Origin: Okamejei kenojei
Taxonomy: Eukaryota
Length of the DNA: 64,000 nt
Assembly (NCBI GenBank): GCA_035221665.1
Contig: CM069141.1
Span: 36,766,001-36,830,000, forward strand
Direction: 5' to 3'
Shown: positions 1 through 64,000 of the stretch, in pieces
Position numbering within the stretch: the stretch's first letter is position 1
How the letters are laid out: each line of letters begins with the position of its first letter
Notes under the pieces: model-generated
Told to the model about the DNA's origin: nothing
The model's database searches: none
The model's input: only the letters and a program-made list of their open reading frames with translations
Position numbers and translations under genes: made by a program

Positions 1-1921
1 CTGTAATTTAATAATAACATTATTTTTTTTCAATTGTTGAACAAACCATTGTTTAAAATAGCAATTTAACAAATAATTATTAATGGTTCTGTTTCATGTA
101 ATACACATTTTCTCAATAACTAAGGTACAATAAATGTTTATAAGAATGCAATATCAAATAATTGCTAGTGGCCTGTAACTCAAGACAAAAACATCTCAAT
201 AAAAGATTTACTCTAGATAAATGTTTTAAATCCAAATCGACACCTAAATCAAACACTTACTGATAGACACCTGAGAAAATTGGAACTATTGATTTATCCT
301 CGAACTATAGACAAAATAGGTTGAAATGCAATAGGGAAATGAATGACAAACCATTGTTAAATTATCCCTCTAACAAAGCTTTGAGGATCTAAACCTAAAG
401 GTCAGTAGCTAGCATGGAAACTTCTTATTGAAAAAAGTACCTGGCCTTGTTGTTAATTCATTACAACTAAAATGAATCGGCACCACCACATAAAGAATTA
501 ACCTTAAATAGGAATGTCCACATTGCCTTCTGCAAAATAAGATGTGGCCGCTGGAGTGCATTCAATTGAGTTATATTCTAAAAGTATTCTTGCAGTAGTT
601 GATGTATGAACTGTTCTTTGTTATAAATCAACTATGTTGACTTGCAGTTTACACATGTGGCCATTACAATTTTAACAATAAATAATCCAGTTCAACTTAT
701 TAGGACAAGAAATGGAAAATATAAAAATCACTACCTCTCTCACTGGAAACCACACTTGACAAGTATGCATAGGCAACTTAAGCAGGTGGGTGAAAAAAAT
801 ATCCATGGCAATGAGAAGACTGTTCATTTTCTTTCATGACTTTATAATGTTATTTATCCAACTGGACACCATCTTGGCCTGTCTCCAGCCTTGAAAACTT
901 GTCAGTATATATTAGTAAAGTGCAGAGATTTGAAAGTGGCAGAGAAAAAACAAACAAACAGTAGGATTAAACAAAGATTTGTTTAAAACTGTCAATAGAA
1001 ACTGGATACAATTTTATCTTATTCTCCAAAAAGAAACTCCAAGCAAAGTAAAGGATTATTTTCTAACAAAAGATAAGGATACAGAAAGAACTGTTCACGA
1101 GTAGTCATTCCATAAGCCCAAAAACCTATAAAAACGTGCTTCATATGAGCAGGCAGCATTTGATACATAGGATTAGACAATTATCCCCTAAGAATTAGGC
1201 TACTTTGATTCTTAAATTTATAATGACAGCAGTTCCATTCTTAAACATTTAGTAATGATTATGCTTACCCTCAGTGGAATTATCAAGAATCCTCAGGAAA
1301 CCCCTTTCACATAATTTTCATAGTTATATTGCAATGGTGGTATGCAATATCCAGATTAAAATCCATAAAATTTACACATGTTCCAAGTGCAGATGTTAGA
1401 GGTAGAAAATAAATAAAGATAATGCAGGAATAGGCAAAAACAGATGGATGAATCAGAAAAGCCTTCAGGGAATCATGGTGTTTAAAGGAATCAAAATGAC
1501 AAAGTCCAGCTGCCATCAAAACATAAATAAATTGAGCATTGAATCATATAAAAAAACTTCAGAATTGGCAAGGCTGATTATTTATTATGTAAGATTAACC
1601 AGCCACTGATTGGGGATACCCGATACCTGAATATGTGATACCCGGAACAGTCGTACAGTTCTGGGAATAAACACTACAAGAAACATGTAGACCCAAGAAA
1701 CTGCATTTGCTGATTTACAAAAAACAACACAAAGTGCTGGAGTAACTCAATGGTCAGGCAACTTCTTTGGAGAACATGGATAGATGATATTTTGGGTCGG
1801 GACCTTGCTTCAGACTCATGGCGGGGGGGAAGGGGGGGGTGGGGTGAGAAAGCTGGAAGAGAGGTGGGGGCTTTTAATTGGTAGATGGTTGGACAAAGGC
1901 CAGAGATGAAAAGACAGTCTA

Positions 1922-3291
1922 ACATCGGTAGTGGGGAAAATGCTAGTCAGTTATTAAAGATGGGATAGCAGCACGTTTGGAAAGTGGTGAAATCATTGGA
2001 AAAAGTCAGCATGGATTTATGAAAGGTAAATCATGTCTGACGAATCATATAGAATTTTTCGAGGATGTAACTAGTAGAGTGGATAAGGGAGAACCAGTGG
2101 ATGTGTTATATCTGGACTTTCAGAAGGCTTTCGACAAGGTCCCACATAAGAGATTAGTATGCAAACTTAAAGCACATGGTATTGGGGGTTCAGTATTGAT
2201 GTGGATAGAGAACTGGCTGGCAGACAGGAAGCAAAGGGTAGGAGTGAACGGGTCCTTTTCAGAATGGGAGGCAGTGACTAGTGTGGCACTGCAAGGCTCA
2301 GTGCTGGGACCCGAGCTATTTACAATATATATTAATGATCTGGATGGGGGAATTGAATGCAACATTTCCAGGTTTGCGGATGACACAAAGCTGGGGGGCA
2401 GTGTTAGCTGTGAGGAGGATGCTAGGAGTCTGCAAGATGACTTGGATAGGTTGGGTGAGTGGGCAAATGCATAGCAGATGTGGATAAATGTGAGGTTATC
2501 CACTTTGGTGGCAAAAACAAGAAAATAGACTATTATCTGAATGGTGGCCGATTAGGAAAAGGGGAGATGCAATGAGACCTGGGTGTCATGGTACACCAGT
2601 CATTGAAAGTAGTCATGCAGGTGCAGCAGGCAGTGAAGAAAGCGAATGGTATGTTAGCATTCATAGCAAAAATGATTTGAGTATAAGAGCAGGGAGGTTC
2701 TACTGCAGTTGTACAGGGTCTTGGTGAGGCCACACCTGGACTATTGCGTACAGTTTTGGTCTCCTAATCTGAGGAAAGACATTCTTGCCATAGAGGGAGT
2801 ACAGAAAAGGTTCACCAGACTGATTCCTGGAATGGCAGGACTTTCATATGTAGAAAGACTGGATAGACTCGGCTTGTACTCGCTAGAATTTAGAAGATTG
2901 AGGGGAGATCTTATAGAAACTTACAAAATTCTTAAGGGGTTGGACAGGCTAGATGCAGGAAGATTGTTCCCGATGTTGGGGAAGTCCTGAACAAGGGGTC
3001 ACAGTTTAAGGATAAGGGGGAAGTATTTTAGGACCAAGATGAGAAAAACATTTTTCATACAGAGAGTGGTGAATCTGTGGAATTCTCTGCCACAGGAGGT
3101 AGTTGAGGCCAGTTCATTGGCTATATTTAAGAGGGAGTTAGATGTGGCCCTTGTGGCTAAAGGGATCAGGGGGTATGGAGAGAAGGCAGGTACAGGATAC
3201 TGAGTTGGTTGATCAGCCATGATCATATTGAATGGCGGTGCAGGCTCGAAGGGCCGAATGGCCTACTCCTGAACCTATTTTCTATGTTTCT
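1922..3291 (+). mobile_element. CR1 (HER1-like) LINE, 5'-truncated, RT to 3' end
   Basis: ORFs 1977-2474 and 2709-2990 with [37 protein letters not shown]; 3' tail TTTCTATGTTTCTA; stops present. Confidence 0.95.
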
Positions 3292-3884
3292 AAAAGTGGT
3301 GAGATGAAGACAATATGTGTGAATTGTGAAGCTAGAGGAAGGAATATAGGTGGAAGGGGACAGCCAGAGAAAGGAATGTAGGTGGAAAGCAGGTTTGGAA
3401 AGTGAAGAGAAGGTAAACACAAGTAATTGGCACCATTCACAATCAGGGGGAGAGGAACGTGAACTATTATGAGATAGCAGAATGAGAAGGTATCAGAAAG
3501 CATTTAAAAACTGACATAGCGGTGAGTTTTTTTGAATATTTTGCCTAGAGCTGTTTAAGGGCAAAGTGGTCATATGTTCAAAACCAAATTGGTACTGTGA
3601 AGATAAACACAAATGCTTTCTTCAATTTTTAAATCATTTTTCAACTCATACCTGAAAATACAGTTAAAATACTCGAAAATAATACAAAACTGTATATTGA
3701 AAAACAGACATTTTTATAGGTTTGTTAGCATTTCCATCAGCACATAAGCCTGGCTAATGTCTCTCACTGACCTCAACTGGCCAAAATATGTTACTGCAAA
3801 TCTGAACAAAATAAGGTTAGTGAAAATGTTTTGAAAATATTCGTTTAGTTTTTAGTTTTGTGTTTAGGTTAGTTTCATTGTTGA

Positions 3885-5268
3885 GTGAGCAGCTGTGAGG
3901 AGGAGCAGCAGCACGGTAGATTTAAAAGGCAGCCATTAGCGTCCCAGAGTACGTGGTGTATAAAAGGAAGAGTGCTGCTAGTGGAGCGGTCTTTTGGAAG
4001 TAGCTGTGTTGGAAGAGGCTGATGGTTGAGGAGCAAGTGCTTTGATGAGAGTGAGAGTGAGAGATGAGGCTTTGGCGTGTGAGGCTTTGCAGGGTGAGAT
4101 TTTAGCAAGGAGGAATGGAAGGTGACAGCCAGATAAGGTAAGGTGTTCTTTTTGTTGTAACTCTTCATTGGACGGAGCAGTGGAGATGGTAGAATGTGGG
4201 AAGCCAGGGAGACGTCCCGTGTTCCCAAGGACTACATCTGTAGGATGTGCGTCCAGCTGTGGCTCCTGACTGACTGACCAAGTGAGGGAACTGGAGTTCC
4301 CTCTGGAAGCTGAATGAACTCAGGATCTTCCAGGAGTATGAGAGGGGCATACATAGGAGTTATACTGAGGTGCTGGCAGAAGGAAAATGGGTGACCACCA
4401 GGAAGGGTAATGAGATTCCCCGTGACCATTCCCTTCAAAAACAAGTCTACACTTTTGGATGCTGTGGTGGGGATTGCAGTGGCGGGAATGATCACTGCAG
4501 AGGAGAGCAGCAGTCAGGTCTGTGGCATTAGGTCTGGTTCTGAGGCACCAAGGCGAAGTCAGAAATGGATATAATGAGAAGAAACTCATTAGTTAGAGAG
4601 ACAGACAGTTGTTTCTTTGACAGCAAACATGACTCACGGATGGTTTAACATGATTAGTTTAGAGATACAGCATGGAAACAGGCCCACCCAGTCCATACTG
4701 ACCGGTGGTCACCCAAGGCTAGTTCTATCCTATCACTGTGGACAATTTGCAGAAGCCAATTAATCTACAAACGTGCACGTCTTTGGAATGTGGGAGGAAA
4801 CCAGAGCACCCAGAGAAAACCCACGTGGTTACAGGAAGAACGTACAAACTCCATACTGACAGCACTCCTAGTTATGATCGAACCTGGGTCTCTGTAAGGC
4901 AGCAACTCTACTGCTGTGCCAGTGTGTTACCCAGGTTCATCGGTCCAGGATGCCTTGGAGACCATTCTCATGGGGGAGAGAAGCCCGATGTTATTGTGCA
5001 CATGGGTAAGAAAAAGGATGAGGTACTGCAACGCGAATACAATTCAGTAGGACGTTAAATAGCAGGACCTTGAGGGTAGTGATCCTCGGATTAGTACCGG
5101 TGCCATGTGCTAGTAAAGGTAAGAATTTAAGATGAACGCAAGGCTGAGGAGCTGGTGCATGGGGCAGGGATTCACGTTTTTTGATCATTGGCAACTCTGG
5201 AGCACAGGCGGTGTGCACAAGAGGGAAGAATTGTACCTGAATTGGAGGGGAATCAGCATCCTGGCGAG
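3885..5268 (+). mobile_element. Degenerate CR1 5' UTR + ORF1 (zinc finger/SGNH esterase), interrupted by a SINE
   Basis: Decayed WEARET..DYICRMCVQL zinc-finger segment at about 4190-4270; EKPDVIVHMG and MNARLRSWCMGQGFTFFDHW resemble ORF1 of the copy at 45473. Confidence 0.8.
4654..4932 (-). mobile_element. HE1-like tRNA-derived SINE
   Basis: Reverse strand has the GGTTCGA B-box, the GGGTGCTCTGGTTTCCTCCCACA core and a CTAAACTAA tail. Confidence 0.85.
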
Positions 5269-5269
5269 A

Positions 5270-6780
5270 TGTGGAGAGAGAGGGGGTGAGAGAGGAGGGA
5301 GAGAGGTGGGGAGGGGGAGGAAGAGGGGAAGAGTGGGGAGTGAGGTGGAGAGGGGTAGCAGGAAGTGGTGCAAGAGAGAGGGAAAGGGGGTGGGGGGGAG
5401 ATGGGGGTGAAGAGGGGTGGGGGAGAGGGGGTGGGAGGGGAGTGGGGTGAGGAGAGAGGGAGATGAAGAGGGGGGAAGGGGGAGGAGGAGAGGCGGGTGG
5501 GGAGGGTGTGAGAGGGTTCAGGGGAGGGGTGAGAGGGAGGGAGGGGTGAGGACGAGGGAGGGAGGAGGGGAAGTGGATGGAGGGGAAGAGTGGAGGGTGG
5601 GGGAGAGGGGTAGGGGAGAGAGAGGGAAGAGTGTGGAGGGAGGGAGAGAGTGGTAGGGGGAGGGGAAGAGTGGGGGAGGGAGGGGGAGAGCAGAGAGAGG
5701 GGGGAGGGGAGGGAAAGGGAGGGAGGAGAGAGGGGGTGGTGGAGGAGAGATGGGGAGAGGTGAGGGATGGGAAGAGAAGTGTAAGTGGGGAGGGAGGGGG
5801 AGAGATGTAGGGGGGAGTGTGGGAGAGGGGGAGGGGGAGGGGGGTTGTGCTGGAAGAGGGTGAGTGGGGTGGAGAGGGGTAGGGGATGGTGGGAGGGGAG
5901 GGGGAGAGAGAGGGTGAGGGGTGGGAGGGAGAGAGAGAGGTTGGGAGAGAGGTGGGGTGGGAGAGGTGGAAGAGTGGGGAGGGAGGGGAGAGGGGTAGGG
6001 GAGTGGTGGAAAGTGGGGAGAGTTGATGGAGGGGAGAGGGCGTAGGGGGAGTGGTGGAAGAGGGAGAGGGGGGGGGGTAGCGAAAAAAAAGGGGTGGGGG
6101 AGAGAGGGGAGGGAGGGAGAGAGAGGGGTGGGGGGAGGAGAGGGGTGGGGGAGGGAAGGGGTAGAGAAGAGAAGAGTGGGGAGGGAGAGGGAGAGGTGTA
6201 GGGGAGTGGTGGAAGAGGGGACAGAGGGTAGGGGGAGTGGTGGAGGACAGAGGGGTAGGGGGAAAGGGGGCGGGGGAGAGAGGGAGAGAGAGAAGGGGGC
6301 GGGGGGTTAGAGGGCAGGGCAGTGGGGGAGAGAGGGATGGGGTGGGGGGAGGAGGGAGGGGAGGAGGAGGGGAGGAGAGGGAGAGGGGGTGAGGAGAGGG
6401 AGATGGAGGGGGAGGAGAGGGGGTGGGGGAGGAGAGAGGTGTGGGGGAGGGGGAGGGAGAGATTGGGTAGGGGAGAAAGGGGGAAGAGTGGGGAGGGGGA
6501 GGGGAAGGTGGAGAGAGGGAAGGGGGGTGGGGAGAGGGAAGGGGGAGTGGGGAGATGGGGGTGGGAGGAGGAGGAGGAGAATGGAGAGGGGAGGAGTGGG
6601 GAGGAGAGAGGGATGGGGAAGGGGGAGAGAGGTGGGTGGGGGTGGGATGGGGAGGGAGGGGAGGAGGGAGATGGGATAGGGGAGGGAGGGGGAAGAGTGT
6701 GGGAGGGAGAGGGAGAGGGGTGGGGGAGAGAGGGGAAAGAGTGGGGAGGTAGAGTGGGATGGCGAGAGGGAGGGGTAGGG
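5270..6780. repeat. About 1.5-kb polypurine (G/A-rich) low-complexity tract
   Basis: Almost exclusively G/A with GGG runs; the Pro/Gly-rich ORFs here are compositional by-products. Confidence 0.95.
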
Positions 6781-7276
6781 GCAGTCCATCTATTTCCCAC
6801 TCCCTATCACCCCCAATCCTCTTTCTCTGTTCCCACACACGTGATCATGAGCATCGACACAGGCTGCGGGGGGGGGGGGGGGGGGGGGGGGGAGCTGGGG
6901 CTGGAACAAAGGCAGATGTAAATGAGATCCATTCCGATTGGACATCTGTGAACATTGGGCATTGTGACATCACATGATGGAACGTTCACCAACATTTTGT
7001 GGGTGAGAGCAGTTTGATTTTTTTAACATTTTGAAATATTGGGGGGGGGGGGGGCGTGAAGGATTTTATTAAAAATGTGTACGTAAAAATGTCTAAATGT
7101 AATGAGGAGTGCATTAGTGAATGTAAAAGTGTAATGTCTAGCAAAATGGAAAAAATGGCGGCGTTTGAGCATCTGGTTTCGGCGGACCATGGAATCAAAG
7201 GCCAAAAGTCTTATCTGAAAAAAAAATGGAATGTGACATTATTCACAAGACACACACACGGAGTTTTAAAAGTATA
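5270..7276 (-). mobile_element. Non-autonomous Helitron-like unit A (3' end lost; long GA/CT-rich internal tract)
   Basis: Minus-strand start TATACTTTTAAAACTCCGTGTGTG resembles the 5' ends at 36302 and 40685; 7040-7200 is homologous to 7800-7950. Confidence 0.55.
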
Positions 7277-7995
7277 CTAGGCCAGAGTGCCAGTCCCCGA
7301 ACGTGCTTCAGTACGCGAGTACGGGGGGAGGAGGGGAGGGAGGGGCAGAGGGAAGGGGGGGGGGAGGGAGGGGGGGAGGAGGGGGGGGGGAGGAGGAGGG
7401 GGGTAGGGAGGGGGGGATTGTTAGCGAACTGAACTTACTGTGGAATTAATCCATTAACGGAGCGACTCTCCTGGTGGATTGGAAGTTGTCCCTGCCTTCC
7501 CTCTGGCTGAAGGCAAAAATCGGCTGTTCCCCCGCTGTATTTCGGAGCACGGCGAAAAGCAGCGGTGGAAGAAGCGAGCTTTGTCTTGAGCAAGCGTGAT
7601 AGAGCCGAGCCAAAGCCTGGGGGGGGGGGGGGGAGGGGGGGGGGGGGGGGCGGGGGGAGGAAGTGAAATGGGGAGCCGAATCAGCAGGGGAATCGGCCGT
7701 GGGGAAACAAAAGGCGGCGTTTTTGGAGGAGAGCGGGCTGCAGCAGCTGCCGTTATGGTGCCTGCCCAGCAAGAGGCCTCAAAATGACTGAGTGTGTGGG
7801 GGGGGGGGGGGGGGGGAAGTGAAGGATTTTATTTTAAAAAAGTGTACATAAAAATGTCTAAATGTAATGAGGAGTGAATCCGTGAATGTAAAAGTGGAAT
7901 ATGTCTCGGGGTCTGAAAGTGTGGTTTTGGCGAACCATGGAATCAAATGGGGAAAATTCAGTGGCACCCACAATGCCAGCACACACACACACACT
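7277..7995 (-). mobile_element. Non-autonomous Helitron-like unit B, joined head-to-tail to unit A
   Basis: Minus-strand 3' end ...GGCACTCTGGCCTAG abuts the unit A 5' end; shares the subterminal block and (CA)n with unit A. Confidence 0.55.
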
Positions 7996-10900
7996 GCGGG
8001 ACAAATTTCAGCGCTGGAGTAAAATAAAAATCCACTTCTAATGCCGTCAATGCCGACAACGGGACGGATCTCCCGTACGGGACAAATAAAGGTAAGCCGT
8101 TTATTTTACATATAAACTTGCTTCTTAGGATTACCTTAATCCAAATGTTACTCCCGTTGCGAAAAGGTGATTTAGGCCCCATACGAACCGGCAGTGTTTT
8201 TCCTGACGATATGGGGTTTAAATTCACCGCACACCGCAAAGTTCCAATCCATCGCGTTCCACAAATCCCACTCGCAAGATGATTTAATTAGAAACATAGA
8301 AGCATAGAAATTAGGTGCAGGAGCAGGCCATTCGGCCCATCGAGCCTGCACCGCCATTCAATATGATCATGGCTGATCATCCAACTCAGTATCCTGTACC
8401 TGCTTTCTCTCCATACCCCCTGATCCCTTCAGCCACAAGGGCCACATCTAACTCCCTCTTAAATATGGCCAACGAACTGGCCTCAATTACCTTCTGTGGC
8501 AGAGAATTCCACAGATTCACCACTCTCTGTGTGAAAAACGATTTTCTCATTTGGCTCCTAAAAGACTTTCCCTTATCCTTAAACAGTGACCCCTTGTCCT
8601 GGACTTCCCCAACATCGGGAACAATCTTCCTGCATCTAGCCTGTCCAACCCTTTAAGAATTGTGTAAGTCTCTATGAGATCACCCCTCAATCTTCTAAAT
8701 TCCAGCGAGTACAAGCCAAGTCTATCCAGTCTTTCTTCATATGGAAGTCGTGCCATCCAGGAATCAGTCTGTGAACCTTCTCTGTACTCCCTCTATGGCA
8801 AGAATGTGCCCTCACCAAGACCCTGTACAACTGCAATAGAACCTCCCTGCTCTTGTACTCATCCTTTTGCTATGAATGCCAACATACCATTCGCTTTCTT
8901 CACAGCCTGCTGCACCTGCATGCTACTTTCAATGACTGGTGTACCATGACACCATGGTCTCGCTGCATCTCCCCGTTTTCCTAACCGGTCACCATTCAAA
9001 TAATATTGTGTACCTTCCTGTTTTTGCCACCAAAGTGAATAACCTCACATTATCCACATTATACTGCATCTGCCATGCATTTGCCCACTCACCCAGTCTA
9101 TCCAAGTCATCCTGCAGCCTCCTAGCATCCTCCTCACAGCTAACACTGCCTCCCAGCTTCGTGTCATCCGCAAACTTCGAGATGTTGCATTTAATTCCCT
9201 CGTCCAAATCATTAATGTAAATTGTAAATAGCTGGGGTCCCAGCACTGAGCCTTGCGGCACCCCACTAGTCACTGTCTGCCATCCTGAAAAGGACCCGTT
9301 CACTCCTACTCTTTGCTTCCTGTCTGCCAGCCAGTTCTCTATCCACATCAATACTGAACCACCAATACCGTGTGCTTTAAGTTTGTATACCAATCTCTTG
9401 TGTGGGACCTTGTCCAGATACAACACATCCACTGCTGCCGATGTTAGACTAACTGGTCTGTAATTCCCCGTTTTCTCTCTCCCTCCCTTTTTAAAAAGTG
9501 GGGTTACATTAGCTACCCTCCAATCCTCAGGAACTACTCCAGAATCTAAAGAGTTTTGAAAAATTATCACTAAGGCATTTGCTATTTCTGGGGCTACTTC
9601 CTTAAGTATCCTGGGACGCAGCCTATCTGGCCCTGGGGATTTATCGGCCTTTAATCCATTCAATTTACCCAACACCACTTTCCGGCTAACCTGGATTTCA
9701 CTCATTTCCTCCATCTCATTTAACCCGCAATCCCCTGCTATTTCCGGCAAATTATTTATGTCTTCCTTAGTGAAGACAGAACCAAAGTAGTTATTCAATT
9801 GGTCTGCCATGTCCTTGTTCCCATGATCAATTCACCCGATTCTGCCTGCAAGGGACCTACATTTGTTTTAACTAATCTTTTGCGCTTCACATATTGATAA
9901 AAACTTTTGCAGTCAGTTTTTATGATTCCTGCCAGTTTTCTTTCATACTCCATTTTCCCTTTTCTAATTAAGCCCTTTGTCCTCCTCTGTTGGTCTCTGA
10001 ATTTATCCCAGTCCCCGGTAGGCTGCTTTTTCTGGCTAATTTGTACGCTTCCATCTTTTTCTTTGATACTATCCCTGATTTCCCTCATTATCCACGGATA
10101 CGCCACCTTCCCTGATTTATTCTTTTGCCATACTGGGATGAACAATTGTTGTAGTTCATCCATGCAGTCTTTAAATGCCTTCCATTGCATATCCACCGTC
10201 AACCCTTCAAGAATCAATTGCCAGTCCATCTTGGCCAATTCATGTCTCATACCCTCAAAGTTACCTTTCTTTAAGTTCAGGACACGTGTTTCTGAATTAA
10301 CAATGTCACTCTCCATCCTAATGAAGAACTCAACCATATTATGGTCAACATCTTGCCCAAGGGGCCACGTACAACAAGGCTGCTAACTAACCCTTCCTCA
10401 TTACTCAATATCCAGTCTAGAATAGCCTGCTCCTCTCGTTGGGTTCCTCCACATGATGGTTTAGAAAACTATCCCCGCATACATTCCAAGAAATCCTCTT
10501 CCTCAGCACCCTGCCAATTTGATTCACCCAAAATCTATATGTAGATTGAAGTCACCCATTATAACGGTTTTACCTTCGTTGCACGCATTTCTAATTTTCC
10601 TGTTTGATGCCATCCCCAACTCCACTACTACTGTTAGGTGGCTGTACACAACACCCACTAGCGTTTTCTGCCCTTGGTGTTTCGCAGCTCCAACCCATAT
10701 CGATTCCACATCCTCCAACGCTAATGGTCATTCCTTTCTATTGCATTAATCTCCTCTCTAACCAGCAACGCTACCCCCACCTCCTTTTCCTCTCTGTCTT
10801 ATCCTTCCTGAATATTGAATATCCCTGGATGTTCAGCTCCCAGCCTTGGTCACCCTGGAGCCATGTCTCCGTTATCCCAACTATATCATAATTATTAATA

Positions 10901-11670
10901 GCTATCTGCACATTCAACTCATCCACCTTATTACGAATGCTCCTCGCATTGAGACACAAAGCATTTCAGGCTTGTTTTTACAACACTCTTGGCCCTTTTA
11001 CAATTATGTTGAAAAGTGGCCCTTTTAGATTTTTGCCCTGGATTTGTTTTCCTGCCACTTTTCACCTCGCTACCTATTGCTCCTATCCTCATTTTACACC
11101 CATCTGTCTCTCCGCTCACTAATTGGCCATTAATTTACAGGAATTAAACACTAAATTCCTTCCATTTGGCCTATAAATTCATGACATTGAGATTTAAAAA
11201 TCATGTTATATTGTGAATTCTTGTGTGAATGTTATTTGGACACTTAGGCAATTTAAAAATGTTAATCTTTACTTAAGAAATGGATAGATGTTTAGATCTA
11301 GTAATTGAATTTTGTAATTAGCTACAATCAGGTAACTAACTAATTATATGCTTTAATTTCAGGTCATCCAAGTAAGATTGCTTCATATTTGCTTCAGAAT
11401 GCTTCAAACTATATTTCAGTTCTCTTAATTTTTAAGAAAGTTATCAGCTTTTGACTGTCCTTGATCACAGCTTTTGTGTTAAGTCAATGGAAAAGCAATA
11501 GGGAACAAGATGCTAATTCCCAAGTATGAAAATGGCCCCATACCTTTTTAAATACTTTTTAAAAGATATGAAAGTGAATTAGGTGTCAAATTAAACTTCT
11601 TTTTATGCTTTATCTGATGGGATAAATTGCAGACTTGATTTTTTAAATATCAACAGTTTGTAACATTGCT
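7996..11670. mobile_element. Unclassified DNA-transposon-like repeat split by a CR1 insertion
   Basis: Segments 7996-8289 and 11120-11670 join across the duplicated TAATT; abrupt end ...TTTGTAACATTGCT. Family not assigned. Confidence 0.45.
8290..11119 (-). mobile_element. CR1 LINE ORF2 (APE endonuclease + RT), 5'-truncated, internally deleted
   Basis: CLNARSIRNK..VGITETWL, MGDFN, RT motifs [15 protein letters not shown]; (TTTCTATG)-type tail at 8290; candidate TSD TAATT at 8285-8289 and 11120-11124. Confidence 0.95.
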
Positions 11671-11698
11671 AGTATATGATGATATGATGACATTGCTG

Positions 11699-11921
11699 TG
11701 CCCCAAACATTATGGTGCCCTGAAGTGGGGGTACTATGTATAAACACTGCTGTAATTTCTACATGGTGAAACCAAAATGTCTAAAAATGGCCTTTATTAA
11801 AATCTGATAATGTGCACTTTAACCACAAGTGATTTTTTTTTCTATTACAAATCTCAAATTGTTGAGTATAGAGGCAAATAAATGATGGGTCTTTGTCCCA
11901 AACATTATGGAGGGCACTTGT
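11699..11921 (+). mobile_element. Tc1/mariner-like terminal IR/DR remnant
   Basis: Direct repeat CCCAAACATTATGG at both ends of about 220 bp, ending GAGGGCAC(T)TGTA, typical of a Tc1 IR/DR end next to TA. Confidence 0.65.
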
Positions 11922-12169
11922 AAGGGATCTTCGATCATGAGAGAAACTGCGCCTTGAAACTGAGTCAGGAAAAAGGAGGCATGAGCCAGGAAAAATGAGG
12001 CATGGGCCAGGTATGATCAGCTGGGATAAAGTGTATCCCAGGCCTGGAAGAGTTAAAGGGATTGAGGAGCCTACTAAAAAAGAAAAGCAAGAGAGCAAAA
12101 TGAGGGCAAGAGACAGCTCTGGGAGTTAAGATTAAAGATCATCCAAAATGTGTGCTTTTAGTTTGATGT

Positions 12170-12742
12170 AAAATTTATGCTTTAGCTTATCTTTAGTTTT
12201 TGTATTTGTGGGGGGTGGTGGAAACTTTTTTTAAATCTCTTTCCCCGACGGAGATGCGACCTTTTCCGTGTCGTATCTCCATCTGCACTGCGGCCAAACA
12301 TCGTGCAGTTGGTGGCCTCGTTTGGGACTTCAAGAGCTACAAAACCGTGGAGCCTGCGGATTTTAACATCTCCGAGCAGGCGATCCCTTTGGCAGGGGTT
12401 GGCCTTTGGTGCTCCAGCCTGCGGGAGCTGCAGACTTTAACATTGTTAAGCTCGCGGTCCCTGGTTAGGGACCGATTTCAGTAACTTCAAGCCGCAGGAA
12501 TTTTCGACTGCCCCGATGCGGGAGCTTATACCGCCCCAACGTGGGAGCTCGATCACCGGCTGCAGATGGTTCGACTTTATTGCCTTCCATCACAGTGGGG
12601 AAGGTGGAGAGTCGCTGTGGTGGATGTTTTATAACAATTTTTTATGTAGTTGTGTGCCTTGTTTTTTTAGTATGACAGTGGCAAACTGAATTCCTCTCAT
12701 GTTGCAAAATACTTGCCTAATAAATTACAATTATGATTATGA
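12170..12742 (+). mobile_element. Unclassified non-LTR retroposon 3' portion
   Basis: CpG-rich body with internal short repeats, ending AATAAA then an (ATTATG)n tail. Confidence 0.5.
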
Positions 12743-12768
12743 AAATGATTTTACATATATTTGTAAAT

Positions 12769-13619
12769 TGTTCTAAGCTTCCCCCGTCTAGTTTCAGTCA
12801 AAAACCACTGAATCAAACACTTGCGCGACTAATCTTTATTTTGACAAAACACAATTACAATTCAATTACTATACCTAACCACTGCGGGTTCAATCCTCAT
12901 ATCTGTCTGATCAAGCCCTCTAGGCCTCGCTCAAACAGAGACACTCCAGAAGGTCACACAGTCCCAAGCGTTCTCCCAGAAGATCGACACAGGACCTGAT
13001 GGCAGCGGACCTTTATAGGTCCCCGGACCTCGAGGGGCCAAACCACATGGGGGTGGTCTCTTTACAATCCAATTACAGATATCGATTAACCCCATAATTA
13101 ACAGACATTTCCCTAATCCAATATTACATCGTATTCAAACAGTGTTTCTCAGAGGAAGCAAACAACGCAACACGTACCCTGATATGCAAGAAAACCAGAC
13201 AAGGCTCAATACCTCATCCAATCAACATTCAGTAAAGTAAAGCTTTGCAACATTATTTACAAAGTGTATGTCTGGTTTGCAGTCATCCAATCCATTCTAT
13301 GCATTGTGCATCTAATTGACTGGGTCTGCAGAAGTTCCCATTCCCCTCCTGCAGCTTGGATCTAGGCTCTAGACAAACTGGCACCACTGCAGCTTGTCCC
13401 AGTTCCACAGAGAGCACTTTCAAATTGACCAAATATCCCAGCAGCCCTGAAGCCTTTACCCAGTTTTAGAGTCCTAGTCTCTCCAATCTGGCCAGGATTG
13501 ACATATTCACGAAGAAAGTGGAACTGAGAGACAATAGGGCACCTCAGAAACCAAGTCATTTATGTCTCGAGCTGCTGGAGATGGGCTAGGTCTTCAATTA
13601 ACATTCCTCCTCCGTTTTT
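12769..13619 (-). mobile_element. ERV/LTR-retrotransposon LTR with adjacent polypurine tract
   Basis: Minus strand: PPT AAAAACGGAGGAGGAA (13619-13604) directly before TG at 13603; TATAAA at about 13017; AATAAA at 12840-12835; ends ...AGAACA at 12769. Confidence 0.65.
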
Positions 13620-14129
13620 ATTACAGAAAAAGACAAGAATGCTAGGAAACTTGGGAAAGTCAATGGATATGTCTTTAGGACAGTTATATTACCGTTGAGA
13701 AGGTGCTGGATGTCTTAAGATATATGAGGGTAGATAAATCTCCTGGGCCTGATCAGATATTTCAAAGGACATTTAGGGAAGCTAGAGAAGAAATTGCAGG
13801 AGTCCTTCAATATATAGGCAAGAGGGAACTAACATGGACAAAAGGTGGCATGTTCAACATATACTAACTTTATTGCTGAACAAAAATACAATGTGATAGT
13901 TAAAGCATTACATAATAACTTAATAATTCAAAGCTATTTGTGATCTTACTATACCACCCACATAACTATGAAATATTATCAACCATTATTATCTGGTGCA
14001 GCATTTCGTCATTACTTTAATCTTAAGGTTTCCTTTTTCCAAGGACTTCAAATTTAATTCTTCATCCTTCTCTTCTGGCCACAGCTAACAGGGGATTTGT
14101 AAGTTACACCAACAGTGATAAAAACTGCT

Positions 14130-15111
14130 CATGATAAAGATGTTTAATGGGAATGGAAGCATTGAAGAGGAGCAGAACAGATGCAAAGGGATGACAGGAT
14201 ATGAGAAGAAAAATTGTGGCAGAGAAAAGCAAACATTGAAATGTGAAATTATCAATTTTGGGGAGAAAATAATAAAGCTGATTCAATTTTTCAAAAGTGA
14301 GAGAAAATATTGACAGCTCTATTCTGATACATAAGTTATAAGTATACACAAGATGTCAATAGGTATTGCAAGTGATAGTGAAGGTAAATGATATTTTAGT
14401 ACAAAGGGCTTGGAATATTTGAACGAGATATCTTCATGCAGAATAAGGCCGTGATACCTGGGACATTGTACTGTTGTGTCTCCATACTGATGGAGAAAAG
14501 TTGCTTTAGTGTAAGCACAACAGTCACCCTATTCAGATTTCTGGCATGGAGGGATTGTTCCATGAGGAAAGCTCGAGTACAGCAAGTCTACATTCCGTGG
14601 AGTTTAGAAGAACAGTACAGATTTATTGAGACATAATATTGCGAAAGGGCTTGACAGAGGAAATTTCCATTGGCTATGGAGTACAGGTTTGTTGTTGTTT
14701 TCGAACCTCCCCTTCACATTCAAAATGCATACATAGGGATCAGCAATAACACTGAGAGAACAGATGTGTGGGAAAGGGTTAAATGGCAATGTAAAGACCG
14801 TAATAAGATTGATTAGTGTACTTCCATGAAATACTTCCAGAATCACGCAAAACCAAGTATTAAAACAGAATGCATCACATGTGCTCAATTTTTAATTTTT
14901 TGCTGCATTCTCGGGCATTATTAATTTAATGAAAGGAAAGAATTAGCATATTGCATGATATATTTTTCATTAAGGACAATATTGCACACAATGAATGGAA
15001 ATCCAAGAGAAATTACGCTCAAATAATTTGCTGAGAATTCAGATCATTTCAAAAGCTAGTTTTACACAGAACAGAAAGAAGACATTGGTATATTGTGCCT
15101 TCCTTTACGAT

Positions 15112-15176
<65 letters not shown>

Positions 15177-16200
15177 GGTGATCCAGTTAATCTTATTCTC
15201 CCAATCCTCTCCCATTGACGTATACACTTCTGGTAATTATCCAATTATATTTTGAAGTTTGCTACTAAAGGAGGTTGCATCATTCGTTAGGCAGTGCAGT
15301 TCACATCAAAGTAATTAGCCATGTAAAAATGTTTCCTGCCTCCCTTGGTTCTTTTGTTAATCAACTTAAATCTGTGTCCTCTTATTACTGACACTTCTGT
15401 AACTGGAAACAGTTCATTCTTTTTCCCCCAAAACATTGCTTATTTTGAATAATCCACTCAAGTTTTCTTTTAACCATACCCATTCAGAGAAACTATGTCA
15501 GCATCACTAAAGAATTGGTCGCCCATTCCTAGTGCAATTTAATTACATCCCCCCCACAGGCCTTGGTGTCCATCTGGTCCAATCTTGATGTCCAATGTTC
15601 TAGCTGAGGGCTGATCAGCACTATACAGGGGTTTATTGTAATTCCTTGCTTATCAATTCTATTTCACAAGCAAAAAATGCTTTACAATCTTGCCACCTTT
15701 CAAGAAATTTGTACACAACTCATTTAACATTCAGCTAATTAGTTCATATTGCCACACATTTCCAACCAAAATATTTAGCTTCATATTTTTCTACGTGAAA
15801 TGTCATCTGCCCTATATTGCCTATTTTACCAGTCTGTGTTCCTTAAGTCTGTTACTATCTTCTTCATTCAAGCTTGCAAATTTGAAATTAAATGCGTTGT
15901 TCCCAAATTCACATCCCTAATGTATAACAGTAGTCCCAATACTGCAATCGTCGATCTAGGGTGAAAAACAATTGTCTTCCGTTTTCCGTGTCATGCTTCC
16001 ACAGACCCTTAAATCCACTGGGATTAAATGCTATTGTTAACAACTTTATTAAGTGGCACTTTGTTAAACTTTGAAAGTTAACATGTAAATTAACAGTATC
16101 CAAATCTTCAATGATCTTCACTGCTTTACCAACAAAATCTCTCAACTTAATAAAATAATTAAACATAATTAGCCTTCAACACATCTATACGGACTTTCTT
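14130..16200. mobile_element. Old, decayed CR1 fragments (plus strand about 14130-14690, minus strand about 15240-16200)
   Basis: Residual KCEIINFG and LxSxEF-type motifs; many stops. Confidence 0.6.
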
Positions 16201-16724
16201 ATTTTCAAAAAATGTCTTCAATTCTCCTGAAACATGAGATCCATTTCACACATTTACCACTAATGCATATGCCAAGATGCACAAAGTAAATTCAGGCTTG
16301 GGGTAGATTATCTTGTAAAATTCAGAAGCATCAGTCATTCCTGTTAGCTGGCTAAACATCATACCATTGTGGGATTTGTTCTTCATTGCTCCATGTCTAC
16401 TTCTATAATTAAGTAACTTGGGAGGCATAACAAAGTGTCCCATTATGACCCATACCAGACATACGGGCATTTAGCACGTGTTTTTTCGATCTCTTCAATG
16501 GAACCTTTAGTGGCTAGATATGAATCGTAAGCTGTTTAATTCCACACTAACTACGCCATTGAGATCACACTCATTTAATTCAAACCAGTACAGGCAACGT
16601 TTATGTAATGCAACATTATGTACACATCATCCTTTTCCAAATCAATGAGTCATTACAAGTCAAACAAGATGACTTCCAAATATCCACTTCCAAATATCCT
16701 CTAGCAGTTCTAACCTGTTAACCA

Positions 16725-16950
16725 GTGCAATACTGAAGAAATGCCACATTGTCAGAGGTGTCATGTTTTAGATGAAATATAAAACCATATTATATCTGGT
16801 GGACACAGAGTCCCATGACACCATATTTAAAAAATAGGGGTATTATCCACGCTTATCTTACTAACATTTATTCAATCTACAGTTCTCAATCAGAGTATAT
16901 GGCCCCTACCAACTTTTTGTTACATTAAGTTGCCAATGTGGCAACATTAA
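16725..16950 (+). mobile_element. Ancient DeuSINE (SacSINE1/AmnSINE1-like) Deu-domain remnant
   Basis: GTGCAATACTGAAGAAATGCCACATTGTCAGAGGTGTCATGTTTTAGATGAAATATAAAACC..GGTGGACA..TCCCATGAC recalls the Deu-domain consensus; recognised from memory. Confidence 0.55.
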
Positions 16951-17109
16951 AATTGGGTGACAAATTGCTTATTATACGTCAGAAGTCTGGCATTGGCTAT
17001 AAAACATGTTGGGATGTCATCAAAGGGATACAATGGGTGCTACTTATGTCATAGTCTCTCTTTTTTGTGTGTAAGCTTTCAATTAACAGAGCCTTCTTTC
17101 CAAATTCCG

Positions 17110-17342
17110 CAGGTGCTGTCTGTTGAGTCTGTACATTCTCCCCATGACTTGCATTGATTTTCTCTGGAATCTCCGGTTTCCTCCCACACTCCAAAGACGT
17201 ACAAGTTTGTAGGTTAATTAGCTTAGTGTAATTGTAAATTGTCCCTAGTGTGTAGGATAGTTGATGTGCAGGGATCGCTGGTTGGCTTGGACTTGGTGGG
17301 CCGAAGAGCCCGTTTTCATGTTATATCTCTGAACTAAACTAA
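17110..17342 (+). mobile_element. HE1-like SINE, 5'-truncated
   Basis: CTCCGGTTTCCTCCCACACTCCAAAGACG core and CTAAACT tail. Confidence 0.85.
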
Positions 17343-17996
17343 AAAGTGAAAAACTTAACATGGATAACAATGGGTTTTTAGTATTTGAACTATGAATCGT
17401 TTGATTATTATGACTTTCACATAGCCAAGCATTTTAAGTCAGTCATCCAATGACTAATCAACTGTGGAATTAAATACATTTAAAATATCTATGTCCCCAA
17501 AGCTCAAATTTGTGACCAAGGATCCACTGAGATAAAATATTTTTTTTTATTTTACAAGCAATTGATCTACAATGAGCAGCTATTGTTTCTTCAGATTTTT
17601 CCAAAGGCTCTCTCCTTTCTATTGCAATTAATTTTAATATGCCTCTCATGTTCCAATAATAATTTGGTAAAAGTAAACAGCTATTTCAAAACATTTTAGT
17701 AACAGATACCAAATTGGTTAATAAACAGTAAAGGCCCCAAAACAATAAGATTTTTCCATTTAAAACCATAAATGGGAGGCACTGGGTGGAGATGCACCTT
17801 AAGTCAGACCAAAGATGGTTGGAGGACAGTGTGCAGTAATTAAGAGTAGGGGGTTATCAATCTGGGAGGGAGTAGTAAACGATAAACCAGCTATTTTATT
17901 ATTATTATTATTAACATGCACCAGAGTCAAAAACTTTGCTGATGAGGGGGGGGGGGGGAAAGAGAGAATACATCTTTCACCTTCGGGGAAAAAAGC

Positions 17997-18885
17997 CATC
18001 ACAAAGTGCTAGAGTAACTCAGCGGTCAGGAAGCATCCCTGGAGAACATGAGTAGCTGACTATCCGGGTCAGGCCCCTTCTTCAGATTGATTGGTGGTGG
18101 TGGTGGGGGTGAATAGAAAGAGCTAGAAGAGATGAGAGTCTAGACAAAGTAAGGCAGGTAAGCATAGGCGAGGGGGGAAGAGGGGTTAGTTTTCAGATAG
18201 TTGGACAAAGGCTGGAGATGAAAAAAAAACTGTAAGACAAAAGGATTAAAGAGATGTGAATCATGAAGCCAGAAAAAGGAATATAGGTGGAGTGGAAGCT
18301 GAGAAATAGGCGCGTGCAGGTGTGGCACAGGGGAGAGAGGAGTTGTTTAAGATTACCAGCAACTGTAAAATTCAAAGTTCTTACCACTGGCTTGCAAGCT
18401 ACCTAGGCATAATAAAAGGTGTTATTACTCCAATTTCTAAATGGCCTCATTCTGGCAATTAAGGTGGCTCAGGACAGAAAGGTCAGTATGGTAATTGGAA
18501 GGAGAGTTTAGTTAGCAACAGGGAGATCCGGTATACCTTATTGGACCGAGCGCAAGTGTTCGGCGCAATGGTCGCCGAGACTACACCTGGTCTCGCTCAT
18601 GTATGGGAGGCACAACTGGGAATTCTGGTAGGCCTTTTAAGAGCTCAGATCATGAGTCTGATAACAGTGGAGAAGCTGACCTTGAATCTTGTGGAATGTG
18701 CTTTCAAGATTTTGTATCTTCAACCTGATAGGAGAGAAGTGGTCCTTGATTATGTTTAAGAAAGAACTGCAGGTGCTGATAAAATCGAAGGTAGACACAA
18801 AATGCTGGAGAAACTCAGCAGGTGAGGCAGCATCTATGGAGTGATGGAATTGGCAACATTTTGGGTCGAGACCCTTCTTCAGACC
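17997..18885 (-). mobile_element. Penelope-like fragments (GIY-YIG C-terminus + terminal repeat)
   Basis: Minus-strand ETRCSLGDHCAEHLRSV-like remnant at about 18540-18600; GCTGGAGAAACTCAGC terminal motif and degenerate hammerhead cores at about 18070 and 18870. Confidence 0.75.
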
Positions 18886-19789
18886 GATGTGCTTTCCAGA
18901 AGTAGTGTGAATTGTCTATAGGGTCTATGGAAGAGACGGTTTTGCATGATAGATTGGACAATTAAATAATTTTAGAGAATAGGTAAAATAAAAATGACAA
19001 TACTTTCATATTTCACATTTCATACAGCATATTAAATTGTACTTATGGTGTACTCCAATGGTTAGAATTGTCAAGAATGAAAACTGGAATTATATTTATC
19101 TAATACGCACAGAGGATAATTGGAAATCATATATTTGTATTTATTTTCTCTTACGCCTTGATTAGATTTCCGACATGCCAAATGGTCCAATTTATTGGAA
19201 TTTAGACATCCCAAAGCAACACTAGGTGCTGCGTTAATACTTTGCTTGTTTTACACTGGGGCGCTCACCTTGTCCAGATGCAATGTGAAATGCAAGTAAT
19301 GATAGGTTGCAAGCTTTAGTCTCAAGACTTCCATTTATTACCCTTCCCCTGATTACCCTGGAGGTGGTGGTGGCACATCACCTTCTTCCCTCATTAAAAC
19401 AGTAGTCATACAGTTTGCCTGGCTATTTATAGCAGTTATAAGCAATCACATTGCTGCAGGTTAGTTTTATATAAAGGCAGAGCTGATGCAGCTTCATTCC
19501 TACATCAGTGAACCAGCTTTTGAATAATTTAGTTTCATAGTCACCATTATTGAAACTAGCCTAATTGTTAAAAAATAATTAATCAAACTTAAATTCAAAA
19601 TTGGATTTTTTCAGGACATTAGACAAGGCACTGGTGTGTTAATTTAATCACCAAACCATTTCCAGAGTCCATTTTTTTAAACTCTTGGTACAGGTAGAAA
19701 GCAACAGCTAGCATATATGATCTACATTTAAGGCTTCATATAGAAATTACCAGTATGTTGTATATAATTAACAAGAACACACCACTCTC

Positions 19790-21544
19790 AACTTTCTATA
19801 AAATTTTATTTTGTACAAACGATTTTTTTTTTACATTGCTCAATTTTATTCAACTTACCAAAAAGTTATATTTGCGCTCTTAAAGTATAACAATAAACAA
19901 ACATCACATTTTGGTATATTTTGCAGAATAGATCGTTGATTAGGTTTATTTTTAAAAAATAAGACAATTGAATTTCACAGTACTCTATTTCAGTGACATA
20001 CTGGATTATTTTAGCCAAAAGTTAAGGAAAGAATTTTTGACTTTAAAGAGTAAAGTATTAGATTTTGTAATAAATTCTGTGCATCAACTCCATTCAAAGT
20101 TACCACACTGACATTTCTAAATTCTACTACCCGTAGGAAACAGTGACTCTAGATTTCAGTTGAACCCCATCTAGAGTAAAGTGAACTCAGCCAGAAACAT
20201 GGCTTTTAACAGTTTTAGCAACTAAATGCAGAAAATTTAGAGGTAAGCTATTGTAGCAAAGTCACAAAGGCATTAAAAGACCATTTGTAAAATTAGCAAC
20301 AAAATCATTTAATTTGCATTATAATGTAACTATAACTACTATATGTCAGAATAAATTGTACTTATATGTGCACTCTTAACAACAAAGCTGTGTATTCATG
20401 CATTTACAGGGGACCAGCCCTACAGTTTGATCACAGAACCAATAATTCAGCTTCATTTGTAACTTCTATAAAATGTACCCCGTTGACTCTTAATCTGGAT
20501 GAAATGATACTTATGATTTCCCGTAACAAAAGGACTATAGTATTCAGTATAATCTTGGTGATCCGGTGATTCAACAAAATCTTGGATGCACTAGCACTAA
20601 AATGTATCTAATCTAGTCACAGTGGAATACTTTTGTTAAATTCAAATAATCTAGAGTTTGATGAAAATGATCTCTTCATCATTAAGAATATAACATAAAA
20701 TGGCACAAATTATAAATTGGCCATGAATCAAATACACATTGAAAAAAATGTGAAAAGACCCTGATAATTTAAGATTTTACTCTCCCATATCCTATTTCAC
20801 ATCAGAAGTTCTGGTGTTCGGAGAAATCAAGACCTGTGTCTGAAAATAAATTAACTTCTCAAATTATATGAATAACAAAATATGGAATGTCACAAAACAA
20901 AATGCACACAATGAATGTCACATATTTAGGCTGTCCACAAGTTTTATGTTACTGGCCATAACCATTCTTAGGTTTCAGCCCGAGTTGCTATTACCAACGT
21001 GTGGTTATTTTGTACCGCCAAATATGCACGCCGCAAGACAAGAAATAGCTGTGCTCTTTTAAGGCTTAGCATTGAACTAGACCCAATCACTTCATTAATT
21101 ATTAGGAAAGCTATTTTAAATAACTGTGCTTATTTTTAGTAATTATCTTTCTAAGTCAATACTGAAACATTAAACATTTCAAATATTGACTTCAAATGCC
21201 AGTCACCTGAAATCAGACACCAAACATAAGAGCAAAATATTGAATCCTACATTTCACTTAATATTCCAGAGCACATACTACTTTTTTTTTTAAAAAGGGA
21301 AAATATTTTCTGAAATTCAAACCAAAAACTGCCAAAACAAAAAAGGTACAACAGCCAAAACATGGTCATTCACACCTTATTCAGATGGTTATTTTCTGAA
21401 GAAATCAGATAGTATTGTTTAATGAACATGTAGAATTCTCAGAAAATATGTGAACATACATTTCATTACCTTTGGAAGGGGGTGGGTAGGGGGAGGGAAC
21501 TGTTCTGTCTAGGGAGGTTTTCAAGATTAATCTTCAAAATTATC
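19790..21544 (-). other. Candidate BOD1 terminal 3' UTR exon
   Basis: Strong acceptor ttctttgttttggtttgttttgcag| at 21544; AT-rich, TE-poor sequence; AATAAA at 19950-19945, 19850-19845 and 19810-19805, followed by a GT-rich tract near 19790-19770. Confidence 0.55.
19805..19850 (-). terminator. Tandem polyadenylation signals (AATAAA x2) of the candidate BOD1 3' UTR
   Basis: tttatt at 19805-19810 and 19845-19850; downstream AGAGTGGTGTGTTCTTG on the minus strand. Confidence 0.5.
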
Positions 21545-23003
21545 CTGCAAAACAAACCAAAACAAAGAATCACATTTAAAAAATAACTCAACTCTTTAAT
21601 TACTCCAATATATAACTTTGCGCTTTACACAAATCACACCAAGATAGCTTTTACTGGAGAAATAGTTCTAATTGATCTCAAAAATGAAACAATAGTCCAT
21701 TTTCATTCATCTTTAATGTAAGCATTCTTGTAGATGCCTGGAGTACAAACCCTACCAAAATTAATCTTGGAAGCTTTGAAGATAATTGGCATGCCCCATC
21801 CTGAAGAAGATTCAAGTTACCATAGATAGGAAATCAAACTTGAAATGCTTTTGTTAACTTGACCTCATATCATAATTCTAAATTGACAAAAATACTTCTC
21901 AAATTGTCACTATAATAAATCCAAATTTAGTTGTGTTAAGTCAGAGAGCTAATTCAAATGCCATTATTGGAGCTGGAAGTAAATGAGTGCATAAATAAAA
22001 ATGACAAGGGTGTATAATAGTCTTATCTCCAATATCTCATAGTAACTTCGAGTTCTGTTTTGCGGAATAGTGGAATATAATCATAGTGTACAATTGTATG
22101 CCCAACCACTGCAAGACTGATTTATGGATGTGAGCCACCAGTTCTTGTCTATTGAGCTGATTGTGGACTTTATTTTGGAATATTACACACATATCAATGT
22201 AAACAAAAGCATGCATAGTTGTGCAATCTCATAACTGGCTGGCATTGGGAGGGAAAATGTAATTTAAAAACTTAAATTTCCAGGCATAATAATTCTGAAC
22301 AAGTGCGTACCAACATAAGCTCGGTCACAGAATAGCTTTATTTTTACGACAATGTAGAATGAAAAATTAGAGAAACATCTCACAATGCTCCTTCACCACC
22401 CAAAATCAGGAATACAGTGATGAGTTTGTCTCAAAATATGCAATGATCTCCCCCTCCCCCCCTGTGATTAATCTCTAAAAACCAAGACATTTCTGAATAT
22501 GACCAAAAAGGCAGAAAGTGTGTCACTTGAAATAATAGAACATCTTATACTTTATCCTCAATGGAAGATTTTTGTGAAAATGCGAAACACAGGAAAAACT
22601 CCCTATATAATGCTGGGCGACCATGCAGCCGAGGACTCAATTACTTTTCAACATTTAATGAGCCAAAATAATTGAAATACAAGTGATGTTAGAAACTCAG
22701 CTGCATCAATCCTTTAAAGATAGTATCTTTAAATACAGACATTCAAAACCAACTTTCACCTGAACGTCTTATGCAGGATCAACCCTTTTGGATTTATATT
22801 GCAGATATTAAATGACTGAAAATTAGTGTCTACAAATTGGTACTTCAAAGCGAGCACAAAATGTTTTAAAGATGACAACAAAACCACAGATGTTTATTTA
22901 CAGCATTGTTTGAACCCATAAAAAAAAGTCTTGTTGTGTTTGGTATAATAGAACCACCATCAAAGGATTACATGCACAATATGCTCTTAGAAACGGGAAC
23001 TAC

Positions 23004-23412
23004 CTTTTGGGCAGTGGGTATTACTTTTCTTTTTTTTTAATCTTCAGTACAGGTCCTCCTTCAATGGAAGCCAGAATTCATCCAGAGCTTTTTTCTTCAT
23101 TTACTCTAATTGTCTTAATTTCTCTTCAAAATTTCAGGCATTGAAAAATGTCTCAGCATCTGTTCTTACAGAATCTCCAAATTGAGATCCATCAAATTAC
23201 ACTTTCTTCATTGCTCAGTTCTTATTACCTTCCTTATTCCATACAAGCATTCAGCAATGCTAATGTAAACTATAAACAACATTTGTCTTGATTAATCCTA
23301 GATAAGCAACTTTGTCCCACAGTCAAAATATATTCTCGACTGATTGTGCAGTTACAGTTGAAGGTAGAAAATGTTCAGTGTCATGCTGGTGCTAGAGCAT
23401 TTGAAGTGTTAC
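23004..23412 (-). other. Candidate BOD1 exon 4 (alternative C-terminus GNTSNALAPA* or purely 3' UTR)
   Basis: Polypyrimidine acceptor ttctgttttgtcttacag| at 23412; candidate donor AAG|GTAGTT at 23004/23003; in frame with the internal exon-3 donor TCAG|GTACAT. Confidence 0.5.
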
Positions 23413-24624
23413 CTGTAAGACAAAACAGAATTCAACGCTAAACATGCAGACAGATTTTAAGTGAACTATATATTTTAAGAAACTCACAAAGAAGATAGTA
23501 CAATTTCTTACATTCAGATTAATCAAGATGAGCATAAACAATATAATGGGCAAAGGTAACTACAGATCACCTGTAAGCAACAGAATATACACACACAGCA
23601 AGGCATACATCTCCAACTAGAGGCAGACGAGGGAAAATAGTAAAAAACTAAATAAAAAGCATTGTTCCGAATGCACGTAGCATTTATAAGATAGTGAATA
23701 AAAGGCAAATAAATAAATGAATATAACCTAATAGGCATATATAGGGTGGACAGTCAGAACCTTTCACCCCAGGGTGGAAATGTCAAAGACTAGAGGGTGG
23801 TGGTTGAGGCAGATACAATAGTGGCATTTAAGAGGCTTTGGGATAGGCACATGGATATATAGATCACACGACAGAGTAGATTAATTTAACGGCATTATTT
23901 TTAGCAGAAACATTGTGGGACGACGGACCTGTTCCTGTGCTGCATCATTCTAAGTTAACAACGTCATAAGGAATTTACAAATACAAGTTGTAGCATGGTG
24001 GAAATGGTTTTAACAAAGGATTATATGCCTACATCCAACCAAACTTGTTGGACAAAAAAAATGAACCACGTTTACTGGATGAAGGAGATTAAACAGAGGG
24101 AAATCGATAAACCTACCCCTGGTTTGGTACTAATTAACAATAACAAATGGTTAATAAACTATTCCTTCTTTCCAGAAATGCTGCCTGTCCTGCTGAGTTT
24201 CTCCAGCATTTTGTGTCTACCACAGGAGTAATAAAGATGTTCAAAGAGAAATGTTTAGTGGATAGATGTTCCATTGGCACATGCCCTTCTACTGTCTGCA
24301 ATTGAATGCATTACACCATAATTTGTACCCGACTGAATTTAGTTGACGGAACACCGGGAACGTGAAGTGGACACAAGTTAAATGGCCTCCACTAATGCAA
24401 TATACTGCACAGAATAATTTATGTAATAAAGCCAGACCACATGATGTCAGAATTACTTGTCCCCTTGTTTTAGATGAACTCAAATAGAAAAAATTGCTCA
24501 TTGTATTCAAATATTAAGTGCACTTTTTTAATGGTTTTTAATGATTTAATAAAAGTGCGGCATTATGAAATCAAAGCAATAAATGAATGCAGAATTAGTA
24601 AAGTAAAAAAGATGATACAAGACC

Positions 24625-24823
24625 TCAGGATGTACCTGAAGCTGGAGAGGATAGCTCCTGTTTTTCAGGTTCCTGTGGTGGATTTGGTACAGCTTCCTCA
24701 TTCATTTCTGTGGCCATAAATTCATGAACTGCCTTCTCTATCTGCGGTTTGAATATGTGATACAGCTTCGGATCCACGACTTGAGAAATAATTCTGTCCA
24801 CGCCAGATTCCAACATTCCTGAT
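24625..24823 (-). CDS. BOD1: BOD1 coding exon 3 with stop (147-aa product)
   Basis: Acceptor ccatctcccag|; encodes (K)SGMLESGVDRIISQVVDPKLYHIFKPQIEKAVHEFMATEMNEEAVPNPPQEPEKQELSSPASGTS*. The short Pro-rich tail ending in TS* matches BOD1 rather than the very long BOD1L1. Confidence 0.92.
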
Positions 24824-26355
24824 CTGGGAGATGGAAACATAATAATTTAGCATATTTATCAAATAAACTTCTTTCATTATTTTTTCATTTGCAATGGGGA
24901 TAATATTTCCATGCCTCAAATGACAATGCCCAACATTTCTACTTCACTCAAAATACAGAACCGAGACCAATGTTAGTAGAACTTCGTGTAACTGTGAATA
25001 GTTTGACAAAAATGAACTCACAGTAAAAGCGTATTAGAAACTAAAAGCAATCACCTGTCTAACTATTGAGCAGATGTTTACTACTGGGGATCCACTGGAC
25101 CAAAAGCAGTTACATAAAATAGAAATTAATGTAATAAAGTGAATTTTGTGAATAAAGTTTTCAATTTTTGCAGAGAGGTTTAAGATACGAGTTTGTAAAT
25201 TGAATTGTTCAGTTTAAATTTATACTGAAACCAGATGAAAAAGAAACAGTTTCCCTTTCACCATGAAAGGGGAGAAAAATTGATGTCAAAAGTACGTGGA
25301 ATGTGAAATATTTCCACACAACCATTTAACCTGTTAACCAGACAAAGTTAACTGAAGGCATAAAATTCTATAGAAAAAAAACATACATTTAATTCAGTAA
25401 AAAAATCATTTTTGTTAAAGGTCTAATAGTTTTCACGTATCGATGTTCTCCACTCCTTTCGTCAAGTTGACTTTTCTTCAGGTAATTAGCAAGCTCAAAA
25501 ACACGTAGAGGCAGCATAACAGTTTAAGTAGCAACAGGAAAATAAAGTGGGGAAATTAAAATAATAAAATGCCAGTGTGATGTTTGATATTGGAGAAAAT
25601 AAAAAATCCAATGTTACAAAAAACAAAAAAAGAAAATGCTGGAGGAACAAGATGCATTTCGGATGAAGAACTCCATATTTGATCAGTTCTTCGTGCTTAA
25701 GATTACTTTTGAATGGGCAAGAAATTAAATGTGTATTGTAAAAAAAACAATAATTTGCATGTTGATATTGAAAATTAAATTTGAATTTAGCAAATTTTCA
25801 CCAATCTATTTTTCCCATTACCCCAGAAAATGGTTTATTGCTATTTAACCACAGATACGATAGGAAAATTGGTCTGACAACAGTCACAACACACAAGGTA
25901 CACAAAAAACTTGAAATTAAAAGTGAAAACAAAAAGAAAAAGACAAGCAACTGCTGGCTGGCTGCCGTGTGCACTGCGCCTTCACCAGAACAAATGAGCA
26001 AACAGACATTTCCCTGGGCAGAGGATTCTAAATTAGTGCCCCCACCCCCCCTCCTCCACACCGGGTCCCCCTTTGTTCTCCCACTGTCCCTCACAGCGGT
26101 CTCCCCACGGCAAGTCCTCCATAGTTCTTTGCGGCAGTTCCCCCACGCCGGGTCCTCCATTGTTCTTCTCCCCCGTGAAGAACAATGGTGGCCTTCTTGG
26201 TATCTTTGATTACACACAATAGTAAGTTTGCTAATGAGCTGAAGTAAAACCATAACTAGTAATATAAGTCATATTTTATGAGCTCAGATTGCAAGATTGG
26301 TCAAAACGTTTTACTCAAAAAGAAATTAACTATGGAGTTTAATTAATGTACTCAC

Positions 26356-26480
26356 TTACAGACCCTTTGTCGAAGTTCATTACGCAGCTGATTTTTGTTA
26401 AGAGTTGGATTCCACTCATGATTAGCCAAGTGATTGGACACAAAATTATCAACTCTCTGTCTGAGATTCTGATATGCTGG
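26356..26480 (-). CDS. BOD1: BOD1 coding exon 2 (125 nt)
   Basis: Acceptor ttttgcgtag|; encodes PAYQNLRQRVDNFVSNHLANHEWNPTLNKNQLRNELRQRVC+AA; donor |GTGAGT; in frame with exons 1 and 3. Read manually, not in the ORF track. Confidence 0.95.
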
Positions 26481-27222
26481 CTACGCAAAAGAAAATGGAT
26501 GAAATCAAGCCAAAAAATACACACATTAACATTTCACGCACAAACATGTTTCCCCTTTACATGCCTCATCCCAGGTGACAAAAGAAAACCAATCTAAATC
26601 CTCTCCCCGCTTCCTGGCATAGTTTGTAGATTCTCCAACCTTGTGGGTTTTCACAGGGTGCTGGGCACTTTGTGTCCTCCCACCTTTTAAAGATGTCCAG
26701 GTTAATAGATCAATTGGCCACTATAAACTGCCTCAAGTGGGTAATTCGGTAAAATAACCTAGAGGGAACTGTACGGAAAGTGGGCAAAATAGAAATTGTA
26801 CTAGTGTAGGATTTATGCGAGTTAGCTTGGTTTGCAAATTCGACCCGATTCTCTGCTCCATCGCTCTGTCATCAGCTATCCCTATAGATGATTAGATGTG
26901 GGAAGAAAAAAAATACCAGGATAAAAACCAATAAAGATTCCAGATCAGAAGTTAATAAGTTTCCTTTTGTTTCCGTTTCATGTTGATATTCCCAAGCACA
27001 TGAACAAATATGTGTTTTCACATTACAGGTTCATCGGAATGAATATTTTGCATGGGCATCTTTACTGTATACAAGTTACTTAAAAAAGATATTTTCCATA
27101 ACATTCAAGCAATTCACAAAGTCTTTATCTATTGAACTTCTCTATTTTCAAAAGGATTTAATTTGCTTCCCTGACATTTTACATGGCTTCCCCAAACAAA
27201 GGGCATAATTTTATCTTTGTTA

Positions 27223-27405
27223 TAGGCTAGTATTCACTGGATTTTAGAAGGATGAGGGGGGATTTTATAGAAACATATAAAATTAAAAAAAGGACTGGAC
27301 AAGCTAGATGCGGGAAAAATGTTGCCAATGTTGGGCAAGTTCAGAACCAGGGGCCACAGTCTTAGAATAAGGGGGAGGTCATTTAGGACTGAGGTGAAAA
27401 AAAAC
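27223..27405 (+). mobile_element. CR1 3' fragment in BOD1 intron 1
   Basis: LYSLDFRRMRGDFIETYKI..GLDKLDAGKMLPMLG..RTRGHSLRI. Confidence 0.85.
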
Positions 27406-27414
27406 CTCAGAATA

Positions 27415-28520
27415 AGTGTTTAGCGAAACAGTCTCCTGGTCCGTCTCCCCAATGTAAAGGCGGCTACATCAGGAACACCAAATGCAGTACATGAGGTGCA
27501 TGTGAACCTCAGTCTCACCTGGAAGGACTGCAGGGGTCCATGGATGGAGGCGAGAGAGGATGCATACGGACAGATGTGACTTCTGAGGTTGCAGGGGAAT
27601 GTATCTGGGGTACGGGTGGTTTGATGCAGGGTAAGGGATGAGTAAACCAAGGAGTTGCAGAGGAAGTAGTCTTTGAAAGAAGGCAGAAAGAGGTGGAGAT
27701 GGGAAAAATGTGCCTGGTGTTGGCATCACGTTGAAGGTGGCAGAAATACAGAAGAATTATGTATTGGACGTGGAAGCTGGTAGGGTGAAAGGTTAAGGAA
27801 AACACTATTCTTGTTTCACTTGGGGCAAGCAGAGCATAACCATGGGACACACACAGGTGAAGGATCCATCTTACAATAACAGGGGGGGAGAGAAAATCAT
27901 GTTCACTAAAGAAAGAGGGCCTCTCAGATGTCGTAGAATGGAAAGCCTCATCTTGGGAGATGATACGGCAGAAATTGAGAGTAGGGGAATGCGTCTTTGC
28001 AAGAGGCATTGTGGGAAAAGGTGTAGACCAAACAACTGTGTAGTAGACGTCAGTCAATAGTCTCCTCCTTTGTCAGAATGAGGCCACCTAATGGAACATT
28101 ATATTCTTCAATTTTAGGTAATTAACTTACAAACACCCTCCCCCCCTTTCATATGGTCCACCCAGATTCGCAACCATGTCTCCACTTCCCCCTCCTTCCA
28201 TCCCCTTAGATCAATATCCCTTCATCTGGCTTCACAAGTCACACCTCCATATCTGTTTCTCACACTTTTTGTCGTTTCATCTCTGGCCTTGTGTGCAATT
28301 ATCTACCCATCAAAACCCTTCATCGCATGCATCCACCTATCACTCGACAGGCATTGTCCTGTCGCAACCGCTGAGTGTTCTTAAATGTGTTGCTCTCTTT
28401 CCATTGCTTTTGGACCCAAAACGTCACACATTCCTTCTCTCCAGAGATGCTGCCTCGCCCGCTGAGTTACTCCAGCATTTTTTGTCTACCTTCACTTTAA
28501 ACCAGCACCTGCAGTTCTTT
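27415..28520 (-). mobile_element. Penelope-like element remnant (GIY-YIG region) plus an inverted terminal fragment
   Basis: TFPCN..ICPY..SIHGPLQSFQVRLRFTCTS..YCIWCS..YIGETD; 28060-28520 is the terminal repeat in the opposite orientation. Confidence 0.8.
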
Positions 28521-28845
28521 CCCACGCGAAAGCTTATATAAGATGGCTTTCTATACCGCTCTTTTCTCTTCCTAAGAAAGGCGGTAGGGGAAGTTGAAAA
28601 AAAGGACATAAGCTTAGAGCGAGAGAAAATTAAGGAAAGGCAGTAGGGAGAAGTGGCCCGAGTAGGAGAACATGGGGAGACTTCACTTCCTCAAATGGCA
28701 ATGGAAAGAGAGCTTTGAAGTGTTTTAAGGTATGTACAGATATAGTAGATAAACGAATGAGCTGAAGGTTACCGGATTGGGAAGAACACGAAGTTTAAGC
28801 AACAGTCCGTTCACCCATGACGTGAATTACACGTCCTATTGTAAT

Positions 28846-28944
28846 TCGTGGGTACACAAAAAGCTGGAGAAACTCAGCGGGTGCAGCAGCATCTAAGGAG
28901 CGAAGGAGATAGGCGACGTTTCGGGTGGAGACCCTTCTTCAGAC
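28846..28944 (-). mobile_element. Short Penelope-derived insertion with hammerhead core and 11-bp TSD
   Basis: CCTATTGTAAT duplicated at 28835-28845 and 28945-28955. Confidence 0.85.
28915..28942 (-). ncRNA. Minimal type I hammerhead ribozyme core (Penelope type)
   Basis: CUGAAGA-A-GGGU(CUCC)ACCC-GAAA-CGUC; helix I possible between AUAGGGU and GCCUAU. Confidence 0.65.
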
Positions 28945-29352
28945 CCTATTGTAATGCGTATTGCGTGCGTTCGCATGATCTAGATCAGCGGGTTTGGAGA
29001 CATGACAGAAGGAACCCAGAGCAACTCGGGGGGCGGGGGGGGGGGGGGGAGACAGGGAATAGGAAACGAGCGGTGCTACAAGGTCTGATGGCAGCAGGCG
29101 GACCGAACACCAGAGGCGGGTGTAGGGTAGTCAGGGCGCAGAGAGCGCTGGTGTAGTTACCGGGCCGCGGTACGTGTAGTTACCGGGCCGCTGCGGGTCC
29201 GTCGGCGGCCTGAGGCCCGCGTTGTTTCCGACGGTTCAAGGCCCGGTGCAGAGGCAGAGGCCCGTTAACCATCGCTGCCCCGGGTGCGGCCAGGCCGAGC
29301 GGCCCGATGGGGAACACCGCGGGCCCGGGCGGGGCGTGCGGTCACCCCTCAC

Positions 29353-29472
29353 CTTCGTGTCGACATCGGCGAGGCAGTCTCTGCGGAACTCGTCGAACAG
29401 ACCGCGGTTCTTCAGATGATCCACGATCTTGGCGATGACGTTGGGGTCTTCTGGCGGCAGGTTTTTGGCCAT
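29353..29472 (-). CDS. BOD1: BOD1 (biorientation of chromosomes in cell division 1; COMPASS Shg1-like domain), coding exon 1
   Basis: Strong Kozak GCCATGG; encodes MAKNLPPEDPNVIAKIVDHLKNRGLFDEFRRDCLADVDTK, containing the BOD1-family signature GLFDxFRRDCLADVDTK; ends AAG|GTGAGG (phase 0); lies in a CpG-rich island. Confidence 0.95.
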
Positions 29473-29678
29473 GGCTGGGCTGGGCTGGGCTGGGGAGGGG
29501 GCGGATGGAAACCCCAGCTTTAATGACAATGGCGACGGTGGGTGGGGGGGGGACCGAGTGTGAACTCTGCGCCGACTCGCCAGCCGTCCGTCAATTACAA
29601 CTACTTCCGCCGGAAACACGCGGTGCCGTCTGGGAGGTGTAGTTTAATTCGGCTGACGTACGTTCGCCGCCTTGAGAT

Positions 29679-29703
29679 ACTACAATACCCAGATGGCACC
29701 GCG
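29679..29703 (+). promoter_or_regulatory. ZNF143/Staf (SBS)-THAP11-type motif
   Basis: ACTACAATACCCAGATGGCACCGCG closely resembles the ACTACAnnTCCCAnnATGC consensus of vertebrate housekeeping promoters. Confidence 0.75.
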
Positions 29704-29764
29704 TCCCACAGCGCCTGCGCTCAGGTTGGAAACCAGAGGGACCATTTAATTCCATCTCACACCA

Positions 29765-30088
29765 TGGTCAAGTCAAAGCAGTTTATTGTCATGTGTCCCT
29801 AACAGGACAATGACATTCTTTCTTTGCTTCAGCACATCAGAACATAGTAGGCATTGACTACAAAACAGATCAGTGTGTCCATATACCATTATATACGTAA
29901 ATACACACATTAATAAATAAATTGATAAAGTGCAAATAACAGATAACGGGGTATTAATGTTCAGTGTTTTGTCCGAGCCAAATTTAATAGCCTGATGGCT
30001 GTGGGGAAGTAGCTATTCCTGAATCTGGTCGTTGCAGTCCTCAGGCTTCTGTACCTTCTGCCTGAAGGTAGCAGGGAGATGAGTGTGG
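29765..30088 (-). mobile_element. Rex1/Babar LINE 3' end
   Basis: Minus strand reads LLPSGRRYRSLRTATTRFRNSYFPTAIRLLN, then AATAAA and a (TTGAC)n tail. Confidence 0.8.
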
Positions 30089-30497
30089 ACTATGGGACTA
30101 GTTGACTCACCTCTCAAGTAAAACAAAGCCATTGAACAGGGAATAGCCTTGCACTATCCATTTATTTTAAGTGAAAGCATGGATGAAGGTTAACAATTTC
30201 GGCTTAACCGTTCAGAAACATAACTTTCTAGAGATTAAACATTTCAAATGCATGCTCACCTTATTAAATTAGATTTCGGTATTTCTCATTGATGTTATGA
30301 GGGAATATCCTCTTCGCTTTTGTAATTTGAAAGCTGACATCCTTGTAATAATAGACACAAAATGCTGACATAACTTCGCAGGACAGGTGGCATCTCTGGA
30401 GAAAAGGAATGGGTGACATTTCGGGTTAAGTAAAACAGCATTTGCAGCAAAGATCCTCTTTGATTTGCAGTTGCTTCCTACACACCCTTGCAATCAT

Positions 30498-30712
30498 GTT
30501 TAAGAAGGAACTGCAGATGCTGGAAAATCAAAGGTAGACAAAAGTGCGGGAGAAACTCAATGGGTGCAGCAGCATCTATGGAGTGAAAGAAATAGGCAAC
30601 GTTTCGGGCCTAAGAAGTCTGAAGAAGGGTTTTGGCCCGAAACGTTACCTATTTCCTTCACTCCCTAAATGCTGCTGCACCTACTGAGTTTCTCCAGCAC
30701 TTTTGACTACCA
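30498..30712. mobile_element. Palindromic Penelope-derived element with central hammerhead core
   Basis: Arms about 30534-30610 and 30636-30711 are inverted repeats; CTGAAGAAGGGTTTTGGCCCGAAACGTT at 30619-30646. Confidence 0.8.
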
Positions 30713-30864
30713 TGTAATAATGTTGTTTAGTTCTAAAGCAACTTTTTTCTACATCCGAAAATAAGGATATACCGACCTAGTCTGTTGACATTCTTTCTTC
30801 CATTGTCTAAAATTAGCAAAGGCGCTCAATAATGTAATTTAATAAAGGCAAATGTTTGGAAGAG

Positions 30865-31240
30865 GACAGACAAAAAAAGCTGGAGTAACTCAGCGGGACA
30901 GGCAGCATTTCTGGAGAGAAGGAATGGGTGACTTTTTGGGTCGAAACACTTTTCAGACTGAGAATCAGGAGAGTGGGAGTCTAGAGATATGCTGGGGTAA
31001 GGTGTGAGAATGGCAAATCAAAGCAGACGATGTTCAAGGAAATGTAGAATGGGTCATTGTTAGCTGAGGGGAAGGTGACAACGAGTAATACAAAGTAAAA
31101 TTAATCAGGAGAAAACTAGTCAGAGAACTAGGGTGGGGGAGGAACAGCGAGAGAGGGAAAGCAAGGGTTACTTGAAGTTAGTGAAATCAATATTCAAACT
31201 GCTCAGTTGCAGTTGCAAGTTGCCCAAGCAAAATATGAGG
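30865..31240 (-). mobile_element. Penelope 3' fragment
   Basis: Terminal GCTGGAGTAACTCAGCGG motif and an LIFCLGNLQ..LNIDFTNF-like C-terminus on the minus strand. Confidence 0.7.
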
Positions 31241-32208
31241 GACGTGTTTAAATCCTGGAAAAATATGATGTACACTTTAATTTTGTTGTCCACTTGGTGG
31301 CAGCAGACTATGTTCAGACACTGACCCATTCACCATCCAAATTCATTGCATGATGCAGGGAATACAAAGAAACTACGTAGGCCCATAAATCTGTTCAGTT
31401 TAGTTCTTCCCTGCAATTTAGATAAAAGGCATTCCAAGATCTCAACATCACAAATAAATGTTTAATTGGATGTATGATCATAACCAAGATAAGATCATAA
31501 TCAAGATAAGAGGTTCAGACCAAATTTAAATATACAACATGAATCTTTTCTCGACTATAGAAATGATCAGTGTCTCCAAAGTGCAAACGATTGTTTTCTA
31601 ATTTCCATACCTGCTCTCATTTTGGCTTTGTTCTTAAACTGACAGTCACAAGTTGTAGACACTCTTCTATTTAAAAATTGCAAGCAATGGAAATTTCCAG
31701 CATCTCTAGATTAGAAACAATTAACATTTTCAGCTTGCTGACTCTTCAGAATAGGGGGTTGGTGACAGGATCTTGATAATCTCTCAATGTTGGCTGGAGA
31801 TATTCCGACAGGTTTCATTACATGTCATTTTACCACCAGCTACCTTGTCCGGTCAATTTGTTCCTATTTCCAACATTTTTATAATGAGTACCAGTATCCA
31901 AATATGTTTTTAGTATCACAAAGATCTGTAATTTTGATTTTAAATTGTTCACAGCAGAGGTCTGGATATTATTTTTTGCTTTTAAGAACAAACCCACAGC
32001 AACCAGAAGAGGGCATCTAGTAACCTACACCTATTTCAAACCAGAGGAGTGTTGCTACACATTTGTTCCTGTTTCTCGACATGTAGTTATTTTAATGCTG
32101 CAATACATATACTTGAATACCTGCAACTAAATTTAATTTTGCCTTCACCCTCCTTTGCAGACACAGACAATTCATGCAACAGTAAGTGGAAAATCTTGGT
32201 GAACTTTG

Positions 32209-32308
32209 GTAGACAAAAATGCTGGAGAAACTCAGCGGGTGAGGCAGCATCTATGGAGCGAAGGAAATAGGCAACTTTTCAGGTCGAAACCCTTCTTCAG
32301 ACCAAAGT
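32209..32308 (-). mobile_element. Short Penelope-derived insertion with 15-bp TSD
   Basis: TCTTGGTGAACTTTG at 32194-32208 and 32309-32323. Confidence 0.75.
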
Positions 32309-33045
32309 TCTTGGTGAACTTTGTCCTCATTTTAGTTAGGCTTCTGACAGCTATTTAACTGCACTGCACGCATGAATGTTCCAGCTAATATCAGCTGACC
32401 TCTCACATTCTGGGAAGTTCCAAATCTGTTTGAACCACACCACATCACGTGGTGCAATTGTACATTAAACTATTATTGTCACTTAGTGGACAGGGCAATG
32501 AAAACACAAATGTTATTTGTGTAATTTAACTAGCTTATTCAAGAGACATTAAGGGGATGCTGAAAGAAAAACAAAACATAACAAAATACTGATGTACTTT
32601 TACACAATGAATGAAGTAAATATTGAATGTAAAGTAGCAGATATGCCAGTAAGTACATGAGGAACAATGGAGATAAAAATACCAAGAGCAACCGACAGCT
32701 TGTGTTCAGCGAAAATCTTATATAGTGATACGATACGTAAGGGAAATTGGTCTGTAAGCAAATTAGCAAGTATTTATTAGCTGAATTATTGGTGGTCTAT
32801 ACAGCAATATCCACGCAACCATTAGCTGAGAGATAAGAAAGTCAATTATTCACTGTTGATTATAACTGTTTTATTATGTAATCTATTATTGAGTGGATTC
32901 CTAGAAGAGGAAGTCCTATGCAGGAACAATATGTGATGCCAGGCATACTAATAGGACACTTGCAAATTGCAACAGAATCACTCAAATGTTCAATGTGTCT
33001 GCCAGTGGATTAGTTAATACCAGGAGTTTCTAAAATTGCACACTT

Positions 33046-33205
33046 AGTTTTTATAGATACAGAATGGAAGCAGGCCCTTCGGCTTACCGAGTCTGTGCTT
33101 ACCATCGATCACCCAGACACTAGTTCTATGTTATCCCACTTTTTCATCTTACACATTAGGGGCAATTTACAGAAGCCATTCAGCCTACAAATCTGCCATC
33201 TTTGA
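33046..33205 (-). mobile_element. HE1-like SINE 3' fragment
   Basis: GGCCCTTCGGC..CCGAGTC..TTATCCCACT..GGGCAATTTAC matches the SINE 3' half. Confidence 0.7.
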
Positions 33206-33249
33206 AATCCTTAGCTTTCTTAACATTTTGGGATCTTGGCATTGCTGCC

Positions 33250-33495
33250 GTTAGTGGCAACCATGGTGCGGGGTGGAGAAGGGGGAGTGTCTGGTGTGAG
33301 ACTCATCCTTGATGGGCGAACTGCAATGAGTCAAGTTTGTTTGGTAGCCCAAATCTAATGCATTCCATAATTCAAAACACTTCATGATGGTGGATGTCAA
33401 GACCACTGGATGGTAGTCATTAAGGCATGAGATTTTGCTTTTCTTTGACACCGGGATGATACTTGTCTTCTTGAAGTTGGTGGAGTACTTCAAAA
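33250..33495 (-). mobile_element. Rex1/Babar RT fragment
   Basis: [35 protein letters not shown]. Confidence 0.8.
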
Positions 33496-33573
33496 CTGAG
33501 TAGGAAGAGAATAAAGATGTACATTAACCACAATACATTTCTTGGAAATTAATAACTTTTGCCACTTCCAATT

Positions 33574-35577
33574 AGAAACATAGAAACATAGAAAATAGGT
33601 GCAGGAGTAGGCCATTCAGCCCTTCTAGCCTGCACCGCCATTCAATATGATCATGGCTGATCATTATACTCAGTATTGTGTACCTGCCTTCTCTCCATAC
33701 TCCCTGATCCCTTTAGCCACAAGGGCCACATCTAACTCCTTCTTAAATATAGCCAATGAACTGGCCTCAACTACCTTCTGTGGCAGAGAATTCCAGAGAC
33801 TCAACACTCCCTGTGTGAAAAATGTTTTCCTCATCTTGGTCTTAAAGGAATTCCCCCTTATCCTTAAACTGTGACCCCTTGTTCTGGACCTTCCCAACAT
33901 CGGGAACAATCTTCCTACATCTAGCGTGTCCAACCCCTTAAGAATTTTGTAAGTTTCTATAAGATCCCCCCTCAATCTTCTAAATTCTAGCGAGTACAAG
34001 CCGAGTCTATCCAGTCTTTCCTCATATGAAAGCCCTGACATCCCACAAATCAGTCTGGCGAACCTTCTCTGTACACCCTCTATGGCAAGAATGTCTTTCC
34101 TCAGATTTGGAGACCAAAACTGTACGCAATACTCTTCTTCTTCTTCTTTCGTGTGGCGTGCACAGCCTAAAGTTGTTGGACAACTTGTTCTTTTTGATCT
34201 TCCGTTTGTGCATGTCGAGTTGATTGCATTAGTCGAAACAGGGCAGACCACATGAAGGTTGCAATCTTCAACCCCTACGCAATACTCCAGGTGTGGTCTC
34301 ACCAGAACCTTGTACAACTGCAGTAGAACCTCCCTGCTCCTATACTCAAATCCTTTTGCTATGAATGCTAACATACCATTCGCTTTCTTCACTGCCTGCT
34401 GCACCTGCATACCTACTTTCAATGACTGGTGTACCATGACACCCAGGTCTCGTTGTATCTCCCCTTTTCCTAATCAGCCACCATTCAGATAATAGTCTAC
34501 CCTCCTGTTTTTGCCACCAAAGTGGATAACCTCACATTTATCCACATTATACTGCATCTGCCATGCATTTGCCCACTCACCCAGCCTATCCAAGTCACCT
34601 AGCATCCACCTCACACCTAACACTGCCAGCTTCGTGTCATCCACAAACTTGGAGATGTTGCATTCAATTCCCTCGACCAAATCAGTAATATACATTGTAA
34701 ATAGCTGGGGTCCCAGCACTGAGCCTTGCAGTGCCACACTAGTCACTGCCTGCCGATCTGAAAAGGACCCGTTTACTCCTACCCTTTGCTTCCTGTCTGC
34801 CAGCCAGTTCTCAATCCACATCAATACTGAACCCCAAATACCGTGTGCTTTAAGTTTGTATACTAATCTCTTATGTGGGACCTTGTCGAAAGCCTTCTGA
34901 AAGTCCAGATATAACACATCCACTGGTTCTCCCTTAGTCACTCTACTAGTTACATCCTCGAAAAAGTCTATAAAATTCGTCAGACATGATTTACCTTTTG
35001 TAAATCCATGCTGACTTTGTCCAATGATTTCACCACTTTCCAAATGTGCTGCTATCCCATCTTTAATAACTGACTCTAGCAGTTTCCCCACTACCAATGT
35101 TAGACGAACTGGTCTGTAATTCCCCATTTTCTCTCTCCCTCCTTTTTTAAAAAGTGGGGTTACATTAGCTACCCTCCAATCCTCAGGAACTACTCCAGCA
35201 TCTAAAGAGTTTTGAAAAATTATCACTAATGCATCCACTATTTCTGTGGCTACTTCCTTGAGTATTCTGGGATGCAGCCTATCTGGCCCTGTCGATTTAT
35301 CGGCCTTTAATCCATTCAATTTACCCAACACCACTTCCCGGCTAACCTGGATTTCACTCAGTTCCTCCATCTTATTTGATTTTTTATGTCTTTCTTAGTA
35401 AAGACAGAACCAAAGTAGTTATTCAATTGGTCTGCCATGTCCTTGTTCCCCAAGATCAATTCACCTGTTTCTGATTGCAAGGGACCTACATTTGGTTTAA
35501 CTAATCTTTTTCTCTTCACATATCTATAAAAACTTTTGCAGTCAGTTTTTATGTTCCCTGCCAGTTTTCTTTCATAA
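33574..35577 (-). mobile_element. CR1 LINE, 5'-truncated (same family as 1922, 8290, 53095)
   Basis: RT ORF 34474-35370 and C-terminal ORF 33670-34437; (TTTCTATG)n tail. Confidence 0.95.
34135..34275 (-). mobile_element. 141-bp (GAA)n-tailed retroposon nested in the CR1, 12-bp TSD
   Basis: TACGCAATACTC at 34123-34134 and 34276-34287; a second truncated copy lies at about 38835-38899. Confidence 0.85.
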
Positions 35578-36408
35578 TTAAAATAAATGAGTTAAATGTG
35601 TTCCAAATTGTTATGAATCCAAGTCAAATCTGCATTTCTTTCCTACACATTTCCCTACTCCTACCTTGCCGATCATAGCTTTTGAGATGTTTTTGTATTC
35701 TTTCCATTCCTGACATTGAAGTCACATAGTAGGATCAGTTCATCTCCCTCAGGGTCACAGGCAAGGATTGTTTCAAGATCAAAATAGAAATCTAGATTGG
35801 CTGCACCAATAACTTCCATGATTGAATTACATCTGCTGATGACTGTAGCTTATTGACTCATGAAATACTCATCTACACCCCAGGGCAAGTTGCTGAAGAT
35901 AGTATTCCCTTTCCAGCTTGCCTTCAAGAAGAAGTTAACCAATTTCCATGATTTGTGCTATCGCCATTTCTATCTCATTATATCTCACACAGAATGGCAA
36001 CATTAATGTCAGAGCATCTGTGTTCTGGGGAAATGGCAGCAGAATAATGTTCAGGGCTGTCACTGCTGGGATTGCCTATGGGGACCTTGACAGTTCAGGA
36101 GCAAAACTCTTGATTTAATGTGATGGTCATTAAACACTTCCTACCAAACAGGGTTGACAGAGTAAGGTTTTACATCTGTAGCCAGGAGTTCAAGACAGTT
36201 GGAAGCGAGATTCTGCTGTATGGAAGTCAAACACAAATGTAGATGCTTATCATGCAAGTGCACACACCACACACTAACATGCGCACTGACAGTTGCATAC
36301 ATCTCTATTACTAAAAGTCTGATCTTGACTGCTTTTGGATCACTGTGGTGTAATTTCCAAGAGAACGCCGCCACCTAAGGCCGTCATTTTTGGTCAGCTC
36401 GCTCAGAG

Positions 36409-36445
<37 letters not shown>

Positions 36446-36689
36446 CCTTCCTGCACTAGAGGATTTTTCCCATCAATAAAAAATCAGAGAGATATTAATT
36501 TATTTTTTTAATCGCCATTCGCTCTGCTGCCCCTGCTGGAGGGAGGGTGAGGGACTATAAAACCAGGACATTGTGTGCCTCACTCAGTCTCTGCAAGATG
36601 GAGAAAGCCAGAGGGTCACGTCTCTCTGAGCTCTGAATAGCACTGAATACATGTCTACTCAACTGTGAGTGCCCTTAATGTGGTTCGAT

Positions 36690-37048
36690 AAATGCTTGCA
36701 AAAAGTGTCTATTGGTTCTAAAATGCTTTCAAAAAGTGTCTATTGGTTCTAAAATGCTTGCAAAAAGTGTCTATTGGTTCTAAAATGCTTGGAAAAAGTG
36801 TCTATTGGTTCTAAAATGCTTGCAGAAAGTGTCTGTTGGTTCTAACATGCTTGCAAAAAGTGTCTCTATTGGTTCTAAAATGCTTGCAAAAAGTGTCTCT
36901 ATTGGTTCTAAAATGCTTGCAAAAAGTGTCTCTATTGGTTCTAAAATGCTTGCAAAGAGTGTCTCTATTGGTTCTAAAATGTTTGCAAAAAGTGTCTGTA
37001 TTTGTTCTAAAATGCTTGCAAAAAGTGTCTCAATTAGTTCTAAAATGC
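36690..37048 (+). repeat. 31-33 bp minisatellite, about 11 copies
   Basis: Unit AAATGCTTGCAAAAAGTGTCT(CT)ATTGGTTCTA. Confidence 0.95.
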
Positions 37049-37141
37049 TGCCTGGCCAGAGTGACTGAGCTGCCTGGCCAGAGTGACTGAGCTGCCTGGC
37101 CAGAGTGACTGAGCTGCCTGGTCTGAGTGACTGAGCTGCCA
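37047..37141 (+). repeat. 22-bp tandem repeat, about 4 copies
   Basis: Unit CTGCCTGGCCAGAGTGACTGAG. Confidence 0.9.
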
Positions 37142-38894
37142 GCCTAAGAATCCATTCGGCCCACAATGTCCATACTAGCCCTGTGGAAACCAGTCCCTTT
37201 GACCCACACACACATACTAGCACTCCAGAAAGTCTCCCTCCCCCTCCCTACTGGCCAGCAATATTGGAATTGGTGGAGAGGTGGAATATTGCATTGGGGG
37301 ACCAGCCGTCCCATGTGAAGCTGTGACCTAATGGGTCCCACTTAGTCTAGTTCCATTATAAGCTTCTCATCCTATCTCCCTTATCCAACTCCTGTTGTTC
37401 TCTCCATCCTTAATCCTCTTCACCTCCCATCCTCAGTGTCTCCACCATCTTCTTCACATCATCTTTTGAATAGATAACAATAGCCCTGTAGGGATCACAA
37501 AAGTTGTAAGCTGCCTAAGAAGAAGCCAATGGAAGAGCACACTGTCTTTAGATAATCCTGATTCATTCTTGGTTCATTTCACAATGCTGCCTGCAGCAAG
37601 ACAAGACATTGTGGTTAATGTCCTTTTCACCTGCTGCAATGTCTTACCCTGATTGGTATTCTCCTCAAATAGCAATGTGAAGCTTCTTGCCAACAGAAAA
37701 TAGCTGGAGTGTGGCAGCACAAAGCAGAGAGTGTTTGCTGTCAGACAGATAGTAAGTGAGGTTCAGCTATAGCACAGACAGGCTTATGTGTGTGGGAGAG
37801 GAGAGCCATGGCTCAGCCAGAATTAATACAGGCACTCACAAAAGTACAGACACATGGTACAATCTTGGACTGGAAGAGAACTATCAAATATTACCAGGAA
37901 GAGACTAGCTGTGGCACAGCATGGAATGAAACAGACAGAGCTGAACCCAAGTACGCAGCACAATCTGGATCTGAGGGAGAACTTAACTCTCATAAATATG
38001 AGGACTGAGAATCGGCAACGTCTTCTGAAGGTGAGAGAGAAAAAGAGGGACAGGGGGAGAAAGGAAGTGAGAGAAAGAGGAGGAGGAGGAGGAGGAGGAG
38101 GAGGAGGAGGAGGAGGAGGAAGAGGGACAGAGGGTAAGCGGAGAGCGCCTACATGAGCTCTCTGAAGGATGAAGCCTAGGAAAGCCTAGGTATTCCTTGA
38201 GATACTCCAAGATGGTGCCAGAGCATGGCGACATTCCCTGCTGGTCCCAGAGGAGGACCAACCATCATCCAATATAATCGGTTTACTCTCAAATCTCTTT
38301 TCTCCCTGTAAATCCAGCACCATTCACAATGCTGAGAACTATATTCTGCACTCTTATCTTATTTGCTCTATCTATTGTATTTGAGGTTGACTTGATTGTT
38401 TTTTTATGCATAGTATTGTCTGATTTAGTTGGACAGAACACAGAATAAAGTTTTCATTGTACCTCAGTACATGTGACAATAATAAACCTAAACCGAATCA
38501 CCTTGCTTAAAAAAAGAAACTTTCATTTGCATCAATGGAATTAGTAAAACATTGCCATTGGGTTAATATATTCCAAAGCAGAATGAAATAGATTTCTGAA
38601 ATTGTCATAGCTCTTGTACCTATATAGTTTAATAATGTTAATGCACCTCAAAGTAATTTATTGAATATTTAACAAATATTGTTCCTTTTCCTTTATGTGT
38701 AGGATGCCAGAATAATTGTTAGCAGTCATAACAAAATTAAACAATTGAATAATACCATGTGCTCCAATTTTCCACACTAATCTCTTGTGTGGGACCATGT
38801 CAAAAGCTTTTTGAAAGTCCAGATACACCACATCCTCTCTTCTTCTTGCGTATGACATGTATAGCCTAAAGTTGTAGGACAACTTGTTATATTT

Positions 38895-39494
38895 GATCCC
38901 TGTCACATGGGAGGCCTGGTCCTCCAACGCAACCCGTTCCTCAATGCAATATTCCACCACTCACCCATAGCCCCCACGGGAGGCCAGGTCCCCCAATGCA
39001 ACCCGTTCCCCAATGCAATATTACACCACTCACCCATAGCCCCCACGGGAGGCCTGGTCCTCCAACGCAACCCATTCCCCACCACAATATTCCACCACTC
39101 ACCCATAGCCGACAACTGTGCTGGGGCTGCTCATTCCGCCTTATTCATCGTCCCTCATTTTTAAACTTGAAATAAAATACAATTGTACTTGCTGGCTAGA
39201 AGAACTCAGTGTTCTGTGACTTAAAAAAAAACATTTGAGTCACCTAGCAGGACTCAGTGTACTTGGATAGCAACAAAGTTGCGAGCAGGGCTACAATCCC
39301 ATTGTGACATCACAGCTGTAAGCACAGGAAATAAGCAGTTATTTTTTCCAAGTTTTTGAACATTTTGATTAATAACAAGAAATAATGCATGAAATTTTGA
39401 GACGGCGGTTTGGACTCCACAGGATATATATCTATCGGAATATGTAAAACTTTTACCGTTAGCACGTTTTTTCGAGAAGATGAGAACACACACA

Positions 39495-39525
<31 letters not shown>

Positions 39526-40685
39526 AACAGTTCCCCAACGCAATTCCCCAACGCAATATTCCACCACTCAACTGTTTCCCCCAACACAACCCATTCCCCC
39601 AAAGCAATATTCCACCACTCACCCATAGCCTCTAACTGCGCAGGCGTGACTCATTTCCCTCATCCCCCAGCACTCCCCCCCCCTTCCTCTTCATGTGTGG
39701 GAGGGGAGGAGGGGTGTGGGGGTGTGTGTGTGCAGGGGGGTGGAGGTAGGGCAGAGAGCATGGTGTGGGGGGAGAAGGGGGCGGGGGTGTGTGGGGAGGG
39801 GGTGTGCAGGAGGGGTGTGTGGGGGAGGGGGCTGTGGGGAATGGGGTGTGGGAGAGGGGGGATGTGGGAGAGGATGGAGGGGGTGTTGGGGAGGGGGGTG
39901 GTGGATGGGGGTGGAGGGGGGTGGGGGGTGGAGGAGGGGGGTGTGTGGGAGGGCGGTTGTGGAGGACAGAGGGTGTTTTGTGGGGGAGGGGGCATGGGGA
40001 AGGGGGTGGAGAGTGTGGGGGAAGGGGGGAAGAGGGGTGTGGGGAAGGGCGGATTGTGGGGAGGGGGGTGTGGGGAAGGGGGGGTGGGGTTGGGGGAAGG
40101 GAGTGTGGAGGGGGGTTTCTGGAAGGGGAGTTTGGGGAAGGGGACATGATGGGGGGGATGGGGGAGGGGGATGTGGGAAGGGGGGGTTGCAGCAGATGCA
40201 GCTCACCTTCTGCTCAGCCCGCACCTTCAGCTATCGGCCTCACGCCTCACGCAGCAGCTCCCGGTCCCACTCCAACTTCACTCAGAGGCTTCCGGTTCAA
40301 CTTAACAGCGCCTGGCTCGTCGTGCTCGTCGCCACAGAAGCAGCCCGCACGCTGCTCTCTGCCCGCATGGCTTGTGGACTCAATCAGTGGGGCTCGTGGA
40401 CTCAGCCCCGTCTCTGGGGTTTTATTCTCCTCACTCCGGTGATTGATAGTGGGTGCTCGAAGTTGCGTTACCTTCATGGTGATTGACAGGCGAGAAGACC
40501 AATCTGCTAATCTCACTTTCGTAATATTCCACCGATCTGAACAAAACGTGGTGCGCTTGGAGCAGAGGACAACGATGTGTAAGGTGGCCAAAAAATCCTA
40601 GCGATATAGGGTACCGGTTTTGTGTAAATTTAAAAACAGCGCAAACCAGAAGAGGACACGATGAAAGTTTTAGTAATAGTATAGA
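38895..40685 (-). mobile_element. Composite Helitron-like element (two tandem units, 3' tip missing)
   Basis: Minus-strand 5' end TCTATACTATTACTAAAAC at 40685 beside a (GATA)n run; subterminal CCCCAACGCAATATTCCACCACTCACCCATA motif at 38909-39110 (69 bp x3) and 39530-39630, shared with the ends at 37250-37300 and 42370-42430. Confidence 0.65.
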
Positions 40686-40869
40686 TAGATAGAAGATAGA
40701 TAGGTAGATAGGTAGATAGATAGGGATAAGATGAATTAATGCAGAATGGAGATGATAGGAAATGGGTCATTGTTATAGTTCATGTGAATTTTCAGAAAGT
40801 ATATTTTAATGTGGCTTTCACTGGAATGTTAAAATTCATGGCCAAAAGGCTTCTTATTATTAAAAATGG

Positions 40870-41273
40870 ACAAATTGCTGGAGTAACTCTGCAGGATAGG
40901 CAGCATCTCTAGAGAAAATGGATAAATGATGTTTTGACTGAGAGTGAAAAAGAGGTTGGGGGGGGGGGGGTTGGGAGAAGGAGGAGACAGATTACCTCAA
41001 GCAGGGTGGTTGCCTGATAAGCCAACTTTTGTCTAGAGACAGTGTGATCATAAAAGGGATACATAGTTAAAAACTATGGAACTGGTTAACTGACTTTTAG
41101 TGGTGGAAGGGGGTAATAGAAGTTACCAAAACTAGAAAACCATACCCCTGGGTTGCAAGCTGCCGAAGTGAAATATGAGGTCCTAATTTGCATGTGGCCT
41201 CATCCTGTCAATGGAGGAAGCCCAGGACAGAAAGGTTAGTCCCATGATTACATTGCAACTTCTCCTGCATCTC
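40870..41273 (-). mobile_element. Penelope 3' fragment next to the gap
   Basis: GCTGGAGTAACTCTGCAGG terminal motif; LSVLGFLH..LIFHFGSLQPRG remnant. Confidence 0.7.
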
Positions 41274-41455
41274 NNNNNNNNNNNNNNNNNNNNNNNNNNN
41301 NNNNNNNNNNNNNNNNNNNNNNNNNNNNNNNNNNNNNNNNNNNNNNNNNNNNNNNNNNNNNNNNNNNNNNNNNNNNNNNNNNNNNNNNNNNNNNNNNNNN
41401 NNNNNNNNNNNNNNNNNNNNNNNNNNNNNNNNNNNNNNNNNNNNNNNNNNNNNNN
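41274..41455. other. Assembly gap (182 N)
   Basis: Run of n characters. Confidence 1.
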
Positions 41456-42181
41456 TATTTTCTTCCAAATGCTAGGCCACAGCTTCCCATTTTCACACAT
41501 TCTACTCACATTTTTCCCGTCGAGGCAATAAATATCTTCCCGTCACATTCCCACCTATATTTCCAAACTTTGAAAATCGTTTAAAGATTAAAAAACAGCC
41601 CTGAAAACTCACCCATTTCGGAAAAATAACCCTGAGTTGACGTCGCAAGGCAGGACGGGACACCCCGGGAAGGAAGGGCACTCCAGTGCTCGTGTGGCGG
41701 TGGCTGCCGGCGACCATCGCCTGACAGGGAGGGTGGTGCTGGAACAGGAGTGAGGGCTGAGCCCGGGGCTTGGGATGGGGCCATGACCGAGGCCGAGAAA
41801 GAAGCCGCCGCTGGTACCAAGGACGGGCCTGGGTCCGTGGTCAGGGAGGAGCCTGGAGATGAAGTCATAGCCTGCACTATAGCCCAGGCGGCGGCCAAGC
41901 TGATGACTGGAGTCTACAGCCAGGGCCAGGCCAAGTACGAGAACCAGGCCGAGTTCCGGGCCCTGGAGCTGCTCTACAACCTGGGTAGGTCCTGGGGCAG
42001 GGAATGGGTGTGAGGGGAGGTGGATGAGGGAAATGAGGAGTGAGATGGGGTGGGGAGTGGGGTGGTGGTGGGAGATGGCCCCTTCCTATCTATCCTAACT
42101 CCAACCCTCTCTTCCCCCTTCCCTCTCTACACCCCTCCCTCTCTACACCCCTCCCTCCCTCTCTCCCTTCCCTCCCCTCTA

Positions 42182-42233
<52 letters not shown>

Positions 42234-42455
42234 TGTCTGTCTCCTTCCCTCTCACCCTCTCCCTCTCTACCAGCCCTCCAAGTGATTGAAGAGAGAGGGT
42301 GAAGAGGAGGGTGTGCTGGGCGATGAGGAGAAATGAGCCGCGCCTGCACAGTTGGGGCTATGCGCGAGTGATGCAATATTGCGTTGGGGGAACGGATTGC
42401 GTTGGGGTTATGGGTGAGTGGTGGAATCTTGGGTTGGGGTCTACACTTGGTCTAG
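41456..42455 (+). mobile_element. Helitron-like element (5' end in the gap) carrying an exon-like cargo
   Basis: Ends GCAATATTGCGTTGGGGG..GGGTGAGTGGTGGAAT..CACTTGGTCTAG|T, homologous to the 3' end at 37350. Confidence 0.7.
41899..41984 (+). pseudogene. Captured SAC3D1-like (SAC3/GANP family) exon fragment
   Basis: LMTGVYSQGQAKYENQAEFRALELLYNL-G followed by donor G|GTAGGT; resembles the vertebrate SAC3D1 segment Y..G.yPnQ.eFqaL.LLYNLG; high GC3 codon bias. Confidence 0.55.
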
Positions 42456-42639
42456 TCATCAATATAAATTCATTGGTCATTCATCAAATTCTTGTTTTTA
42501 TTTTTCCTATGTAAAACAACTTTGCTGCACTTCAAGAAATTTCCGTTTCAGAGGGGCACAACGAAGGAATATGCAAGTTATTTCTTCATTTACACTTGCC
42601 CTTTAATGGAAGCACTAGGAACTGATGGAATCTTCTGTA

Positions 42640-42805
42640 GAACACAGAGTGCTGGAGTAACTTAATAGGTCAAACAGCATCTGTGGAGGTCATGAATAGG
42701 TGGCATTACAGGTCAGGTCCCTTCTTCATTCTGAAACATCACCTTTCCATATCCTCCAGAGATGCTGCCAGACCTGCTAAGCTACACCAGAACTTTTGTT
42801 CTACC
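42640..42805. mobile_element. Degenerate palindromic Penelope-derived element
   Basis: GTAGAACACAGAGTGCTGGAGTAAC ... CCAGAACTTTTGTTCTAC inverted arms. Confidence 0.65.
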
Positions 42806-43169
42806 CCTTTAATGGAAAAGGCTATATTGTTAAAAGGTTTGTGATTACATGACAGTTTAGAATAATAATGGAACGATTTGGGGGCAATAAAATACAAGGA
42901 ATTAAATGATGCTATAAATATTTCCATTACTGAAAAGATAAAAGTAAAGCAGTTTTTTAAATAATGTCTTTCCTTCGAATTGTGGCATCAGGGAATGACA
43001 CCAGTACCGACAATAGGGTGAACTCACTTGATTCATTTTAGTTACAGTGGTAAGGAATTCCAGGACTACACGGGGGTGCTGTCTCTCACAATCGGAGCAC
43101 ATGGGTAAATGACACTGGCAATCTCAGGCTTGTCAGCAACTTCATCTTGATCTTCAAAGGAGGAGACAT

Positions 43170-43853
43170 GTGTCACAAGGGAACAGGTTCAAGGATCTGA
43201 CTTGTAGAACAGAAAAAAAGGCACACTCGTCCATTAAGTTACAAATCAGTTTTATTGGCACGAGAGAGAACAAAGACAGTACTTGTCTCGGTATGTGCGG
43301 GGCCCGTTTTACAGCAGCAAACCTCCCTCTGTCTCCGTCCGCGGCGCTGATTGCAACCCAGCCCGTCGATGAACCGCTCTCGTCAAGAACTATTTCATGG
43401 CTTACCGGCGCCTGCCTTTATACAGGCAGAAATCAGTCGTTGAAATAACTGCCAGTAAGTCCTGGTCAATAGCACTGCACCCAAATTCAAATTACAACCA
43501 AATTACACGGGGACTGCATCCGAGCGAGACCCCCCCCCCCCCTTGGAAAGCGCTATCAGCCGCAGACTTGGCGAGCAAGGTACTACACACAGCGCTATCA
43601 GCTGCAGACCTGGTGCGTAAAGCAATACACATAGCGCTACAGACTTGGTGTGCCAAATGTAATACACACTGCACTGATTTGGTGCGCAAAGTTTAAACAG
43701 AGCACTGTCAGCACTGCACGTGGGGCGTTAAACAATGTTCTGTCGACTGCAGTGATATGGTTCTTAATATAGTGCTACCGGCCACAGCGCTATGGTCTTT
43801 AAACATAGCGCTATGGGTCTCAGACTGTTCGGGCAAAATTCTTGTATAACACA
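43170..43853 (-). mobile_element. Probable solo LTR with U3 tandem repeats, apparently nested in another LTR-like repeat (about 43045-44204)
   Basis: Minus-strand TATAAA at about 43422 and AATAAA at 43256-43251; about 42-bp repeats (AGCGCTATCAGC.GCAGAC) at 43549-43730; TG/CA ends plausible but no clear TSD. Confidence 0.45.
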
Positions 43854-44756
43854 ATGGCAATCTCAGGCTTCTTCCTGCAGTTCACCCTTGCTTCAAGAGG
43901 CGCTGATGGTACTGGTTTCTTCCTGGTGGCTCAGCTTTGGCCTTGAAGAGGTAATGCTGTCATTCTCTGGATTATCCTGGCAGCCAGTCATTGCCTCGGC
44001 GAATGGGCACAGTCCCTTTCAGATTTCTCCCAGTATGTCTCTGGCTACAGGGTTTTATAAGAGTAAGCTGACAATTCAAATGACCAAGCAATCTCAGCTA
44101 ATTACCAGCACTTACTGGGGATAATGCTGAGGATTAGCCTCTCCTGGCCAGTTAGCCAGTTAAAGGGATCAGAGCAACATCCAAGGGAGAAGGTGCTGTC
44201 ACTGAATCCAGAATAATTAACGGCTGCCGTGGATTTTAAATTCAGTTAATAATCTGGAATGAACAGCAATAAGTCCACAAAACATTGTAATATCATAAAG
44301 AAATATCTATTTATCTCATATTCTTCAGAGGATGAAATCTACCATCCTTACCATCTCTCCTATATGCGATTCCAGACCTCGAGCGATGTGATTGACTCTT
44401 ATTTACTCTCTGTAATGAAAACACAGCCTCAAAGTGCATCATAACCCCCTCTATTAAAATGGAAAAAGGGATAAAACTGGATGCATCTCCTAACCCAGTC
44501 AACTTTGCAAAGAATTCATCATATTCATTCAGGGACCAGTGTCACAACATGACGAGCTATCCCACAAACCAGTGAAGCATCAGAATCATACCTTGCAGTA
44601 ATGTGTCACATTCCTCCACTGCAATCGCTGGGTAGATGTGATCTCACTGATAGAACAGACCTACCAGGAGAAGCAATACAGAGAAAACAAGCTGCCATGG
44701 AAATGCTCAGCATTGACTCCAAACTCATGATGTCTTTCAGCATTTGGAGAAGCATA

Positions 44757-45178
44757 GAAAAGACTAGGCTTGTATTGAAAAGACTAGGCTTGTATTCACT
44801 GGAGTTTAAAAGGATGAGGGGCAGTCTTATAAAATTATAAAAGGACTGGACAAGCTAGATGCAGGAAAAATGTTCCCAATGTTGGGTGAGTCCAGAACCA
44901 GGGGCCACAGTCTTAGAATAAAGGGGAGGTCATTTAGGACTGAGCTGAGAAAAAACTTTTTTACCCAGAGAGTTGTGAATTTTTGGAATTCCCTGCCACA
45001 GAGGGCAGTGGAGGCCAAATCACTGGATGGATTTAAGAGAGAGTTGGATAGAGCTCTAGGGGCTAGTGGAGTCAGGGGATATGGGGAGAAGGCAGGCATG
45101 GATTATTGATAGCGGACGATCAGCTGGCTCAAAGGGCTGAATGGCCTCCTCCTGCACATATTTTCTATGTTTCTATGT
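44757..45178 (+). mobile_element. CR1 3' end
   Basis: RLGLYSLEFKRMRG..MFPMLGESRTRGHSLRIKG..FFTQRVV; (TTTCTATG)n tail. Confidence 0.9.
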
Positions 45179-45472
45179 TACTACTGCTTACCACACAGTG
45201 CCCTCCCCAGACTAATGATTTGAGGCCCACAGGAGCCGTTGGAAGTGAAGGAGGGGGAGGAGCGACACCCGACCGGTAAGGTTTAAAATCAAGCGCGGGG
45301 CTTGTTTTTACCTAAATCCATAACATTCCATTCAGAGAAGTTTTTTTTTGTTGAGGAAGCCGCCAATTGGTGGGAAGTGGACTAGGGTAAGCAGCTGATT
45401 GGCAGTCAGATTCCAGCAGTTTGTTGTGTACTTTGTATTGTGTTGATATTGTATCCTGTGTAAGGGGGGAGT

Positions 45473-46399
45473 ATGAAGGCCAGGGCAGTGTACTGTTCTG
45501 GATGTCAGATGTGGGAGGTCAGGGAATCTGATAGCCCTCCAGACATCCACATCTGCGCCAGGTGTGTCGAGATGGGGCTCCTAAAGGATTGTGTTAGGAA
45601 CCTGGAGCAGCAGCTCGATGATCTCCGTCTGGTCAGGGAGAGTGAGGAGGTCATAGAGAGGAGTTACAGGGAGGCAGTCACTCCCAGACCACAGGAGGCA
45701 GACAAGTGGGTCACGGTTAGGAAGGGCAAGAGGCAGGGGCTAGAGAGTACCCCTGTGACTGTACAACTGGAAAATAGGTACTCGGGTTTGAGTACAATTG
45801 GAGGGGACAGTCTACCTGGGGGCAGCAACACCGGCCGGGTCTCCAGCACAGAGATCGGCCCTGATGCTCAGAAGGGTAGCACAAAGAGGAGGACAATTGT
45901 AATAGGGGACTCTATAGTTAGGGGGTCGGATGGGCGATTCTGTGGACGCAGTCGGGAAACCCGGATGGTAGTTTGCCTCCCTGGTGCCAAGGTCTCGCAC
46001 GTGTCGGAACGTGTCCAAAAGATTCTGAAAAGGGAGGGAGAGGAGCCTGCTGTTGTGGTACACATAGGTACCAATGACATAGGCAGAAAAAGAGATGAGG
46101 TCCTGAAGGGAGAATTTAGGGAGTTGGGGGGAAAGTTAAGGAGAAGGACCAAAAGGGTAACGATTTCAGGATTACTGCCTGTGCCGCGTGACAGTGAAAG
46201 TAGGAATGGAATGAGGTGGAGGATAAATGCGTGGCTGAGGGACTGGTGCAGTGGGCAGGGATTCAAGTTTCTTGATCACTGGGACCTCTTTTGGGGAAGG
46301 CATGATCTGTACAAAAAGGACGGGTTGCACTTGAACCCGAGGGGGACCAATATCCTGGCAGGGAGATTTGCAAAGGCTACTGGGGAAACTTTAAACTAG
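45473..46399 (+). CDS. CR1 ORF1p: N-terminal Cys zinc finger, coiled coil, SGNH/GDSL esterase-like domain
   Basis: 308 aa open; CSGC..CARC; VIGDSIVRG, HIGTNDIG, DGLHLN motifs. Confidence 0.9.
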   Translation: MKARAVYCSGCQMWEVRESDSPPDIHICARCVEMGLLKDCVRNLEQQLDDLRLVRESEEVIERSYREAVTPRPQEADKWVTVRKGKRQGLESTPVTVQLENRYSGLSTIGGDSLPGGSNTGRVSSTEIGPDAQKGSTKRRTIVIGDSIVRGSDGRFCGRSRETRMVVCLPGAKVSHVSERVQKILKREGEEPAVVVHIGTNDIGRKRDEVLKGEFRELGGKLRRRTKRVTISGLLPVPRDSESRNGMRWRINAWLRDWCSGQGFKFLDHWDLFWGRHDLYKKDGLHLNPRGTNILAGRFAKATGETLN

Positions 46400-46445
46400 A
46401 AAGGCTGGGGGGAGGGACTCGGGTAGAGGGGGCTAGGGGCAGGGT

Positions 46446-49340
46446 GTGGGGCAAGAGGCAGAGAAGGGAAGCACTCGGACCCAAAATGTAGGCGAGAAAG
46501 AGGAAAAAGATAATAGACAGAGAATAAGGGATGGTGAGTTTATAAAATGGGTATATTTTAATGCTAGGAGCATTGTAAGAAAGGTGGATGAACTTAGAGC
46601 CTGGATTGACACCTGGAAATATGATGTTGTGGCAATCAGTGAAACATGGTTGCAGGACGGCTGTGATTGGAAACTAAATATTCCAGGATTTCGTTGCTTC
46701 AGGTGTGATAGAATTGGAGGGACCAGAGGTGGAGGTGTTGCATTGCTTGTCAGAGAGGATATTACAGCAGTGCTTTGGCAGGATAGATTAGAGGGCTCGT
46801 CTAGGGAGGCTATTTCGGTGGAACTGAGAAGTGGGAACGGTGTAGCAACACTTTTAGGGGTGTATTATAGACCGCCAAATGGGGAGCGAGAATTGGAAGA
46901 GCAAATATGTAAGGAGATAGCAGATATTAGTAGTAAGCACAAGGTAGTGATTGTGGGAGATTTCAATTTTCCAAAAATAGACTGGGAAACACATTCTGTA
47001 AATGGGCTGGATGGTTTGGAGTTTGTAAAATGTGTGCAGGATAGTTTTTTGCAGCAGTACATAGAGGTATCGACCAGAGAAGGGGCAGTGCTGGACCTCC
47101 TGTTAGGAAATGAGGCAGGTCAGGTGACGGAGGTATGCGTTGGTGAGCACTTCGGGACCAGTGATCATAATACCATTAGTTTCAATATAATTATGGAGAG
47201 AGTCAGAACTGGACCTAGGGTGGAGATTTTTGATTGGAGAAAGGCTAACTTTGAGGGAATGCGTAAGGATTTTAAAAGGAGTGAATTGGGACATTCTGTT
47301 TTATGGGAAGGATGTAGAAGAGAAATGGAGGACATTTAAAGTGGAAATTGTAAGAGTACAGAATCTTTATGTCCCTGTTAGGGTGAAAGGAAATAGTAAA
47401 AATTGGAAAGAGCCATGGTTTTCAAGGGAAATTGGACACTTGTTTCGAAAAAAGAGAGATATCTACAATAATTATAGGAGGTATGGAGTAAATGAGGTGC
47501 TAGAGGAATATAAAGAATGTAAAAAGAATCTTAAGAAAGAAATTAGGAAGGCTAAAAGAAGATATGAGGTTGCTTTGGCAAGAAAAAGGTGAAAGTAAAT
47601 CCAAAGGGTTTCTACAGCTATATTAATAGCAAAAGGATAACGAGGGATAAAATTGGACCATTAGAGAGACAGAATGGACAGCTATCTGCAGAGCCAAAAG
47701 AGATGGGGGAGATATTGAACAATTTCTTTTCTTCGGTATTCACCAAGGAGAAGGATATTGAACTATGTGAAGTAAGGAAAAAAAGTAGAGTAGCTATGGA
47801 AACTATGAGATTCAAAGAGGAGGAAGTACTGACACTTTGTGAAAAAATATAAAAGTGGATAAATCTCCAGGTCCTGATAGGATATTCCCTAGGACATTGA
47901 GGGAAGTTAGTGTAGAAATAGCAGGAGCTATGACAGAAATATTTCAAATGTCATTAGAAACGGGAATAGTGCCGGAGGATTGGCGTACTGCGCATGTTGT
48001 TCCATTGTTTAAAAAGGGTTCAAAGAATAAACCTAGCAATTATAGACCTGTTAGTTTGACGTCAGTGGTGGGTAAATTAATGGAAAGGATACTTAGAGAT
48101 AATATATATAAGCATCTGGATAAACAGGGTCTGATCCGGAACAGCCAACATGGATTTGTGCCTGGAAGGTCATGTTTGACAAACCTTCTTAAATTTTTTT
48201 GAAGCGGTTACTAGGGAAATTGATGAGGGTAAAGCAGTGGATGTTGTCTATATGGATTTCAGTAAGGCCTTTGACAAGGTTCCCCATGGAAGGTTGGTTA
48301 AGAAGGTTCAATCTTTGGGTGTTAATGGTGGAGTAGCAAGATGGATTCAACAGTGGCTGAATGGGAGATGTCAGAGAGTAATGGTGGATGGCTGTTTGTC
48401 AGGTTGGAAGCCGGTGACCAGTGGGGTGCCTCAGGGATCTGTGTTGGGTCCACTGTTGTTTGTCATGTACATCAATGATCTGGATGATGGGGTGGAAAAT
48501 TGGATAAGTAAGTATGCAGATGATACTAAGATAGGTGGTGTTGTGGATAATGAAGTAGATTTTCAAAGTCTACAGAGAGATTTGGGCCATATGGAAAAGT
48601 GGGCTGAAAGATGGCAGATGGAGTTTAATGCTGATAAGTGTGAAGTGCTACATCTTGGCAGGACAAATCAAAATAGGACGAACATGGTAAATGGTAGGGA
48701 ATTGAGGAATGTTGTGGAACAGAGGGATCTAGGAATAACTGTGCATAGTTTCCCTGAAGGTGGAATCGCATGTAGATGGGGTGGTAAAGAAAGCCTTTGG
48801 TGTGCTGGCCTTTATAAATCAGAGCATTGAATATAGGAGCAGGGAAGTAATGTTAAAATTGTACAAGGCATTGGTGAGTCCAATTTTGGAGTATGGTGTA
48901 CAATTTTGGTCGCCTAATTATAGGAAGGATGTCAACAAAATAGAGAGAGTACAGAGGAGATTTACTAGAATGTTGCCTAGGATCCAGCAACTATGTTACA
49001 GAGAAAGGTTGAACAAGTTAGGTCTTTATTCTTTGAAGCGCAGAAGGTTAAGGGGGGACTTGATTGAGGTCTTTAAAATGATGAAAGGGATAGACAGAGT
49101 TGACGTGGATAAGCTTTTCCCATTAAGGGTAGGGAAGATTCAAACAAGAGGGCATGACATGCGAATTAAGGGACGGAAGTTTAGGGGTAACATGAGGGGG
49201 AACTTCTTTACTCAGAGGGTGGTGGCTGTGTGGAATGAGCTTCCAGCAGAAGTGGTGGAGGCAGGATCGATTTTTAACATTTAAAAGTAAAGTCAATTGG
49301 TATATGGACGGGAAGGGAATGGAGGGGTATGGTCTGAGTG
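46446..49340 (+). pseudogene. CR1 ORF2 (APE endonuclease + reverse transcriptase), frameshifted as assembled
   Basis: [51 protein letters not shown]; about 6 frame switches. Confidence 0.9.
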
Positions 49341-51163
49341 CAGGTAGATGGGACTAGGGGAAAACAAATGGTCGGCACGGACTGGAAGGGCCGAGAGGGC
49401 CTGTTTCCGTGCTGTAATTGTTATATGGTTATATGTTATATGGTTATTATAAGCTAATTGAACAAGAATTGGAAAAAGCGCTGAAAATACTAAGGAGAGT
49501 GTTATAGCTGGCAGTTGGAATTCAATGGCTTGTACCTCCACCACTAAGCAAGCTCATTGAGCCTTGAAGTTCATGGCTACCAGAAAAGGAACTATGGTGG
49601 GAAGTGAATAGACATATACTGTAAGAAAGTCCTGAAAATATACAGACATAGGCTGATGAGTGTCAAATAATATTTGTTCTATAAAATTACCAGGCAATTA
49701 TGGTATCCAACAAGAGAGAGACTAATCACTTACCTTTTACGTTCAATTATATTATCATCACTCAGTTCCCTGCCATCAATGTGCTGGAAATGACGTTGAC
49801 CATTCTGTGGCTATAGGAGCAATGCAAAGACAAACTATCTTGTGACAAGTGATTAATTTCCTGATACAGAAAGCCTTCCAATTTTCTATAATACTCTTCA
49901 CTTACCTAGAAGAGTACAGCTCTACAAACACACAAAGGGCTCAGATTCAAAAAAGTCAAAGACATTCTGATTAACATCACATCCATCCACCGCAAGATAT
50001 CTATCCGTCCGTTAATGTCGCAACGTTCCATCTACAAAATATACCAAATTCTCTCACCTAGGACATGTGAACACCCCTTCTACCAATCTGTGAAAAAAGG
50101 GATAATGGGCAGCAGGTTCATGGGGAACACCACAGCTTGCAGTTTCTCTTACATGTTGCAAACCATACTGACTTGAAAATATTTTACTAGGTCAGGTTTA
50201 CATCCCGGAATTCCCTACCCAATAACATTATGGGGGGGTGGTTCCTGCTGTAGATATCTATGTGGTGAATGACGATTTCCGTGGACATTGTTTTAATATT
50301 TCCTTCTAGTTTCCATTGATTTGGTGACGCAGTCGGGAATGAAACAATAATACGGGTGTGTGAGATGAGGGGGTGAAATCTGATTCCTGTGTACATGCTT
50401 CCTCTCATTGGCACCATAGAATCACTTGTCTGCCAGCCCGTGTAATTAAAAAGTCCATCTTGAAAAATGTCATGCTCTTTCAGATATTGAATGTGCCTTT
50501 ATGGCATTTTCTGATTTTACATTGCAATACATTTACAAGCAGAAATTAATTATTATTTCAAATGACTAACATTACTTAGAATTCATTTCATCAAAATGCT
50601 AATCATATTTCGACACATTGAATTCCCGGTTATACGCAGCAGGCTTACTATAGGTGAGCTTGTGGTTTATTCAAGTAAAATAAAGCATTCACACAGTGCG
50701 TGGCCATCACAGTTCCCATGGAAACTCTAATTGTTGCCAAGACAATCATGGACCTTACAATCAGTAGCAATAAGACAAAGAGGCTGCTGGATAATGAAAT
50801 CCAATAATCTTTTAACTTACGTAAAGATGACAGAAGTTAATTAGATACCTAAAATGTCTAAGTGCACCAAAATTGTTGAGGAAATATTCATTTTTCCAAC
50901 AAAAATAACAGACACTGTTTTATATTTATAACAATAGAGAAAATAACATAATTTATGAGACATACATTTTCAGGAACTTTGACCAAAAGAATCAGCACAT
51001 CTTAAAATTGAAATAAGCAATTTGCTTTGGCAACCATACTACCATTAACTTGTTCTAATTCCAGAAAGGATTTCAGGACATATCTAAAGGGGAACGCTTC
51101 ATATTGACCAAGTTATGAAGTGCGCAAGAGGTAAAGAATGAAGACCAATTAAGTATTAAGTCT

Positions 51164-51767
51164 TAAAGAAGGAACTGCAGATGCTGGAGAATTGAGGGTA
51201 CACAAAAGGCTGGAGAAACTCAGCGGGTGCAGCAGCATCTAAGGAGCGAAGGAGATAGGCGACGTTTCGGGTCGAGACCCTTCTTCAGACTGGTCAGGGA
51301 TCAGGAAAACGAGAGATATAGACGGTGATGTGGAGAGATAAAGAACAATGAATGAAAGATATGCAAAAAAGTATCGATGATAAAGGGAACAAGCCATTGT
51401 AAGCTGTTTGTAGTGTGAAAATGAGAAGCTAGTGCGACTAGGGTGGGGGAGAGATAGAGAGAGAGGGAATGCCAGGGCCCAAGGGCTGAGGGAGAGGTGG
51501 GAAGGGGAGGAGACAACAAGGGTTAACAGAATTGAGAAAATTCAATGTTCAAGCCCAGAGGATGCAGACCCCCCAAGCGGAATATGAGGTGCTGTTCCTC
51601 CAACTTGCGGTGTTGCTCACTCTGGCCGTGGAGGAGGCCCAGGACCGAGAGGTCGGATATGGAATGGGAGGGGGAGTTGAAATGCTGAGCCACTGGGAGG
51701 TCGGGTTGGTTAATGCGGACCGAGCGGAGGTGTTCGGCGAAACGATCGCCAAGCCTCCGCTTGGTAT
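51164..51767 (-). mobile_element. Penelope element 3' portion with GIY-YIG C-terminus, 12-bp TSD and a perfect hammerhead core
   Basis: RRLGDRFAEHLRSVRINQPDLPVAQHFNSPSHS..EEQHLIFRLG; AGTATTAAGTCT at 51152-51163 and 51768-51779; CTGAAGAAGGGTCTCGACCCGAAACGTC at 51288-51261. Confidence 0.9.
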
Positions 51768-52514
51768 AGTATTAAGTCTGCTGTGTTCAACATGGCTCTG
51801 TGGCCTAAGCTTGCTGTATGGTTATAAGTTTCTGATTTTTATTTTGAGAATTTGGAAAAAAACTTAAAAACACATTGCAGCAAATTATGTTGTCATCTGT
51901 AATGGAATTAAATTTTATTGTAATGCATTTCTTTATAAAATTGGCGTATATAAACAGGAAAATGAGTAACGAGTTTGTTCCAGAGCAATGATGTATTGCA
52001 AAATTTTAGGTTTTGCCTTAAACTATTACAATAAAGCTCAAATGATTTATTACACTGAGAAATGTAACTGTCTTTAAACGTGCTTGTGTCTCTATAACAT
52101 TTACAATAGATTGGTGAGTTTCCTGAGGCTTATTTATCCTGTATCAACATTTTTGAGTACTTGTTGCAAAGATGACACTCCAAATCAAAGGGACATTATT
52201 TTTATAAAATAACATTTTAAAATAAAAAAATACTTTAAGGAGGTTGGTTCCACATTTTGACATTTATTTTATTTTCTAAAGCCCCGTTCTCAGTGACTCA
52301 GTGTTTTTATTTCCAATGAAAAAAATGTGACAATAAAGGCAGCCGTTACACTAGCTTAGTACTCAGATTGACGTCATTATATTGCATACCCCGATGGCAT
52401 ATTAAGGGGAAAATATTCTTGTTACCACACATATGACTCAACAGAAATGCATATTAACTTAAATAAGTAGTTATGTAATAAGACAATTATATATGTTAAA
52501 GAAATGACACATAT

Positions 52515-55500
52515 TTAGTCGTGGACTCGTAGCGCCATACAGCAAGGAAACAGGATCCCGGCCCAATTAATCTATACCAAGATGCCCTATCTCAGCTTGC
52601 CCCATATCCCTATAAACTTTCTATCCATGTACCTGTCCAAGTTTTTATTCAATGCTGTCTGTACTTGCCTCAAAGTGTGAAAAAGTTGCCCCTCAATTCA
52701 TATTAAATCCGTCCCCCACTTTAAACCCACTTCCCCATCTCTGGGTAAAATACGCTGTGCATTCACTTTATCAATTCCCCTCATGATTTTATACACCTCT
52801 GTAAGATCTTCCCTTAGCCTCCTGCGTTCCGTAGCATTAAGTCCAATGCTTACCCAACGTCTCCCTATATCTCAGACCCTTGAGTCTTTGCAACATACTC
52901 GTAAATCTTCTCTGCACTCTTTCCAGTTTAATGTCATTCTTCCCATAAGAGGGTAACCAAAAATGAACACAATGCTCCAAATGCAGCCTCGTCAGTGTCA
53001 TGTACAACTGTAACAAAATGTCCCAACATTTATATTCAATACCCTGACTCATGGAGGCCAATGTATAGACTGCCTTCTTTACCATATCTACCTGCATAAT
53101 TGTATAAGGAGGAAGAGTGTTGTAAAAACAAGCCTGAAGGCTTTGTGTCTCAATGCAAGGAGCATTCGTAATAAGGTGGATGAGTTGAATGTGCAGATAG
53201 CTATTAATGATGATGCTATAGTTGGGATCACGGAGACATGGCTCCAGGGGGACCAAGACTGGGAGCTGAATATCCAGGGATATTCAATATTCAAGAGGGA
53301 TAGACAGAAAGGAAGGGGAGGTGGGGTAGTGTTGCTGGTGAGAGAGGAGATTAATGCAATAGAAAGGAAGGAGATTAGCTTGGAGGATGTGGAATCAATA
53401 TGGGTAGAGCTGCGAAATTCTAAGGGGCAGAAAACACTAGTGGGAGTTGTGTACAGGCCACCTAACAGTAGTAGTGGAGTTGGGGATGGCATCAAACAGG
53501 AAATTAAAAATGCGTGCAACAAGGGTAAAACAGTTATAATGGGTGACTTCAATCTACATATAGATTGGGTTAATCAAATGTGCAGGGGTGCTGAGGAAGA
53601 GTATGCGGGATAGTTTTCTAAACCAACAAGTAGAGGAACCAACGAGAGAGCAGGCTATTTCTAGACTGGGTATTGAGTAATGAGGAAGGGTTAGTTAGCA
53701 GTCTTGTTGTGCGGGGCCCCTTGGGCAAGAGTGACCATAATATGGTTGAGTTCTTCATTAGGATGGAGAGTGACATAATTAAGTCAGAAACAAGGGTTCT
53801 GAACTTAAACAAAGGTAACTTTGAAGGTATGAGAAGTGAATTGGCCAAGATAGACTAGCAAGTGATTCTTAAAGGGTTGACAGTGGATGTGCAATGGAAG
53901 GTATTTAAAGACTGCATGGATGAACTACAACAATTGTTCATCCCAGTTTGGCAAAAGAATAAATCAGGGCAGGTAGTGCATCCATGGATAACAAGGGAAA
54001 TCAGGGATAGTATAAAAACAAAAGATGAAGCATACAAATTAGCCAGAAAAGTCAGCCTACCAGAGGACTGGGAGAAATTCAGAGTTCAGCAGAGGAGAAC
54101 AAAGGGCATAATTAGGAAAGGGGAAAATAGATTATGAATGAAAACTGTCAGGGAACATAAAAACTGACTGCAAAAGTTTTTATAGATATGTGAAGAGAAA
54201 GAGATTAGTTAAAACAAAAGTAGGTCCCTTGCAGTCAGAAACAGGTGAATTGATCATGGGGAACAAGGACATGGCAGACCAATTGAATAACTACTTTGGT
54301 TCTGTCTTCACTAAGGAAGACAAATAATCTGCCGGAAATAGCAGGGGACCGGGGGTCAAATAAGATGGAGGAACTGAGTGAAATCCAGGTTAGCCGAGAA
54401 GTGGTGTTGGGTAAATTGAATGGATTAAAGGCCGATAAATCCCCAGGGCCAGATAGTCTGCATCCCAGAGTACTCAAGGAAGTAGCCACAGAAATAGTGG
54501 ATGCATTAGTGATAATTTTTCAAAACTCCTTAGATTCTGGAGTAGTTCCTGAGGATTGGAGGGTAGCTAATGTAACCCCACTTTTTAAAAAAGGAGGGAG
54601 AGAGAAAGCGGGTAATTTCAGACCAGTTAGTCTAACATCGGTAGTGGGGAAACTGCTAGAGTCAGTTATTAAAGATGGCAGAGCAGCACATTTGGAAAGT
54701 GGTGAAATCATTAGACAAAGTCAGATGGATTTACGAAAGTTAAATCATGTTTGATGAATCTTATAGAATTTTTTGAGGATGTAACTAGCAGAGTGGATAA
54801 GGGAGAACCAGTGGATGTGTTATATCTAGAATTTCAGAAGGCTTTCGACAAGGTTCAATAAGAGATTAGTATACAAACTTAAAGCACACGGTATTGGGGG
54901 TTCAGTATTGATGTGGATAGAGAACTGGCTGGCAGACAGGAAGCAAAGTGTAGGAGTAAACGGGTCCTTTTCAGAATGGCAGGCAGTGACTAGTGGGGTA
55001 CCGCAAGGCTCAGTGCTGGGACCCCAGCTATTTACAATATATATTAATGATTTGGACAAGGGAATTGAATGCAACATCTCCAGGTTTGCGATGACACGAA
55101 TCTGGGGGGTAGTGTTAGGTGTGAGGAGGATGCTTGGAGGCTGCAAGGTGACTTGGATAGGCTGGGTGAGTGGGAAAATGCATGGCAGATGCAGTATAAT
55201 GTGGATAAATGCGAGGTTATCCACTTTGGTGGCAAAAATAGGAGGGTAGACTATTATCTTAATGGTGGCAAATTAGGAAAAGGGGAGATGCAACGAGACC
55301 TGGGTGTCATGGTACACCAATCATTGAAAGTAGGCATGCAGGTGCAGCAGGCAGTGAAGAAAGCAAACGGTATGTTAGCATTCATAGCAAAAGGATTTGA
55401 GTATAGGAGCAGGGAGGTTCTACTGCAGTTGTACAAGGTTTTGGTGAGACCACACCTGGAGTATTGCGTACCATTTTGGTCCCCAAATCTGAGAAAAGAC

Positions 55501-56760
55501 ATTCTTGCCATAGAAGGGATACAGCAAGCTGATTCCTGGGATGTCAGGACTTTCATATGAGAAAAGACTGGATAAACTTGGCTTGTACTCGCTAGAATTT
55601 AGAAGACTGAGGGGGAATCTTATAGAAACTTACAAAATTCTTAAGGGGTTGGATAGGCTAGATGCAGGAAGATTGTTCCTGATGTTGGCGAGGTCCAGAA
55701 CAAGGGGTCACAGTCTAAGGATAAGGGGGAATTCCTTTAGGACCGAGATGAGGAAAACATTTTTCACACAGAGAGTGGTGAGTCTCTGGAATTATCTGCC
55801 ACAGAAGGTAGTTGAGGCCAGTTAATTGGCTATATTTAAGAGGGAGTTAGATGTGGCCCTTGTGGCTAAAGGGATCAGGGGGTATGGAGAGAAGGCAGGT
55901 ACAGGATACTGAGTTGGATGATCAGCCATGATCATATTGAATGGCGGTGTAGGCTCGAAGGGCCGAATGGCCTACTCCTGCACCTATTTTCTATGTTTCT
56001 ATGTTTACCTGTGATGCAATTTTTAGTGAACTATGTACGTGTAGTCCTGGACCCTCTGCTCTACAACACTACCCAGGACCCTACCATATACTGTGAATAT
56101 CTTCCTCTGGGTCGGCTTCCCAAAATGCAACACCTCACACTTATCTGCCTTAAAGACTATTAAACATTTCTCAACCCACTTGCTTTATTGATCAAGATCC
56201 TGCTGCAACTTTTAATAACCATCTTCACCTTCTATGGTACTACCTACTTTAGTTCATCTGCAAACTTACTAATCATGCCTTGCATGCTCTCAGCTAAATC
56301 GTTGATACAAACCACAACCAGCAATGGGTCCAGCATTAAACCCTGAGGCATACGACTCGTCACAAACCTCCAGCCTGAAAAACAGCTTTCTACCATCACC
56401 CTCTGCTTCCGACCATGAAGCCAATTCTGTATCCAGACAGCTAGCTCTCCCTGGATCCCATGCAATCTAATGTTCCTGAACAGCCTTCCATGCAGAAATG
56501 TATCAAAGGCCTTGGCGAAGTCCATATAGAAAACCTCTGCAGCCTTGCCCTCGTCAACCTTCTTGGTGTGGATGGCTTGATTGTAATCAGGTATAGTCTT
56601 TCCATTGACTGGATAACAGTGAACAACAATAGTTATTCTTTGTACCTTGGTACATGTGACAATAAACAAAACAAAATAAAATTCATGAGACACGATCTCA
56701 CATGTACAAAGCCATGCTGACTATCCCTATCCAGCCCGTTTTTCTAAATGCATTTCCCCT
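52515..56760 (-). mobile_element. Older minus-strand CR1 (52515-53094 and 56006-56760) split by a younger CR1
   Basis: MDFAKAFD, PQGLMLDP, FADELK on the right; LYMTLTRLHLEHCVHFW on the left. Confidence 0.85.
53095..56005 (+). mobile_element. CR1 LINE ORF2 (APE + RT), 5'-truncated, 6-bp TSD
   Basis: CLNARSIRNK through RT and the (TTTCTATG)n tail; TACCTG at 53089-53094 and 56006-56011. Confidence 0.95.
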
Positions 56761-56865
56761 CAAAATTTTCTCCAGGGAAGAACAAAATCAATCATTCAAT
56801 AAGTAAAATGTAACATTGTCAAAAATTGCACAATTTTACATTGCAGTGGTCAGTCTCCCAAACCA

Positions 56866-57425
56866 TGCCACAGTGGTGTAGCTGGTAGAGCTGCTGCCTC
56901 ACAGTGTCAGAGACCTGGGTTCGATCCTGACTTTGGCTGTGTACTTTGCATGTTCCTCCTGTGACCTCATGAGTTTACTTTGGGTGCTCCATTTTTCTCC
57001 CTTATCTCAAAAACATGTGGGTTTGTAGGTGGAAATGCCTATAAATCTCTGTAAATTGCCTTTGTTATGGAGGGAATGGATAAGGAAGTGGAATAACAAA
57101 GAATTAGAGTGAACGGGTGATTGCTGTCTGAAAGACGCAATCACACTGGGTTTGGACCACATCCAGTGATCAGAAATATATATGATGTCTTTCATTGGTG
57201 CATCAACTTCCTGGTTGAGACATTTATCCAAGTGGGATTCATAGGAGGGCAGTTGTCAAAGGCAGTGGTTGCATGTATCCTCTGTCAGAACTGATCGAGG
57301 AGGAGAACACAAATGCAGGCTCAGACAGAGGGCAGATTTGTTTTCAAAGAATTAGAGTGAACGGGTGATTGATGGTCAGTGTAGACTCGGTGGGCCGAAG
57401 GCCTGTTTTTATGCTGCATTTTTCA
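56866..57425 (+). mobile_element. HE1-like SINE interrupted by a templated insertion
   Basis: A-box/B-box head (GGTTCGATCC); 3' half resumes after 57345. Confidence 0.85.
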
Positions 57426-57910
57426 ACCAAATACCACACTGGCTCTACAACACTTGGGAAGCTTCTGAGAGAAACAGTAAAGGGCCCTACATTAATGTAA
57501 GACTTTCCTTCTTACTAATTCTGCGTATCAATAGCCTCAGCTGTATATTGTTTAACAAACAACAAATGTGGAAGAGAATTATAAAATAACATGAAGTTCA
57601 CCCCATACTTTAGTATTCTTTTGAATGACAATTTCCATGGCTGGGTACATCTGATATAATGCCTACCGTTTACAAGATGGCAGCAGTTAGTTTGGGTTAA
57701 ATCCTGAACACAGGAGCAGATTATGAAAAGTTTACACATTCTCTCATTTCCTCCCATAACTCATAGATGTGGTTGTAGATAATTGTCATCTGTAAATTAC
57801 CCTTTAGTGTCGTTTAAAGCGAAACATCAAAGAATCAAAGGGGAGTAGATGGGCATGAGAGAGAATAACATGCATGGTACAAGGAATCAGGAGAGCTGAA
57901 GAGAACTCGT

Positions 57911-58239
57911 GGGTGGCATGGTGGCGCAGCGATAGAGTAATGTAGTGTAGTGGTAGAGTTGCTGACTTACAGCGCTTGCAGCGGCGGAGACCCGGGTTCG
58001 ATCCCAAATATGGGTGCTGTCTGTATGGAGTTTGCATGTTGTCCCCATGTGTGTTTTCTCTGAGATCTTCAGTTTCCTCTCACACTACAAATATGTACAG
58101 GTTTGTAGGATAATTGGCTTGGTATAAGTGTAAATTATCCCTAGTGTGTGTGGGACAATGTTAATGTGCGGGCATCGCTGGTCGGTGTGGACTCAGTGGG
58201 CCGAAGGGCCTGTTCCCGTGCTCTATTCTAAACTAAACT
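57911..58239 (+). mobile_element. HE1-like SINE
   Basis: TGGCGCAGCG A-box, GGGTTCGATCC B-box, CTAAACTAAAC tail. Confidence 0.9.
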
Positions 58240-58865
58240 CCTGGGAGCTGGCATGGACCAGAACCAACTGAAAAGTCTCTGACATTATTATAAGTAAAAT
58301 AAGGATACAGCATTTGAGGAAGCAATAAACAAATTTGTGTGCATGTTGAGAGATTACATCTGAAATTTCCACCATGTTTTGTGAAAATTTGCATAAATCC
58401 TGCCAGACGAAAGTAGCACTGTAGTTAGATTTCTTGCTTGGGTCCTTCTCCTATTAGGTACCCTCAGATCATTTACAGCCCATTTTAAGACCATTGACCT
58501 TGTCCACCTGGATTTCCAGATTAAGATCGGACATTATCAGTAGACTATTATGCTGATTATGAATGATCATTTTCTTCACTCCGTTTTCCAGGTCAGATGA
58601 AATGTTATTGATTTACTTCTCTGCAATCGCCGACAGTCCTGTCGTGTATTTGCAACATTTCTGTTTTTACTTCAATTTTGTTCCTGTTCAGACATTTATT
58701 CAGTTGCTGTCTGAAAGACGCAATCACACTGGGTTTGGACCACATCCAGTGATCGGAAATATATATGATGTCTTTCATTGGTGCATCAACTTCCTGGTTG
58801 AGACATTTATCCAAGTGGGATTCATAGGAGGGCGGTTGTCAAAGGCAGTGGTTGCATGTATCCTC

Positions 58866-59333
58866 TGTCAGAACTGATCGAGGAGGAGAACACAAATGCA
58901 GGCTCAGACAGAGGGCAGATTCGTTTTCAAAGTTTAATCGGTCCAAGTCGGTACACTTGCAAGGTAAGCAAAAACAGAGGCAACAGTGTAATCTAGGAGC
59001 AGGCAAAAACAGTGGTCGAAAAACAGGCAATGGTCGAGATCACAAGGTCACAATATTTCTAGAGCTGGAACGAGGTGATACCAAGTAGCATACACAACGA
59101 ACTGGCAATGAGAACCAAAACACAAAGGGCTTAAATACAGACTAACAGGGGATAACGAGACACAGGTGAAACACATCAGGGCAGGGCCAACAATCACATG
59201 AGGGTAAACGACATGACAGGAAATGGCACCTGAAACAAGGGAAGATGTGAGACACCAAAATAAAACAAGAATGCAAACTCAAATACTAAAAACCAATAAG
59301 AAACAGAAACTAGATCAAATGCGAGACCTGACA
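58866..59333 (-). mobile_element. Solo LTR (Gypsy-like), 468 bp
   Basis: Inverted ends TGTCAG...CTGACA; 5-bp TSD TCCTC at 58861-58865 and 59334-59338; minus-strand TATTTAA and ATTAAA. Confidence 0.85.
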
Positions 59334-60677
59334 TCCTCTCTGTGATTGTCTCACTGAAAGGCAATATTGCCACCCTAGAGGTTTAATGGTTTCATTTGGG
59401 CAGTTTTGGCCTTTTATTTCCTCTAGTCTGATTCCAAGTACAATAAATCCAAGTGTCTGGTTAACTAAACTGCTGATGCTAATGCATCAGAAATTGGCAT
59501 TGTATTCATCCTGGCCACAGGAACCTGCTGCCACTGCAATATTACTCAACATTCAAGGCGAGGGTTTAGCTGAAGCACTGAAGCATGGAAATTATAGATC
59601 ATCAAAGGAGAGCAAAACAACATTCTGGGTTTAGAAATGCTCTAGCTGATGAAGACTTCAATCATGCTTTGACAACTTCATTTGAACAGCCCATACAGCA
59701 GGAGATCCAAGCAATTACTCACATTTCCTCTATTAAAACTATCACATTAAACTGGGTTAATGAAACTCTGGCTAAGGTTAGGCTTTCTTGCCTTCTGCCA
59801 ATAATTTAACTTTATTTGCAAGATCTGTGACCCTCTCTTTTATTCCCCTCTGCCCCATTCACCAGCATTCTCAATATATCTGCAAGCTGCATTCACATTT
59901 AAAGCAGCCTTCATAAAGTTGTTGGATTCCGCAAGCATTAAGGAGATCTCATATATACCCTCCTTCTTAATGCTTAGTATGTGCATAACTGGAGCATACC
60001 AGAAATGTTACTTAGGTAATTACATTACATGTCATTACCAATCATCATTAACTGTAGTACATTTACAATTCAGAGTTCCAGTTTAAGGCATTGAGATTTA
60101 TTAACACAACCTTTTTACATGTTTCTCATATTTGACCAGATGTATTTGACTGGATTTTAAATATCAATAATTTTTAATGTTATTTTAATTGACAGCACAC
60201 ACTGTTAGCAAGACTGCTTAGAAAACAAGAATATTATTGAACAATAAGCCGTCATACTAAAGAATGATAAAGCTGTGTAAGGGGCAGCCTCACAAATGTA
60301 ATAAAAGTACATCAAAGTGCTCCCTGGCAGTTATCCCATTTAAAGAAGTATAATTTGAGAAGCAGGCTAGATGATTGGAACAGATAAAGAAAGAGAATAT
60401 AGAAAGAAAGATAAAAGCAGATTGGAGGATTCTGTACGTACAAAAAGTGTAAGTGAATAGCAAAAATAACATTGATGCAATGAAAGATGTGACAGGAGAA
60501 TCAATAAACAGGAAGAGGAAAAGGCACAGGCATGAAATAAATAATTGATATTGTGTCTTAACAGAAAACAATAAAAGAATACCAGGAATATTAGGTAAAA
60601 AAGGACAAAAGAGGATGACAAGTCAAAAACAATAACACAAGTGAAGTGCTGGTCAAGCTAGCAACATTGGGTACAAT

Positions 60678-60900
60678 AGGGCAGCACAGTGGCACAGCCT
60701 GTAGAGCCGCTGTATCTCAGTGTCAGAGACCCGGTTCGATCGTGGCCTCGGGTGCTGTCTGTGTGGAGTATGCACATTCTCCCTGTGACCGCGTGGTTTT
60801 TCTCAGGGTACTCCGGTTTCCTCGCACATCTCAAAAAGACGTGCGGGTTTGTAAGTTAATTGGCCTCTGAAAGTTGCCCCTAGTGTGTGGGGAGTGGGAT
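60678..60900 (+). mobile_element. HE1-like SINE, 3'-truncated
   Basis: GGGCAGCACAGTGGC..GGTTCGATC..CTCCGGTTTCCTC. Confidence 0.85.
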
Positions 60901-62721
60901 ATCATAGAGATAGATATGAGACTTGAATGTTGAAGCCTTTGTACAAGAACGAAAATAAGTTAGCATGTAAGTAATTAGGAATGCTAATCTTTACCTCAAG
61001 GGAGACAGTATAAATGTAGAGAAATCTTGCTACACCCGCACAGGGCTTTGGTGAAACTTGTGTGCCATTTCTAGCATGGCACACAATTCTGACGCCCTTG
61101 CTAAAGGAAAGAATCGTTTGCCTAAGAGATGGTGCAGCAAACCTTCACCAACTTAATTCTAAGGATGTGGAAATGTTATTATGAGAAAAGATTGAGGAAA
61201 CCATGCTTGAGCTCTCTGGACTTAAATGGGATGAGGAGTGATCTCATTGAATTATATAAGATTCTTAGATGGTCTAACTGCGGTGTAGATGCTTTTCTTG
61301 GCATAGAAGTTGGGTGGCCAATCCCAGAAGAAAGGGTTGACCATCGAAGAGTGAGCTGCAAATTTTAGAATTTCTCAATTAATTGTGATCAATTTAATTT
61401 CATGTAAATTAAATTAAGGTCAGTGCTGCCCTTTACTAATGATCTTTCTTGGCTGCCAAGTTTCTTCCATTGGCTCGTCTCATTTCCATTATTTCAGCTG
61501 GAGAGAGACAGTGTGCTTCAGGGACCAATTTTGTCGTGGAGGGTCAGACCTTAGAACATTTTTGTCATTCTAATATTTCCAAATGTAAGCAAAGAATCAG
61601 ATGACACTAGCAGTGGAATTTCGGATGACCCAGGTGGAATTTTATGTTCCTTTACCTTATTCCAAGCCCTACGCCCGAGATCAACTGTAACAGCAGCAGC
61701 AGAGATAAATATAGTCAGTTAAACCCTCAAAATGGGTGTCCATCCAGTGACAAATATATTTTTTAGAATTATAAACCTGCTCCTTGATCTAATCCTTTGC
61801 AATGTGGCCATTCCCCTAAGTTGTAACAGGACCAGAGGAAGGCGAGAGTGGACAATCTGCTCACAGTAGTTAGGTCAGTCATTAAAAACGTTTTTAAGGA
61901 ATAAACGCTTACATTTACATTATGTTTTTCTAACAACCTTAGTATCTCCCTTAGTGTTGCTAGTCAATAAAGTTGTTCCTTTTAAAATACATTCCTTCCA
62001 ATATAGCAAAATTGGTAGTCAATTTGTACACAGAAGCTCTCCAGTTAGCACGCAACAAAAGCTTTTTGCTGTACATCGGTACACGTGACAATAAACTAAA
62101 CTTGACTCAAACTCACTCACAACACCAGTTCCTGTAAATACCTTTTAAAGTGAAACTGTTGAGTGATAAGTAGTTGACAGGACACCAAGAAACACCCCTA
62201 CACCTCTTGAAAGGAATGGTTGTGATTTTTTTACATCAAAATCATTATTCTGTTTATTTATTTAAAATTAGTCTTATCATTAATGAGCATTTGAAGGCTT
62301 GATTCTGTGACTTTATTGCTGCATTTTTTACACGAGAGGCAAATTAAGTCTTGCCATTGAGTTTTGTTCTTAACCTTTATATTTAAACTGCTACAAAAGC
62401 AATCAGTATATTATGTTTGAGCAACTGCCTTGTTTCAAAATCTTTCAAAAAGTCCCTTTAGTATTAATTTGTTTGGCATATACTAATACATCCTTCAAGA
62501 TCTTATCACATTAAAAAACTGCCAGTCCTCGGGAACAAGGTTAAGAAGTCCCATACACCAATTTTAGCTCTGAATATATGTGCAATATCCAAATTTTCAA
62601 CTGATTATATGCAGTCAATAATTATTTATATGTTTGGTGGCGAGCAAAATTGTGGAAAAGTCTTTTTAATTGGGGTAAGTTATGATAATTGTTTCCATAT
62701 TCATAAATCTTTGTGTTATTT

Positions 62722-63023
62722 AGGGCAGCACCATGGTGCAGATGTTCGAGCTCACAGTGCCAGAGACCTGGGTTCAAGTCTGACCTTGGTTGCCATCTGT
62801 ATGGAATTTAAACTTTTTCTCTGTGACCATGTGGGTTTCCTCCGGGTACTCCAGTTTTCTTCCACATCCCTAAGACATGCAGGTTTGTAGGTTAATAGCC
62901 CTTAGCGTGTAGGGAGTGGATGACAAAGCGGGATAACATGGAACTAATTTGAACATGTGATCGATGGTTGGCTTGGACTCGGTGAGCCAAGGGCCTTTTT
63001 CCATGTTGTATCACTAAACTAAA
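62722..63023 (+). mobile_element. HE1-like SINE
   Basis: GGGCAGCACCATGGTGCAG..GGGTTCAAG..CTAAACTAAAC. Confidence 0.85.
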
Positions 63024-64000
63024 CAAAACATAGAATAATACACCACAGGAACAGGCCTCTCTATCCATAATATTAGCAGGGATATTATAACATGAAAATT
63101 AACTCATTGTTGCACTCAGATCAATGTGTGAAACAATGCATTTTCCAGAATAAACAACGCTGAAGCATAGATGGAAATTACCGAAAGGTAATCATTTTTT
63201 CCCAAAAATCTTTATTCAGAATAAAAAATATATACAGTGCAAAAACTCTTCGGCCAATCTCAGCGTCTATATATACATTAATTAGCGTTGTATTTGGTAG
63301 TATTCACAGAAATATCATTATACCCAGCACCCTGGCCACTCATGTGATCCTCTGGGATGATATCCTTCTCCGTTAGATGATCGGCAGAGTCATAAAATCA
63401 TGCACCTTCAGCCCAATGTACTGCACGGTTGCATATGTTCAGCTGAGCACCATTGATTCACGGTGGAACAAACAGTTTGAGTGGTTTAAGCATGGTTGAA
63501 AATTCCAGAGCAATTGGAATATGCCAACAAGTTTTACTTTATTAGCATACAAACACTGTAGCTGACTTAGGAGTAACTATTGGCTCAAAATTTCCATCGG
63601 CAGCAAGCCACAGGCACTCGCTACTGATCTGTAGGGTTACTCTGCAGTTAACCCTACAGCACTCCCTGAATCAAATTTTTGCAAAGTGCTGACTATCATC
63701 ATCAGTGAGACCCTCTGTGGTGGCAGTGCCTTGCAGGCAGAAATGCTGGTATTGGAAGTGTCAGGAAAAAAAAAATAGCCTCCTAAAGAGTGGGAATAGT
63801 TTTGACAGCTAGCTAATTCACATCACCTGCTGTCAATGATGGCAGTCACTGTAAATGTTTCTAAATGTTAAAAATATACAATACATTTAAAATTGCAAAT
63901 GCTAAAACAAGTAGAATTTTAAAAAAAATGTATAATTGAAAGAAGCCACATGTTTAAAAACTATGTTTAACTAAATACAGCTAATGAAAAAAAATTACAA

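Follow-up and report, generated by a model that had tools for sequence, protein, structure and literature searches.

Six Helitron-like units are found in the window, by which we mean the whole stretch of 64,000 nucleotides that was analyzed, when both of its strands are read. These units, designated W, V, Z, T, X and Y and adding up to ~6.6 kb, probably belong, in our assessment, to several related families of canonical, non-autonomous Helitrons (HLE1); two types of 5' module and two types of 3' module are mixed among them, and one unit carries a SAC3D1 exon piece, likely a DNA-level capture. The evidence consists of the ends of the units, their A|T flanks, the absence from W of both a target-site duplication (TSD) and terminal inverted repeats (TIRs), the relationships among the modules and the homology to SAC3D1. 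A first-pass annotation had announced about six non-autonomous units of Helitron type; the number stands, and the type agrees with the A|TC and CTAG|T ends and with the structure of W.

Inventory of the units

W is the sole complete unit and the only one of the six with both ends visible, the other five being truncated or clipped by a gap. It occupies positions 36302..37350 of the plus strand (1049 bp, A|TC ... CTAG|T) and consists, from 5' to 3', of the A|TC start, a type-A 5' module, an interior with TATA- and ATG-like motifs, minisatellites (36681..37140; 33 bp x11.5 and 22 bp x4.3), a type-1 3' module, a degenerate hairpin (37322-37340) and the CTAG|T end. A donor-like site lies inside its interior at 36665 (plus strand). 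V, on the minus strand (approximately 39526..40685), has its A|TC start at 40685, just past an (ATAG)n tract, and comprises a type-A 5' module, a GC-rich interior (40207..40480; GC 60%, CpG o/e 0.75) bounded by a donor-like GT at 40206, a C-rich tract and a type-1 3' module. It has no CTAG end, and its 3' side continues directly into Z, another minus-strand unit (38898..~39525) clipped at both 5' and 3', whose 5' part is of type B and weakly akin to Y. The 3' motif that had been annotated at 38909-39110 is indeed present there, on the minus strand: Z repeats its type-1 subterminal module as an array (69 bp x2.9), which breaks off at the expected start of the hairpin, against another repeat.

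T lies on the plus strand (41456..42455), with its 5' end inside a gap of 182 N (41274-41455), and contains a type-B 5' module (41456-41635), a SAC3D1 fragment, low-complexity tracts, a type-1 3' module and CTAG|T. The two remaining units are both on the minus strand. X (7277..~7993) lacks its 5' terminus and is composed of a type-B 5' module, a GC-rich interior including a segment bounded by AG...GT (7616-7439), a C-rich tract and a 3' end of type 2, with a degenerate hairpin 14 nt ahead of CTAG|T. Y (5270..7276) begins immediately past the CTAG of X with a type-B 5' module, goes on with a C-rich tract of 1.5 kb (66% G on the plus strand) and stops against a fragment of CR1 ORF1, a 3' end being absent.

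Termini and class of the units

A 3' terminus of the CTRR type, in the form of CTAG, is present in X (7277, minus strand), W (37350, plus) and T (42455, plus) and absent from V, Y and Z. The next base is T in all three cases, against 80 of the 298 CTAGs of the window. At the other end, TC opens two of the three visible starts, those of W (36302) and V (40685), and is preceded by A in both; Y starts with TA, and no 5' terminus can be seen in X, Z or T. The insertion site of W is A|T without target-site duplication, as in canonical Helitrons (HLE1): the longest duplication between its flanks is 3 nt, W being the one unit in which a TSD can be assessed, and the best inverted match between its ends is 5-6 nt. 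W thus possesses neither the TIRs nor the TSD of TIR DNA transposons and MITEs, and neither the terminal inverted repeats of about 12-17 nt nor the T|T insertion of HLE2/Helentrons. The first-pass annotation had reasoned that units bounded by TIRs or TSDs would belong to another class of transposable element, and W displays neither.

The hairpins are imperfect. They precede CTAG by 6 nt in W and 14 nt in X, with folding z scores against shuffles of -0.64 and -0.90; T has no hairpin near its 3' end (z +0.71), and none of the three folds better than shuffled sequence. No poly-A or repeat tail is found at the three CTAG ends. A short CACT...CTAG motif is common to all three and absent elsewhere in the window, although this uniqueness is partly circular because the pattern was derived from these same ends. 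Owing to this motif and to the imperfect hairpin upstream, we favor the CTAG at 7277 as the 3' end of X rather than as part of the 5' end of Y. The latter reading is the less likely one, though V and Y are 65% identical under it (2/1996 random 30-mers). Positions 7277-7280 were also considered as a plus-strand 3' end and rejected, the next base being G and no hairpin being found.

The absence of a Rep/helicase gene, previously noted, is confirmed for the 207 ORFs of at least 62 aa located across the window outside LINE regions and G/C tracts, none of which matches a Rep or helicase Pfam family (E<=0.01). Profiles built from the units revealed no further copies in the window, the training units matching by construction, and a search of Rfam gave 0 matches.

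End modules and their combinations

The type-1 3' subterminal module is common to W, T, V and Z (0/300 shuffles for all six pairs; 122/155 columns in the T-V alignment). X does not possess it, since its comparisons with W, T, V and Z were equaled by 124, 16, 122 and 43 of 300 shuffles, respectively. The earlier description of three CTAG ends with a common subterminal motif is therefore correct as to the CTAG at 7277, 37350 and 42455 and as to the module in W, T, V and Z, and incorrect in extending the motif to the end at 7277.

The 5' modules were compared as 15 pairs, with real-window and dinucleotide-shuffled sequences as nulls. W and V share type A (0/1000 shuffles; 0/2500 under each of the two nulls), and X and Y share type B (0/400 shuffles; 124/165 columns identical). 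The links of Y with T (0/2500 real-window, 6/2500 shuffled) and with Z (8/2500 real-window, 2/2500 shuffled) are weaker than those within W-V and X-Y but supported, although both come from gappy alignments of AT-rich DNA chosen from 15 pairs. The X-T (248/2500) and Z-T (151/2500 shuffles) comparisons were not significant, and types A and B do not align with each other (W-Y 262/2500, V-Y 309/2500). A relationship among the 5' ends at 36302, 40685 and 7276 had been proposed; it holds between the first two, those of W and V, and fails for the third, that of Y, which starts with TA and gave 430/1000 shuffles against W and a marginal 36/1000 against V.

Within 40 kb, two 5' types and two 3' types are thus found in mixed combinations: A+1 in W and V, B+1 in T and Z, B+2 in X, and B without any 3' end in Y. 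A rule given for bat elements assigns Helitrons to one family at 80% identity across their final 30 bases (PMC4224331). Here the last 30 bases are 64% identical between W and T, 55% between W and X and 63% between T and X, and the starts of W and V agree at 70% over 30 bases; by this measure no two of the ends belong to a single Helitron family. The mixed combinations, together with end identities of 55-70% that are all below 80%, show that the first-pass annotation was right in calling the system modular and mistaken in calling it one family.

The SAC3D1 fragment of unit T

T contains an internally deleted piece of SAC3D1 coding sequence (41714..41986, plus strand) between its type-B 5' module and its 3' end. 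The match of the T interior to Pfam SAC3_GANP is weak (E 0.0078-0.055, below the curated cut-off). A phmmer search of 1.84 billion representative proteins with the T cargo returned a single match at E<=0.001 (E 2.3e-4), XP_078252027.1, a SAC3 domain-containing protein 1-like from Rhinoraja longicauda that itself matches SAC3_GANP with an E of 5e-69. Window positions 41903-41986 correspond to residues 257-284 of this protein (20/28 identical), and its EPG-repeat region is matched more weakly, in low-complexity sequence, by 41714-41870 (pairwise E 2e-4). No convincing counterpart of the ~130 residues between these two matches was found in the window, nothing in it matches residues 287-444 at E<0.4, and it contains no second SAC3D1 sequence. 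The homology breaks off at 41985, where G|GT forms a donor-like site of phase 1 in the sense orientation of the element; this GT may correspond to the SAC3D1 intron position of the human gene.

The 180 bp of T that follow the gap align to Y from ~145 nt into the latter, an offset that would fit the gap of 182 N, so that the SAC3D1 fragment probably lies inside an element of ~1.1 kb. The piece, the 5' module and the 3' end are on the same strand and lie within ~1 kb, a length like that of W and V. The SAC3D1 sequence was likely picked up during transposition, at the DNA level, and most likely represents a neutral passenger that has decayed.

Interiors of the other units

CpG-island or exon cargo had been attributed to every unit. 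Host-gene homology was found in one of the six, T alone. The description of the interiors as GC-rich fits V and X, both with 60% GC and with CpG o/e of 0.75 and 0.64, respectively; it does not fit W, Y and Z, which with CpG o/e of 0.25-0.40 and 43-50% GC are not CpG-island-like. High CpG may even mark nothing more than young insertions, since the 5' module of V itself reaches a CpG o/e of 1.14. The interiors had further been called unrelated, and this is borne out but for one 15-mer common to Y and Z. Donor-like sites occur on the sense strand of three of the six interiors (X, W and V) and on the antisense strand of one, with a chance expectation of 0.07-0.49 per interior, and of 0.07-0.31 for each of the sense-strand sites in X, W and V.

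Pfam, PDB and word-index searches between them yielded no homologue for the interiors of V, W, X, Y and Z. Pfam offered no family for the frames of V or X, and the PDB sequence search gave nothing for T and V and chance matches (E 1.3-1.6) for two of the three frames of X. The word-index homologue search found nothing among 26 candidates for the V interior, 751 for the ORF of the 3' subterminal array and 45 for the T cargo, and its blanks carry little weight because it missed SAC3D1, a known positive. The ESM Atlas had no match above 0.80 for the T cargo.

Alternative explanations

The main rival leaves the Helitron identity of the units intact and removes the idea of cargo in each of them: most interiors would be the non-coding DNA of the autonomous Helitron itself, enlarged by low-complexity tracts, with a host piece in T alone. 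It agrees with the lack of homologues for five interiors, with the low CpG of W, Y and Z (the high CpG of V possibly reflecting a young insertion, as it may in its 5' module) and with the 15-mer that Y and Z have in common, but it has to contend with a sense donor-like site in each of X, W and V and draws on blanks from a search that missed its positive. We regard it as a serious contender that falls somewhat short of an even chance. It is unlikely that the SAC3D1 piece arrived by segmental duplication or as break-repair filler and just happens to adjoin Helitron remnants in a stretch dense with repeats. Such a route could account for its internal deletion, for a T whose 5' terminus is in a gap and which lacks a hairpin, and for the crowding of four units into 36.3-42.5 kb; the flanking of the piece by a type-B 5' module and a type-1 3' end, with all three on the same strand inside ~1 kb, and the absence of other SAC3D1 sequence from the window argue against it.

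A single family with common ends and interchangeable cargo would explain the CACT...CTAG motif of all three 3' ends, if one sets aside its partial circularity, and the decay of old copies could have pushed identities below 80%. Given last-30 identities of 55-64%, the 70% of the W and V starts, 5' types that do not align and the missing type-1 module of X, we nevertheless find this reading quite improbable. Membership of another class, be it TIR-bounded MITEs, derivatives of HLE2/Helentrons or retroposed elements, has nothing specific in its favor beyond the loss of one or both ends in five units, and is contradicted by W, with its 5-6 nt inverted match, its flank duplication of at most 3 nt and its insertion at A|T instead of T|T, as well as by three CTAG ends free of poly-A or repeat tails; we consider it very improbable indeed. 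Our preferred reading remains that of several related families of non-autonomous HLE1 with mixed ends and one captured exon piece.

A possible mechanism

By analogy with known Helitron biology, the mobilization, read-through and decay of these units can be envisaged as follows. A RepHel enzyme encoded elsewhere would act in trans and nick at a 5' end, and copying would proceed by rolling-circle strand displacement. Where a weak hairpin terminator was missed, replication would run on through the neighboring DNA until it met a later 3' end, which in many cases would belong to another Helitron, and the product would combine the 5' end of one family with the 3' end of another, trapping host DNA between the two. 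Deletions, LINE insertions and the growth of minisatellites or G/C tracts would afterwards have left truncated and uneven copies. The hairpin is described as the terminator and A|T as the target in PMC4778049, which puts read-through capture at ~11.7% of events and at no less than 36% when the hairpin is missing. Bypassed or chimeric ends are documented as well (PMC4778049; PMC4224331, compound HelibatN539).

Comparison with known Helitrons

Helitrons of cartilaginous fishes have been catalogued. The HELIANO supplement (PMC11417382, supplementary Tables S1 and S10 for the batoid names and counts) lists Rep and helicase domains for the Repbase-style Helitron-1_AmRa and Helitron-2_AmRa of Amblyraja radiata and for Helitron-1_CM of Callorhinchus. 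Its HLE1 calls number 11,154 in Leucoraja erinacea, 4,818 in Mobula birostris, 1,651 in Hypanus sabinus and 1 in the white shark, so that HLE1 appears in four of eight chondrichthyan genomes, with thousands in three of four batoids and at most one in the four sharks (PMC11417382). The Leucoraja figure corresponds to ~0.33 calls per 64 kb of a 2,191-Mb genome, in line with the one complete unit found here. Helitron-1/2_AmRa and the batoid calls belong to the same class and the same likely host lineage as our units, and the former are obvious candidates for the mobilizing RepHel. The batoid rows considered here provide names and counts and nothing on cargo (PMC11417382).

Bats and Xenopus both provide known cases of gene capture, and neither the elements nor the mechanism is new. 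Bat Helitrons show capture in 110 of 645 unique elements, amounting to 12,382 copies, with a 5' bias (PMC4224331). Helibats such as HelibatN3 (NUBPL) resemble the present units in their TC...CTAG ends, A|T target and heterogeneous interiors, and resemble T in that a splice donor, here a donor-like GT, comes after the captured coding piece (PMC4224331; PMC4778049); the chimeric ends of the compound HelibatN539, derived from two elements, provide a further parallel (PMC4224331). Unlike the bat elements, those of the window come from another vertebrate lineage, have degenerate hairpins and include one capture copy with no sign of amplification. In Xenopus laevis, Heli1Xen1 is, like T, a non-autonomous HLE1 with coding fragments, 19 of them in 64 insertions and 17/19 from the 5' ends of genes (PMC12001565). 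It is a young, horizontally transferred single family, whereas the units described here diverge from one another and mix their end types; in the passages of PMC12001565 that were searched, sharks, skates and cartilaginous fish go unmentioned.

The whale shark paper, in the parts consulted, merely lists Helitrons as present, and the word is absent from the main text of the little skate paper. No paper on Helitron cargo or gene capture in chondrichthyans, batoids included, was found, and Repbase Reports or supplements to genome papers could already describe it. The suggestion that such a system is not well described in this group consequently applies to gene capture and not to the elements themselves.

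Implications

The window contributes a concrete host coding fragment, that of SAC3D1, inside a likely batoid Helitron, as well as mixed end combinations within 40 kb. Were such insertions common, batoid genomes would be strewn with exon fragments and donor sites able to confuse gene annotation and, occasionally, to seed new transcripts. The contrast between rays and sharks would moreover make it possible to date and count Helitron captures in a vertebrate genome that evolves slowly. One may speculate, in a proposal that we hold tentatively and with considerable doubt, that rays and skates underwent a lineage-restricted Helitron expansion that shuffles host exons together with splice donors on a scale comparable to that of bats, the swapping of ends between families being a routine route of capture. 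If true, batoids would constitute a further vertebrate lineage with mass exon shuffling by Helitrons, and sharks would serve as a natural empty-site control.

Other features of the window

The window as a whole is repeat-rich vertebrate DNA, probably of a skate or ray, since its sole protein match is to a skate protein. It includes pieces of CR1-type LINEs with reverse transcriptase, endonuclease and GDSL-type ORF1 domains. It also carries a minus-strand gene with Pfam COMPASS-Shg1 matches at 29350-29472 and 24628-24846, which we take to be BOD1-like, BOD1 being presumably the name for this family.

Helitron-like units and the BOD1-like gene

The BOD1-like gene is encoded on the minus strand (29472-24637), with coding exons at approximately 29472-29353, 26481-26360 and 24822-24637. 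Its introns contain none of the six Helitron units of the window, which are located about 7-13 kb upstream and more than 16 kb downstream of the gene. The CpG-island promoter of this gene carries an inverted repeat (29601-29704, self-match 29618-29704) holding two ACTAC-type motifs in inverted orientation, which resemble ZNF143/THAP11 sites.

Units Y and Z, both assigned to type B, one of the two 5' module types, possess in their 5' regions an identical 15-mer (6974-6960 and 39314-39300, respectively, both on the minus strand). This sequence includes a short palindrome; type-B elements may have conserved it as an internal signal. The SAC3D1-like proteins of Rhinoraja longicauda (P0001-P0003), related to the SAC3D1 piece carried by unit T, display near their N-terminus an EPG-rich tandem repeat of variable length and originate from two contigs of 6.6 kb and 32.8 Mb.

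Other repeated sequences

A CR1-type LINE on the minus strand (8286-11123), bordered by what may be a duplication of 5 bp (TAATT), appears to split another repeat, which is CpG-rich (7991-8290, observed/expected ratio 1.34) and resumes after approximately 11119; the latter repeat has replaced the 5' end of Helitron unit X. The near full-length CR1-type LINE found on the plus strand (45464-49420) has a frameshifted ORF2 and an open ORF1 of 311 amino acids with a GDSL/SGNH domain. Yet another CR1 copy harbors a short (CTT)n-tailed element (34135-34276), whose insertion is marked by a 12-bp target duplication; a second piece of this element (38838-38898) adjoins unit Z at its broken 3' end.

Finally, a direct duplicate of 229 bp is present at 57121-57349 and 58704-58932 with 98.7% identity between the copies. 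The left one breaks up a SINE-like repeat and is flanked by a duplication of about 25 bp (57097-57123 and 57345-57371); it represents either a templated insertion or an artefact of the assembly.

Follow-up and report, generated by a model that had tools for sequence, protein, structure and literature searches.

We found that a 64-kb window of the Okamejei kenojei genome (contig CM069141.1, positions 36,766,001 to 36,830,000; the window is the whole stretch of DNA analyzed, and coordinates refer to it) harbors a complete nonautonomous Helitron1 (HLE1)-type element, H1, which carries in its interior, in sense orientation, a TATA box motif, an initiator (Inr)-like motif, a putative first exon, and a splice-donor-like site. 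H1 occupies positions 36302 to 37350 of the plus strand (1,049 nt), and we hold it very probable that it is a genuine Helitron, an assignment well supported by its termini, its target site, the lack of a target duplication, and the related ends of two neighboring relics. The cassette is real as a set of motifs, and its function as a promoter and first exon is plausible, as a prediction. Our preferred explanation, to which we assign a probability of about 45%, is that the cassette was captured from a host gene and represents its 5' end.

H1 sits between an A (36301) and a T (37351), starts with TC at 36302, and terminates with CTAG (37347 to 37350). Its edges show no target duplication of at least 2 nt, and we detected no terminal inverted repeats within it, the two ends not being complementary. 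An earlier note on this DNA had described a complete Helitron-like element with these ends and this A|T target, and direct reading confirmed each of them. The subterminal hairpin that it also described stood in part: a 17-nt imperfect palindrome (37323 to 37339, 6-bp stem, 5-nt loop) indeed stops 11 nt short of the end of H1, but it contains one mismatch, and its folding energy was no better than that of shuffled sequences (z = -0.48, with 59/200 shuffles equally good), so that it corresponds to an HLE1 hairpin by position only. Hairpins of this type and at this distance were found at 3 of the 80 CTAGT sites in the window, the other two being within CR1 LINE copies. By definition, an HLE1 element begins with TC, closes with a short hairpin and CTRR, and occupies an A-T target (PMC11417382); H1 displays the TC start, the CTRR end, a subterminal hairpin, and an A-T insertion devoid of duplication and inverted repeats.

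H1 has no coding of its own. We found no RepHel open reading frame (ORF) in it, the longest stop-to-stop frame (155 aa) being derived from minisatellites, and no RepHel Pfam match in the scanned longer frames, from which we conclude that H1 is nonautonomous. Classification as a Helentron (HLE2) was ruled out, since HLE2 elements insert at T-T and bear short inverted repeats at their termini whereas H1 has an A-T target and noncomplementary ends, and the absence of inverted ends and of a target duplication ruled out a MITE or a TIR element. A SINE or LINE tail and a structured RNA were rejected as well; an Rfam scan of positions 36000 to 43000 yielded 24 matches, none of them at the gathering score.

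Two diverged Helitron-like relics, H2 and H3, have one or both end regions in common with H1, all three being located within 6.2 kb, and BLAST of the 64-kb window revealed no close copy of H1. H2 (about 40685 to 38900, minus strand) has an H1-like left end and subterminal repeats. The left terminal region of H1 with its TC start (36302 to 36399) is homologous to the 5' end of H2 (40679 to 40582, minus strand; 63% identity over 98 nt, E = 0.004), and a subterminal motif (37266 to 37318 in H1) is common to the three elements, with 79 to 87% identity over pieces of 26 to 34 nt. H1 and H2 are alike in their end regions and different in their interiors, and H2 lacks the hairpin and CTAG, at the place of which it is abutted by another repeat and a CR1 piece. 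H3 (41456 to 42455, plus strand) ends with CTAG|T at 42455; its 5' end was not seen, having been lost in or before an N gap (41274 to 41455), and it resembles H1 in the end region, with a different interior. H1 and H2 cease to be homologous at about 36399, some 150 nt ahead of the TATA motif, and no site with TATA and Inr was found in H2, which places the cassette outside the common left end. Its absence from H2 would be in keeping with an acquired segment or with a separate autonomous ancestor.

The interiors of H2 and H3 are CpG-rich (in the top 2% of 1,264 windows of 300 nt by CpG count), and each is followed by a sense donor-like site. H2 contains at 40295 a motif that we take to be ETS-like, with a strong sense donor 86 nt later (at about 40207). 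H3 contains an ORF whose tail bears a weak resemblance to SAC3/GANP (E = 0.006, short of the curated cutoff) and terminates at a donor-like site near 41984. It is possibly a captured exon of a SAC3D1-like gene; the ORF matched nothing among longer proteins, in the PDB, or in the Atlas, and the SAC3/GANP reading therefore stays a lead.

The TATA motif of H1, TATAAAA (36556 to 36562), has a G-rich stretch on its 5' side. An Inr-like motif (YYANWYY, 36584 to 36590), which reads TCAGT from 36584, positions the predicted start at the A at 36586, 30 nt past the T of the TATA motif, exactly the canonical spacing. An ATG in a Kozak context (A at -3, G at +4) opens a 12-codon ORF (36598 to 36636), the stop codon of which (36634 to 36636) is located 28 nt ahead of the donor; because it closes before the donor, this ORF would behave as an upstream ORF. 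The second ATG (36651 to 36664), which is weak in context, runs for four codons and 2 nt to the predicted exon end, in phase 2. The donor-like GTGAGT (36665 to 36670) agrees with 7 of 9 consensus positions, its exon side being nonconsensus, and the hexamer is identical to that of the inferred donor of BOD1 exon 2. The TATA, Inr, donor, and Kozak patterns used throughout are those that we take to be the consensus motifs. The note had listed each of these motifs, and all are where it placed them. The cassette is CpG-poor (observed/expected ratio [o/e], 0.26). The sequence around the first ATG (36595 to 36601) also resembles a YY1 motif, of a kind typically situated a short distance past vertebrate start sites. 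Upstream of the cassette, H1 contains a 36-nt poly-C run (36409 to 36444), and a pure poly-G run of 64 nt is present at 15112 to 15175; the lengths of both runs may be assembly artifacts.

Minisatellites follow the donor, as the note had said; there are two on the plus strand, one with units of 31/33 bp repeated 11.5 times (11 units, 36681 to 37049) and the other with 22-bp units repeated 4.3 times (37047 to 37140). Eight of the 11 longer units contain an inverted CCAAT pentamer (36690 to 37045), with a spacing of 31 to 33 bp that approximates three helical turns, and CCAAT occurs by chance in 6.6% of shuffled 31-mers of the unit composition. NF-Y is the factor that we presume to be tied to such pentamers at 33-bp spacing; its fuller consensus was not found in the units, and our literature search retrieved no paper on NF-Y sites at 33-bp spacing. 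A TGACnnnGC core, presumably antioxidant-response-like, is present in the 22-bp unit; it was noticed post hoc and has a chance expectation of 1 to 2% per unit. A protein-coding role for the minisatellite ORFs was rejected, with no Pfam match at the cutoff.

Our search for a parent gene or a second copy covered protein sets, prokaryotic genomes, plasmids, phages, and the 64-kb window. An 18-nt pattern from the TATA region, with up to 3 mismatches allowed, matched only its own site. For a 45-aa frame spanning the cassette, no candidate emerged among proteins of 24 to 79 aa, and its three matches among 1.84 billion representatives were all rejected as tandem-repeat proteins summing weak stretches. 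Pattern scans of prokaryotic genomes (two scans, aimed at contaminating host DNA), plasmids, and phages had no match; like the protein-level searches, these are weakly informative for a vertebrate parent. In the literature, as covered by a search that left most subscription journals outside, no paper described a promoter cassette in a skate Helitron; the H1 family may already be described in Repbase. The main text of PMC10115646 does not mention Helitrons, and the PMC12001565 supplement has no skate rows.

BOD1 is encoded on the minus strand, with coding exon 1 at 29353 to 29472 (ATG at 29472) and further coding exons at about 26480 to 26359, 24823 to 24638, and from about 23411. Exons 1 and 2 match the Pfam family COMPASS-Shg1 above the cutoff, and the best matches of exon 3 are shark BOD1 proteins. 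Over three exons, 140 of 142 residues are identical in Amblyraja radiata, 138 in Mobula, and 128 to 133 in sharks (10 named proteins compared), which points to a batoid and most likely a skate; a PDB search with exon 1 yielded no informative match. The predicted start of the cassette is located about 7 kb from that of BOD1 and is divergent from it, with a CR1-type LINE in between, so the position of H1 upstream of BOD1 proposed in the earlier note was borne out. A link between the cassette and BOD1 was not supported: the cassette faces away, the LINE intervenes, and BOD1 is equipped with a CpG island of its own (CpG o/e, 0.97). An effect of H1 on BOD1 is unlikely.

Over the next 27 kb, we saw no host coding sequence to which the donor could be joined among the 94 plus-strand frames of at least 50 aa (36660 to 64000, low-complexity and N-containing frames dropped), a size at which shorter exons would escape. 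Pfam hits were obtained for 6/94 frames, all of them CR1 LINE domains (endonuclease, reverse transcriptase, and esterase). A near-full-length CR1-type LINE is found at 45464 to 49284, with an esterase (GDSL) ORF1 and pieces of endonuclease and reverse transcriptase, and the other CR1 copies in the window are 89 to 96% alike. Elsewhere, a CpG-rich region at 6840 to 8350 contains internally repeated blocks, with no gene identified and no match elsewhere in the window, and may represent a further element or else a regulatory island; a second CpG-rich region (43470 to 43850) contains a 42-bp degenerate tandem repeat.

A real Helitron might carry such motifs by chance in an ordinary transposon interior, without promoter ancestry or activity. 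We evaluated this explanation with a rule written after seeing the cassette: TATAWAW, an Inr 26 to 34 nt downstream, GTRAGT within 300 nt, and a Kozak ATG. An Inr at this distance accompanies 10 of the 86 TATA-like sites in the window, and the full set accompanies one. Under this post hoc rule, shuffles of the window (n = 100) contained on average 0.51 sets of TATA, Inr, and donor without the Kozak ATG and 0.18 with it, so a reader of 64 kb could meet such a set by chance; the nonconsensus exon side of the donor, the early closure of the first ORF, and the weak second ATG also argue for this explanation. Against it, dinucleotide shuffles of H1 (n = 5,000), assessed with the same post hoc rule, gave TATA, Inr, and donor with a probability of 0.0026 and the full set including Kozak with a probability of 0.0002, TATA, Inr, and donor were found together in 0/59 other 1,049-nt tiles of the window, and the spacing is exactly canonical and the orientation sense. 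Such a set is less likely to fall by chance in sense inside a 1-kb Helitron than anywhere in 64 kb. The cassette thus exceeds chance modestly, in a way that is suggestive and short of proof, and we consider a purely fortuitous origin rather unlikely.

The cassette could also be the Helitron's own transposase promoter with a mostly noncoding first exon, H1 having arisen by internal deletion from an autonomous skate Helitron, the donor of which would once have been spliced to a RepHel coding exon. In its sense orientation and at 250 nt from the left terminus, it sits where a transposase promoter would be expected, the autonomous elements Helitron-1_AmRa and Helitron-2_AmRa exist (PMC11417382 supplement), and transcripts are reported to start inside Helitron left ends in maize constructs (PMC10095026). 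We nevertheless find this origin quite doubtful, as H2 has the common left end and lacks the cassette (though H2 may stem from another autonomous family) and as the longer frames of H1 contain no RepHel remnant. Co-option of this H1 copy as a regulatory element of BOD1, either an enhancer or a divergent lncRNA promoter and possibly via the CCAAT minisatellite, has in its favor the 7 kb that separate it from the BOD1 start, the 8 phased inverted CCAAT pentamers, and a precedent in Caenorhabditis, where clustered factor sites borne by Helitrons regulate nearby genes (PMC6927752). It is very improbable in view of the orientation of H1, the intervening CR1 copy, and the CpG island of BOD1, and also because CCAAT arises in 6.6% of shuffled 31-mers and the fuller NF-Y consensus is lacking.

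We favor capture of a host-gene 5' end by a nonautonomous Helitron1 on the basis of the termini and target site, the absence of the cassette from the common left end, its rarity in shuffles of H1, and its sense orientation. The CpG-rich interiors and sense donors of H2 and H3 and the SAC3/GANP-like tail of H3 count as indirect support. Several observations speak against capture: no parent locus or second copy in the sets searched (proteins, prokaryotes, plasmids, phages, and the window), 0.18 to 0.51 sets expected per shuffled window under a post hoc rule, a strong ATG that closes before the donor, a CpG o/e of 0.26, and a weak hairpin. In bats, capture is biased to gene 5' ends and elements with such captures reach higher copy numbers, the promoters of 15 genes having been amplified to 4,690 copies (PMC4224331). 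In Xenopus, 17 of 19 captured fragments are gene 5' ends, and an orientation bias was noted (PMC12001565). Skates have autonomous HLE1 families, and in Leucoraja erinacea HLE1 was called 11,154 times (PMC11417382 supplement).

Under the capture explanation, a skate RepHel transposase likely copied H1 into an A-T site. As extrapolated from Helraiser, the transposase would nick the TC end, displace one strand, and stop at the hairpin-CTAG, and read-through past a weak 3' end would add flanking host sequence (PMC4778049). Transcription would start at 36586, and the transcript would be spliced from 36664 to a downstream acceptor. The captured segment would serve as a portable promoter and trap exons only if it landed within a gene or upstream of one, in the sense direction. 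Even with capture, the present copy is probably a passenger, since it is CpG-poor and faces away from BOD1 into LINE-rich DNA.

The dispersal of captured promoters by bat Helitrons, which the earlier note had mentioned, is published and was experimentally demonstrated for HelibatN3 (PMC4778049). In this element, found in Myotis bats (Pritham and Feschotte 2007, as cited in PMC4224331), the promoter of NUBPL is combined with six codons and a donor; exon trapping by it was shown in HeLa cells, and it accounts for three transcript starts in Myotis brandtii (PMC4778049). H1 resembles HelibatN3 as a nonautonomous TC...CTAG Helitron with a promoter motif, a predicted short first exon, and a donor-like site in sense, a likeness at the motif level. 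The two differ in that HelibatN3 has a known parent gene, NUBPL, and about a thousand counted copies, and its six codons run into the donor whereas the strong ATG of H1 meets a stop before it; set against HelibatN3, the promoter motif of H1 is TATA-type and CpG-poor. Helraiser, a reconstructed bat Helitron, has the same TC/CTAG ends, AT target, and palindrome 11 nt before the end, but it measures 5.3 kb, encodes a 1,496-aa transposase, and has a 19-bp palindrome, in contrast to the 1,049 noncoding nucleotides and the 17-nt, once-mismatched palindrome of H1 (PMC4778049). Heli1Xen1 of Xenopus laevis and the HSE-bearing Helitrons of Caenorhabditis are comparable to H1 in gene 5'-end capture, which is putative for H1, and as minisatellite-rich nonautonomous elements with clustered factor sites (PMC12001565, PMC6927752); capture or binding was demonstrated for them, and for H1 the comparison concerns motifs. 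From the same host lineage come Helitron-1_AmRa and Helitron-2_AmRa of Amblyraja radiata and the HELIANO HLE1 set of Leucoraja erinacea, which belong to the same group as H1, as compared by names and counts. These are autonomous and encode RepHel, whereas H1 is noncoding, and they are the likely source of the transposase for H1.

The concept of a Helitron that spreads a promoter, an exon, and a donor is already known, and skate Helitrons are already catalogued, so the mechanism itself would be no novelty even if the cassette is active; if the cassette is due to chance or silent, H1 is an ordinary nonautonomous repeat. The claim is directly testable, since RNA-seq and ATAC-seq data exist for the little skate (PMC10115646). 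If conserved and active, the cassette would add skates, with HLE1 insertions numbering in the order of ten thousand, to the lineages in which Helitrons disperse promoters, a process so far documented mainly for vesper bats. A broader proposal, which we view as improbable, is that skate Helitrons, like those of bats, captured gene 5' ends repeatedly and that the H1 family is an active, high-copy portable promoter that rewired skate genes. In this reading, the three elements would represent such captures, with H1 of the TATA type with a phased CCAAT minisatellite, H2 of a CpG/ETS type, and H3 ending in a SAC3/GANP-like exon, the promoter-like segment of each being followed by a sense donor. If repeated capture is true, skates would be a second vertebrate lineage with large-scale promoter dispersal by Helitrons.

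What the first reader, a model, noticed from the sequence alone, without database searches (positions are those of the whole stretch)
41456..42455. Helitron-like element carrying a SAC3D1-like exon with its splice donor
Seen: the element ends CACTTGGTCTAG|T like the element at 36302-37350. It contains a GC3-rich frame ending ..YSQGQAKYENQAEFRALELLYNLG, followed immediately by G|GTAGGT and intron-like sequence. Known: LLYNLG marks an exon end in vertebrate SAC3D1 as I recall it, and Helitrons capture genomic DNA including intron ends (maize, bats). Inference: this is DNA-level gene-fragment capture by a cartilaginous-fish Helitron. The upstream in-frame part (MTEAEKEAAAG..) does not look like SAC3D1, so the open frame 41750-41984 may be a chimeric, splice-competent cargo exon.
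Basis: partly seen in the sequence, partly recalled or inferred. Interest (0 to 1): 0.75.

Follow-up and report, generated by a model that had tools for sequence, protein, structure and literature searches.

The report
Skate Helitron multiplying a SAC3D1 fragment
A jumping-DNA element, likely a Helitron, carries a shortened piece of the skate SAC3D1 gene ending at a probable splice site and is repeated likely hundreds of times in two species, a kind of gene-fragment copying known from bats and frogs that our searches did not find reported for cartilaginous fish.

Summary
Observation confirmed; interpretation mostly right, one part wrong. 41912-41984 matches skate SAC3D1 (20 of 25 residues; sole hit of 69 candidates, E 0.008). 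The upstream frame (41714-41914) is not foreign: it matches a low-complexity insert seen only in skate SAC3D1. The cargo is therefore one SAC3D1 stretch with at least about 80 core codons deleted, not a two-gene chimera. About 2,500 contigs per genome run lie on the 645-base stretch in two species, so this is a high-copy family (likely hundreds). The contigs' majority letters turn all five differing residues back to the skate ones, so LLYNLG and the ATG of MTEAEKE are mutations of this copy. Homology stops at G|GTAGGT, a moderate donor; the parental intron and splicing were not shown. Helitron status rests on CTAG|T and a subterminal module shared with neighbouring elements, one with TC...CTAG at A|T. 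This copy has no 3' hairpin, and its 5' end probably lies in the gap. Closest known case: bat HelibatN3-NUBPL. New member of a known kind.

The parts
41270..41273 (+). TCTC after an A, directly before the gap; possible first bases of the element's 5' end (speculative)
   Evidence: Same first letters as A|TCTCTATTACTAAAA at 36302; only 5 letters, noticed after the fact
41274..41455 (.). 182-N assembly gap, likely holding the element's 5' terminus
   Evidence: one contig each in X20 and X21 runs on to the left of 41467 (table 7)
41456..41700 (+). High-copy left internal segment of the element; origin (element or SAC3D1 upstream DNA) not determined
   Evidence: Summed contig depth up to 23,401 (X1) and 26,211 (X6) at 41500-41521; no significant match to SAC3D1 residues 1-76
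41714..41914 (+). Decayed copy of the skate-specific low-complexity insert of SAC3D1
   Evidence: Aligns to Rhinoraja 72-124 (score 93) and Amblyraja 105-180 (score 96), 0 of 1000 shuffles each; not significant for 8 non-skate orthologues; insert absent from non-skates
41912..41914 (+). Inferred deletion junction: one Val codon (GTC) fits both the end of the insert and the start of the distal piece; at least about 80 core codons missing
   Evidence: 13 of 32 listed contig pieces bridge it with 31 or more letters on each side
41912..41984 (+). SAC3D1 coding piece (Rhinoraja P0003 residues 262-286), inferred 3' end of an exon
   Evidence: 20 of 25 identical to Rhinoraja, 17 of 25 to Amblyraja; majority contig letters restore the 5 differing residues; GC3 1.00
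41985..41990 (+). GTAGGT, probable phase-1 splice donor where SAC3D1 homology stops
   Evidence: The orthologues go on with S-D-Q/A/K or S-V-K, the window with R-S-W; 6 of 9 consensus positions
41991..42090 (+). G-rich post-donor DNA carried with the cargo; 41999-42037 resembles the start of the subterminal module of the neighbouring element
   Evidence: 5 of 32 listed pieces bridge the donor; an exact 16-mer is shared with 39650-39665 minus, 0 of 100 shuffles reach 2 matches; 77% over 39 nt
42090..42285 (+). C/T-rich low-complexity tract with (CT)n
42306..42439 (+). Subterminal module shared with neighbouring Helitron-like elements
   Evidence: 81.6% over 136 bp to 39546-39680 minus, E 1e-29; shorter matches to 38924-39144 minus and 37276-37301
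42444..42455 (+). 3' terminus CACTTGGTCTAG followed by T; no hairpin in this copy
36302..37350 (+). Reference Helitron-like element with both ends: A|TC...CTAG|T, degenerate hairpin at 37325-37337, internal minisatellites, no SAC3D1 cargo
38900..40688 (-). Related compound Helitron-like element (ends approximate): TATTACTAAAA start motif, CpG-rich block ending at AAG|GTGAGC (40207), C-rich tract, same subterminal module; no CTAG end found

Best explanation
This is a decaying copy of a high-copy skate repeat family, likely a non-autonomous Helitron, that carries a piece of the host SAC3D1 gene, likely captured as genomic DNA up to and just past an exon's splice donor. Inferred order of events: (1) in a skate ancestor an element took up SAC3D1 coding DNA, from the skate-specific insert to the donor plus some downstream bases; (2) at least about 80 codons of the conserved core were lost, probably at a short microhomology (one Val codon fits both sides), before most of the amplification; (3) an autonomous RepHel partner, not seen here, would have copied the element to hundreds of sites; (4) copies have since decayed, largely by CpG transitions and further deletions. 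This copy is most likely inert: its ATG arose by mutation, it has no 3' hairpin, and it points away from the nearest recognised gene.
For: Shown: SAC3D1 match; both cargo halves are skate-type, including a two-residue insertion in the YSQG region that other chondrichthyans lack; the core (about 105-259) and residues 285-444 of P0001 have no credible match in the 64 kb; 2,567 (X1) and 2,479 (X6) contigs laid on 645 bases, most at 80-95% identity, with summed depth 4,669-6,151 and 7,654-12,857 over 41918-41983 against median 6.8 and 7.5 for the listed long pieces; the joined form across 41912 is present in pieces from all 4 runs (13 of 32 listed); of 24 listed majority-letter sites in 41713-41978, 11 are CpG transitions in this copy, and 16 of 21 affected codons change the residue; CTAG|T end and subterminal module shared with a TC...CTAG element at A|T. 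Known: Helitrons start TC, end hairpin plus CTRR and insert at A|T (PMC11417382, passages); HelibatN3 amplified a NUBPL first exon and partial intron to about 1,000 copies (PMC4224331, passages).
Against: The 5' end was not seen (gap). The last 30 bases do not fold (0.0 kcal/mol), and the reference element's hairpin is only 4 bp. The linkage of cargo to the CTAG end is seen only in this one copy, because reads were laid on 41456-42100 only. No RepHel was detected among the window frames scanned against Pfam (not all frames were scanned). The donor is only 6 of 9 consensus, and part of the 'intron' resembles element DNA. Summed contig depth is not a copy number by the tool's own note. The repeat register of the insert is ambiguous, so the deletion could be about 80 or about 137 codons.
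Confidence: 0.72

Rival explanations
1. The SAC3D1-derived repeat is real and high-copy but was spread by another vehicle (a TIR DNA transposon, or LINE-driven retroposition of an unspliced RNA), and the Helitron-like 3' module is a separate, adjacent or nested insertion.
Against: Post-donor DNA shares a 16-mer and a 39-nt match with the subterminal module of the neighbouring element. That neighbour has the same order of parts. None of the 25 longest of 101 inverted pairs joins this element's two sides. No poly-A tail and no exon-exon junction.
Confidence: 0.16
2. One reading: a chimeric cargo exon made of a SAC3D1 exon end and an unrelated upstream coding piece that starts at MTEAEKE.
For: The upstream part is low-complexity and has no Pfam hit; it does not match 8 non-skate orthologues.
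Against: It matches both skate proteins tested beyond all 1000 composition-keeping shuffles; majority contig letters move it closer to the skate insert and remove the ATG; a loose-end consensus in X6 before 41734 translates by eye to the VPRA motif that precedes the insert in skates.
Confidence: 0.04
3. This copy is an exapted, spliced exon or promoter-exon that feeds a host transcript.
For: 125-codon open frame, CpG-rich left part (observed/expected 0.6-1.0 at 41501-41900), intact GT; HelibatN3 donors act as exon traps (PMC4778049, passages).
Against: Changes relative to the majority letters look neutral (16 of 21 codons change residue); the ATG arose by mutation; the nearest recognised first exon (29351-29472) is on the other strand and runs away from the element.
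Confidence: 0.05
4. The segment is the real SAC3D1 gene, or a low-copy segmental duplicate, broken by the assembly gap.
For: It sits next to an N gap; Rhinoraja has SAC3D1-like models on two contigs.
Against: The deletion lies inside continuous sequence 450 bp from the gap and is shared by contigs of both species; no other part of SAC3D1 is in the window; thousands of contigs, most at 80-95% identity, lie on it.
Confidence: 0.02

Closest known systems
HelibatN3 of vespertilionid bats (NUBPL capture; PMC4224331 and PMC4778049, passages read)
   Same: Non-autonomous element with host exon, splice donor and downstream bases, amplified to about a thousand copies; TC/CTAG family ends.
   Different: HelibatN3 keeps the promoter, 5' UTR and six codons, and was shown to trap exons. 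Here the cargo is about 90 internal codons with a large deletion, no SAC3D1 promoter or start was detected, and no splicing was shown.
Heli1Xen1 of Xenopus laevis (PMC12001565, passages read)
   Same: Vertebrate Helitron carrying host coding fragments, mostly from the 5' part of genes.
   Different: There 19 fragments lie in 64 insertions (armc5.L copied 17 times); here one fragment appears at likely hundreds of copies and is shared by two species.
Canonical Helitron (HLE1) non-autonomous elements (PMC11417382, passages read)
   Same: CTAG 3' end followed by T; a relative in the window has TC...CTAG at A|T with a degenerate hairpin.
   Different: This copy has no hairpin, and its 5' end is not visible.
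Skate SAC3D1 (XP_078252027.1, XP_078280094.1 Rhinoraja; XP_032902980.1 Amblyraja; XP_055514366.1 Leucoraja)
   Same: Source gene: insert-type repeats and the YSQG...LLYDLG segment.
   Different: The window copy lacks the N-terminal 70 residues, the core and everything after residue 286 (P0003 numbering), so it cannot encode a SAC3 domain.

Membership tests
Helitron (HLE1), non-autonomous | 3' terminal CTRR | tested here: met
   CTAG at 42452-42455, the same 12-mer but one letter as the end of 36302-37350
Helitron (HLE1), non-autonomous | 5' terminal TC | tested here: inconclusive
   The 5' end probably lies in the gap; A|TCTC precedes the gap but is only 5 letters. Met for the relative at 36302.
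Helitron (HLE1), non-autonomous | Insertion between A and T without target duplication | tested here: inconclusive
   T follows CTAG; left flank uncertain; no empty site found in the window. Met for 36302-37350.
Helitron (HLE1), non-autonomous | Short hairpin about 10 nt before the 3' end | tested here: not met
   The last 30 nt fold at 0.0 kcal/mol in this copy; the relative has a 4-bp stem at -2.6. Loss in a decayed copy is plausible, and bat elements lacking the palindrome are described (PMC4778049), so this copy is filed as Helitron-like rather than as a proven member.
Helitron (HLE1), non-autonomous | Interspersed multi-copy family | tested here: met
   2,567 and 2,479 contigs laid in two species; dispersion over chromosomes itself was not seen
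Helitron (HLE1), non-autonomous | Autonomous RepHel partner with matching ends | not testable with these tools
   No genome is held for this window
DNA-level host gene capture | Cargo homologous to a host gene | tested here: met
DNA-level host gene capture | Exon end followed by the parental intron, not by the next exon | tested here: inconclusive
Processed pseudogene (retrocopy) | Exon-exon junction and poly-A tail | tested here: not met
   No continuation into residues 287 onward and no poly-A in 41985-42460
Functional SAC3/GANP family protein | Complete SAC3_GANP domain | tested here: not met
   Only profile positions 151-179 of 289 match, at 13-15 bits against a cut-off of 27

The most novel reading that the evidence does not exclude
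Skate Helitrons repeatedly picked up CpG-rich exon-plus-donor modules (SAC3D1 here, an unidentified one in the neighbouring element) and scattered hundreds to about a thousand portable splice donors per genome, some now spliced into skate transcripts: an independent, probably old parallel to the bat HelibatN3 burst that also preserves an ancestral skate SAC3D1 allele.
Probability: 0.2. Interest if true: 0.75.

Novelty: new member of a known kind. Interest (0 to 1): 0.5.

Why it matters
Helitron gene-fragment capture in vertebrates is documented mainly in vesper bats and Xenopus, and six literature searches listed no paper whose title or abstract start describes it in skates or links SAC3D1 to a transposon. 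A coding fragment amplified to likely hundreds of copies would add a third vertebrate lineage and a datable marker for skate phylogeny: the cargo combines motifs now seen separately in Rhinoraja and in Amblyraja/Leucoraja. It would also allow a direct test of whether captured donors are spliced or whether the repeat affects silencing of the parent gene. In practice these copies can confuse SAC3D1 annotation and read mapping in skates. The mechanism itself is not new.

Tried and rejected
No whole genome is held, so copies could not be counted or dated. The 79-aa frame found nothing among longer proteins (185 candidates), among 1.84e9 representatives at E 0.001 or in the ESM Atlas. The 125-aa and 26-aa readings found nothing in the PDB at E 10, although human SAC3D1 is in it, so these blanks reflect query length. 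A frameshift-aware alignment of 41560-41730 to SAC3D1 residues 1-76 was not above shuffles (33-54 of 60 reached the score); eye-catching resemblances there were rejected. A 21-nt subterminal pattern had 0 matches in metagenome and viral contigs. A contig loose-end motif from left of 41467 had 0 matches in the window. No empty site was found. No RNA holder was listed; X20 and X21 were marked 'probably DNA', and none of the 15 shown of 99 joints starts at 41984, so expression is untested. The second cargo (40207-40480 minus) had no Pfam hit in three frames and no PDB hit in the one frame searched. Earlier scan findings: none by place, by sequence or by the first word search, none for SAC3D1; the 8 shown of 25 for Helitron capture appear to be bacterial insertion-sequence cases and do not bear on this. 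Isoform look-ups gave no intron-retaining model.

Full report
What is there. The window is repeat-rich vertebrate DNA with reverse-transcriptase LINE pieces and one recognised first exon at 29351-29472 on the minus strand (Pfam COMPASS-Shg1, E 1.8e-6; the name BOD1/BOD1L1 is recalled). The finding starts at the right edge of a 182-N gap. CACTTRGTCTAGT occurs only at 37339 and 42444, more than any of 100 shuffles gives.

The cargo is skate SAC3D1. Pfam's only hit for the frame is SAC3_GANP, weak and confined to the last 25 or so codons. A search with residues 78-117 of the frame returned one protein of 69 candidates: SAC3D1-like of Rhinoraja longicauda, E 7.7e-3. With 14 homologues in hand (12 sequences aligned), 41912-41986 is 20 of 25 identical to Rhinoraja and 17 of 25 to Amblyraja without gaps. 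It shares a two-residue insertion that the other chondrichthyans lack.

The upstream frame is SAC3D1 too. Skate SAC3D1 proteins carry a long low-complexity insert after VVPRA that rays, sharks and frogs lack. The frame 41714-41914 aligns to it with scores 93 (Rhinoraja) and 96 (Amblyraja); 0 of 1000 composition-keeping shuffles reach either, and none of 8 non-skate orthologues is matched significantly (best 70 of 1000). In Amblyraja numbering the upstream match ends at residue 180 and the downstream one begins at 262-263. The Val codon at 41912-41914 fits both sides, so about 81 core codons are missing; on the Rhinoraja register it would be about 137. Neither the core nor the C-terminal part has a credible match anywhere in the window, and residues 1-76 are not detectable upstream. 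The chimera reading is therefore rejected.

It is a high-copy family. Of 24 listed runs, 20 hold part of the stretch; four were laid on 41456-42100 at 80% likeness. The genomic runs of organisms A (X1) and B (X6) gave 2,567 and 2,479 contigs, most at 80-95% identity. Summed depth over the SAC3D1 end is 4,669-6,151 and 7,654-12,857, against medians of 6.8 and 7.5 for the 8 long pieces listed per run, ratios of about 690-900 and 1,000-1,700. The tool states that summed depth is no copy number, and overlapping contigs inflate it, so I conclude only 'likely hundreds'. Thirteen of the 32 listed pieces (5,437 more not shown) bridge the deletion junction and 5 bridge the donor. The deleted form and the post-donor DNA therefore belong to the family, not to this copy alone. 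Other joints show further deletions in other copies.

This copy is decayed. Among the 40 best-supported difference rows (268 not shown), 24 fall in 41713-41978. The five inside the distal piece (41928, 41933, 41958, 41967, 41978; 84-99% of depth) change exactly the five residues that differ from Rhinoraja back to the Rhinoraja residues. Eleven of the 24 window letters are CpG transitions of the majority letter, and 16 of 21 affected codons change residue, as neutral decay would give. The ATG at 41783 is GTG in 73-77% of depth. Upstream majority letters give motifs found in Amblyraja and Leucoraja (RDEPGDEV), while the distal piece equals the Rhinoraja form. That suggests capture from an ancestral skate allele (inference).

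The donor. Homology ends at the first base of the Gly codon, followed by GTAGGT; the orthologues continue with Ser. That fits a phase-1 intron and excludes a processed retrocopy. However, the site matches 6 of 9 consensus positions, while 301 sites in the window match 7 or more. The parental DNA could not be fetched, and the exon boundary is recalled. In addition, 41999-42037 resembles the start of the subterminal module of the neighbouring element (exact 16-mer), so part of the 'intron' may be element DNA, or the module may itself derive from the intron. Splicing was not observed.

The vehicle. 42306-42439 is 81.6% identical over 136 bp to 39546-39680 (minus) and shares shorter motifs with 37276-37301. 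The element at 36302-37350 has A|TC, CTAG|T and a degenerate hairpin, the canonical Helitron marks (PMC11417382, passages). The minus-strand element starting near 40688 shares its start motif and has the same order as the finding: CpG-rich block, GT donor (8 of 9), C-rich tract, subterminal module. Against this, the finding's own last 30 bases form no hairpin, its 5' end is hidden, and cargo-to-terminus linkage was seen in one copy only. I put a Helitron vehicle at about 0.75, and the SAC3D1 origin with high copy number at about 0.95.

How it likely works. Capture of genomic SAC3D1 DNA, internal deletion, amplification in trans by an unseen RepHel element, then decay. Helraiser experiments show that bypass of the 3' end captures flanking DNA, more often without the hairpin (PMC4778049, passages). 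Here the cargo sits inside a 3' end shared with a cargo-free relative, so either a second element supplied that end or the DNA was taken up internally; this cannot be decided here. The copy points away from the nearest recognised gene, 12 kb off, and so cannot splice into it.

Comparison and verdict. The closest case is bat HelibatN3-NUBPL (about 1,000 copies, exon trapping shown; PMC4224331, PMC4778049, passages), then Xenopus Heli1Xen1 (19 fragments in 64 insertions; PMC12001565, passages). Searches for Helitron with skate, Leucoraja, little skate, chondrichthyan or elasmobranch, and for SAC3D1 with transposon, gave 0, 2, 1, 12, 9 and 0 papers (listings only). A skate genome paper has no occurrence of 'helitron' in its main text (PMC12361510, passages), and PMC2997563 mentions no skate or shark (passages). 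The library lacks most subscription papers, and repeat databases and supplements were not seen. Verdict: a real, high-copy, probably Helitron-borne capture of a host coding fragment; a new member of a known kind; interest 0.5.

Noticed in passing
window 29351-29472 (-): First coding exon of a COMPASS-Shg1-domain gene (BOD1/BOD1L1 type, name recalled) with a GT donor and a GC-rich upstream region; Pfam E 1.8e-6.
   Followed up: partly
window 40207-40480 (-): CpG-rich block in the neighbouring Helitron-like element, ending at AAG|GTGAGC (8 of 9 donor consensus); one frame looks like a decayed exon with stops at CpG-type codons. A possible second captured exon; no Pfam or PDB hit.
   Followed up: partly
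window 41269-41273: The last bases before the gap are A|TCTC, the same start as the element at 36302, so the gap may hold the element's high-copy 5' end.
   Followed up: partly
window 41638-41645, 39311 (-), 6971 (-): A TGACGTC / GATGTCACAAT motif recurs in these repeats; family contigs read TGACGTCA, a CRE-like palindrome (label recalled).
   Followed up: no
window 42340 and 29711: A GCGCCTGCRC motif (NRF1-like, label recalled) occurs in the subterminal module and upstream of the host first exon.
   Followed up: no
window 36681-37140 and 38909-39110: Minisatellites inside the Helitron-like elements: 33-bp x 11.5, 22-bp x 4.3, and a 69-bp x 2.9 array built from the subterminal module.
   Followed up: no
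proteins P0001-P0004, P0017-P0020: Skate SAC3D1 has a variable-length tandem peptide insert (total 382-462 aa) absent from rays, sharks and frogs; the Amblyraja 'isoforms' X1-X4 differ only in repeat number.
   Followed up: partly
window 45464-46396 (+): 311-codon frame with a GDSL/SGNH esterase domain upstream of RT pieces, as in CR1-type LINE ORF1 (family label recalled).
   Followed up: no
window 1916-3292, 8286-11008, 33570-35578, 53095-56006: Four overlapping LINE fragments 87-93% identical to each other.
   Followed up: no
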